From NCBI GenBank assembly GCA_001724265.1, contig MEDY01000344.1, positions 1 through 35,602 of the forward strand: a stretch of DNA of 35,602 nucleotides, read 5' to 3'. Below, in pieces: positions 1-35,602 of this stretch. Within the stretch, counting starts at the first letter, position 1. Each line of letters opens with the position of its first letter. The notes beneath the pieces were generated by a model. The model worked only from the letters and a program-made list of their open reading frames with translations. It was not told the origin of the DNA and ran no database searches. This DNA comes from Rhizaria sp. SCN 62-66 (lineage: Eukaryota). A program made the translations under genes and the position numbers.

Positions 1-13
1 ACTCGCGGGCAGC

Positions 14-3000
14 ATGATGCTCGGCGGCGGCGGCGGCGGCGGCGACGGCACTGCTGACCCTAGCGCCGCCGCGGCAGGCGGCGAGGGCAGCAACGCGCTC
101 GCTGACGGCGACGACAGCGACGACGACGACGACGCGGCTGCCGCGGCGGCGCGCGCGCGCTCTGTCGGCAGCGACGGCGCCGCGGCCGCGGTCGAGATCG
201 CGTTCTTGGACTACGACGACGACGGCGAGGACGGCAGCAGCGGCGGCGGCGGCGTGGGCGGTGACGGCGGCGGTTCTGCGGGCGGCGACGGTGTCCCCAC
301 AGCGCGTGCGCGTCACCACGCGGCTACCAAGCGCGCTCCGACGGCGCGGCGCTACTCGCCCGGTCTCTCGCGCTGGTCGTTCCTGCAGCTGCTGTGGGAC
401 AACGAGGGCGTGTTCATGCGCGCGCCGCCCGTGCTCTCGTCCGCGCACCGGCTCGCGTTGACCGAGCGCATCCTGTCCGGCACCAGTGAAGTGCACCTGC
501 TGCTGCCGCCGCTGCAGGCCGTCGACGTGGTCGAGGCGCGCCGTGCGCTTATTGAGGCTAACCGCCGCCTCGGTCTCTCGGCCTCACTGCTGCGCTCAGT
601 CAAGCACGCCGACGCCGCCGCGCGCGGGATCGACTTGCCCGCTGTCGTCGCGCTCAAGCAGGCTGTTGACGGCGGCCGCTACAACACGGCCGCCGCGGCC
701 GCCGCGCAGGACCCGACAGCCGCCGCCGCCGCCGCCGTCGCCGCGGCTGCCGCGCTGTCGCCCGCCGAAGCCGCCGCACGCGTGGCCTCCGAGCGGCGCC
801 GCGCCGCGCGCCAGTGCCGTTTGGACCGTCTCAAGGACGTCGACTCGCGTGACTTCTACTACCAGCCGCCGCAGATTGCCGTCGCGGGCGCTGGCGACGC
901 CGCTGCCGTCGCCGCCGCCGCCGCGGTGACACCGGCGATGCTTGCGCTGCTCGCGCGCGCCAATGACGCTGTGGTGTCCGCTGCGGCTGCGCTGGTGGTC
1001 GAAGCCGACGCCGTCGCCGCGCCGCCGCGCGCCAACGACGCCTCTGCGCTGCTCAACACGGTGCACAAGGCGGCGGCGCGCGAGCTGGGGTCAGAAGCGC
1101 GCGCCAACGAAGTGATCCGCTCCACGGCCGCGCTCGAGCTCTTTCGCACTCACCGCACGCCCGCAGTGGCCGCGGCCGCGGGCGCGCTCGTGGCGGCCGC
1201 GCAGGCCGGTCTGCCGCTGGCCGCCGAGCCCACGCAGCGGCTCCTGCACAAGCTCGCCCCGCGCACGCTCCGCGGCCCGCCGCGCCCGCGCGAGCGCACG
1301 CCGTCGGCGCTCGACAACGCGCTGGGCTCGCTCATGCAGTGGGGCGTGGAGCAGCCCGCTGGCCGCGCCGCGCTGCCGCTCGCCGCACTGGGCAACTGGG
1401 CGTCGCCGGTCAACGCGCTCGAGTGGGCCGGCGAGGGCTGGCTCGACGCGCTGCTTTGGCCGCACGCGCCTGAGGAAGTGCGGTTGGTGACCAACGCGTG
1501 GGGCAACGATTACGCGCGCCACTTCGACTGGTCCGAGGAGGGCGTGCGCCGCTTCCAGACGTACTGCCGCGCCGGCGATTATAACACCGGTCTCGTGGCG
1601 CGCGCGGCGAACCCACAGCAGGAGCGTTATCACGGATACATTCCGCGCCGCTTGCTTGACGCCCGGCCGCGCGCGCCGATGCTGTCGCTGCCGCTGCTGC
1701 TGCCCATTCCGCCGCCAGCCCCGCGCGCGGCTGACGGCAGCCTTTCTGCCGCTACGGCCACTGCGGCGGGACAAGGCAGTAGTTCCTACGGCTACGCGCC
1801 GACGGCCAACAACACGTTTGTGTCCGGCGTGAGCGACGTGGCCAAGCTTCTCCCGCCCATGCCGTGGTCGTCCTCGGCTATGGCGGCCACACCTGTCCCC
1901 GCGGCGGGCGCGAGCACCGCGTCGGCTGCGACGACGATTGGTGACGACACCGCTGCGCTGCTGAACCAGAACGGAGCCGTTGTGGCGGACTCTCTCGCGC
2001 CGTCGTCCTCCACTGTGAACAACCCTCCCGTATTGGCGGCGCAGCAGCTCAAGGAGCAGCGCCAGCGCCAGCTCAGCGAGGACGCGCGCCTCGCGACATC
2101 ACAATCCTCCGCCGAGTCCAAGATGATGCGCACGTGCTGCGGTTTCTTCGGCGTCGACCTCCTTGCGCCGCCATTTACTGTCAGCGGCATCAACTTTGCA
2201 TTCCTCGAAGCGCCCGCGCCGTTCCACGTTCCGCCGCACGTGCGCTACACACGCCAGTACGCGGGCGAGCAGGCCGCGCTGTACTTTACTTTCGTGACGT
2301 TCATCATCTACTATCTATTGCCGATTGCGCTGACTGGACTTGTGTTTACGTATTTCCACCTCCGTGACGGCTCCGGCAATCCTGCGACGCCGTGGAACGC
2401 GATCATCGTGCTCTTTTGGGCCACGTGGCTCATCGAGGCGTGGACGCGCAAGCAGAGCGAGCTCGCCATGCACTGGGGCCGCCGCAAGTACAAAAACCTG
2501 GAGCGCATCTCATACCGCTTCAAGCCGCTGTTGAACAAGGACGGTACCCCCAAGACGAAGCTGAATCAAGTCACGCAGGCGCACGATCCCTACTATCCGC
2601 TGCTGCGCCGTCGTCTCAAGGTGTCGTTCTCGGTGATCTTCACACTGGCCGCGATGGCCGTTGTAGTGGCAGTGCAGATTGCAGTGACGAAGCTCACACC
2701 CGACGGCAACTCGCCCGAAGACCAGTACAAGCAGATTGCGCTGTCGATCGCGTCTGCTGTGATTATCCAGGTCACTAAGGCCGTGTACCTTTTCTGCGCG
2801 GATAAGCTCACTGAGTGGGAAAACTACGCACTTGAGTCCCAGGCTGACACGTCGCTCAACCTCAAATCCTTCGCTTTCTGTTTCTTCAACGAGTTCTTCA
2901 CGCTGTACTGGATCGCACTCGGCCTCGACAACAATACCGACGCTTCCACCCGTCTTTTCATCCAACTCATCACACTCGTCCTCACTTCCATCGCGACGAA

Positions 3001-4765
3001 CATCCTGCTCCAGCAAGTCCTGCCCTGGGCGCGGCTGCGCTGGGCCACGCGGTCAAGCACCTGCTGCTTCTGCTGCCGCTGCAAGCGCGCATCGGTGCTG
3101 TCGAACCTCGCCTACTTCGTGCGCGAGCCCGAGCTCGCCGCGGCCGAGGAAGCCCGCGCGGTCGCGGAGATCCGTGCCGCGCGTCTATCTTCCAGTGTGT
3201 CGGTGCGGCTCGCGCTGTCCAACTCCGCCGGTGACTCCGGGCTCGTCACGGACCCGCTGCTGCCCCGCGGCCTTGCACTGCGCTCTTCTTCCTCATCTGC
3301 CGGCGGCGCCAAGCCCGCCAATTCGAGTAGAGTACAGCCACTGACTGCGGGAGGCGCCACACGCGGCACCGTGTCGGCGTCGGTGTCGACGCCCCCGTCG
3401 TCGCGCCCGTCGTCCGCGCGCGTGGCGCCCGCTGTTGTCGTTGGCAGCCCGCGCCGCGTGCGGTTTAACCTCGCTGCCGCGACCGCCGCGGCCGACTCTG
3501 CACTGGAGCGCGCCGAGTCCGCTGACGCGCTCGTCACCACTCAGCAACAACAGCAGCAGCGCAACGTCGCCAACAAGGCGGCGCGCCGCACCCGTGCTGA
3601 CGTCGCGTCCCAGGACCCTGCCGACGCCGCCGCCGCCTCCGCCGCATCGTCCGACCCGACGACTGTGTCCCTGTTCGAGCTGATCGACACCGCGCCGCTG
3701 GTGTCTGGCGCGATGACGTGGGCCGAGTACGCCCGCCGCGTCGCGCGCCGCCGCCGCGAGCTCCGCCGCCGCGAACGACTGCGCGGCGTCGCGGCGGCCT
3801 TCAGCGCCAGCGCCGTGGACGAGCTCGCGCTTGCCGTGCCGCCCGCCGAGTCCGCCGCCACGGCCTCCGCGGCCGCCGCGGCCGCCGCCGCCGCCACAGC
3901 CGCGGGCGCGCCGTCTGACGCCCACGCGCCATGGCGCTACGGCTACGGCCCCGGGTTCGAGGTGCCGCCCGCGGTGCTTGCGTCGAGCGATGAGGAAGAG
4001 GAAGCTGAGGACGACGACGACGGCGCGACCGCGGGCTCGCCGATGGCTGCCACTGTGGCGGCCGGTGGCGGCGGCGACTTCTTCAACTCCGGCGTGCTGG
4101 CGTACAGTCGCAATGGGTGCAACGGCGCGACCCAATTGCGCTCGCCCGTCGGCGTGTGCGTCTCGGTGAGCAAGTCTCGCCAGGAACGCCTCGTTGCGTC
4201 GGCGATGCTCGAAGCGCTGCGCCCGCCAGCGACGAAGCTGTTCAACGAGTACCTCACCATTATGATTCTGCTCGGGTATGTGATGGGATTCAGCTCTATC
4301 TTCCCAGAAGGTCCCGTTGCCGTTGTCATCGCGGTGTGGCTGGAGCGGCAGGGCGACTTGTGGCGCTTTCTGACCGTGACGCAACGCGCGCTGCCGATCT
4401 CGGCCAGCGACATCGGCGCGTGGCAGATCGTGCTGTCGTTCCTGTCGTACGCGTCGATCGTCTCCAACGGCATCATCATCTTTTACACCTCGGACCAGGG
4501 TCGCGCGATCATTGACTACGACCGCGATTTTATGTTCGTGTGCTTCCTGCTCATCGTGTGGACGCTCAAGTCGCTCGCCTCCCGCCTCGTGCCAGACGCG
4601 GCTACGTGGGTGCGCTGGCGCGAAGAGCGCGCTGAGCTGCGCCAGCAAGAGGATGAGCGCCGCTTCGGACACGTGTCCAAAGAGCAGGCGATGGCGACTG
4701 TCGCGCAGCTCAGGGATCAAGTCGCCGCGCTGCAGGGCAAGGTCCGCGAGCTTGGCGGGCAGTAA
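14..4765 (+). CDS. Anoctamin/TMEM16-family Ca2+-activated channel/scramblase with large low-complexity insertions; may be 5'-partial because the frame is open from position 2
   Basis: Family motifs 'RQYAGEQAALYFTF', 'WLIEAWTRKQSELAMHWG', 'LTEWENY...LNLKSFAFCFFNEFFTLYWIA', 'FNEYLTIMILLGYVMGFSSIFPEGP', 'TQRALPISASDIGAWQIVL'; multiple hydrophobic TM segments; ends TAA at 4763-4765. Confidence 0.9.
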   Translation: MMLGGGGGGGDGTADPSAAAAGGEGSNALADGDDSDDDDDAAAAAARARSVGSDGAAAAVEIAFLDYDDDGEDGSSGGGGVGGDGGGSAGGDGVPTARARHHAATKRAPTARRYSPGLSRWSFLQLLWDNEGVFMRAPPVLSSAHRLALTERILSGTSEVHLLLPPLQAVDVVEARRALIEANRRLGLSASLLRSVKHADAAARGIDLPAVVALKQAVDGGRYNTAAAAAAQDPTAAAAAAVAAAAALSPAEAAARVASERRRAARQCRLDRLKDVDSRDFYYQPPQIAVAGAGDAAAVAAAAAVTPAMLALLARANDAVVSAAAALVVEADAVAAPPRANDASALLNTVHKAAARELGSEARANEVIRSTAALELFRTHRTPAVAAAAGALVAAAQAGLPLAAEPTQRLLHKLAPRTLRGPPRPRERTPSALDNALGSLMQWGVEQPAGRAALPLAALGNWASPVNALEWAGEGWLDALLWPHAPEEVRLVTNAWGNDYARHFDWSEEGVRRFQTYCRAGDYNTGLVARAANPQQERYHGYIPRRLLDARPRAPMLSLPLLLPIPPPAPRAADGSLSAATATAAGQGSSSYGYAPTANNTFVSGVSDVAKLLPPMPWSSSAMAATPVPAAGASTASAATTIGDDTAALLNQNGAVVADSLAPSSSTVNNPPVLAAQQLKEQRQRQLSEDARLATSQSSAESKMMRTCCGFFGVDLLAPPFTVSGINFAFLEAPAPFHVPPHVRYTRQYAGEQAALYFTFVTFIIYYLLPIALTGLVFTYFHLRDGSGNPATPWNAIIVLFWATWLIEAWTRKQSELAMHWGRRKYKNLERISYRFKPLLNKDGTPKTKLNQVTQAHDPYYPLLRRRLKVSFSVIFTLAAMAVVVAVQIAVTKLTPDGNSPEDQYKQIALSIASAVIIQVTKAVYLFCADKLTEWENYALESQADTSLNLKSFAFCFFNEFFTLYWIALGLDNNTDASTRLFIQLITLVLTSIATNILLQQVLPWARLRWATRSSTCCFCCRCKRASVLSNLAYFVREPELAAAEEARAVAEIRAARLSSSVSVRLALSNSAGDSGLVTDPLLPRGLALRSSSSSAGGAKPANSSRVQPLTAGGATRGTVSASVSTPPSSRPSSARVAPAVVVGSPRRVRFNLAAATAAADSALERAESADALVTTQQQQQQRNVANKAARRTRADVASQDPADAAAASAASSDPTTVSLFELIDTAPLVSGAMTWAEYARRVARRRRELRRRERLRGVAAAFSASAVDELALAVPPAESAATASAAAAAAAAATAAGAPSDAHAPWRYGYGPGFEVPPAVLASSDEEEEAEDDDDGATAGSPMAATVAAGGGGDFFNSGVLAYSRNGCNGATQLRSPVGVCVSVSKSRQERLVASAMLEALRPPATKLFNEYLTIMILLGYVMGFSSIFPEGPVAVVIAVWLERQGDLWRFLTVTQRALPISASDIGAWQIVLSFLSYASIVSNGIIIFYTSDQGRAIIDYDRDFMFVCFLLIVWTLKSLASRLVPDAATWVRWREERAELRQQEDERRFGHVSKEQAMATVAQLRDQVAALQGKVRELGGQ

Positions 4766-5382
4766 GTGTCGCAGGTACAGGTATAGCCGTCAATTCTTGC
4801 CTGTTTGTGCTAGTGAATGTCACATATGTTCGACTCGCGTTGCAGCCTTCATATCTATATGTTCAACCCCTTACCCCAATTGTGTGTTTATTATAATGTG
4901 TTTTAGTTTTCATTTATTGATTGTTGGCTTAAATTTTGTTTTTCTGCTTTTTGTGCCGTGTGATCAGTGGAGTCGGAAATTTGTTACGCGTGCCTGGCCA
5001 TGTTTGAGTTATATTAATGATGATATTCTCCGACGATTGAGCAGGATATCCAGTGTTAATTGAATCTGTGTTAAGATGAATGACGTTAACATTGTGTTAG
5101 ATAGTTGTTCATCACTAGCTCATTTTAAAGTTCATACACAAAATGAATATTTTCTTGTCGGAGACGCGACTGCGGCAGCAGGTCGAGGCACAGAGCCACA
5201 GAGGATTTTGAATAGGAGCCAGAACTTCGACGTGCTTTAATTCTGTAGATTGATCGTCAAGTACTGCTAAAACTACATATCTTGATTAAATCAGTACAGG
5301 CTACTAGAAGACAATATTCTAATCCCCTATTCATTTGGATTCTCTTTTTTAAACGCCTGTTTCTTTCTTCTACCTAGACCGC

Positions 5383-7950
5383 ATGGCAACGACGAGGAAG
5401 CGGTTGAATCCGCGCGATTTTGAGTTCAAAAACAAGACTGGTGAGAAGTTATTCAAGCGCCCCGGCGAGATTAACGGTATCACGTTCACACTTGATGGCC
5501 TCACAGACTGTGACATCGTGCTCGCGGACCACTGCGGACAAGTGACGATGGACGACTCGACCCGCACCCGCGTTGTCGTGGGCCCCGTCGATGGTCCCTT
5601 TTTCCTCCGCAACTGTCACAACTGTCACGTCTCCGTCGCGTGCCGCCAGTTCCGCTGCGTTGACTGCTCCGACGTTACTGTGCGCCTCTACTGCCACACC
5701 AAGTCCCCCGTGGTGTAGACGTCAACGCGCATGACGTTTCTCCCCTGGAATGTCGCCTACCCCGCGCTCGACACGCACTTCGCCGCCGCGCGCCTCGACC
5801 CCGCCATGAACCACTGGGACGTGATCTACGACTTCAACGCCGCGGACCCTGCGCCTGCGGACGCGCCGCACTATACCGTCGCGACTTCATTCAACACGGA
5901 GTCCCGGGTGCTCACAGCCGATACTTTCGCTCGTGCGGACGCTGCCGACCCCGACGCTGATGCCGCGGCTGTCGCGGCGCTGCCGGCCCCCAGCAACCCG
6001 GTCGCGATGCCCGCGTCAGCCGCGTCCGCGGAGCCAGAGTGGGACGCGCCCCTCGGCCTGCAAGACGCCGCCGCCACTGCTGACGCAGAGGCCCAGGATC
6101 AGGAGCAGAAGGCTGCCGTCGTCGCTGCTGATGAGACTGCTGCCGCTGCCGATGCTGCTACAACGGAGCAGAAGGCCGCCATTGACGATGACGACGGTGA
6201 GCTTTTCGGTCTCGTCGAGGCCCCCGTTGGTTTCGCTGCCGCCGTCCCAATCGCTGACGACAACGCTGCCGCCGATACCAACAACACCGGCCTCGTCATC
6301 ACCACAAACGCTGAGCCTGCCGAGCCCGACCTGGCGGCGGCTAAGATGCACGTTCACGTCACCTCGCCCTCGCATAACGGCAGAGCTACGAACAGCACGG
6401 CCTTCAGCCCTAACGGCGCTGGAGCGGGGGATGAGTTCGACGTCTTCTCGCCCGCCGCCCATAGTACGGGGACGGGGACGGGCCGGAAGATGCTGCGTCC
6501 ATCCAAGGCGTAGACTGCCCGCTCCGCCGCGCCCACGCCCAGCAACGCCGCTGCGGCTGCGCCTGTGACTCCTCCCAGTACCGCCAGCGCGACCGCTGCC
6601 GCTGCTGCTGCGGCGGCGGCCACGGCGTCTGCTGAGGCTGAGGCGAAGGCTGCCCAGGACAAGAAGGACAAAGATGAGAAGGAGAAAAAGGACAAGGACG
6701 CCAAGGAAGCTGTTGAGCGCAAGAAGAAAGAGCAACTTGAGAAGGAAAGGCGCGATAAGGAAGCCAATGACGCCGAGGCCGCCGCCGCCGCTGCTGCCGC
6801 CGCCAGCGTTCCAGTGCAGAAGGCTGACGCCGAGGCCGAGGCTGAGGACGCGTGGGCCAACATCGAGGAGCGCGAGCTTGCCGCGACCGATGACGCCATC
6901 GACGTCCCTGCTGTCCCAGAGTCTGGATCCACTGCTACTGCTCCTGCAGGTGCTGCTGCTACTGCGGCAGGGACAAAGCCTGCCCCTGTCCCTGCGACCG
7001 CCCCCGTCTCCGCTTACGCCACCGTGACCGCCACGTCAACATCCGCCCTCCGCAGCGGCGGCCGCACCACATTTGCGTCTCTGCTCTCCTGGGGGCACGC
7101 ACTGGACATCTCCGCCCTGTTGGCCGGTGGCGCCCCACCCCGCGCCGGCGACGGCCCAGGGAGCGCCAGCAAAACCACCGCGCAGCGCGTGGTGTTTTGG
7201 GATGCGCGCACCAACATTTCCTGCTTCCAGTCGCTCATCTGGTCTCTCTGCGGCGCGCCCGCGCTGGACGATGGCGAAGAGGCCGCGCGCAAGAGGCTGT
7301 TGTGTCTCGCAGCGACGCGGTACGCTGCCGGCGACGGAGGCGACGATGCGGCGGTCACGCGTGGCGCTCTCGCGCGGTACTACCTCACACTCACGAGTAC
7401 CACCGGGACGCGTGCTCACAGCGACGACGACGCGGATCACGGCGCTGAGGCTGAGGCAGCGGTGGCAGCGGTGGGCGAGCACTGGGAGCGTGTCGGCTTC
7501 CAAGGCTCTGACCCCAACAGCGACATCCGCGGCACGGGCTGCCTGGGGCTGTTGCAGGTGCAATACCTGCTGCAGCGCGACCCCGCCCTTGCGGCGCGCG
7601 CTTACGCAGCGTCCCGCACCGCTGACCGCGCGTTCCCGCTCGCGATCGTGCTGTTTAACCTCGCGGGACTCGTGCTGCCAGTGCTGCGGTCGCCGGAGAT
7701 CGTCGAGTGGGTTGACCGTGTGCCCCCTGCCGCGCGCGCCGCCGCAGCCGCGGTTGCCGGGCCTGGTGCCCAGGTTAGCGCGGTCGAGACGCTCGCGCTC
7801 GAGGTGTTTGTCGGCGCGATCAGGCGCTTTGAGCGGCTGTGGCGGGCGCGAGGGGAGAGTATCGCTGCGTTTCCGCCGCTCAAGGACGAGCTGGCGGCCG
7901 CTGTGAGGGCGGACCCGCTCCAATTCATCGGCGAGCCCACCAAGGACTGA
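5383..7950 (+). CDS. RP2/TBCC-domain plus ELMO/CED-12-domain fusion protein (about 855 aa), read through two in-frame TAG codons (5716-5718, 6511-6513)
   Basis: ORFs 5383-5718, 5731-6513 and 6565-7950 share one frame and are separated only by TAG. The N-terminus is RP2/TBCC-like ('GPVDGPFFLRNC','CRQFRC','PVV*TS..MTFLPWNVAYPAL','NHWDVIYDFN'). The C-terminus has the ELMO GAP motif 'WERVGFQGSDPNSDIRGTGCLGL'. There is no in-frame ATG after 6513. Ends TGA. Confidence 0.8.
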
Positions 7951-8194
7951 GCGCGCGAATTGGCTGAGCGAGCATGGGATTGAACGTAACTTCTGGACTG
8001 ATGGGAGGTGCCTGGACGACTGAGGTCGAGTCAGGGCCACATGATGAGACTAGTGAACTTTTTATAAATCTGTTCATTCTGATCGTCAAATAGGATATGC
8101 CATCACAAGCTAATATAAAATACGATTTTTTATTTGATTCCTTAATTATATCTCTTAAAGGCTTTCTGAATACCGAAAATCGAGGTGGGCGCGA

Positions 8195-11100
8195 ATGGCA
8201 TCTTTGTACAGTCGCAAGACTGCCCGCCAACCAAGCTCCCCGCCTCCACCGACCACCGCAGCTCATGTTCCAACGCAACAAGCCCCGCCAGCAGCGCCAA
8301 CTGCTGACTTATGCATCTTCTGCTCTGAAGAGTGGCGCTCACTCGAGACGTACGGTGTGAAGGAGGAGGCCGCGTACCGAGCCTCCCTCGCAGCACCTGC
8401 CCATAGCACCATCGCCTCCACCGAGACGCAGGCAGCGCCCACCGCGGCCACCGCAGTCCCCGCCCTGACTGCAGCTGACGCGGTCCAGAGTCCCGTCTGC
8501 GAGTGCGCGCACTGCTTTTAGCGCCGGTGTGCAGTGGCCACCCCATGGGTTTTCTTCTTCACCCAGGCTCCCGCACTCGCGTTCGCGGACTCCTGGCGCG
8601 ACTGGCTGCTGGGCCGCGCTTTCACACTGCCGGACGGAAACACAGCGCCCGCGCTGGAGCGTGACGGTGGGCACGTTCCCAAACACAGCCCTCTTGCGCT
8701 GCTAGTGAGTGCTGATCCAGCATCAGTGTTGGAGCTCGCATCTGCCCCGAGCCCCGTCGCCTCGTCTTTGCCTGCAACAGCTTCATCAGCCAACACTGCA
8801 GCCTCGAGCGCAAAGACACCGGGTGCCGTCAATGCCGGCGTTTCCGAAGGTGTTGCCGCGCCGGAACCCGCTGCCTTTGGTGCCGCCGCTGTTGACGTCA
8901 AAGCACAGTACCTGTCGACCGCGACCGCAGCCTCAGTTGCGGATGCTGAACGCGCGCGCGCTGCAGCAGCAGCCACGAACCCAAACGCTCCTGCACACGC
9001 TGCGACAACAGCGCCAGCAGAGATTCTGACTGTGCGCCTGGCGTCCGCCGCGACTGCCGCCCCCGCCGCGCTCGGCTCGGCGGCGTGTGTCGTTTACACC
9101 GGCCCCGCTGCTGTGTCGCCGCTAGCCCACCGAGGCCGCGCGCACGACCTCTTCGCGGCCCGGCTGCGCGGCGCGCCCGTGCCGACCGCCGCCGCGCTTG
9201 CCGCGGACGCCGCGACCGACGCCGGGCGCGTGCGAGACGCTGCGGCGCGCTTCCCGCACAGTACTCACACGCACACTCACTCTCGCAAGTGCATTCACGT
9301 TGACGCTGGCACTGCCGAGAGTAAGCAGCGCCGGGCTGCCTGGGTGCTGCGCGCCACTGCTGCTCTCGTCCTGCCGCGAGTGTGGGCGTTTGAGCACGGC
9401 GCCGCGGGGAAGCGCGTTTACGTGGTGGCGTCACTGGGCGCGTTTGTGCGGCGGTTTGTGCATATGAAGCCGGAGCATGCGGCGTATTATGAGGTGGTCC
9501 GTGCGGGGGCGCCGGTGAGGCCGTATCTCGATATCGAGCTGACGTGCGATGATCAAAGTAACACATATATCACCAACAACGACCACGCCCAGCTAGCCAA
9601 CAACAGCGCTGACGGTGGCGACCAGTCAGGAAGCAGTGCTCCCGTCTACGGTAGTTCGGATAATAGCTCGAGCTCCGCTTCTGCCACTGCGGTTGACGCC
9701 CCTTTTGCGTTTCCGCCTCCCGTTGCAGTTGTGCGCGTGCTGTTGCAACGCGTATGGCTGCATCTGCTGCTTTTGCGCGGCGTCACGTTTGCGTTTCAAC
9801 CCGACTGTGACCGCAGCATCTCAGGCACCGATGAGAGTCAAGTTCACAAGAAGCGCCTGCTGTGCAAGACTCACGCGCCGTTTGCTACCCGTGCTGGCGC
9901 AGCTGTCAGCGACTTGGACGCGACGATCCGCGGACGCAAGCTCTCCCGACACGTGGTGTTGTCGCTGCCGGACGACGCGCGCATTGCAGCCGCGTCGCGC
10001 ACGCCGCTTTCTCCAATTGCGAGCCGCGAACAGCAGTCCAAGCAAACCGCGGATACTGCCACTACCGCTGGGACCAAGGGCGCCGCAGTTAACGGGGACT
10101 GGGAGCTCGTCGCGACCACGGCCACTGAGAGCGAAGATGCCGCAGTCAACCGTGACGGTAAACACGCCGCGACCCCTGACCTGTGGGGGGACTTGGGGGA
10201 CTGGATGCGCGCACTCCACAACGCAGTGCGCTTTGAGGCTGAACAAGCGCCACCGCACACAGCACCGTTAGCTGTTGATACAACTGCATGTAACAACTTC
10301 CGATGTGCCGCTCCTAAATCAGGACACGCGGGACGTTGTGGCGGGCTGTGTCTCGACTGGGCCCGACTCTGTGACCGCGCTTGCGACGGTGAGCGCGATA
10401 TGAGCGCTAATGAGCACAAACAGAGTCACTCTGGTGAATTCAGGGCTAGCGACCGCAAGTTCATGTTTAGTGACCGTGAGCGCGGAGGTGCATGGCCTCT
10501 GTGTGCGCTTGGGGGAATCTTGCGCTCACGTGCGCTTCCGTGCCCAGGTCTCGCACCAAGTCAATCGGGGCTTGCAACATGCTCTAGGTCAGCAGATGCA
10601 CAATCAGAGCATCCTTCGCAGTCACGTGTGCCGTGTGTTCGATGTGATAACGACCCGCTGATCTCTCTGCCTTCACTGCACACACCGCCTCGTTCGCAGT
10701 CGAATCGCGCTGACACGGACGCGTTTGATCACTCTTCTGAGTCGACGACTGTGACCCGCCTGTCGACTGCCGTCGCCGCGTTCGCGCGCTCGCTATGTCA
10801 CGCACACCGACACGGCCCCTTGATCTCAGCCACAGCGCTGCGATCTACCTTTGCACCCAACACTGCAGAGGCGAACAATACTCCATACTCAGTCAACTCA
10901 GACTCCCCATTGAACGGTACCACTACGAGTGAGTCGGTGAGCGCGCTCGGCGCGTGGGCGGTCGACACAGGTGTTTACACTCGGAATCGCTGTTTCCGGC
11001 TTCTTGGAGCTGCAAAGCGCGGCCGCGCGGCGCACCCACTCGATGTGGCTCCGGCGTGTGCTGAAGCGACCGCTGATGTCGACGTCGCAGCATCACAGGT

Positions 11101-12679
11101 GCAAGGCGCGTCTGACAACGAGGACTCTGAAAGCATTGCAACCGCTGGCGACTCAAAGCGTGTTCGTATTGCTCAGACCCCCCCAAAAATAGTGTCAGAA
11201 GTAAAGCCGCCTAGATGTGAGTGGTCGCGTGCGTACCCCGGGCTGATGGCTCTGACACCAGCACACGTGTCAGCCTCCGTTGCCGTCACTGGTTTTGACG
11301 TCGATGCGTTTTACGCGTCGCTCGTTTCAGTGGAACCACCGTTGCTGCCGACGCCGCCACCACGCGCAACCGCCAGGGATCGTCTTGCAGCTGCAGAAGC
11401 CAGTGCGACCGCTAGAAAGGCAGCGACGCAGTTGAATGGTGTGGTTACCTTGCCACCAGTGAACAAAACATCATCGACAGTGGCGGCCATGATAAACCCA
11501 ACGCTGCCGCCGCTTCCTCGGCTGCAACTGCTGTGCTCCTTAGCATCTTGCAGCAACGAGCAAGCTTTTTCGACAGGTGCGGCTGCGTTGGCTGCTATTC
11601 CGGTGCGACCGCCCCCGAGTTCATTGGCGTATGTGTTCTGTGGCGATAGTCACACGTATACAGAAAGCGGTGACGGTGCCTCCTTTTTAGTGGATGCTGG
11701 AGCAGCATTGGCGTTGCCGACACTGCTGTTAGGCGATGTCACGAATACCGGTCACTATAGTACTGACGGTTTCTGGTCTCATGCTAGCGCACAGAGCCAT
11801 GACAACCAGAATGATGCCACTCTGGCAACAGACAGCAATTCAAGTTTGAGTGAAACTGGGACGCGCACGACTACGACTACAACAGTATTTTCCAGCACAG
11901 ACGTCGCATCCCCGCGTGTGTGGCCGCTGTATCGCGCAGCATTAGTTGCCGCCGACACTGCACTGTGCCGCGCTCTGCCTGTCGTTGCGAGCCTTGTAGT
12001 CGCACAACAACAGCAACAGCAGCACGCTCGCAGTCCTCTGTCAAACTCGGCTTTTAGCGACACGCACAGTCCATTTGCCGCTGGGGCGCGTTTTTTCCCT
12101 GGCACGTCCCCTGTGCCCGCCGCCGAGGCGATGCTTTTGCGGCACCTGCGCTGGGAGCGCGCGCACCTCACGGGTACGCACACGGGTACTCGCAGCACTC
12201 CCACGAGTTCCGGGTCCGTGACGTTGTCGCAATGGGGCGCCGGCCGTCTCTGCGCCGCCCCCACCACCAACACACCCGCGGCCAGAAAGGCGTCGCCAGC
12301 CTCCGCAGCGCCAGCGCTCAGCGGCGCAACCGCCGCGACCGCGACTGTCGGGTGGGCAGATACTGCGGCGGCAGCGACTGTGGTGGTGCGCAGTGTAGAG
12401 GTGGAGTTTGTCGCGCGCGGCGCTGTGTGCTGGCATAAACGCGCACCACACCGGGCCAACGCCACTGTGCACGCACTGCGGATTGACTTTGCGCCTTTAT
12501 CGCACAGGAGCGGCAACAGTAGTGACAACAGCGGTGCAAGTGCGGTTGCAGCAGTGACCATGGGCTCAGTGACTTCGGTGACGACAGTGCAGCGGTGCTT
12601 TGATCCGGAGTGCAGGGGATTTACGGGGCCAGAAGTGCGACTAGACAACTTTGATTACGACAAGCCCTTGCTTTTGTGA
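8195..12679 (+). CDS. PRIMPOL: PrimPol DNA primase-polymerase (about 1494 aa, heavily expanded), read through in-frame TAG at 8519-8521
   Basis: AEP motifs 'YYEVV..PVRPYLDIEL' (DxE), 'KLSRHVV' (SxH), 'VDTGVYTRNRCFRL', and a C-terminal UL52-type Zn finger 'CWHKRAPHRAN...QRCFDPEC'. ORF 8195-8521 (ATG start) is in frame with 8534-12679 (GTG start). Ends TGA. Confidence 0.88.
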
Positions 12680-13610
12680 TCTCCCTATCCGTCACATCTT
12701 CGCGAGCAGTCTCGGTACCCGACTTACTCGAATCGTCGACGGAGACGACGGACGACGTGCGCCCGTCGCCCCCTCCAATTGCATTAAGCCAATTTCCAGC
12801 ACGCATCCATACGTGCATTTGATACCCGTTCTATCTGTCGTATAATAAATAGAAGTGCCGTTCTAAAACATCCTTTATTGTGTGGTGTTCGTGTATCTAT
12901 GAGACTTAAACATTGGTTCGCGCAGGTGGTGCCCGAAGATCCGGCAGCCAGACTCCAGCTTCGTTTGATGCTATCTCATCTGTACAAATGCAGTCATTGG
13001 TGGGCGCGCAACTTATTATGTGAGGGTGCTATATAAAGACTTGGAGTCGTTGTTTGCAATCTTGATGTTGTCACACAATCACGTCGTTTTCATGGGATTT
13101 ACTTGCGGTCGTTGGTGCCTGCTTCTGCAGCGTGCTCCTTCCAGTCACCAACGAGTCGTTTAAGACTTTTTATCAAGACATCAAGGATTGTAAACGCGTT
13201 AATCCACTATAGCTTGACAGTTCATATATTTTTGTTGTATAGTCAGTCGATTTTATTTACTGAATAACTCGTAAATTGGAATATCCCGTGTCAGTCCGTC
13301 ATGACTGGGAGCAACACAATGGGAGCAACTGAAGCTGAATTTACCTAACCTATTTGAGAGAGATAATCGTCAAAAGACAGATTCGCTACTGTTTTACAAC
13401 ACCAAGCATGTGTGCAACTATAATAATTTATTTGTGCCTTCTAGAATATGAGTTAAAGACTCCAACCAGTTGATATGCACAACCCGATCCACGTGGGTTT
13501 AGATCTCATCCTCCGCTCACCCCTCCACGCCCCATATGTCTTCTCACGACAATATTCTATCTAATAACTCCTATGACACGATTTTCATGTCGCGCATCTT
13601 GCTTTATCAG

Positions 13611-15059
13611 ATGCGTCTTTTGGCGTCCGCGCTTGTCGTCGCGCTGGCTGCAGTGCTAACTGGCGCGTTGCTCCTTTTATCGACGCCGCGTGCGTCGATT
13701 CCCGCCCACCTCCTGCATCACCCTCTGATCTACACTGAGAACTTCATCCCGCCCGCCGTGGGCGCCGAACTACTCGAGCTCATTAAGACCATGCGCGTGT
13801 TCCCGACTAACGCCGCGGACACCCAGTTCTACCGCACCCTCCGCGAGGACATTGGCGAGGCCGTCCCGCTCACTCCCACAGCCCCTAACTCTACCGGCGC
13901 CGTGGCTGCCTCGGGCGCTAGCGGCCGCTGCGAGCACCCGTTCCTGATCCCCAACAAGAACCGCACCGCGTGCGTCCTTCCGGGTCGCGTCGACGTCGCA
14001 CGCCACTTCATCACCACTGGCGGCCCCGACGGCGTCAAGGAGAGTTACTCACGTCTGCTTTCGCGCGTGCAGTCGTTCGGCCGCTACATGTTCGATCTGG
14101 ACCAGTACCCCGTCGTGCAAGCGCTCTTTGCCTCCGAGTCGTTCAAGCGCTCGGCGCAGGGCGTGTGCCCGGTCGGCAAGCGGTACTTGGACCCGTTCCA
14201 GTTCAACTTTATCATGCAAGTTCCCGGTCAAACGGTCGCGATGCACATTGACGCGCCGTACTTTTGGGGTGCGACGCGCTTCGAGTTTCCGCAGTGGCTG
14301 CTGGCCGTTATGGTCTTCTCGGGGCTGTTCCAGGACCGGTTTGTGGACCAGGTGCAGATCGTCGGATATTTGCACCAGTGGCAGCCGTCGCCGGAGCGTC
14401 AGGGAGAGTTCGTCTACTGGGACACCGAGGCTGACGTGCCGCTCAAAGAAAGCCCCGTCCCGCTGGCCGGGTCCGCGGTTGACGGCAGCAAGCTCGTCCA
14501 CGCAGCGGCCGTGTACCGCCCAGCCGACGCGCCCCCGCGCATGGACAAGAGCAAGGGCGCTGAGCTCCGCTACCGCGGCTCCAGCAAGGGCGGTGACAAC
14601 AAGAGAGTGGGGAGCGACGATGTATGGGATTTGATGGAGGGCGAGCGGCGTCTGGCGTCGTACTCGACGGACGACCTGCGTATCACGATCGTGTACCGTG
14701 CGCGCTGCTTCAAGGATGCCGCCGAGGCCGAGCGTTTCAGGAAGCTGCCACAGGAGGATGCGATGTCGCTCGAGTTTGTGCTTAGTAAGCTGCTCGACGA
14801 GCTTATCCGCCGCGGCGCAGTCACTGAGGCGGACAAGCAATACTACCTGACGGGCTCGCGCGGCAGTAAGCCTGCCGCGGCGGCGAGTGCGTTGAGTGAG
14901 GCCCGGCTTGAGCTCGCGGTGAAGTTGCTGGAAGAGTACGTCAAGTACCCGCTGGCAACGGCCGACAAAGCCTTGATTCCGTACAACTACTGCGCGCTGG
15001 GCCAGCTGTATCCCGCGCTGAGCCCCGTCATCGCGCTGCTTTGTCCTGCATCGGACTAA
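13611..15059 (+). CDS. Uncharacterised protein with N-terminal signal peptide/anchor and a 2OG-Fe(II) dioxygenase-like motif pattern
   Basis: Hydrophobic N-terminus 'MRLLASALVVALAAVLTGALLLL' (ATG 13611; the ORF is open from 13536 through AT-richer sequence); 'PGQTVAMHID' (HxD), distal 'LVHA' His and 'LRITIVYR' Arg; ends TAA. Confidence 0.6.
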   Translation: MRLLASALVVALAAVLTGALLLLSTPRASIPAHLLHHPLIYTENFIPPAVGAELLELIKTMRVFPTNAADTQFYRTLREDIGEAVPLTPTAPNSTGAVAASGASGRCEHPFLIPNKNRTACVLPGRVDVARHFITTGGPDGVKESYSRLLSRVQSFGRYMFDLDQYPVVQALFASESFKRSAQGVCPVGKRYLDPFQFNFIMQVPGQTVAMHIDAPYFWGATRFEFPQWLLAVMVFSGLFQDRFVDQVQIVGYLHQWQPSPERQGEFVYWDTEADVPLKESPVPLAGSAVDGSKLVHAAAVYRPADAPPRMDKSKGAELRYRGSSKGGDNKRVGSDDVWDLMEGERRLASYSTDDLRITIVYRARCFKDAAEAERFRKLPQEDAMSLEFVLSKLLDELIRRGAVTEADKQYYLTGSRGSKPAAAASALSEARLELAVKLLEEYVKYPLATADKALIPYNYCALGQLYPALSPVIALLCPASD

Positions 15060-15639
15060 GATCCAACGGCAGCAGGAAGAGAGATTTTGACTTTGACGAC
15101 CAATTTTATCTGTGACCTCGTCACAAATCACTTAAATAAACTCACTATAGAATTAACAGCAACGTTTGGTTGTGAATTTTGTTGCTATAATATATTAATA
15201 TAGCAATATCACACAGATATCGTCGCAAAACGCTTGCTGAGCCCCCTTTTCCAGTCAAAACGGTTCGCAAAGTCGCCGGTTCAGAACGGTTCACCACCGG
15301 ATTTATCAATGTCTGTAGAGAGTGACCATTAACGCATATAGTGCTTCTAATAATGCAGCCGTAGTGTTTGTACACTCTTTTATGTTATATTTTGCATGCG
15401 AGTGTTGAAGACCAATTCGCACGCCACTATGACTCATTTAGTTTCCCCCAACGAGCCACTCTCATTTGCCCACCTTCACGTACTGATTTCGCACCCTCCT
15501 GTAATATAGAACAAATACCCACCTTGTTGGACGTTACCATCACGTACAAGGGACTTGACAGAATACTGAAGTCACTGCATTCTGCGCCTGTGCGCCCGCT
15601 GTCGCGCTTCTGCACGCTGTCTTTCCCCGCTGCTCCCTA

Positions 15640-18600
15640 ATGTCCTTCTCCTCCCGTCGTGGGTTGCCGCGCCAGAGCGACCCTTCGCTGAGCATCGACG
15701 CCCGCAGCGCCAACACCAGTGCAGACAGCGTTGCGCGCTACTTGGAGGAGATTAACCGACGCAACAACCGCGGAGCTTCACCTTCTCGCGGCTCCTCGCC
15801 GGCAGTCTCCGCCGCCTCTGGCACCGCGACCCCCACGCCGTTCAACCACAACAACAGCGCGGCTGGCGCTGGTGCTGCTGCTCCCGCGGCTGCCGGTGGC
15901 GACGCGGGGACGACGCGGTCCGTTACAGCGTCCGGCAGCGACGCGTTCTACGCCGGGGCCCCGCTCGCCGACACGTCTTTCTACTACGCCAGCGGCCACC
16001 CGCAGCGCCCCAGCGTCAGCGCCAGCGTCAGCGCCAGCGTCAGTAGCGCGAGCACGAGCACGGGAGCGGCGTCGGTGACGTTCGGCGCCGGCCAGGTGGC
16101 GAACTACACGCCGCGCCACTCGCGCGCGGGATACGGCGGCGGGGCAAGCGCCGGTGCCAGTCCACACCGCGGCTCTGCTTTGAGCCTCCACGGTCACGGT
16201 GCCGCCAGTCATCCCCCTAGTCGCTCCCCCGGTCCGGGCCACGGCCAGCTTGGCCACTACGGCGCCGGCGGTGCGACGACTCTGGACCTCCACGGCCAAA
16301 GCACGGCGCCGCCGACCGTGCCAGGCTCCCCTGGTCACTTGAATCTCGCCGCACTCGCACAGGCACCCTCCTCTTCGCGGCCGTCGTCAACCGCGTCGTC
16401 ACTGGCCGACGGCTCATCCTCCACAAACGCTGTGACCGCTGCAACAGCAGCCAGCCGCTCTTCTGGGGCGACTGGAGTAGCGGCGGCGGCGACGGCGGCG
16501 GTGTTGTTGACGGCAAGGGATGCGTGTGCGCAGGCGCAGGCGCTAGCGTTGACCGATAGCGACTACGGCGCTGCTGAGGCCGCCGCGGTCGCCAGCGCTG
16601 CGAGACCACGGTCCACCCGCGCGCTCATTATAGCTGCTGACTCCAACGCCAGCATTCCCGCAGATGGCAACAGCGAATCGAGTGGATCGGCTGCTGGAGC
16701 TGTCGAGAAACACACTGATGTGAACAAGCATCAGTCGCCGCAGTGGCAACAGCAGCAGCAGCTTTCGCAGCTGCGGTATGTGTCCTCCGCGCCTTCTCTC
16801 GGCGCACTTACCGCCGCTACCGCCACCACAAACAGTTCCAGCAGACGCAGCGGCGCGGCGGGTATTGCGCCCGGTGCAGTCGCGGCCGGCCACCGCATTG
16901 ACCTACTCAACCTCGACTCTCCCACCTCGGCCTCTGCGAGTACGTCTGTGAGCAGTAGAGGGCCGGCGCCGACTGTGGTGACCGTGAGCGCAGGCTGGCT
17001 GCGGGGCGCGCGCGACTGGCTTCCCGGCGCGCCTCACGTTGCGCTCCCCTCGCTTGAGTCAATCATCGCGCTACTCCAGCCCGTGGATGACGATGCGGCC
17101 GACTGCGATGCAGACGCCGCCAATCCCGCCACGCACTCTGGCAATAACAACGGCAACGGCGGCGGCGGTGGCGGTGCTAACGCTCTGGTTGCGCTGCCGC
17201 CACTGTCGCCGCTGCTCTGCGTGCCGGGCGGTCCCGTCGCGCGCGGCGACCGCCGTAGCCACGGCTTCCAGCGGCCGCTGCACCCGCGCCAGCTGCTCGT
17301 GTGGGCGCAGATCGCGCTGCTTCTGGTCACGTTTGCCTGGCTGTTCCTCGCGACCGTGCGCGCTGACACACCGCGCATCGTCCTGGGCGTCATCGCAGCA
17401 CCTTTCGTGCTCGCCGGCGTCGTCGCGTTCGTTGTCGTCTCCGTGGCCGACCCCGCGATCGCCGAGCTCGCGCTGGTTCCGGTCCGCGCCGCTGACATCG
17501 CCCGGCTGGACCGCGCGCTCAACGCGTCGGGCGGCTGGGTCCCGCGCCGCGTGCCGGAACTCGTGCACCGTGCGTACCTCGCCCTCCGCGCAGCCGCGAA
17601 ACCCCTCGCGGACAGCGACGGCAGCGACGCCAATGGCGATACCAACACGCACAACAACAGTAACCACAGTAGTGAGGACGTGGTGGCGCGCCGACTGCAG
17701 GATGGGCTCGACGTTACCGGCGCGCCGCTTGTCGGCCGCGGAGGCGTCGTCCTATCCCAGCCAGTCTTCGCCACCGCTGCGCAAACGCAGACCCACGCAG
17801 TCGCCGGCGCTGTGGCGGTCAGCGCGGGCAACACCTCGAGCAGCAGCAGCAACAGCAGCAGCGCTGGCAGCGGTCGCGACTGTGGCCAGTGTAGCGCCGC
17901 GGGCGGCGACTGCGCCCACACCCACACCCGCGCCCACGCGCAGACGCAGGCGCCTGTCAGCATCGGCTGCGAGCTGCAAGGCAACGACGCGGAAGACCCG
18001 GACGCGGTCTCGCTCGGCACCGGTCCACGCCGCGCTCCTCAAAGCGCCGCCGCAGCCGCGCACGCCGCTGCCGCTCGCAGCGATGGCAGCGACGGGATGA
18101 CGATCGCGACGTCGTTCGTGCCCGGTCCAGGCTGCCCGCGCGCTACGGCCCGCGCCCCCGCGTTTTGGTGGCCGCCGGCGCTGCTCGCGGAGGCCGAGCT
18201 GGCCTCTGGCGTTGAGCGTCGCGCGCGCTTCTCGTCTCTGCTGCCTTCGTCGCCACACGGCACAACACTCGGCGCAGCGCATAATGCGGTGCAGCGTGGG
18301 CCTTCAGTCGCCGGTCACGCCGCGGTGAGCTGGCCGCCCGTTCCCGACGCTGCGCGCGCCGCCCCGCGGGCCCGCGTCGCATCGCCACGCGATACTCTCA
18401 ACGCCGCACTGCGCGGGGACGTTACCAACTGTTTTGCGAACGACAAGGTGTCGGGGCTCGGTGTGGTCGTGCTCACGATCACCGCTGACGAGCGTGAGCT
18501 GCCGCCACCCGCTGACACCATAAACGCAAGTAGCCCGAATGTAAATGCTGCTGTGGGCTCCACAGGGCTCGCGGCCGCTCCGAGCGCGAATGCGAGTGTG

Positions 18601-20497
18601 AGCGTGGAGTGGCTACCGGCGCGCGGTATCGTTTGCCAGCGGTGTCGCGTCGAAGCGCCAGCCTCAGACCCGCGCCGCAAGCACTGCTTCGTCTGCAACA
18701 AGGTACGATTCTCTTCTCTATTATCTTCTAAACTAACAGTACTTCTCTCTCATGCGTTGTAAACACATCCGTCCACAGCTTCAATTTGCCCATCAGTCGC
18801 CCCGTGTTCTTTAACTTCAATCTCATGTCTCTATTCTTTTGTTTTCGCTTTGCACAGTGTGTGTCTGGGTTTGACCACCACTGCCACTTCCTCAACACCT
18901 GCATCGGCTCCCGCAACTACCGCTCTTTCTTCACCCTCATCTCCTGCCTCCTTACCGTCGAACTCACCGTGCTCGCCGCGCTCATCTACACGTCAGTGCT
19001 CTCCTTCTCTGAGCCCGCGAAGCTGACCCTCACGCCGCTCGCAGGCTCGCTCACTGCGCTGCGAGTGCTCGTGCTCGCGGGCGCGGCCAACGCGGCGGGC
19101 GGGATCGCCGCGGTCGGAGCGCTGTGGTGTTTCCACGTCCTGATTGCGCTGCAGGGCAAGACGACATACGAATGGCTTATCGCCCGGCAACAGAGGCTGG
19201 TACGTGTACAGTTTAATCAAACGCGTTTATGTCAATTTAACTCACACACGTCATATATATTTGTATCTTATTTTCGGTCAATCTTCTTCTAACCCGTAGA
19301 ATGTCTTCTTCTTTTTTTCCTTTTTCTTTGTTCTAACAAATTTAGCGCGAGGTGGAGATGTCCGTTTCAACGTCAACCTCGTCGGTGCAAATGGCGTCCC
19401 GCGCGCGCGCCCGCTCGGCCCCAGACCGCGCCGCCGCCACCCCTAACAATGACTCACAGTACCAACAGAACCAGCAACTCGCTCTGCGGTCACAGCGCGC
19501 TGGCAGCGCCGTCAGCGGCGGCGGCGCGGCCACACCGCCGCCGGCCTCTGCGCGCGGTCTGTTTGCGCGCCACCACCACAGCACCAGCGTCAGCCACAGC
19601 AACAGCAACGGCTACGGCGCGGGCTCCACCCCCAGCCACGCCGGGTTCAGTGGCACGGGCAGCGTTGGCAGTGTGGCTGGCGCGGACGCAGGCAGTAGCG
19701 GCGGGCCGTATCGACCTCCAGCGCGCTCGTTCGGGTCCACGACTCCGACACCGCGGTTCTCCCAACAGCAGCAGCAAGCGCTGCAGCAGCAGCAGGACTT
19801 GGAGCAGCAGCAGCTAGAGCGGCAGTACGGCACGGCGAGCGACCCCTTCGCTGACCCTATCACATCTAGTCGCAGCGACGGCCCTCATAGCGGCGTCGGC
19901 GGTGGTGTCCCGATGCGCGCTGTGGCGCGGCCGCTGTTTGCAGGCTCGTCCGGCCGTTTCAGCTCTGCTGATCGCGGCGGCAGCGACCGTGAGGAACCAC
20001 TCGATGTCATCCGCGAACAGCACGAACACGAGATTCAGCAGCACCAGCAGGAACATCAACATCGGCAACAACAGCAGAGTAGTGACACCGAGATCTCCGA
20101 CAGCGTTCATAGCGGCAGGGGTACCAGTGCCAGCAGCAGCGGGGGAGCCAAGCCCGCGCTCGTGCGCATTACGATCATCCCGCCCACACCGCAACAGCCG
20201 CAGAGCCGCTTGCTGCAAGAGCAGTCACCGCAGCTACAGTCTCAACAGTCCGCTCAGGCGCAGTCTCAGTCTCAGACGCAGTGGGGTCAGACGCAGAGTG
20301 TGCAGTCAACGTTCCATGCGGTGCACGCCGCCGGCAGCCCCGTCAACGAGGCCGGCGAGAGCCAGGAAAGCTCCGTCGACACGGGAGACGCGGACGGTGC
20401 GTCTGTGACCAGCGCTGCGGCTGCTTTTGTGGACGCGGGCGACATTGACGTTGCTGATGTTGTTGTTGAGGTCGACGCCACTGAGGCCTTGGCGTAA
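15640..20497 (+). CDS. DHHC palmitoyltransferase (ZDHHC1/11-like); exons 15640-18702, 18858-19199, 19346-20497 (about 1518 aa)
   Basis: Splicing rebuilds 'CQRC...KHCFVCNK|CVSGFDHHCHFLNTCIGSRNYRSFF' and 'KTTYEW'; N-terminal 'RRSHGFQRPLHPRQ' plus 2 TMs. Both introns are phase 0 and restore the frame. Ends TAA. Confidence 0.9.
18703..18857 (+). other. Spliceosomal intron 1 of the DHHC gene (155 nt)
   Basis: GTACGA...TTTGCACAG, AT-rich; removal joins CNK to CVSGFDHHC. Confidence 0.9.
19200..19345 (+). other. Spliceosomal intron 2 of the DHHC gene (146 nt)
   Basis: GTACGT...long pyrimidine tract, CTAAC branch-like motif, TTTAG; joins in frame to ORF 19352. Confidence 0.85.
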
Positions 20498-21384
20498 GCC
20501 TGACGATGCGGCGTTTGACGTCGCATTGTCCCTGCGTTATAAGCATTGATATAGCATTGTCTTTGCTCACCGTATCATATTGTATCTTTATTCTCATCAT
20601 ATTCTGTGCAAGTAATATTGTTGCTTGTATCCTTCTTCCCTTTGTTTTGTCACTGTCTACTACCTTCCCACCACATATTTAGCTATTCATATCGTGTTTT
20701 TTCGTCTGACTGCGATACGCAACACTTCCGTGCGTCCTTTTTGTGTAAGTGTCTATCCAGAGTCTTATCGTGAGCGTGTACTGTTTATAATCGATTGCTC
20801 ATATTATGTTTTCACCACAAACGCTGTCTGCACTGCAGTCGCATGTGCGTGAGTGTAGCACGCTCGTAGCCTTTAGAGGCGTTGACCTCCTGTCTTGTCA
20901 CCATTCGATCGCTTTCTCTACAAGTGCACACGATGACACGACCGCATGCGAAACACGCTTCATTGCTTTGCGCGGAGTTGCCAGTGTGTTAATGCGCTTG
21001 TTTTAGCGCTCATGTAGAGGCATCCAGAAACAGTGTCACTTTTTGACGCACCTTCTTCGAAACTACCGATATCTAGTGCTTTTTCCGTTCATTATTACCG
21101 TGAGTTTGTCACTCTCCGTTGTCATTCTCCGTAATTCATTTAGTGAATATGTACGAATATCATGTCCACTGTAGACAGATATTGGCTACAGAATCCTACC
21201 ACATCCATCTGAGGTTATATAAAATACACTCAATTGTTGATGAGCGGAGCACATGAAGGAAAATTGGCAATAGGTCTGTATTGTGTGATACGACATGGAA
21301 GATAAACATGTGTAAGAATAGATATTAGATATAGGTAGCAAGTCTAACAGAATCATGACTGAGTAGTGAACGAAACGCGCAGTT

Positions 21385-24300
21385 TTACCACCAGCCGCCC
21401 TCGTACTGCGCAAACGCCTCAGGTAGCGCGGCCGCGTAGAGCGCGCCGAGCGTCGACGCGCTCACCGGCATTTGCGAGAGCGGCAGCGGCGGCAGACTGC
21501 GCTGCGCTCGCACGCCCGCGCGCGTCGGCAGCAGCGCCACCGCCGCGTCCGGCAGCGACAGCGCCAAAGCGAGCGCGAGTCCCGACCAGGGTTGCGCAGC
21601 GCCGCCGATGGCAGCGGCCACGTCCTCGTCGCCGCTGCCGCCGCCGGAGCCGACCGACACGCACCACTCCTGCCGCTGCACCGCCGGCAGCGGCTGCGGC
21701 GCGCGGGCCGGCCGCGGCGGCGCTCCAGAGCCCGCCCCAGCAGCGGCAGCAGCAGTGGCGGCGGAGAGCGCGGCGAGCGCGGCGACCGTGGGGAAAGTCT
21801 GGATGTGCGCTGGAGCAGCGGCAGTGGGCGCGCGGGGAGCCCACAGCGCAGCCAGCACGGCGCGCGCCCACAGCAGCGTGGTCAGCAGCGGCACCAGCCG
21901 TCCCCCGCTCTTCTGGCCGTCGCCGCTGCTGCTGCTGTCGCCGTGCGAGGGGCTGGGCGTTGCGCCGCACACGGCGAGAGCCGCGGCGGCCACGCTGCGG
22001 TTGAGGCCGGACAGCGCCAGCGACGGCGGGGCGGCGGCCAGTGCGCCGCGCGCGATGACCGCGGCCGCCGCTGAGCCGGCAGCAGGCGCGGGCGAAGCCG
22101 CGGTCTCCGCCGCCGCCGCCAGCAGCAGCGCACCGAGCGCTGTAATGACGGGGGCAGAGAGGGTGGGCGATGCAAAGACTGCGCCGATGGCCGTTGGACG
22201 CGCGCGCGAGATCGAAGCAGGCGCGGCCGTAGCGTCTGCGCCGGCGCGAGCGTTGACGTTCACAGTCGTCTCGAAAGCAATGAGCTCGCTGGTGGTCGCC
22301 ACGCACGCCAGCCGACCGCGGCCGATGCTGACGCCGCTGGCGCCGTCCGCAATCGCGGCGGAAACGCGCTCCCGCTCAGCGGCAAGCAGGCGCTCGAGCA
22401 GTGCAGTCGCAGAGTCGGCCGGCGCCGCCACAGCCGCGTCTGCGGGTGAGAGCAGCGCCAGATCAACCGGCCGCCAGCGGCGACACACGCGCACCACAGC
22501 CGTAGGTGCCTGCGCCTGTCGCAGCGAGACGGAGAACGGCGTCCAGCCGCCGCGCCGGACGGTCTGTGCCCCGCCCGCTGGCTCTGCGGTGGGCGACGCG
22601 TCGGAGGCATTGAGCACCCAGTGTCCCGCGCCCGCGCCGCGGTGGAAGCGGCCGACAGCCATGGCGACGGCGGCCGCGCCCGCCGTCGCAGTGGCCGCCG
22701 CGGCGGGGCCCGCGGGCGCGGCGGCGTAGGCTGGGAAGTGCAGCAGCAGCGCTTCAGTCGCGTTGTTCAGCCCGGGCGCGTGGTGCGCTGGGTTGGTGCT
22801 GGGCGCGCCACGCAGCAGCAAGACGGTCAGTGTGGAGGCAGCGTGTGCAGATTGCACTGCGCGGGCCAGGGCACACGCTCCTGCTACCGCGCACGGCTCG
22901 GTCACCGCTGCACTTGCGCCGCTCTCCGTCTCACTCTCAGTCTTGACGACCGTAGGCGCAGTGAGAGTCGCCGCGGCAGCCGCAATCGCCGCCGTCGTGG
23001 CAGCCGCAGCTGCCGTGGTGGAAACCGCGGGCGCCGCGCGGTCGCCGGCCGCTGCCACCACGGTTGACTGCGCGCCGCCTGCGCTCACGGTCGCAACTTC
23101 GCCGCCGAGCGTCAGCGTGCCGCGGGCGCTCGTGGCGCCCGCAGCGGCCGCGGCGGCGGCGGCCGCGGAGGCCGCGGCTGCAGTCGCGCGCAAGTGCGCA
23201 CGCTGCGCCGCCAGAGGGCCCGCGACGGCGCCAAACGCAGGTCCAGACCCGGCAGCCCTGGGCACGGGTAAAGACGCTGGCGCCGGCACTGCGAGACGCG
23301 AAGCGAGCCGGGCCGCGGCGAACGATGCCAGCGCGTGCACTGGGCGCAGGTGGCTTACGGTCACCATCGGAGGCGGCGCCTCCGCCACCACGCCACCGCC
23401 GCCGGACGAGCCCGTGCCTGCAGTGCTATCAAAAGTGTCGACGGCTCTACTGGCGGCGGCGTCACCGGCGGGCACGGCGGCGAGCTCAGCCCACAGCGGC
23501 GTCTGCGGCGACGCGAACTGCGAGCTCAGAGGCGGCAGAGGCCCGCCGTGCATTGCGTGGCCTCCCGCGGCCGCACGCACTGCATCGGCCGCACGCACTG
23601 CATCGGCCGCAGATGCGCTGCTGTTGCAGCTGCTTTCACGGTCCCCGTCCTTGCTGTTAGGACTGTTTGCGCTGCGGTCCGCGCGGTCCGCGCGGACCGA
23701 GTCGGCGCCGAGCCCCGCCCAGTCTGCGCGCGCACCCACGCCGCCGGCCGCTGCGGGCCCCGCGGCGGCGGAGGACAGCGAGAGAAACGGCGCGGAGTAC
23801 GTCAACCCTGCGCTCGCACCGTTGAGCCACACCGTGCGGCGCAGCAGCAGCGGCGTCTCTTCCAGCAGCATTGCGCCCGCGCTCGCGCCAGGGCCTGTCA
23901 CGGCGGGGCTCGCATAGGGGGCGTTGTTGGCGTGCACAGGGTCTGCGGCGCCACCAGCCACCGCAGCGCCGCTGCCGGCAAGACCCGATGACGCGCCGTC
24001 AAGGCCCGGGCACAGGAACGCCTCAGACGCGGCGTCGGCGGCGCGCGCGGCGGCGGCGGCGGTGCCCCCCGCGGAGGCCGCCGCCGCCGACACGGGCGCG
24101 GGAGCGCGCAGCCGGGCCCGCGCTGCCGCGAGCGTGGCCTCGGCCTGCACGACGCCGGCGTGTTGCTCGAGCAGCGCGGTGCGCAGTGCGGTGTGTGCGG
24201 GCGTGCCGGCGACGGCGGCGGCGGGCGTCGCGGTGACGGTGCCGGTCCACGACGCGTGCAGAGCAGCTGAGGCCGCCTGCAGAGCCACCGCCGCGGCGGC

Positions 24301-25131
24301 CGCGGAGCGCAGCGCCTGGCGGCGGTCGGTCAGCGTTGCCAGCGCCGGGGTAGCGCGCGCGGCGGCGGCGGCGGACACCACGGCTGCGCCACCAAGAGCG
24401 CCGCCAGAGCTGTTGTTGCCGCTGCTGCTGCTGGAGGTGGGCCTTGAGGCGGCGGCCGCGGCAGCGGCGGCGGATGTGGGCGCGTGCTGCGCGTAGCCGG
24501 TGGTGTACGCGCCCTGCTGCTGCGGCTGTGGCTGTGCCTGCTGTGCGTACGGCTGCTGTTGGTGGTGATATGGTTGATACGGGTGTTGCTGTGGCTGCGT
24601 GTGGGCATGTGCGTGAGCCGGAGCGGCGTAGCCGAGCGACATGTGGTGCTGCTGCGGGGGCACGGCGCCTAGCTGCGGCCGGCCATACGCGTGCGCCTGT
24701 TGCGGGGTTCCGTACTGCAGCGGCGGCTGCTGCTGCTGCGGGTGCTGCGGCTGCTGGTAGGGAAGCTGCACATGCTGCTGCTGCTGAGGGTAATGCTGCG
24801 GGACCTGCGGGTGCTGATGATAGCCTTGCACACCTTGCTGCATCATCCCGCCGTGGGGAGGCGAGCGCATGCCGCCTGCGCCGGCGACGCCGGGCGCGGC
24901 CCCAGAGACGGGCATGTTTGGTGAGCCCATCGCGCCGTGGGGCGGGTAGTGCCCACCCTGAACGGGCTGCACCGGCGTCATCGGCGCACCCGCGTACTGT
25001 GTAAAGGGGCCGTTGTAGTGGGACCGCGCTGAGGCGTGTTGTGGAGTCCCGTTGTATGCGGGAGTGCCTGCGTTGGCCTGCGGTTGCTGCGTCGGCGCGG
25101 AGCCCGCCCAGTGTTGATTGGGATGGGACAT
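21385..25131 (-). CDS. Hypothetical 1248-aa protein with Q/P/Y/H-rich (prion-like or activation-domain-like) N-terminus and Ala-rich body
   Basis: Long uninterrupted ORF with ATG start and TAA stop, bounded by AT-rich flanks; no family recognised. Confidence 0.7.
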   Translation of the reverse strand: MSHPNQHWAGSAPTQQPQANAGTPAYNGTPQHASARSHYNGPFTQYAGAPMTPVQPVQGGHYPPHGAMGSPNMPVSGAAPGVAGAGGMRSPPHGGMMQQGVQGYHQHPQVPQHYPQQQQHVQLPYQQPQHPQQQQPPLQYGTPQQAHAYGRPQLGAVPPQQHHMSLGYAAPAHAHAHTQPQQHPYQPYHHQQQPYAQQAQPQPQQQGAYTTGYAQHAPTSAAAAAAAASRPTSSSSSGNNSSGGALGGAAVVSAAAAARATPALATLTDRRQALRSAAAAAVALQAASAALHASWTGTVTATPAAAVAGTPAHTALRTALLEQHAGVVQAEATLAAARARLRAPAPVSAAAASAGGTAAAAARAADAASEAFLCPGLDGASSGLAGSGAAVAGGAADPVHANNAPYASPAVTGPGASAGAMLLEETPLLLRRTVWLNGASAGLTYSAPFLSLSSAAAGPAAAGGVGARADWAGLGADSVRADRADRSANSPNSKDGDRESSCNSSASAADAVRAADAVRAAAGGHAMHGGPLPPLSSQFASPQTPLWAELAAVPAGDAAASRAVDTFDSTAGTGSSGGGGVVAEAPPPMVTVSHLRPVHALASFAAARLASRLAVPAPASLPVPRAAGSGPAFGAVAGPLAAQRAHLRATAAAASAAAAAAAAAGATSARGTLTLGGEVATVSAGGAQSTVVAAAGDRAAPAVSTTAAAAATTAAIAAAAATLTAPTVVKTESETESGASAAVTEPCAVAGACALARAVQSAHAASTLTVLLLRGAPSTNPAHHAPGLNNATEALLLHFPAYAAAPAGPAAAATATAGAAAVAMAVGRFHRGAGAGHWVLNASDASPTAEPAGGAQTVRRGGWTPFSVSLRQAQAPTAVVRVCRRWRPVDLALLSPADAAVAAPADSATALLERLLAAERERVSAAIADGASGVSIGRGRLACVATTSELIAFETTVNVNARAGADATAAPASISRARPTAIGAVFASPTLSAPVITALGALLLAAAAETAASPAPAAGSAAAAVIARGALAAAPPSLALSGLNRSVAAAALAVCGATPSPSHGDSSSSGDGQKSGGRLVPLLTTLLWARAVLAALWAPRAPTAAAPAHIQTFPTVAALAALSAATAAAAAGAGSGAPPRPARAPQPLPAVQRQEWCVSVGSGGGSGDEDVAAAIGGAAQPWSGLALALALSLPDAAVALLPTRAGVRAQRSLPPLPLSQMPVSASTLGALYAAALPEAFAQYEGGWW

Positions 25132-25494
25132 CCTCCTGGTAGAACCATGATTATAGAATGCGAATTAAAAATGAATGTATGTTAAAAAGTTGGATTTTAC
25201 GAAACTTTCTTGGACTCGTATTATGACGAATGCTCTTGTCGCACAACTCACATTCAGTTAGCCCAGAAATGTCAGACCAGATTCGCCTGATGCTCACGGT
25301 CGTGCTCTCGCCAAGTCCGCACTACAGCTACAAAACAGTGGATAATCATCGAATATTGTCCCTTTATCGAATATATTATTGAACTTTCCAATAGATCTGT
25401 GGCAAAAGATCACAAATACAACTTAAACATCTCCAAATATATTCATATATGCCTCCATCTTGTCAAGATACTCCACGAGTTGTTGCGGTGCATC

Positions 25495-26388
25495 ATGCCC
25501 AGCTTCAAGTCCAAACCGCGCGCACTGTAGGCGCCACGCTCACCGCGCACGCCCCCACGCGACAAGCGTCGCGCCGATGTGCCCTCTGTCACGCTGCACG
25601 ATGCCACTCTTGCTATCGACCAAGTCTTGCCCTCACCAGAAGCCGACTCAGAGGTTGCAGTCGAGGTCATTGCTCCGAGGTCTCGCACTGGCGCAGCTCC
25701 GAAACAACAGCTAATCATGCAACAGAACCGCGCAAACACGCGTAGCTCTAGCAATAGCAAGCTCGTGGCACAGAGCAGCAGAAACGTGGACGCCAGCGAC
25801 AACGACGGAGACAGCGACGACGACCGCGAGAACACGAACGACAGCAGCACGAACGGCACGAGTCGCGGAGACAGAAACGGGCGCAGTCGCACCTTGGTGA
25901 CAAAGCGTGTCGCCCAGCAGCAGCTGCCCTCGGTCACATGCCGCTTGCAAGCCCGCGCCCTAAAGTCCTCTGCATCAGCGCCCGCAGCGGCGGCGGTGAG
26001 TTCAGTCACCACGGCGAAAACGAAGACATCTGTGTCCACGGTCACGCAATGTGCACCCGCATCAGAAACGCAGTGGACGAGCGCGACAGTAGTCACGGTA
26101 ACCTCTGGTGCAAAGACTGAAACCCAGAAGGTCGTGGTGGCAACGGGCCCGCCCGCGCCTGCGAGTGTCGCACGCTACGAGCAGGCTCGCACACTGGTCA
26201 CAGCGACCACAAACGCGATTGGGCAGCACAACAACAACAACAACAACAACGGCTTCACGGCAGAAGGATTCACCGCCTTCCATCTGTCAGGGCGCCCACT
26301 CACGACGCTGCCGCTCCGGCTCCTCTGTGCGCCGTTTATGATGGCGACGGGTAGCGGCGACCAGAACAGTCCGCGGCCAAAGTTGTGA
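25495..26388 (+). CDS. Hypothetical low-complexity protein (about 297 aa); probable ATG at 25495 with in-frame TAG at 25528-25530
   Basis: CATC-ATG CCC AGC TTC AAG...CTG TAG GCG... is in frame with the GTG-started ORF 25579-26388; the GC-rich segment begins near this ATG; ends TGA. Divergent from the 25131 gene. Confidence 0.5.
26228..26250 (+). repeat. (AAC)n microsatellite encoding poly-Asn
   Basis: caacaacaacaacaacaacaac run within the CDS (HNNNNNNNG). Confidence 0.8.
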
Positions 26389-26583
26389 CCGACCATACAA
26401 GGTCTGGATGAGATTCGCAGTACCAGAAAAGTATATTCCTGCGATATCTTGATCGTCGACACGACATTACTTTAAATTATAATATGTAATTGATACTTTT
26501 TAATGTGGATTCAAATTGCCAGCTAGTGAAAACTCACATATCTGCACATTTGCTTCTTCGATGCATTCCCGCAGCCCAAGCAC

Positions 26584-27570
26584 ATGGTCTGTTGCTTCGG
26601 CGTCTGCCTGCCTACGTGGCAGCTGATCCCTCTCATCACCCTGGTCGCGTACCAGGTTGTATCTTTTTTCGCGCGTCAGTGCTCCCGCCGCCCGCTCGAG
26701 ATGAAGCCCCTGTCTGCGGCCCGCGCGCGCGCACTTGTGGTGCGCATGCTACAGGCCAAGGCGCCTGGCCTCTTCACCACCCTCGTCGCCAACGCCACAT
26801 CTGCCTCGTCCTCCGCGCTGCCGTCCGTGCCCGCGCTGCACATCACGAGCGCGGACGACTACCGCGCTCTGGTCAAGCTCACCACAATCGACCCTGAGGC
26901 CGTCGTGCTTGTCAAGGTCGGCGCGTATTGGTGCCCGCCGTGCCGCGCAATCGCGCCCGCCGTCGACGCTGTTGGTGTCGCGGTCCACAAGCAGGGGCTC
27001 GCCGCCGTCGCCGCAGCGCTCGCCGCGCTGCCCGCCGGGAGCGTCACCACGGAGCGCTATTCAGACGCCGCGGCGGACGCGTTGCTGCCTATCGTGCCCA
27101 CCCCCGCACTGAAGCCTCCTGCGAAGGATGAGTGCGAGGTCGTGTGCGAGGGTGGCGTCTGCGAGATGCGCAAGAAGAAGCCCGCTGCCACTAGTGCCAC
27201 TACTGCCGACTCTGCCCCTGCTGCCACTGCTGCGTCTGCCTCTGCGTCTGCAGATGCCGATGCTGATGAGAATGAGAACGCGGAGGACGAGGGCCTTCTC
27301 GCAGAGCGCGCGCGCGCTGCCGCTGCCGCCGCCGCCGCCGCCGAGGCTGCCGAGATCTCTGCGCACCTGGCGGCCCCGCTGCCGCGTTTTCTCATCGCGG
27401 ACGTTGACGTGGCGCGCGTGCAGGGCCTCGACTCGCTTGCCTCTGTGCTGCCCACCTTCCTCGTCATCGCCAAGGGAACCACGGTGGACTCGTTCCGCGG
27501 CGCGAACCCGTCCACGCTCGTGTACACCGTACAGAAGCACATGTTTGTTGACTGCCGCTCGGTTGTCTGA
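26584..27570 (+). CDS. Membrane-anchored thioredoxin-domain protein (WCPPC) with a long internal insertion
   Basis: N-terminal TM 'WQLIPLITLVAYQVVSFF'; 'VVLVKVGAYWCPPCRAIAP'; the fold resumes at 'FLIADVD...VLPTFLVIAKG...FRGAN'; ends TGA. Confidence 0.85.
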   Translation: MVCCFGVCLPTWQLIPLITLVAYQVVSFFARQCSRRPLEMKPLSAARARALVVRMLQAKAPGLFTTLVANATSASSSALPSVPALHITSADDYRALVKLTTIDPEAVVLVKVGAYWCPPCRAIAPAVDAVGVAVHKQGLAAVAAALAALPAGSVTTERYSDAAADALLPIVPTPALKPPAKDECEVVCEGGVCEMRKKKPAATSATTADSAPAATAASASASADADADENENAEDEGLLAERARAAAAAAAAAEAAEISAHLAAPLPRFLIADVDVARVQGLDSLASVLPTFLVIAKGTTVDSFRGANPSTLVYTVQKHMFVDCRSVV

Positions 27571-27988
27571 GCGCTGTCCAGCATACAGCCGGACAGTGCA
27601 ATGCAGTTTTGCGTCTCAAAGTGTCCGATTGCAACGCGTTAAAGACTTGCGCGCGAACATGAAATCACAAATTATACTTACGTGGGCCACATGTGACCTC
27701 ATAATGCAATCGTATGTTGAATACATATATTCTTGTTATTTCGTACTTATCCAGCTTCATTGCCACTGTACTTTATTAATTCGTTGAAGGACCGTGAAGA
27801 AGGTCGCACTCAGGCGCTGCTTAGGATCTGCAGCTGTGGTGGCAGCGGCAACGGCCAACGGCTAGATGAGTTGAAATGAAAAACGGCACCCAGCTGTGAG
27901 AACTCGTCAAATAGAGGCACTGGTCAATTTCTAAACGTAAATCCATTATAAATATATAATCCTTTAATAACACTCTGAAAGCACTCAG

Positions 27989-30900
27989 ATGGACTCGATT
28001 ATCACAGCCCTTCTCGAGGTACGTCCACCCACTAACTTCACTCATCCACATCGCCAGCTCTCTTGACTAGTCTGCCAATGAAGACACTGCTAAGACAATC
28101 ATATATCTGGACGACAACTGCATTACATTACTCTATTCCAGGATGGCTTGGTTGAGTCCGCAAACCTGCTCTGCGACCTGCACGGCTCGCATCCGCAGTC
28201 GCACACGTTCGCGCCGCTCAGCGGGACAGTCTGGGGCGATGCGCTCGCGGCCTGGGGCGAGCACGGCCGCGCGCGCCAGCTCTACGCCGCCGTCCCGGCC
28301 ACGCGTTTTGCGGGCCCCGCCGACGTGCAGTTGCTGACCGTGCTGTCGCCGAGCGTCACAGCGCCTGCGCAGTGCCCCAAGGCGGTCGCCGCACTGCGTT
28401 GCGCTGAGACGCACGCCCGCTGCGGCGACGCCACTGCCGCGCTGGCCGCGCTCGCGCCCTTCGCCCCCGCGGCGCTACCTGAGCCCGACGACGCTGCGGC
28501 CCGCGCCGCAGCGGCCCACGGCGGCGCGCTGGCCTATATCACTGCCTGCGGAGGAAGTGCGCTGCCGCTGCGCGGACTGGTGCTACTGGCGCGTCTGCAT
28601 GATGACGCGGAGCCCTCCGCCGCGCCTAGCGCTGCCACTGTAAAGGGCACTGCGGCCGCGGCGTGGGCGCTTGTTACGACGCGCTGCCCGCTCGCGCTTG
28701 AGGCTGCAGTGGCGCTTGTCTGCGCGGGCTACGGTGCGCTGGCCGCACAGCTGCTCGTTCAACTCTACCCTGACAGCAAAGACGTCGCTCTCGCGTCAGT
28801 GGCGGCGGACGGCGCCGCGGTGGCCGGACAGCTGCCATGCGTGCTTGCCGCGATGGCCGCGTACCGCGCGCGGTGCCGCGAGCGCGACGGCAGTGGCGAC
28901 TATGACGACACCGAGAGCATCGATGGCTCCGACAACAACGATGAAGAGGAAGGAGGAGAAGAAGACGGCCACAACGCGAACGCAATGTGCGACGACTCAT
29001 TCGTGCTCCCGCGCCCGCGCGTGCGTCCGCAATCCCGACTGGCCGCTGCGGCCGCCGCTGCAGCCGCGCACGCCCGTTCGACAGCCGAAGGTAGCAGTGG
29101 CGGCACGAGCGGGAAGCTGGGTTTCGTGTCCCCGCTAGCTGCGCACGCAGCATCCTTGCGTTCGCTCACAGGCCGGCTTGCGCACCGCGTCTCGGGCATA
29201 GGCCTGCCCGGAAGCACTGCAGTTGGCGCAAACGCCGCAGCCGCCGGCGGGATGCCTGCGCCCGCGCCTCAGCGCCGCACGCTCACCCGCACCACGGCCT
29301 ACACCGCTGCCGCTGCTGCCGCGGCTTCGGGCCCGTCGCTGGCGCCGACGCCGGCCACAGTGGCGCGGCCCCGGCGCGGCACGGCGGCCAAGCTCTGCTT
29401 TGACACGCCGGCACTCGGCGCAACGCCGGGACCTAGCTCTGCGACTGCGAGTACTGCTGTTGTTGCTGCTGCTGCTGCTACGGGTACGGTGCCACCGGTT
29501 ACGCCGCGGGGCGCCAAGCGCGCGTTCCCTCGTCCCAGCCTTGCCCCGCCCTCCGCGGCCGCAGCGACCGCCTACGGCCACGGCCACGGCTCGTTTTCGC
29601 TGGCGACGCCCGCCGCGCCCGCGCCCGCGACGACTGCGCGCACCCGCGGCGCCGGCGCGCTACCCGCGGCCCCTCAGCGCGCGGGCGCGGCGTCGCGCAC
29701 TTCCCTCACTGCCAGCGCTGCAGGGTTTGCGCCCGTACCGATGGTTGTGGCCACGCCCGCGCCCGCCGCGAGCGCTGCAGTGCCCGCGTCAGCTGTGGGC
29801 ACCGCGCGGGTTGGCACGCGCACCAGCGCTCGCGCACGCAGCTCGCTCGCCCCGGCCGTCACGCCCGCGGCTGGCTTTGCAGGCGCCGGTGCAGCGCCGG
29901 CGACTGCGGCGCGCGGACGCGGCGCCACCGTCGCTGCGGCCACCGCAGTAGGTGCGCGTGCGCCCGCGCCGCCGGTCAAGGCGGGTCGCCGCAGCTCGGC
30001 CGCAACTGCAGGCTCGGCTCGCGCGCCGCTGACTGCGGTCCCGCTTGCGCTTGGTGACAGTGACGACGGCGATAGCGAGGACGACTACAAGCATGATAGC
30101 CGCGTTGTCGGTTTCAGTCTTGACGACACAAACGTCAACGACGAAGATGACGTTGACGATGATGACGATCAAGATGTTAACGCCGAGGCCGATGACAACG
30201 GCGAGGACGAGGAACAGTTTCACGACGCTGAAGTCTGGAACGGCGACGACTCGTTCGCGCTGAATCAGGCCGTCGCCGCCGCTGTGGCTGCCGCAGCTGC
30301 TGCTGCGTCGCCGCTGGGTGCCTCCGCATCCGTTGAGGCCGCTGCAACTGCGGCTGCGCTGGCTGCTGTGCGAACGCAGCGCGTGCGGCGTAACCCCGCT
30401 GACGTGCGTTTTGTGCGCAATCTGAAGGCCACCGGTGCCGCTCTTGCGGAATCACTGAAGCTTGCTGCCGACGCCATTGCGCTCTGGGGAAACAACAATC
30501 TCATTGAGGTACGATAACTGCCGTTTTTTTACAAACTATAAAGAACGCTCCACGATTTATATGTTGATAGAATTTTGCGCACTACGTTGTGAATATCACC
30601 TCAACCATACTTTGTATACTGAATTCTCTTTCGTAGGCATCGACTCACTTGCAGTCGCACCTGGTGGCGCGTCACCCGCGCGCAGTGACAGCGCTACTGT
30701 TACAAGCCACGGTTGAGGCGCAGTGGCGCTACCCATCGCACGTGGCCGCACTGCTGCAGCACGTGCGCACGGTGAGCCCGCTCGTCACAGTCGACATGGA
30801 CATCCTGTTGCAGTGGTTGCTTGAGGCAGGCGACTCCGTGGGGGCGCGCGCGCTCTTCCACAGCATGATTCAGCATGGTAACGCGCGTGCGCGTTGCGGG

Positions 30901-31902
30901 ACCGGCGCCGCGCTACCCGCGCCCGCCGCTGGATCTGCGTCCGGCGCGGCGCCCGCTACGCTCGCCCCGCCGCCGCACGCGCTGCTGCCGCCGAGCTCGG
31001 CCGCGCTCGCCTTCCCGCGCGCCGCGCGCGGCGAGCTGGCCGTCGCCGCCGCGCTCTGGCGGCTCACCGCCCCGCTAACGCTTGCGCTAACGCGCCTTGT
31101 GACTGGCCGGCCCGCGCACAGCGTCGACGCGCTGTTGGCCGCCGTGCCGGCGCCGCCCGCGCGCCGTGCCACGTACGCCGTGCTGCGCGCGCGCGCCGCG
31201 ATGAGTCCCGCCGCGCTCGACGCCGCCACATCTGCAAACTCCGCCAGCGGGGAGCCCCCGCTGAGCGCGAGCGGCGTGCTCGCGCGCGCCGAGCTCGAGG
31301 CCGCGCGGATCGGCGCGCTTGCCGCCGCGATGGGGCCGGCGCGCGACCGGCGACTCGCTGCTGCTGCGGCGGAGGCGGTGTTCACCGCGGCTACAATCGC
31401 CGAAAACGCAGTCAGGACGGGTGAGGTCGCTCCGGGCGCCGCGGCCAACGCGCTGGTGACGGCGCGCGTGGAGCTGCTTAGCGCGGCCAAGATGGCCGTG
31501 TTGACCGCGACCAAGGGCGACGGCAAGAGTCCGTACTTGCGTGCTCTGGCGTGCAAGGCCGTGCTGCTGACCGCTACGGGCCCCGAGCGTGCAACGGTCG
31601 CCAACTCGCTGACAGTCAAGCTGCGCGACATCCTGGGCACGGACCCGGCATGTGGCGAGGCGGCGATGCTGTTGGCGACACTGGCCGTGCGCGCGGGCGG
31701 CGCGGGGGCCGCGACGCTCGTGTCGGCCGCGTGCGAGGCACTGTTGCAGTGCGCGCGCGCGTCGCGGGCGCCGGAGCCGCGCGTTATGGCGGCGCTGGGG
31801 CAGCTTGCTGAGATGGCGCATTCCGCGGGGCCCGACGCTGCGGCGCGGTACTTGCGCTATGCTCGTTCTGAGGAACAAGACGGTGAGGCTGACAATGAGT
31901 AA
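27989..31902 (+). CDS. ANAPC7: Divergent anaphase-promoting complex subunit 7 (APC7)-like TPR protein; exons 27989-28018, 28142-30508, 30637-31902 (about 1220 aa)
   Basis: Spliced N-terminus 'MDSIITALLE|DGLVESANLLCDL', then 'WGDALAAWGEHGRARQLY', 'TRCPLALEAAVAL', 'LVARHPRAVTALL...HVRTVSPLVTVDMDIL', resembling recalled plant/animal APC7 blocks in the same order. Both introns are phase 0. Ends TAA. Confidence 0.7.
28019..28141 (+). other. Spliceosomal intron 1 of the APC7-like gene (123 nt)
   Basis: GAG|GTACGT...CTATTCCAG|GAT; supplies the ATG missing from ORF 28148. Confidence 0.75.
30509..30636 (+). other. Spliceosomal intron 2 of the APC7-like gene (128 nt)
   Basis: GAG|GTACGA...TTTCGTAG|GCA; AT-rich; joins ORF 28148 to ORF 30649 in frame. 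Confidence 0.85.
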
Positions 31903-32164
31903 GTGTGGTGTGATTACGTTTAATGTTACCTAGAACTTTGAAAAATATGTCAATTTTAAAACAAATTAAGTAAATAAAAAATCGAACTTAATCATATTTT
32001 TGTGTGTGTGAAGTTACGGATTTATTCTAAATAGTATTAGTGGCATGAAGCTGATGGGGCAGCAAACTTCACAACTGCGACGGGCACTACGTCAGTCACA
32101 TGGGGCCACTGATAAAATATCGCAAAACGTGCCACAAACAGCGTATAGTAGTATGGGGGGGAGC

Positions 32165-32503
32165 GGACTATAACTCACACGAACAAAAATGAACTATCGC
32201 ATAAGTCATCACAACTCACACGATCATAACTCAGTCACTGAGGACCAAAAATGAACTATCGCATAAGTCATCACAACTCACACGATCATAACTCAGTCAC
32301 TGAGGACGAACTATCGCATAAGTCATCACAACTCACACGATCATAACTCAGTCACTGAGGACTATAACTCACACGAACAAAAATGAACTATCACAACTTA
32401 CACAATCATAACTCAGTCACTGAGGACTATAACTCACACGAACAAAACTCAGTCACTGAGGTCTATAACTCACACGAACATAACTCACACGAACATAACT
32501 CAC
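32165..32503. repeat. Complex tandem repeat array, probably part of the element's terminal repeat
   Basis: Three identical 55-bp units (32191-32245, 32253-32307, 32308-32362), then shuffled sub-modules (TATAACTCACACGAACA); five copies of the palindrome CTCAGT-C-ACTGAG. Confidence 0.95.
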
Positions 32504-32771
32504 CATCCATGCTTTTTAAACCCCTAAATAAAACTCAGTGACTTCATAGGTCAACCCTCACACACTGTCTATCATAAAAAAATTGCCAGCATAATGTTCG
32601 ATGACGTTTACCAACAACGCCCATCCATCGGCATGCTGACAGGCTCTCAACACTCGTTTCGTTAACCCATGTTTACCACTAGTTTGCTGACCATATCCGT
32701 TAGCTGAGCCACTGTTTGCTCGAGCTCTGCGACTCGTTTCTGTAAGCGCTTGTGGGAAGCGTGCAGATGAT

Positions 32772-34520
32772 TTACAGAATGCGACTCTTAACAGGCTCCT
32801 CGTCAAGCGAACCACCACGCTTAGGCTTCAAACCGCCAGCGCTCGTGTTACTACGTGGAATAAACCCACCCTCAGCCTCTGATCCACCCTTAAGCGACCT
32901 GTAAATGTCAACCCCCGACTTCACTGCATTGAAAACAGCAGGCGCTGCCTTAAGAATACCACGACCGAGCCCAGCAAAGAACGAGCCAACACCTGCGCCA
33001 AACCGCTTAGGAGTGAACTTGAGCACATCACCGAGGTCAGACAGGATCTTCTTAGTGCCATCACCGTCAGCAGACACACCACTGACAACGGTAACCAAAC
33101 CGCTAATAGGGTCAACAGTCAGATGCTCTTGGACAACGTTGCACACATAGGGTTCAAAGGTGGCACCAGCAGCAGCGCTAGTGTTAGTGATCGTAAACGA
33201 CACACTGAGAGTAGCATCAACACGACTACCAACGACCAGGTTCTCACCACCGAGACCGATGTCACCATGCTCAAACGATAGGATGCAGCTGCCACCAGCC
33301 ATGTAAGCAGCCAGATTCTGATTGCTACCATTCTTACAACTCAGCTGCCACAGAACCTCAGGCGACATGCTGGTAAAGGCATTCTGACCATTAAACGATA
33401 CAGTCACACTGCTGATTTGTGCATAGTTATCACCTGTAATCATCTGTGCACCATCAGTGGCACCAACACCTGCAACTCGAGGTGCGCAAATGATCAGCTT
33501 ACGAGGAATGACACCGATGTTGACACTATTGACATAGACCTGTGCCGAGGGGGCAGCACCACCACTAGCGGTAAGCGCAATAGCCTCTTGCTTGCGGATT
33601 ACATAGTTGTTCATAGGATACACCTGCACCTGCTTCATCGGTCCTGCACGAATGCTCTCATGCGGTGAGACAACGTTATAGTAGAGAGTAGGCGACTCGG
33701 AAAAGGCAACCTGCATGCCACCGTTGGTAATGGTGTGAGACGCTTCGACGCTGCGAAACTTAATCGTGTCACGCCACTTACCCTGATCAAACGTCAAGGA
33801 GACGTTGACCGCACCACAACCAATTAGACCAGGTGACTTGCCATCAATGCTGAACAGATCGATGGGAAGTGGAAACATAAAGGTGTTGGTGATAGTCGAT
33901 GTATATGCAGCACCGTTAGTTAAAAGTGTAGCAAGAGGAACCACAACATTAGCAGCCGTTCGAACCACCAGACTGCTATCAGCCGAACGACGAGCGCGAC
34001 TATAGCTATAAGCAGTGCCAAGCGCGCTACCAAACGGAGCAAGATCAGCGCTAGTGGTGCTAAGGTCTGCCGACAAGTCAGGCATCGGGTAACTCGATGA
34101 CAGGTTCTCATCACCAACGTCAAACAGGTGTTGACAGATGCGAGCAAGCTGAGACGATGACCGGTCAATAGTAACACCACCAATTGTGATTGCGCAGCGC
34201 GACATTGCACGCAACATAGCCAGACTGCTAAAACACCAGTTGTTCTGCGAGGCATGGGTATTGGCGGTGCCCACTGCTGTAAACGGAATCGTGTAGGTCA
34301 TGGGAATCTTAATCCAAATAGAGGACCCAAGCAGGTTCTCCTTCGAAACTGCGAACGAGAACTCACACCCACTAGTGTTCTGACCGTTCAGCGACTTGGC
34401 CACACGAAAGTCAGTGTTGACCGTGCCAGTAGAAACATCGATGACGCTCTTGCTATGCAGGCCACTAACATCGGGCCACGATGGGGCATAGATAATATTA
34501 GACTTAGTTGCTGTCTCCAT
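32772..34520 (-). CDS. MCP: Virophage major capsid protein (double jelly-roll), about 582 aa from ATG 34520
   Basis: Colinear similarity to the recalled Sputnik MCP: 'NSVNIGVIPRKL' (vs SNVVQLDSIPRKL), 'QISSVTVSFNGQ', 'LWQLSCKNG' (vs LYDFSVQNG), 'DIGL', 'LSVSFTITNT' (vs LQVQMTVTNT), and a Gly-rich basic tail; length typical of virophage MCPs. The upstream extension to 34664 crosses an AT-rich spacer and overlaps the neighbouring gene. Confidence 0.85.
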   Translation of the reverse strand: METATKSNIIYAPSWPDVSGLHSKSVIDVSTGTVNTDFRVAKSLNGQNTSGCEFSFAVSKENLLGSSIWIKIPMTYTIPFTAVGTANTHASQNNWCFSSLAMLRAMSRCAITIGGVTIDRSSSQLARICQHLFDVGDENLSSSYPMPDLSADLSTTSADLAPFGSALGTAYSYSRARRSADSSLVVRTAANVVVPLATLLTNGAAYTSTITNTFMFPLPIDLFSIDGKSPGLIGCGAVNVSLTFDQGKWRDTIKFRSVEASHTITNGGMQVAFSESPTLYYNVVSPHESIRAGPMKQVQVYPMNNYVIRKQEAIALTASGGAAPSAQVYVNSVNIGVIPRKLIICAPRVAGVGATDGAQMITGDNYAQISSVTVSFNGQNAFTSMSPEVLWQLSCKNGSNQNLAAYMAGGSCILSFEHGDIGLGGENLVVGSRVDATLSVSFTITNTSAAAGATFEPYVCNVVQEHLTVDPISGLVTVVSGVSADGDGTKKILSDLGDVLKFTPKRFGAGVGSFFAGLGRGILKAAPAVFNAVKSGVDIYRSLKGGSEAEGGFIPRSNTSAGGLKPKRGGSLDEEPVKSRIL

Positions 34521-34524
34521 TGCT

Positions 34525-34541
34525 AATAAGTTAGACTTATT
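34525..34541 (-). promoter_or_regulatory. Candidate late promoter of the MCP gene: TCTA in AT-rich context, lying in an inverted repeat
   Basis: Minus strand AATAAGT-CTA-ACTTATT; 11 nt separate TCTA (34532-34535) from the ATG, as in CroV/mavirus late promoters. Confidence 0.4.
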
Positions 34542-34574
34542 CATATATGCTATGAGAAAAAAGATGATATAGAA

Positions 34575-34591
34575 ATGTAAACGGTTTACAT
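34575..34591 (-). terminator. Palindrome immediately downstream of the PLA2-gene stop codon; candidate 3'-end or polyadenylation hairpin
   Basis: ATGTAAAC-G-GTTTACAT perfect inverted repeat, 2 nt past the TAA at 34594-34596. Confidence 0.4.
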
Positions 34592-34593
34592 GT

Positions 34594-35601
34594 TTACTTC
34601 TTAGGAGGACGCCCACGCTTCTTTGGCGCAACAACCGGGGTGCCAGTGACAGCAGCTGCTGCATAAGACATCGCGGGTGCTACTGTCACAGAAGGTGCAG
34701 GCCTTGAGAATGCCTTTAAAAAGTCAGTCTCATCATCATAGTCATCCAGCTTGCTATCACTGCCAAAACCAGACAGATGTTCAACTGATGTCTTTCGCTT
34801 ATCAATTTGATCGTTGACCTCCGCAATACGCCTGTTGAGCTCCTTAGTAATTGCTGACTTCTCCTCCTTCCCTAGTTTAGAATAAGGTGCATCTTTGTCG
34901 CGTTTCAGCTTCGTATACTCCTTACGAAAATTTTCAAGCTTATCACGCCGTTCAATGAATCGCTTATTTGTTTCATTAATATCATCGACCACCTCTTTGC
35001 GAAACACGGTTAACACATCTGACTTACTACGAGCTAGCATACTGGCGGCAAACGAGGGATCGCTCTTCAACCTATCCATCACCACTTTAAAACCAGGGTG
35101 TGATCCAATTTCAGCACTCAGATTCGACTTGATATAGTTTTCAAGGTCAGTAAGACCAGTAAACGTTACACGAGGCAAACTGGCAAGGTCAACCTTGTGA
35201 ACAGGATGATTAGCAACACGGCGGCTGCCAACACTCGGTAGCCCTGGCATTACCATCTGAACAGCACCACCGCTAGTGGGGTCATGTAGAGCACGACCAA
35301 CAAGGTTCTTCTCAACCCATGCCTTGCCACTGATAGCCATCTTAATGATGCGACCAGCAAACCCACGCTCAGATGCTGGCAGCTGATTGATGCGCTCGAT
35401 CATCTCCTCGTCAGCCTTGTGGTATGCCTGCATCCGCTCAGCAGGGTCGGTGATGGTTGTTGCAATGCGCTCATATTCAAGGTCATGCAGTCGGCTGATG
35501 TTATCCAGCGCTGAGGTCGGCGGGGTTCCATCGTGCAGCACCTTTGGGTCAGTGCCAGGACCAGTGAAGTTGTGCGACGGCCAGTGAGGACCTTCCTCAG
35601 G
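34594..35601 (-). CDS. Viral PLA2-like (parvovirus VP1u/adintovirus PLA2X-type) protein with coiled-coil and C-terminal AT-hook; 5'-partial
   Basis: Frame is open to the window edge: 'PEEGPHWPSHNFTGPGTDPKVLHDGTPPTSALDNISRLHDLEY...YHKADEEM' gives a GPG Ca-loop, HDxxY and downstream AD; ends 'PKKRGRPPKK' TAA. Confidence 0.8.
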   Translation of the reverse strand, partial: PEEGPHWPSHNFTGPGTDPKVLHDGTPPTSALDNISRLHDLEYERIATTITDPAERMQAYHKADEEMIERINQLPASERGFAGRIIKMAISGKAWVEKNLVGRALHDPTSGGAVQMVMPGLPSVGSRRVANHPVHKVDLASLPRVTFTGLTDLENYIKSNLSAEIGSHPGFKVVMDRLKSDPSFAASMLARSKSDVLTVFRKEVVDDINETNKRFIERRDKLENFRKEYTKLKRDKDAPYSKLGKEEKSAITKELNRRIAEVNDQIDKRKTSVEHLSGFGSDSKLDDYDDETDFLKAFSRPAPSVTVAPAMSYAAAAVTGTPVVAPKKRGRPPKK

Positions 35602-35602
35602 A

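Follow-up and report, generated by a model that had tools for sequence, protein, structure and literature searches.

In the window analysed here, i.e. the whole stretch of DNA of 35,602 nucleotides, UAG appears to be an amino acid codon, most likely for glutamate, while termination is still at UAA and UGA; the probability of this reading may be put at roughly 0.7. The best explanation of the window is that it belongs to the nuclear genome of a GC-rich, intron-poor eukaryote that has not been cultured and that comes, according to the run labels, from bioreactor and wastewater metagenomes. In our judgement, a GC-rich contig with many genes and spliceosomal introns is not ciliate-like. Four in-frame TAG codons are present in three genes (Table 1), all of them exactly where the first-pass annotation of this DNA had placed them. 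The core of the claim made there, a sense TAG beside TAA and TGA stops, is supported by the unbroken TBCC domain, by the glutamate columns with which two of the TAGs align and by the methionine-less stretch holding the ELMO domain. Further support comes from the continuity of the codon-usage frame and from the presence of the same TAGs in independent assemblies.

Table 1. Positions of the genes, introns and in-frame TAG codons discussed in the text
Feature	Position	Strand	Remarks
TBCC (RP2-like) + ELMO domain protein gene	5383..7950	+	855 codons, two in-frame TAGs, ends TGA
In-frame TAG, codon 112	5716..5718	+	within TBCC domain, Glu column
In-frame TAG, codon 377	6511..6513	+	short conserved linker motif RKMLRPSKA-TAG
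Long PrimPol-like protein gene, AEP motif	8195..12679	+	one in-frame TAG, ends TGA
In-frame TAG, codon 109	8519..8521	+	X3 and X4 contigs retain TAG
Three-exon DHHC-type gene	15640..20497	+	introns 18703-18857, 19201-19345
Low-complexity protein gene	25495..26388	+	candidate ATG 25495, ends TGA
In-frame TAG, codon 12	25528..25530	+	unchanged in X3 and X4 contigs
Third intron	28020-28141

Coding frames, gene ends and independent sequences

The exons of the host genes, joined as read here, comprise 8,989 codons, in which TAG occurs in frame four times (0.04% of codons), and TAA, TGA and breaks of the frame were not found at all, as had been claimed for approximately 9,000 codons. All ten host genes end in TAA (4765, 15059, 20497, 21385 on the minus strand, 30517 and 31902) or in TGA (7950, 12679, 26388 and 27570). 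The earlier count of nine genes, five ending in TAA and four in TGA, has to be corrected to ten, six of them ending in TAA, but the statement that none ends in TAG stands. The probability of about 0.03 attached to it, (2/3)^9, is weaker evidence than was stated, because it presumes equal usage of the three stops and counted a TAA that is intronic (18762, within the first intron of the DHHC-type gene) and not a gene end. In a sample of ten gene ends, occasional TAG stops with a frequency of 10-20% could be missed.

The three introns are AT-rich, 120-155 nt long and characterized by a GTACGW donor and a CTAAC branch site. The surroundings of the TAGs, in contrast, are GC-rich and coding-like and bear no resemblance to these introns; local GC content and codon usage thus agree with the distinction drawn in the first-pass annotation. 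The GTAAGT motifs at the TAA stops at 4765 and 31902 were weighed as splice donors, but such a role was taken as unproven and set aside: all three real introns have GTACGW donors, and GTAAGT is not in excess (9 observed, 6.2 expected). Contig joints were also rejected as introns; all of them lie in low-complexity repeats and have sides shorter than 30 letters. By codon-usage likelihood, the frame that contains the TAG is favoured both before and after 5716, 6511 and 8519; at 25528 the same holds for the sequence after the TAG. The triplets that follow the TAGs (ACG, ACT, CGC and GCG) were read as before and have no common context, and the RNA structure downstream of the TAGs is nothing unusual (z from -0.76 to +0.37). 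Therefore, one programmed readthrough signal is unlikely, which upholds the earlier argument from the differing contexts.

A check of the TAGs in other sequence data found them in contigs of the runs X3 and X4 and in the JGI contig L001. The X3 pieces (5854-7206, 7330-9550 and 24578-25600) carry the TAGs at 6511, 8519 and 25528 unchanged, and the X4 pieces (8305-9064 and 24720-25600) those at 8519 and 25528. X3 and X4 are runs of two other studies, and the TAGs are thus present in three studies. The TAG at 5716 is spanned by none of the X3 and X4 pieces listed; the depth at 5724 is 12.9 in X3 and 11 in X4, and the positions 5716-5718 have no listed variant. L001, a separate contig, is identical at this TAG letter for letter. 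The TAG-bearing contigs from other studies include a strain with nine other differing sites. The recurrence of the TAGs in independent assemblies from other studies indicates that they are not assembly errors. A contig of X6, probably derived from DNA, has a change at 8484 and at least 54 letters each way, and it likewise leaves 8519 unchanged. Among the contigs listed from the RNA runs (the polyA run X8, and X6), none spans a TAG. X8 may itself contain DNA, because one of its contigs begins inside an intron.

Scans of the 35.6-kb window found no tRNA genes and no Rfam families. No relatives of the TBCC domain, the capsid protein or the PLA2 protein turned up in scans of viral contigs, the protein search with the anoctamin protein returned only the window's own protein, and a scan of genome contigs with a part of the anoctamin returned nothing. 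In a protein atlas, an intact ORF nearby was assigned no more narrowly than to Eukaryota.

Genes carrying the in-frame TAGs

The TBCC-ELMO gene is the strongest case for a sense UAG. Its Pfam TBCC match (E 1.5e-31; residues 35-151, profile positions 4-120 of 120) runs unbroken through the TAG at 5716, and it is followed by a Pfam ELMO_CED12 match (E 1.8e-18; residues 689-831) with the GFQG...RGTG motif present. The same architecture is found in P0004, the sole homologue returned by protein searches with the TBCC-ELMO protein, and in the orthologue of L002, the nearest relative found. The column of the TAG at 5716 is occupied by glutamate in human RP2 (QPIIESS), in TBCC (RAIVEDC) and in both metagenomic orthologues, P0004 (SPVIESS) and L002 (DPIIETS); for RP2 and TBCC this comes from the four PDB alignments listed out of five matches (two RP2 and two TBCC sequences). 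The aligned glutamate of human RP2 is E138, and E138G is described as a disease-associated variant (PMC3124502). The TAG at 6511 sits between the two domains of this conserved architecture, in a motif R-K-x-L-[RK]-P-S-K-x-E, the final glutamate of which is present in both L002 (RKVLKPSKAE; local alignment, E 2e-5) and P0004 (KLLRPSKKE; a weak alignment). No methionine is present in the 478 residues after this TAG, and an intact ELMO domain therefore needs readthrough of both TAGs.

In the PrimPol-like gene, the reading of the TAG at 8519 as a sense codon is moderately supported. No ATG occurs between this TAG and codon 424. Public gene calls break the gene at the TAG, giving P0007 of 108 aa and P0006 of 1381 aa, the latter with a non-ATG start; through such splitting, metagenome catalogues contain mis-annotated proteins of this organism. 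The N-terminal part of the protein gave 15 matches among representative proteins, i.e. two pieces of the protein itself and 13 homologues, which align only to query residues ~355-470. The residue at the TAG therefore cannot be deduced from them. A UL52-type zinc finger is present in the homologues, and Pfam Herpes_UL52 was found at E < 1e-7 in five of the seven scanned; the window protein itself gave no Pfam match, and a PDB search with P0006 was also empty.

The TAG at 25528, in the low-complexity gene, is the weakest of the four and only weakly supported as a sense codon. It follows the candidate ATG after only 11 codons, so it may end a short upstream ORF. Frame 0 has the best codon-usage score over 25531-25716, a stretch devoid of ATG.

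Glutamate as the probable reading, and the alternative explanations

Both TAGs at which a residue can be assessed (5716 and 6511) align with glutamate and neither with glutamine. UAG is thus probably glutamate, as judged from the alignments at two sites of one gene in one 35.6-kb window. Such a change may have begun with the duplication of a tRNA-Glu(CUC) gene, one copy of which would have gained a CUA anticodon by a putative single change at anticodon position 36. The predicted tRNA-Glu(CUA) would pair with UAG and not with UAA, the recognition of UAG by eRF1 would be weakened, and GAG-to-TAG changes, each a single G-to-T step, could then be tolerated. The host genes contain 245 GAG and 68 GAA codons against four TAG, and this rarity is consistent with a codon that is young or decoded inefficiently. 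Because UAG is so rare, low-level suppression would be indistinguishable from full reassignment. The kinase gene of L002 seems to terminate in TAG, which indicates that the change in UAG is not shared with this relative. An early stage of codon capture in a GC-rich, non-ciliate-like eukaryote, in which UAG makes up ~1.3% of the glutamate codons and the nearest sampled relative terminates at UAG, seems somewhat more probable than its opposite.

The same rarity (4 of 8,989 codons) could also arise if UAG were ambiguous, terminating some genes and being read through inside others by a glutamate tRNA or by near-cognate tRNAs. Codons that act as stop or sense depending on context are known in Blastocrithidia (UAA) and in Condylostoma. 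TAG stops at a frequency of 10-20% could have escaped notice among ten gene ends, and the apparent TAG terminus in L002 points in the same direction. However, no gene end of the window is a TAG, and the TAG sites have neither context nor structure in common. Moreover, near-cognate readthrough of UAG usually inserts glutamine, tyrosine or lysine; it would not restore the functionally relevant, conserved glutamate at one of the sites. Ambiguity is therefore considered unlikely, and a slightly lower probability is given to a sense UAG that specifies another amino acid, most plausibly glutamine, as in NCBI table 15, in Iotanema and in some phyllopharyngean ciliates. Glutamine is the commonest reassignment of UAG described in the surveys cited (PMC5304391, PMC11687900), it is similar to glutamate, and only two sites are informative; yet at both of them every aligned homologue has glutamate and none glutamine (n=2), and one of these glutamates is conserved from human RP2 and TBCC to these protists. 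Alignment with conserved glutamine, expected of a table 15-type code, was thus not found at these two sites.

That the code is standard and the TAGs are premature stops, belonging to nonsense alleles or to young pseudogenes that have become fixed in the population, is less probable still. The GC3-rich codon usage makes TAG the commonest outcome of one-step nonsense mutation (~58-61%), so that four TAGs out of four have a probability of 0.12-0.14 under plain nonsense mutation and are not significant alone. The core of the earlier claim, a sense TAG beside TAA and TGA stops, is supported, but codon bias alone would fairly often yield in-frame codons that are all TAG. Non-synonymous strain differences are also in favour of premature stops: one is at 7706, within the ELMO part, and the only two that precede the TAG at 8519 are both of this kind, in an N-terminal part of the protein that has no homologues. 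On the other hand, this explanation needs three of ten neighbouring genes to be broken in a compact region, and four nonsense changes to have occurred with no frameshift, TAA or TGA in all the codons counted. Both traceable changes must furthermore have come from GAG, which has a probability of 0.013-0.049 under random nonsense mutation and, jointly with the all-TAG outcome, of 0.002-0.006. The domains downstream of the TAGs are intact, four of the five strain differences downstream are synonymous, and the TAGs recur in three studies. The least probable explanation, to which very little weight can be given, is that splicing of small introns or RNA editing eliminates or alters the TAGs ahead of translation. 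Introns do exist in the window, and the pyrimidine run CTGCTTTTAG before the TAG at 8519 resembles an acceptor site; nevertheless, the three introns differ from the TAG surroundings in composition, length and signals, the TBCC alignment is gapless through 5716, and no credible joint was found at any TAG.

Relation to known genetic codes

Few nuclear codes separate UAG from UAA, and a code in which only UAG is reassigned, to glutamate, in a GC-rich lineage would be a new assignment. If the glutamate reading is true, the eukaryotic termination machinery is again shown to be able to read UAG and UAA apart, and the window offers a young test case for the codon-capture and ambiguous-intermediate models as well as a natural snapshot of stop-codon capture without AT mutation pressure. 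The peritrich code (table 30) and the Blastocrithidia code (table 31) read UAR as glutamate, and the latter also UGA as tryptophan. The stop-to-glutamate reassignment of UAG is common to these codes and the window, but they read UAA as glutamate too, whereas in the window TAA ends six genes and TGA four. Such a use of UAA or UGA was not found in the window, where neither TAA nor TGA occurs in frame among the 8,989 codons.

Reassignment of UAG only, with UAA and UGA as stops, has been described for the rhizarian exLh (leucine) and for Iotanema spirale (glutamine) by Panek et al. (2017; PMC5304391). Of the features by which such a code is recognised there, several were found in the window, namely in-frame continuity, alignment with one residue at both sites that could be assessed, the absence of TAG from the ten gene ends, and independent sequence. 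As in exLh and Iotanema, the in-frame codons are exclusively UAG, the genes end only in UAA or UGA, and the predicted tRNA has a CUA anticodon unable to read UAA (PMC5304391). The window differs from them in the amino acid, which is apparently glutamate, and UAG is far rarer (4, in three of ten genes) than in exLh, for which 384 in 71 transcripts are reported (PMC5304391). In phyllopharyngean ciliates UAG is read as leucine or glutamine, and in Scotinosphaera as serine (McGowan et al., 2024; PMC11687900). These ciliates and the window have in common that UAG is decoupled from UAA and that UAA is the preferred stop; unlike the rare UAG of the window, however, UAG occurs in 78-91% of the genes of these ciliates (PMC11687900). 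The separations of UAG from UAA described in the same account concern leucine, glutamine and serine, plus one ciliate with UAG as glutamate and UAA as lysine (PMC11687900). UAG as glutamate with both UAA and UGA as stops has thus probably not yet been described for a nuclear genome, although supplementary codon tables might list more. The ciliate Oligohymenophorea sp. PL0344, in which UAA is lysine, UAG is glutamate and UGA is the only stop (McGowan et al., 2023; PMC10553269), has a dedicated suppressor tRNA that reads UAG as glutamate, and it is in this meaning of UAG that it agrees with the window. The two differ in UAA, which is reassigned in PL0344 (PMC10553269), whereas in the window TAA ends six of the ten genes and never occurs in frame.

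In-frame TAG codons and their genomic setting

Among 8,989 host codons (exons joined as interpreted), TAG occurs four times in frame, whereas TAA and TGA do not occur. These counts bear out the first-pass annotation, which had listed the same four TAGs and reported no in-frame TAA or TGA in about 9,000 codons. The ten host genes end in TAA (six) or TGA (four). The earlier statement that none ends in TAG holds, but its total of nine genes, five with TAA and four with TGA, had to be amended because the TAA at 18762 sits in an intron (18703-18857).

The coding blocks of the 35.6-kb window are characterized by 62-75% GC (GC3 0.62-0.84), and the spacers between them are AT-rich (39-45% GC). Three spliceosomal introns were seen, each 120-155 nt in length and rich in AT; their donors read GTACGW and their branch sites are of the CTAAC type. 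The eukaryote-type domains detected by Pfam are anoctamin, TBCC, ELMO and thioredoxin, and the DNA of the window was observed in runs of several studies, from bioreactors, wastewater and activated sludge. Two TAA stops (4762-4767, 31899-31904) sit within GTAAGT, the classic splice-donor consensus, and a terminal intron may be present at these gene ends. However, the window shows no excess of GTAAGT (9 found vs 6.2 expected), and the donors of the real introns are GTACGW.

At the end of the window lies a block of lower GC content (about 50%; GC3 0.47-0.50), both ORFs of which end in TAA. The block resembles a virophage or polinton-like element that has integrated beside host genes; no relatives of its proteins were found in IMG/VR scans.

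Features of the window bearing on the reading of TAG
Feature	Position	Strand	Context	Match
TAG	5716	+	in frame, gene 5383-7950 (TBCC + ELMO)	
TAG	6511	+	in frame, gene 5383-7950 (TBCC + ELMO)	
TAG	8519	+	in frame, gene 8195-12679 (PrimPol-like)	
TAG	25528	+	in frame, gene 25495-26388 (low-complexity)	
TBCC/RP2-like domain, N-terminal	residues 35-151	+	gene 5383-7950	Pfam, profile 4-120 of 120, E 1.5e-31
ELMO domain, C-terminal	residues 689-831	+	gene 5383-7950	Pfam, E 1.8e-18
Intron 1	18703-18857		DHHC-type gene	
Intron 2	19201-19345		DHHC-type gene	
Intron	28020-28141		after short first exon, another gene	
Virophage-type major capsid C-terminal domain	within 32772-35601	-	lower-GC block	PF22031, E 4e-10
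Parvovirus-type phospholipase A2-like domain	within 32772-35601	-	lower-GC block	PF08398, E 4e-9

Residues at the TAG sites

The TBCC/RP2-like and ELMO domains of gene 5383-7950 are read in one frame; domains of either type serve as GAPs for Arf-like GTPases. Their fusion in one protein was observed in three organisms: the window, the closest relative found (contig L002, 2368-5286) and the source of P0004, a metagenomic protein that is the only database homologue found. The TAG at 5716 falls midway through the TBCC match, at residue 112, where the alignment is ungapped. Opposite it, Glu is present in human RP2 (QPIIESS), human TBCC (RAIVEDC), P0004 (SPVIESS) and L002 (DPIIETS). The matching residue of human RP2 is E138, and E138G is a disease-associated variant (PMC3124502). 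The TAG at 6511, residue 377, closes a short linker motif, RKMLRPSKA-TAG, which is aligned with RKVLKPSKAE in L002 (local alignment, E 2e-5) and, weakly when taken alone, with KLLRPSKKE in P0004. Relatives therefore carry Glu at both of the two assessable TAGs, which belong to this one gene, and GAG is converted to TAG by one G-to-T step. The 478 residues past TAG 6511 contain no Met, yet the ELMO domain lies among them, its conserved GFQG...RGTG stretch included; therefore, this domain can only reach the protein if both TAGs are translated.

The TAG at 8519 is located 108 codons past the first ATG of its gene, and no ATG follows it up to codon 424. The codon-usage score is best in the TAG frame both upstream (-3.95 vs -4.27 and -4.29) and downstream (-3.76 vs -4.12 and -4.18); its reading as a sense codon is moderately supported. 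The product is indirectly assigned as probably PrimPol-like: it gave no Pfam or PDB match itself, and its homologues align only with residues about 355-470, five of the seven scanned having a UL52-type zinc finger. No homologues of the N-terminal part were found, and the two strain differences there are both non-synonymous. In public protein catalogues the gene is entered as two fragments separated at the TAG, 108 aa (P0007) and 1381 aa with a non-ATG start (P0006), and prokaryote-style gene calling therefore mis-annotates the organism. The TAG at 25528 is codon 12 of its gene, and the 62 codons past it lack ATG and score best in the TAG frame. The case for a sense codon is weak here, because an 11-codon upstream ORF may end at this TAG.

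Alternative explanations

The TAGs were also found in independent data. Contigs assembled from DNA runs of two other studies carry the TAGs at 6511, 8519 and 25528. Those from run X3 span 5854-7206, 7330-9550 and 24578-25600 without differences from the window. Those from run X4 span 24720-25600 and also 8305-9064, where the two differences lie outside the TAG. Site 5716 is spanned by none of the X3 or X4 pieces listed. Depth at 5724 is 12.9 (X3) and 11 (X4), with no difference listed at 5716-5718, and an X4 contig carrying a variant at 5724 reaches at least 75 letters on each side. A separate JGI contig, L001, carries this TAG letter for letter: GTGGTGTAGACG. These matches exclude errors of sequencing or assembly as the source of the TAGs. 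None of the pieces listed from the polyA RNA run X8 spans a TAG. One X8 contig (19272-20114) begins within intron 19201-19345, with one extra C after 19318, which points to unspliced RNA, or to DNA carried over, in this library.

If the TAG-bearing genes were pseudogenes, three of ten adjacent genes would be broken, yet without any frameshift, TAA or TGA; moreover, four of the five strain differences downstream of the TAGs are synonymous (six of ten coding differences overall). The TAGs are unlikely to share one programmed signal for readthrough, as the first-pass annotation had argued from the 3' contexts, which do differ; in addition, the 90 nt downstream fold no better than shuffles (z -0.76 to +0.37). 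Location of the TAGs inside introns is also unlikely, given the ungapped TBCC alignment through 5716 and surroundings that are, as described earlier, GC-rich and coding-like, unlike the AT-rich introns. The occurrence of TAG alone had been taken as an argument in itself. The fact stands (four of four), but its statistical weight is lower than it seems, because 58-61% of one-step nonsense changes under the codon usage of the window yield TAG (P = 0.12-0.14 for four of four). The informative statistic is the origin of both traceable TAGs from Glu codons (P = 0.013-0.049; jointly with all four being TAG, 0.002-0.006).

Probable reassignment of UAG and known genetic codes

UAG is very probably translated in some way in this host, and its use as a sense codon for Glu is given a probability of about 0.68. 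The earlier proposal that UAG alone was reassigned is thereby supported, UAG being found within coding sequence where relatives have Glu and genes ending in UAA or UGA, and the Glu meaning is added to it. Following the logic set out in parts of PMC5304391 and PMC11687900, UAG but not UAA would be decoded by a tRNA whose anticodon is CUA; the simplest origin of this tRNA would be tRNA-Glu(CUC) by one anticodon change, and eRF1 may be weakened for UAG. As TAG makes up just 4 of 317 putative Glu codons, the assignment would seem either recent or inefficient. UAG apparently remains a stop codon in the L002 lineage (185-kb metagenome contig, about 50% GC, TBCC domain 51% identical): a PDK1-like kinase ORF (6108-9125, minus strand) seemingly ends at TAG, the sequence beyond looks non-coding, and no in-frame TAG was found in five L002 genes. 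Therefore, the change would not be shared with so distant a relative.

In the sections of PMC11687900 and PMC5304391 that treat such codes, UAG alone encodes Leu in the rhizarian exLh and phyllopharyngean MAGs, and Gln in Iotanema, Hartmannula, Trochilia and Protocruzia; Ser is given for Scotinosphaera (PMC11687900). Among the codes covered there and in part of PMC10553269, UAG=Glu occurs only alongside reassigned UAA, in peritrichs, Blastocrithidia and the ciliate PL0344, the last with UAA=Lys (PMC11687900, PMC10553269). Literature searches on UAG reassignment, covering open-access main texts, yielded no report of UAG=Glu with UAA and UGA both as stops. The window falls outside the UAR=Glu codes, in which UAA is also reassigned, because it contains no in-frame TAA or TGA, whereas it fits the class of UAG-only reassignments on every DNA and protein sequence feature tested.

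Follow-up and report, generated by a model that had tools for sequence, protein, structure and literature searches.

A GC-rich protist contig with UAG as a probable glutamate codon alongside UAA and UGA terminators

In the 35.6-kb stretch of DNA analysed here (35,602 nucleotides; the window), several genes appear to carry in-frame TAG codons, and it is probable that UAG is a rare sense codon for glutamate in the nuclear code of this organism, with UAA and UGA still terminating translation. We lean, with slightly less assurance, towards an undescribed nuclear code (UAG = Glu, UAA and UGA stops). Its bearer would be a lineage of uncultured protists, GC-rich and poor in introns, that turns up repeatedly in metagenomes of wastewater and bioreactors and is without a close sequenced relative. 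The reassignment would be at an early stage, since UAG makes up only approx. 1% of glutamate codons. The evidence on the inserted residue comes from two sites in one gene, G2, which encodes a protein with a TBCC and an ELMO domain; both informative sites point to Glu, the first by 145 of 151 homologues and the second by two of two orthologues. The original prediction that UAG encodes glutamate is thereby supported, not proven.

Stop trinucleotides and terminators

A stop trinucleotide was taken as in-frame if the frame was open for at least 40 codons to either side of it, with a coding-like codon score on each. Across the window, 5 of 431 TAGs passed, along with 0 of 429 TAAs and 0 of 1003 TGAs. 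The pattern goes beyond what chance would produce. Because they are antisense to an anoctamin gene, two of these five TAGs were discarded as false positives, which leaves three on the sense strand; a fourth possible site (TAG 4) falls below the filter of coding on both sides. The in-frame TAGs are few, three or four sites in three of the nine host genes. A second open reading frame containing a TAG (19293..20408) proved to be an off-frame artefact, the true frame there being exon 3 of a DHHC gene, and the TAGs at 13500, 30568, 30634 and 34683 are ORF boundaries or intron ends rather than sense candidates. It should be noted that the lack of in-frame TAA is no proof that UAA is never read as sense, because few such codons would be expected at this high a GC content.

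The nine host genes end in TAA (five) or TGA (four) and never in TAG (Table 1). After each of these terminators, GC content drops immediately to an AT-rich spacer (0.22-0.47), the value past the TGA of G2 being 0.27. If TAG ended 20-30% of genes, its absence from nine terminators, a small sample, would have a chance of approx. 0.03-0.1, which by itself makes this absence weak evidence.

Sense TAGs would be born by a single G>T change from GAG, the main glutamate codon here (124 GAG vs. 28 GAA in 4706 training codons). Decoding would fall to a tRNA-Glu with a single base change in its anticodon, from CUC to CUA, and alongside this tRNA there would be an eRF1 with poor recognition of UAG. According to the reasoning in PMC11687900, a tRNA with a CUA anticodon reads UAG and not UAA. 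The 35.6-kb window itself contains no tRNA gene (ARAGORN) and no RNA family (Rfam).

Table 1. Coordinates of the features discussed in the text (window numbering)
Feature	Position	Strand	Remarks
TAA terminator of G1	4763-4765		
TAA terminator of G4	15057-15059	+	
TAA terminator of G5	20495-20497		
TAA terminator of G7	21385-21387	minus	
TAA terminator of G10	31900-31902		
TGA terminators	7948, 12677, 26386, 27568		
G2	5383..7950	+	855 codons and TGA terminator; intron not required; two in-frame TAGs
TBCC / C-CAP cofactor-C-like domain of G2	5485..5835	+	residues 35-151; Pfam PF07986
In-frame TAG 1	5716..5718	+	codon 112 of G2 (from ATG 5383); position of RP2 Glu138
KMLRPSKA linker motif	6487..6510	+	short, conserved; directly 5' of TAG 2
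In-frame TAG 2	6511..6513	+	codon 377 of G2; Glu in both orthologues
ELMO/CED-12 domain of G2	7447..7875	+	residues 689-831; Pfam PF04727; 3' of both TAGs, still conserved
G3	8195..12679	+	approx. 1494 codons, ending in TGA; not confidently assigned to a family; one in-frame TAG near start
In-frame TAG 3 (likely)	8519..8521	+	codon 109 of G3; uninformative on inserted amino acid
In-frame TAG 4 (possible)	25528..25530	+	codon 12 of G8 if start is ATG 25495; low-complexity protein, uninformative

In-frame TAGs of G2 and of other genes

Only when TAG is read through is the ORF of G2 (5353..7950) uninterrupted. The protein then consists of an N-terminal TBCC/RP2-like domain, a long linker rich in alanine, glutamate and lysine, and a C-terminal ELMO domain. 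The match to PF07986 covers profile positions 4-120 of 120 (E 1.5e-31; 109.1 bits vs. a cut-off of 24.8) and is a single unbroken stretch that spans TAG 1. Residues 5-153 align with human RP2 (2bx6_A; E 1.6e-26 in a phmmer search of PDB sequences). As originally predicted, the arginine of the QFR finger upstream of the TAG is intact: it is R91 (QFR at nt 5647-5655) and pairs with RP2 R118.

The translation of 5686-5770 on the plus strand, LYCHTKSPVV*TSTRMTFLPWNVAYPAL, is exactly that of the original prediction, and the claim that this TAG falls on the conserved glutamate of the RP2/TBCC domain is borne out. In the alignment to 2bx6_A, it faces E138 of human RP2 (...QPIIESS...), and human TBCC (2yuh_A, 9m1m_C) likewise has E in this column. 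Homologues were taken from a search of 1.84 billion proteins; of the 152 taken, 151 matched, each represented by its best domain. Glutamate occupies the column in 145 of the 151, the rest being S (two), V, A, T and one that does not cover it, and Q, L, K, Y and W occur in none of the 151. Around the site, the window reads SPVV-TAG-TSTRMTF, P0004 reads SPVIESSSAMTF and P0007 reads DPIIETSSKMLF, the latter two being orthologues with the TBCC and ELMO architecture of G2.

The second TAG directly follows the linker motif and faces a glutamate in both orthologues (KMLRPSKA-TAG in the window, KVLKPSKA-E in P0007 and KLLRPSKK-E in P0004). Among 154 proteins compared, the pattern [LIVM][RK]PSK is confined to the window protein, P0004 and P0007/P0151. 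When the three orthologues are aligned globally with MAFFT, the motif does not come into register; it was located by pattern and local BLASTP, which matches the linker to P0007 with E 0.001 (DEFDV..PAAH..RKxLxPSKA); against P0004 alone, the TAG 2 region gives a weak match (E 0.54).

With TAG read through, the frame remains open for 743 further codons after TAG 1, and beyond both TAGs the gene keeps its reading frame, a GC3 of 0.76, its codon score and an intact ELMO domain. The PF04727 (ELMO_CED12) match extends over profile positions 39-173 of 176 (E 1.8e-18; 67.7 bits vs. a cut-off of 23.3), and the GFQG..P..D.RGTG signature of this domain is common to G2, P0004 and P0007. There is no ATG in the 478 codons of G2 downstream of TAG 2, and hence the ELMO part can be produced by read-through alone. 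The public protein collection contains G2 in pieces, one of 111 and one of 260 residues. Because standard gene callers cut its genes at TAG, the proteome of this organism would be mis-annotated in wastewater metagenomes.

The remaining sites are counted as in-frame depending on the start codon that is chosen. Under read-through, the ORF of G3 begins at 8159 and its GC-rich block at approx. 8161, and the first ATG past the AT-rich spacer is at 8195. TAG 3 is flanked by coding-like scores of 10.9 and 11.0, and no ATG follows it for 314 codons of G3. Word-index protein searches found no orthologue of G3 around TAG 3; their matches were the window's own fragments and, in one case, also P0004. TAG 4 has an ATG 11 codons before it and the following one 62 codons after it, and GC is 0.58-0.60 already from 25441, upstream of the site.

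A single metagenome scan yielded L001, a 3.7-kb contig that duplicates part of the window, a distant relative (L002) and nothing else. The distant relative terminates genes with TAG, and thus any code change would be specific to the lineage of the window. No match was obtained when viral contigs were scanned with a capsid-like protein or genome contigs with the TBCC and ELMO alignment. Contig joints on the window, whose sides comprise only 21-25 letters in Ala-rich repeats, were judged spurious. Matches to the anoctamin protein belong to clusters labelled only 'Eukaryota' (Atlas), and those TBCC homologues that carry a name are spread across green algae, Rhizaria, Rhodelphis and Thecamonas.

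Alternatives to UAG as a glutamate codon

Under the standard code, G2 would be a recently inactivated pseudogene or would carry fixed nonsense alleles, arisen by two independent GAG>TAG changes, and the other TAGs would lie in 5' leaders or in an unrecognised intron. This explanation is unlikely, though it is the main rival because a single gene, with 855 of approx. 10,400 host codons, harbours two of the three or four TAGs, whereas other large genes have none in 1587, 1259 and approx. 1500 codons. One substitution suffices for GAG>TAG, and TAG is the commonest nonsense product of these GC-rich genes (0.58 of paths); nonetheless, if nonsense mutations had hit these genes at random, the chance that both stops in G2 would be Glu>TAG is 0.006-0.02. 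Throughout its 855 codons, G2 has no frameshift and no in-frame TAA or TGA, the invariant residues of both domains are kept, both domains score above the Pfam cut-off, and codon scores are like those of other genes. A gene without marks of decay is still compatible with a pseudogene, since very recent inactivation would leave none; however, two strains keep both TAGs. Outside G2, a pseudogene is favoured by the failure of TAG 4 in the coding filter and, at TAG 3, by one weak frame-compatible GT..AG intron candidate (8350..8709) and two non-synonymous strain SNPs (X4) just upstream. It would, however, leave G3 and G8 without an ATG for 314 and 62 codons within GC-rich, coding-like sequence, and it has to face the fact that TAG ends none of the nine host genes.

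It is improbable that UAG is translated as another residue (Gln, Leu, Tyr, Lys or Trp), or that its reading is ambiguous or context dependent, with some UAG terminators and with UAA perhaps dual as in Blastocrithidia. Known UAG-only reassignments are indeed to Leu and Gln (PMC5304391, PMC11687900), just two sites are informative, nine terminators in the window leave room for UAG terminators elsewhere, and a GC3 of approx. 0.8 would in any case make in-frame TAA rare. However, the TAG 1 column is nearly invariant for Glu and holds none of the five other residues in 151 homologues; glutamine, which had been retained as an alternative in the original prediction, is disfavoured by this column. Replacement of the same glutamate in human RP2 (E138G) is disease-associated (PMC3124502), both orthologues have Glu at TAG 2, and the AT-rich spacer directly after TAA or TGA in all nine genes speaks against a dual or ambiguous reading. 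Pyrrolysine and selenocysteine appear to be ruled out by the Glu column and by the eukaryotic nature of the organism.

Removal of the TAGs by splicing, RNA editing or skipping through a gene-specific programmed read-through signal is very improbable. The organism does have introns, of which three are verified (AT-rich, 128-155 nt, with GTACG donors), and a donor-like GTACGG is found 47 nt upstream of TAG 2 (at 6464) and 169 nt upstream of TAG 3. However, the protein alignment is gapless over TAG 1, the peptide from the GTACGG at 6464 to TAG 2 is conserved in P0007, and there is no frame-compatible acceptor for an intron sized like the verified ones. GC content is 0.61-0.73 at the TAGs vs. 0.33-0.40 in intron-bearing bins; given these GC-rich surroundings with conserved translation, TAG 1 and TAG 2 do not appear to be spliced out. 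The four contexts differ (TAG-ACG, TAG-ACT, TAG-CGC and TAG-GCG), and, to our knowledge, read-through signals are not expected within a catalytic domain. Contigs from a polyA metatranscriptome (X8) cover 5442-5710, 5781-6029 and 7211-7425; none spans a TAG, and they cannot prove transcription. Run X6 is probably DNA.

A sequencing or assembly error, for which no supporting point was found, or a minor heterozygous allele, which is helped by the tendency of metagenome contigs to drop rare variants, scarcely merits consideration: the independent metagenome contig L001 is 100% identical over 3710 bases, TAG 1 included; contigs of run X3 (a separate study) show no differences across 5716, 6511 and 8519; those of run X4, a strain with seven SNPs and from a different study and year than X3, leave all three TAGs unchanged, with no other letter listed; and, in the protein collection, the truncated ORF products of G2 are backed by several contigs each (7 and 6). 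Since the TAGs are identical in independent assemblies and, at 5716, 6511 and 8519, in a second strain, sequencing error, which the original prediction had admitted, is excluded.

Comparison with known proteins and genetic codes

Within the RP2/TBCC family of Arl2/Arl3 GTPase-activating proteins (PDB 2bx6, 3bh6, 2yuh), G2 is typical in its full-length TBCC domain and QFR arginine finger, and its TAG 1 occupies the position of Glu138. Unlike these proteins, it is fused via a low-complexity linker of approx. 500 residues to an ELMO domain. RP2 bears a C-terminal NDK-like domain, which is absent from G2 (no such Pfam match).

If the glutamate reading is true, a code in which UAG means Glu and both other stops are retained would be a new type, outside ciliates. 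Reassignment could then begin in a strongly GC-rich genome, and the very low use of UAG, at functionally critical glutamate positions, would provide a snapshot of an early stage. Peritrich genomes are described as AT-rich. So is the genome of Blastocrithidia, and a comparative study ties reassignment to AT-richness (PMC12153298). Nuclear stop-codon reassignments are rare, and different meanings of UAG and UAA are rarer still: as far as the sources cited here go, UAG means Leu or Gln where UAA terminates, and Glu solely where UAA = Lys. The original statement that no known nuclear code combines UAG = Glu with UAA as a stop agrees with the available parts of PMC5304391, PMC10553269, PMC12153298 and PMC11687900, and literature searches for a UAG = Glu code that retains both UAA and UGA as terminators found none.

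The nearest parallels in the pattern of stops are the codes in which UAG alone is reassigned and UAA and UGA terminate, namely those of the rhizarian exLh (Leu), Iotanema spirale (Gln) and phyllopharyngean ciliates (Leu or Gln) (PMC5304391, PMC11687900). As proposed here, UAG alone is sense, UAA still serves as a (preferred) terminator and a CUA tRNA is expected; the residue differs, being Leu or Gln there and apparently Glu here. The genome of the window also differs from the UAG-only ciliates in that it is GC-rich (56-74%), not that of a ciliate, and uses UAG far below their 'widespread usage'. The nearest parallel in meaning is Oligohymenophorea sp. PL0344, where UAG is Glu, UAA is Lys and UGA is the sole stop (PMC10553269); there, too, UAG means glutamic acid and is distinct from UAA, whereas in the window TAA ends five of nine genes and is never found in coding-like sequence. 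UAG = Glu would also be shared with the peritrich ciliate code, in which UAA and UAG are both Glu (PMC11687900), and with Blastocrithidia, in which UAR is Glu, UGA is Trp and UAA also serves as a stop (PMC12153298). Neither code describes the window, which has no in-frame TAA or TGA: the peritrich code (NCBI table 30, with UGA as its sole stop) conflicts with the five TAA terminators and with 0 of 429 TAAs in coding-like sequence, and that of Blastocrithidia (NCBI table 31) with the four TGA terminators and with 0 of 1003 TGAs in such sequence. Nonetheless, in-frame reassigned codons of Blastocrithidia are spread non-randomly among genes, which the clustering of TAGs in the window might match.

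In-frame TAG codons and the residues opposite them

A codon log-odds score was trained on five unambiguous ORFs (4706 codons, zero stops), and each stop trinucleotide on both strands was then tested; to pass, each of its two flanks had to score above 8 and to run for at least 40 codons without either of the remaining stops. This coding-both-sides test was passed by 5/431 TAGs, 0/429 TAAs and 0/1003 TGAs. Of these five TAGs, two are minus-strand false positives (3939 and 3945) antisense to the anoctamin gene; the remaining three are TAG 1, TAG 2 and TAG 3, the first of which is the stop in the translation quoted with the original prediction, which is exact. No ATG is present in the 478 codons of the TBCC+ELMO gene (G2) that remain 3' of TAG 2, and therefore the ELMO domain can be made only if translation of the frame upstream carries on into it. 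There is also no ATG for 314 codons past TAG 3, though this stretch scores as coding. TAG 4 failed the filter. Coding sequence is GC-rich here and spacers are AT-rich (GC 0.22-0.50); the GC rise coincides with the start codon in host genes G2, G4, G7 and G9, and the GC-rich blocks of G3 and G8 start at the ATG upstream of the respective TAG, which supports TAG 3 and TAG 4 as in-frame. No orthologues showing the residue at either site were found. Near its C-terminus, G3 resembles the Herpes UL52 primase zinc finger, but below threshold (E 0.092; 13.1 bits vs a cut-off of 21), and one stretch (...YYEVV...PYLDIE...) is, we presume, reminiscent of the PrimPol-type primase catalytic motif.

Features of the window discussed in the text
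Feature	Coordinates	Strand	Remarks
G2 frame	ATG 5383 to TGA 7948-7950	+	855 codons, open with TAGs 5716 and 6511 read through
TBCC domain	G2 residues 35-151		Pfam 1.5e-31; complete, single uninterrupted stretch over TAG 1
ELMO/CED-12 domain	G2 residues 689-831		Pfam 1.8e-18
TAG 1	5716-5718		codon 112 of G2, counted from ATG 5383
TAG 2	6511-6513		window KMLRPSKA-TAG; P0007 KVLKPSKA-E; P0004 KLLRPSKK-E
TAG 3	8519-8521		codon 109 of G3 if the start is ATG 8195
TAG 4 (candidate)	25528-25530		codon 12 of G8 from ATG 25495; next ATG 62 codons on
G3	8195-12679		~1494 codons; no confident family
DHHC palmitoyltransferase gene	15640-20497		Pfam 2.3e-17; three exons
Introns of DHHC gene	18703-18857, 19200-19345
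Intron	30509-30636		connects two long ORFs in phase
Lower-GC block	32772-35601	-	GC ~0.48 vs ~0.65 host; two ORFs

Residues 5-153 of the G2 protein align to human RP2 (2bx6_A, E 1.6e-26, phmmer against PDB sequences), and this alignment places TAG 1 opposite E138, as in the original prediction, and the intact QFR arginine upstream of it opposite R118. Human TBCC also has Glu in this column, and RP2 E138G is a disease-associated variant, as stated in a passage of PMC3124502. When 1.84 billion representatives were searched in full with HMMER, 2191 homologues reached E <=0.001, and the best 150 were taken; realignment of 152 homologues to the window protein gave 151 matches. Among these (best domain; from the best 150 of 2191), 145/151 have Glu at TAG 1, the others having S (2), V, A or T or, in one case, no coverage of the column, and none has Gln, Leu, Lys, Tyr or Trp. 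With every domain alignment counted, degenerate repeats of multi-domain proteins included, Glu is found in 151/179.

The closest full-length relatives among the matches listed are two environmental orthologues, P0004 (972 aa) and P0007 (1052 aa), which have the same TBCC+ELMO architecture and are 52% and 51% identical, respectively, to the window protein in the TBCC part. The linker is little conserved, and global alignment of the orthologues failed to register it. Among the 154 proteins compared, the pattern [LIVM][RK]PSK occurs only in the window protein, P0004, P0007 and P0151, a cluster mate of P0007. Local BLASTP of the linker against P0007 (E 0.001; DEFDV..PAAH..RKxLxPSKA) places TAG 2 opposite Glu; the match to P0004 alone is weak (KLLRPS, E 0.54). 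Glu is therefore opposite both informative TAGs, and UAG=Glu, proposed originally from a single informative site, is backed by a second.

TBCC/RP2-type and ELMO domains are both GAPs for Arl/Arf GTPases. Their fusion in a single protein via a long low-complexity linker is conserved across three environmental eukaryotes (window 5383-7950; P0004; P0007, encoded at 2068-5286 of contig L002), with the short linker motif K-x-L-[RK]-P-S-K-[AK]-E.

Reassignment or pseudogene

The best-supported reading, and one that we consider reasonably probable, is that this organism uses UAG as a rare codon for Glu. Such decoding might involve a tRNA-Glu with anticodon CUA and an altered eRF1. The main rival, that the TBCC+ELMO gene is a recent double-nonsense pseudogene, appears unlikely, although several observations agree with it. 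Every single-base path to a stop was enumerated in G1-G4, and because TAG makes up 0.58 of these paths, three TAGs out of three have a probability of 0.19. The TAGs are also clustered, with 2 of 3-4 in one 855-codon gene of ~10,400 host codons and none in three larger genes, and, in a second strain (run X4), the two SNPs shortly before TAG 3 both change the amino acid. However, the probability that two stops out of two arose as Glu>TAG is 0.006-0.02 (transition/transversion ratios 4 to 1). The clustering is compatible with both readings because reassigned codons are also spread non-randomly among genes in Blastocrithidia, as a passage of PMC12153298 describes.

Introns, terminators and independent DNA copies

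The window contains introns, three of which were verified, all with GTACG donors, 128-155 nt long and in low-GC bins (0.33-0.40). The extended donor GTACGA or GTACGT, common to the few AT-rich introns, is unusual, and two of these introns end in TAG. The exons of the DHHC gene at first resembled separate ORFs; splicing of its first listed intron connects ...HCFVCNK with CVSGFDHHC.... The gene at 28094-31902 may have an upstream exon, judging from an additional GTACGT at 28019.

Splicing accounts poorly for the TAGs. The TBCC alignment is ungapped at TAG 1. A GTACGG lies 47 nt upstream of TAG 2, the peptide between them being the conserved linker motif, and no frame-compatible acceptor was found for it within the size range of verified introns. 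For TAG 3, a GTACGG at 8350 could pair in frame with a single acceptor that has a pyrimidine-rich tract, at 8710, but this 360-nt candidate is GC-rich, in contrast to the verified introns, and is unlikely to be an intron.

Under the intron models, the 9 host genes terminate with TAA (5/9) or TGA (4/9), each terminator being followed directly by an AT-rich spacer; the count of 0/9 for TAG is suggestive only. The octamer GTAAGTGT surrounds the terminal TAA of both the anoctamin gene (4762-4769) and the gene ending at 31902 (31899-31906), and occurs once more in a spacer (20745-20752). Its recurrence may be fortuitous, or it may be a 3'-end signal or the donor of an unrecognised last intron, in which case these two TAAs would not be terminators. 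At the right end of the window, both ORFs of a foreign element likewise terminate with TAA. In the lower-GC block there, one ORF matches the C-terminal domain of virophage major capsid protein V20 (PF22031, 4.3e-10) and the other a parvovirus-type phospholipase A2-like domain (PF08398, 4.1e-9); the block resembles an integrated virophage or polinton-like element extending past the window. No relative was found among viral contigs.

Sequencing error, allowed for in the original prediction, is ruled out by the presence of the TAGs in independent metagenome DNA, and the in-frame TAG observation holds up and can be reproduced. Over window 2028-5737, TAG 1 included, metagenome contig L001 shows 100% identity. 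Logan contigs of four runs were placed along the region: X3, from another study, has 0 differences over 4800-5737, 5854-7206 and 7330-9550, and X4, from a third study ten years later, has 7 differences in ~6 kb, including a synonymous one 6 bases 3' of TAG 1, and is unchanged at TAGs 1-3. Four of the seven X4 SNPs are at third codon positions and three at second positions (7706, 8448, 8484), the last two within 40 bases just upstream of TAG 3. The queried stretch 5300-8700 was found in 12 runs from 8 studies, four runs having at least half of the sampled words; among the runs placed along the region that have long near-identical pieces, X3 is labelled wastewater and the X4 study includes activated-sludge libraries.

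Relatives and known codes

The G2 orthologue on L002, one end of the 185-kb contig encoding P0007 (GC 51%), contains no in-frame TAG, and TAG terminates 2/5 of the complete ORFs there; thus, the reassignment, if real, is specific to the lineage of the window, which is unplaced. Named homologues are scattered over eukaryotic supergroups. Positions 1-530 of L002 have a low GC3 (0.39) and long runs rich in T that translate as poly-Phe.

Full-text literature searches yielded no account of a code in which UAG=Glu while UAA and UGA both remain stops, consistent with the original statement that no nuclear code with UAG=Glu and UAA as a stop was known. Among the codes described in the papers cited here, UAG alone is read as Leu or Gln while UAA stays a stop (PMC5304391, PMC11687900), UAG=Glu is coupled with UAA=Lys (PMC10553269), and both UAG and UAA encode Glu in peritrichs (PMC11687900) and in Blastocrithidia (PMC12153298).

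Follow-up and report, generated by a model that had tools for sequence, protein, structure and literature searches.

A Virophage-Type Element Adjoins GC-Rich Host DNA

In the analyzed stretch of DNA (the window, 35,602 nt), positions 32147–35602 probably represent one end of a dsDNA virus of the virophage type that is integrated in the nuclear DNA of an uncultured eukaryote with a GC-rich genome; the element begins 244 nt past the 3′ end of a host gene. The portion inside the window measures 3.46 kb and comprises one complete gene for a major capsid protein (MCP) and one truncated gene for a predicted phospholipase A2 (PLA2) protein; the full element is expected to be much longer. The MCP gene reads towards the terminus of the element, and the PLA2 gene lies upstream of it. 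As virophages integrated in the genomes of several protists have been documented before, the bare finding adds one more member to an established class, namely a divergent lineage of a known kind of element. The following features were delineated:

28094–31902, plus strand: last host gene before the element, two exons (to 30508; from 30637), from open reading frames and stop codons
31903–32146: host flank of low GC content, 3′ region of the host gene, 244 nt, from the alignment with the second copy L001
32147–32771: non-coding terminal region of the element, common to L001 as far as 32147
32772–34520, minus strand: MCP, 582 aa, from Pfam, PDB, AF2 model, and Foldseek
34521–34593, minus strand: intergenic region upstream of the MCP gene, containing TTCTATAT
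34594–35602, minus strand: putative PLA2X-like virion protein gene, 335 of 375 codons, 5′ end cut by the window end

Across the larger part of the host DNA, the GC content in 1-kb windows is 0.54–0.77 (0.69 at 31001–32000), and every 1-kb window across 32001–35500 lies at 0.457–0.508. The abrupt switch in base composition described in an initial annotation of this DNA was borne out, with a drop from 0.69–0.77 to 0.46–0.51 that is kept until the window end. As the host intergenic stretches 4501–5500, 12501–13500, and 20501–21500 also dip briefly to ~0.46, only the sustained 3.5-kb run of low GC content is distinctive. The last host gene ends with a TAA codon (31900–31902), and removal of an AT-rich intron of 128 nt (30509–30636, GT at 30509 and AG at 30636) joins its two open reading frames in frame. 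One GT–AG intron thus fits in the flanking gene, in line with the intron-containing host genes of the initial annotation. The same gene had been called APC7-like, which we could not substantiate: Pfam yielded nothing at E ≤ 0.001, and no sequence in the PDB matched it below E 0.2. With the anoctamin of the window as query, a protein search returned only the window's own protein, and the Atlas listed only generic anoctamin clusters. Host-related sequence was found in wastewater and bioreactor metagenomes.

The Capsid Protein Is Sputnik-Like in Fold and Distant in Sequence

By its sequence profile and its predicted structure, the 582-aa product is a virophage-type double jelly-roll MCP. This length counts from an ATG that relatives share; an upstream ATG would give 590 aa, but is closed by a TAA in the relative L002. 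The stop codon is TAA. Profile searches matched the C-terminal domain of the Sputnik V20 MCP (MCP_V20_C, PF22031; E 4.1e-10, 39.8 bits, cut-off 27) and the Sputnik V20 structure in the PDB (3j26; E 2.7e-5). The AF2 model (pLDDT 73.3, pTM 0.71) was then compared with known structures by Foldseek. Sputnik ranked first in the PDB (E 2.4e-27, TM 0.74) and mavirus next (E 7e-25), with giant-virus MCPs behind at ~1e-13. In BFVD, Qinghai Lake virophage came first (E 2.9e-30), Sissi virophage third, an adintovirus capsid fourth, and mavirus fifth. The intact open reading frame of about 582 aa with Sputnik-like MCP motifs, as claimed beforehand, is confirmed by these matches, and the HMM comparison proposed at the time led to a Sputnik-type Pfam family and to virophages at the top of the Foldseek ranking. 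The double jelly-roll MCP that marks membership in the virophages was thus found by three routes (PF22031, 3j26, and the top Foldseek matches).

The claimed divergence also held. In structure alignments, the MCP was at most 18% identical to every named virophage MCP, and its relatives amounted to 109 representative matches among 1.84 billion, three of them at E ≤ 1e-30; this capsid lineage is rare and distant. Among 35 aligned sequences (the query and 34 of the 109 matches), 33 matched PF22031 and 23 matched PF21915 (Sputnik_MCP_1st). The MCP gene is selectively constrained, with a dN/dS of 0.13–0.14 in comparison to L002 and L003 and an intact open reading frame in all four copies seen. The C-terminal tail (~residues 498–582) is disordered in the model and contains four GG|X motifs.

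With Sputnik and the lake virophages, the element shares the MCP fold, including the best Foldseek matches (3j26; Qinghai Lake virophage), and, in its sister copy L001, a Sputnik-type penton gene with the MCP gene nearby. It differs from them by an MCP identity of 17–18% in structure alignments, by a query MCP that misses PF21915 at E ≤ 0.001, by the PLA2 gene between penton and MCP, and by its integration in a eukaryotic genome. A flexible MCP tail with GG|X motifs is shared with mavirus, for which PMC6048507 gives GG|X as MCP processing sites; however, the mavirus MCP is only 13–14% identical and ranks below those of Sputnik and Qinghai Lake virophage. The EMALEs of Cafeteria burkhardae are virophage elements of lower GC content in a protist genome of ~70% GC (Hackl et al. 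2021, PMC8547959). The present element resembles them by its lower GC content within a GC-rich protist genome and by insertions that vary by locus or allele. EMALEs are marine, whereas the present element comes from wastewater or bioreactors and its host probably uses a non-standard code. EMALEs and the genus Mavirus are defined by proteins most similar to those of mavirus, which does not apply to the MCP of this element, and no mavirus-like gene was seen in it.

A Second Copy Extends the Gene Order

The metagenome contig L001 carries a 99%-identical copy of the element, with an MCP gene that differs at 14 of 1749 nt. Its gene order is P-loop ATPase, Sputnik-type penton, PLA2 protein, MCP, and terminus, which adds two genes known from L001 only and not from the window locus:

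L001 702–1580: penton, PF21507 (V18-19; E 1.3e-7, 31.3 bits, cut-off 27)
L001 3–647: P-loop ATPase, Walker A GSGKS, Walker B LLCFDD, 5′ end cut

Of the further virophage core genes named in the initial annotation, L001 thus has a penton and a candidate packaging ATPase, the latter with weak generic P-loop matches (AAA_22, E 0.0024; phage terminase phrog_2666, E 0.0038). A cysteine protease, an integrase or recombinase, and pPolB or another replication gene were absent from the 5.4 kb seen, which represent one end of the element only; a second terminus and a target-site duplication were not seen either. The same holds for the features that define Polintons/Mavericks, i.e., protein-primed PolB plus rve integrase, TIRs, and a 6-bp target-site duplication, none of which would be expected to show in this one end. 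The apparently intact provirophage of the initial annotation was not supported, as it had been read from 3.46 kb with one complete and one truncated gene. No relatives were found in IMG/VR viral contigs with the MCP, an alignment of close-clade MCPs, the penton, the PLA2 protein, and the repeat unit as queries, in GenBank phage records by tblastn, or among the contigs of prokaryote genomes, for which the MCP and the terminus pattern were used.

A Parvovirus-Type Phospholipase in the Capsid Module

The second gene is predicted to encode a parvovirus-type PLA2 protein resembling adintovirus PLA2X. Its full length is known from L001/P0112, its stop codon is TAA, and its open reading frame is intact in all copies seen. 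The initial annotation had announced compact ORFs of lower GC content; such ORFs are present, but only two genes of the element lie within the window, and one of them is cut by its end. The protein matched PF08398 with 37 bits (E 4.1e-9, cut-off 23.9), i.e., it contains a parvovirus-type PLA2 domain, the enzyme activity of which is a prediction. This domain is followed by a coiled-coil-like middle part and a basic C-terminal end (...KKRGRPPKK), conserved among relatives as ...RGRPxKK. In an alignment with parvovirus VP1 (9cuz), NFTGPG, HDLEY, and YHKADEE correspond to NYLGPF, HDLEY, and YNHAD of VP1. The features of the domain are present, comprising the calcium-loop YxGxG (here FTGPG, with F instead of Y as first residue), the catalytic HDxxY, and the downstream Asp.

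Polintons and adintoviruses are known to encode a PLA2 in a virion gene, and membrane disruption at entry is proposed for adintovirus PLA2X (Starrett et al. 2021, PMC8502044). In both systems, a mid-size dsDNA virus has in its virion-protein module a gene for a parvovirus-like PLA2 domain with a basic part at the C-terminal side. They differ in that the gene lies here within a virophage-type capsid module and in the F of the calcium-loop; any homology of the C-terminal part to adenovirus pX would be a candidate one, as only the conserved ...RGRPxKK end is seen here. No description of a virophage PLA2 was found in the literature searched, the supplementary gene tables of which could hold one. 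PLA2 clusters in Preplasmiviricota were also listed in the Atlas, with scores < 0.9 that make them leads only.

The PLA2 gene bears on whether the element is a virophage at all. Despite its virophage-type capsid, it could instead be a virus or transposon of the polinton or Maverick kind that is autonomous, i.e., moves and replicates without a giant virus. No giant-virus sequence was found and no data tie the element to such a virus, PLA2 virion genes have to date been reported from polintons and adintoviruses and not from virophages (PMC8502044 and the other literature searched), and an adintovirus capsid is among the first five BFVD matches. Nevertheless, we consider an autonomous element unlikely, as both the MCP and the penton match Sputnik-specific Pfam families and the best structural matches are virophages. 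For a virophage, a parvovirus-type PLA2 in the capsid module would connect the way it enters cells with that suggested for adintoviruses and polintons.

The Junction with Host DNA and Other Insertion Sites

The initial annotation had placed the start of the element at 32147. This is exactly where similarity to the independent copy L001 stops: L001 aligns through the repeats up to 32147 and continues into a different flank of 60–70% GC with its own ORF, to which the host flank 31903–32146 is unrelated. Record 2 of the X1 contigs, possibly from the sample of origin, covers 27354–32173 with 0 differences and crosses 32146/32147, reaching 27 letters into the element (reliability bar 31). Record 13 of X2, from another study, matches 31376–32146 with 1 difference, followed by 1246 letters unlike the stretch. 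Read most simply, this sequence would be a candidate allele without the element, not a proven one. Taken together, the L001, X1, and X2 contigs bear out that eukaryotic DNA meets a virophage-type element here, and that the element has a defined terminus at the joint. Parts of the stretch that no X2 or X6 contig covers carry no weight either way.

The joint might also be an assembly chimera, in which a free virophage genome was misjoined to a host contig. The context is a short-read metagenome, the window ends inside the element, and the terminal repeats have a very high summed depth in X1 (2158 vs. ~30–280 over host bins), which is typical of a place for misjoins. However, two contigs with different eukaryote-like flanks end their shared sequence at the same base, one X1 contig crosses the joint, and the contig from the other study stops matching exactly at 32146. 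In addition, the window-identical element contigs of X1 (records 4–7, depth 25–35) have about the depth of the host (31.7). A chimera is therefore very improbable, and we regard the element as integrated. A joint 30993 -> 32147, seen in X1 and X4 (side 27), lies below the reliability bar and may be another insertion flank. In a polyA metatranscriptome, the RNA contigs over both element genes are variant copies, which may be DNA carry-over.

In-Frame TAG Codons Point to a Variant Genetic Code

The initial annotation's hint at a variant code gained support. In-frame TAG codons (at 5716, 6511, and 8519 in the window) occur in the host at the position of a conserved Glu within a TBCC domain and ahead of an ELMO ORF that lacks an ATG; the ATPase ORF of L001 also contains one, and no gene ends in TAG. 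The host thus probably reads TAG as an amino acid. No tRNA genes, and thus no suppressor tRNA, were present in the window or in L001–L003, and the codon-usage score was too weak for classifying stops.

The code also affects the question of whether the element is a dead remnant, i.e., a truncated or decaying virophage fragment with virus formation lost. Under the standard code, the TAG in the L001 ATPase would be a nonsense mutation, and only one end of the element has been seen. A remnant nevertheless appears improbable: the MCP and PLA2 ORFs are intact in all copies under the low dN/dS given above, copies at two loci differ by less than 1%, which points to recent movement, and the host code explains the TAG in the ATPase better.

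We give about even chances to the wider reading that host and virophage share a nuclear code with TAG as sense codon (possibly Glu) and TAA and TGA as stops, which would imply the same for the helper giant virus, and that the PLA2 is new to virophages. If true, this would be a virophage lineage working under a non-standard code. Host, virophage, and giant virus would, if this is confirmed, all be bound to one altered genetic code, and the system would allow a test in nature of whether code changes act as a constraint on viruses or as a shield against them.

Proposed Life Cycle

We infer that the element is a provirophage that is mobile and belongs to a young, active family. Provided that the part outside the window is intact, it would form T=27-like double jelly-roll capsids. 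A cysteine protease, for which the four GG|X motifs are so far the only, indirect sign, would cut off the C-terminal scaffolding tail of the MCP at these sites. The PLA2 protein would be carried inside the particle and open the membrane of the endosome or phagosome when the virus enters, as parvoviruses do and as is proposed for adintovirus PLA2X; its basic tail would be DNA-binding-like. Dependence on a giant virus and protection of the host would follow solely from the place of the element in the virophage capsid lineage, and reactivation and an associated giant virus are suggested by analogy only.

Terminal Region and Upstream Motif

The terminus of the element reads 5′-AGTAGTATGGGG... and begins with 5′-AG. 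Polinton termini also begin with 5′-AG, which favors the autonomous reading considered above. Tandem repeats (family D18) with periods of 62, 55, and 36 nt are located at ~32181–32503, and every unit includes the near-palindrome CTCAGT-C-ACTGAG. In comparison to L001, the region is shared to 32147 with indels in repeat number. The repeat-rich region 32147–32771 is presumably one terminal (inverted) repeat, and no further copy was found elsewhere in the window.

Upstream of the MCP gene, TTCTATAT is located at 34567–34574 on the minus strand, with a TCTA core in an AT-rich context. Equal spacing between this 8-mer and the start codons was dropped as an argument, since L002 shows that conservation of the start codon does not extend to the upstream ATG. 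The same 8-mer precedes the PLA2 gene in L001, where this TCTA-containing 8-mer lies upstream of two of the three genes (2 found vs. 0.08 expected). Its TCTA is lost in L003, and TTCTATAT is a weak candidate promoter lead that is not conserved in this relative.

An integrated virophage-type element

In our reading, the window closes with one end of a virophage-type element that has a sharp boundary and lies integrated in the genome of an uncultured protist. Elements of this kind are already known, from the EMALEs of Cafeteria (PMC8547959) and from further literature about endogenous virophages. The new aspects are the capsid lineage, the phospholipase A2 (PLA2) gene and a probable reassignment of TAG. 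Completeness of the element, dependence on a giant virus and any role in defence belong to what we infer.

The abrupt switch from GC-rich to lower-GC DNA noticed in the initial annotation was borne out. In 1-kb steps, GC content is mostly 0.54-0.77 (eukaryotic DNA) with intergenic dips down to about 0.46, starts to drop at about 31900 and stays at 0.457-0.508 through the window end. Proteins encoded by the host part include an anoctamin (PF04547, E 1.2e-71), one with an ELMO domain and one with a thioredoxin domain. The APC7-like identity proposed for the gene next to the element found no backing, as neither exon matched any Pfam family at E ≤ 0.001 or any PDB sequence below E 0.2. Of the intron-containing host genes that had been described, one case fits (30509-30636). 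The sole RNA contig across this intron (record 28 of X6, a polyA metatranscriptome; 30472-30733) is unspliced.

A divergent capsid gene

Two long ORFs occupy the low-GC part of the window:
32772-34520, minus strand, major capsid protein (MCP) gene, 582 aa
34594-35602, minus strand, PLA2 gene, 335 codons, running off the end of the window

The first ORF matches PF22031, which covers the C-terminal part of Sputnik MCP V20 (E 4.1e-10, 39.8 bits, cut-off 27), and at sequence level the Sputnik capsid chain 3j26_A (E 2.7e-5). Among 1.84 billion representatives searched with HMMER, 109 matched at E ≤ 0.001, 12 at ≤ 1e-10 and three at ≤ 1e-30. Three relatives show identities of 79, 45 and 38%, and the match after them 27%. 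In an alignment of the query with 34 of these 109 matches (n = 35), PF22031 was found in 33 sequences and the first domain of Sputnik MCP (PF21915) in 23; the query carries PF22031 alone, without a PF21915 match. The AlphaFold model from this alignment (pLDDT 73.3, pTM 0.71; residues 498-582 disordered) had Sputnik MCP as its best PDB match in Foldseek (E 2.4e-27, TM 0.74, 17% identity), together with mavirus MCP (E 7e-25, 13-14% identity), ahead of giant-virus MCPs at about 1e-13. In BFVD, Qinghai Lake virophage ranked first (E 2.9e-30, 18% identity), followed by an unnamed entry, Sissi virophage, an adintovirus capsid and mavirus. Together, these matches identify a virophage-type MCP with a double jelly-roll that is distant from all named virophages. 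The initial annotation thus proved right in describing an intact ORF with Sputnik-like motifs, a virophage-type capsid and a divergent lineage (≤ 18% identity to named virophage MCPs in structure comparisons). Four MCP copies are intact, and dN/dS values of 0.13-0.14 at dS 0.9-1.6 show that the gene is under purifying selection.

GG|X motifs occur four times in the disordered MCP tail, as KGG|S, EGG|F, AGG|L and RGG|S. According to PMC6048507, the mavirus cysteine protease cleaves the C-terminal MCP domain at sites of the form GG|X or GX|G, and 10 of 12 virophage MCPs have motifs of this type. Because of this likeness, the element would be expected to encode a cysteine protease, although none was seen in the window or on L001, a second copy described below.

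Terminus and integration

A metagenome scan yielded three loci with related MCP genes (L001, L002, and L003). L001 (7121 nt) carries a 99%-identical copy at another locus, its MCP gene differing from that of the window at 14 of 1749 nt. Starting at the MCP stop, the two contigs align across the repeats, apart from indels that change the repeat number, as far as window position 32147, where the terminus reads 5'-AGTAGTATGGGG... Beyond this base they are unrelated, L001 continuing into a different flank, of 60-70% GC, which carries an alanine-rich ORF of 514 aa. An element that ends at one common base in two contigs, each with its own eukaryote-like flank, has the look of a mobile-element terminus.

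The junction stretch is present in public runs from wastewater, bioreactor and activated-sludge metagenomes; runs with at least half of the junction words come from three studies, one possibly the source sample. Contigs of four runs were aligned to the window, with the following records from X1 and X2:
27354-32173, X1 record 2, 0 differences, crossing the junction by 27 letters (below the 31-letter reliability bar)
31376-32146, X2 record 13 (another study), 1 difference, its remaining 1246 letters matching nothing in 27000-35602
element part, X1 records 4-7, depths 25-35 (host contig 31.7)

X2 record 13, whose match stops at 32146, would most simply be an allele without the element. The X1 depths are a rough sign of about one element copy per host genome rather than an excess of free virus. 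A chimeric assembly of host and element DNA, considered in the initial annotation, is unlikely given these depths, the X1 contig that crosses 32146/32147, the X2 contig whose match stops there and the terminus common to two flanks.

At the terminal repeats, contig depths add up to much more than in the flanks (2158 in X1), in line with tandem units, further copies and, probably, a second end. At 32181-32503 it reaches 10-70 times the flanks in three runs, and every repeat unit in this interval contains the near-palindrome CTCAGT-C-ACTGAG. In both X1 and X2, one contig has 40 other letters in place of the 136 nt next to the MCP stop on its downstream side (32635-32772), a structural variant among element copies.

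Gene content and a PLA2X-like protein

L001 extends the gene content upstream of the PLA2 gene:
L001 3-647, P-loop ATPase, 5' end cut, Walker A GSGKS and Walker B LLCFDD
L001 702-1580, penton protein, PF21507 (Sputnik V18/19), E 1.3e-7

The genes follow one another as ATPase, penton, PLA2 protein and MCP, with the terminal repeats last. Family matches of the ATPase are weak (AAA_22, E 0.0024; terminase PHROG, E 0.0038).

The PLA2 ORF matches the parvovirus-type phospholipase A2-like domain PF08398 (E 4.1e-9, 37 bits, cut-off 23.9). The full-length protein, taken from the 99%-identical copy (P0112, L001 1857-2984), comprises 375 aa. In a weak match to parvovirus VP1 (9cuz, E 0.07), NFTGPG aligns with NYLGPF, HDLEY with HDLEY, and YHKADEE with YNHADED. 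Outside the domain, the sequence is coiled-coil-like, with ...KKRGRPPKK as its final residues; the protein immediately upstream of the MCP genes in L002 and L003 ends in ...RGRPAKK. The nearest described analogue is adintovirus PLA2X, a protein encoded in the virion module that combines a PLA2 domain with a basic pX-like C-terminus and for which PMC8502044 proposes membrane disruption during entry. In the literature passages considered, no virophage PLA2 is described. The element represents a rare, divergent capsid lineage with a PLA2X-like virion gene.

The PLA2X-like genes of L002 (82% relative; 100-230) and L003 (77%; 70-160) have an expanded tandem Ala-Pro-Val repeat in the C-terminal part, which is missing in the window copy, and keep the final ...RGRPAKK. 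X6 contigs on the MCP gene (32844-33137) and the PLA2 gene (34660-35042 and 35254-35602) show 8-28 differences, i.e., they are variant copies, and may reflect expression or DNA carry-over.

A candidate promoter motif

The motif TTCTATAT occurs exactly twice in L001, once ahead of the PLA2 gene and once ahead of the MCP gene, in each case no more than about 50 nt before the start codon. Chance expectation was 0.08 and none of 200 shuffles reached two, for a motif picked after inspection of the sequence. It contains TCTA in AT-rich surroundings, which PMC8547959 gives as the core of the mavirus and CroV late promoter. The motif is missing upstream of the L001 penton gene, and TCTA is lost from it in L003. 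We regard it as a promoter lead only.

TAG as a probable sense codon

The hint of a variant code gained real support from a TAG inside a TBCC domain, an ATG-less ELMO stretch and the lack of TAG-ended ORFs:
5353-7950, plus strand, TBCC-ELMO fusion ORF with TBCC/RP2-like and ELMO domains, in-frame TAG at 5716 and 6511, TGA end

Its N-terminal part matches TBCC (PF07986, E 1.5e-31) over profile positions 4-120 of 120, spanning the first TAG, and its C-terminal part is an ELMO domain (E 1.7e-18). The 479 codons after TAG 6511, ELMO domain included, lack any ATG; the ELMO domain is therefore not a separate ATG-initiated gene. A third TAG (8519-8521) lies in ORF 8159-12679, with an ATG 108 codons before and the next 315 codons after it, and a fourth candidate (25528-25530) has an ATG upstream and the next 63 codons downstream; both sit in GC-rich, coding-like context. 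TAGs at 13500 and 19343, in AT-rich leaders, were left out of the count. TAG is the terminal stop in 0 of 11 host ORFs of the window and 0 of one on L001, and TAA ends all six element genes considered (four on L001, MCPs of L002 and L003). In the L001 ATPase, the stretch separating the two Walker motifs contains the single in-frame TAG (240-242), which is a nonsense mutation or else is read as sense, as proposed for the host.

Against a sense reading, TAG is the easiest-arising nonsense mutation in a GC3-rich genome, long open frames can occur by chance at the GC of the window, and no tRNA gene was found in the window or in L001-L003. Judged from these reading frames, TAG is nonetheless quite probably a sense codon in the host, and the balance tips modestly towards the same for the virophage. 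TAG 5716 lies opposite a conserved Glu in alignments with XRP2 (2bx6; Glu138 by count) and TBCC (2yuh), and the FR motif close by keeps its Arg. On the basis of this one aligned site, the amino acid read at TAG would be Glu. E138G is listed as a disease-associated RP2 variant in PMC3124502. The fusion ORF joins two kinds of Arf-like GTPase activators, TBCC/RP2-like and ELMO, in one reading frame.
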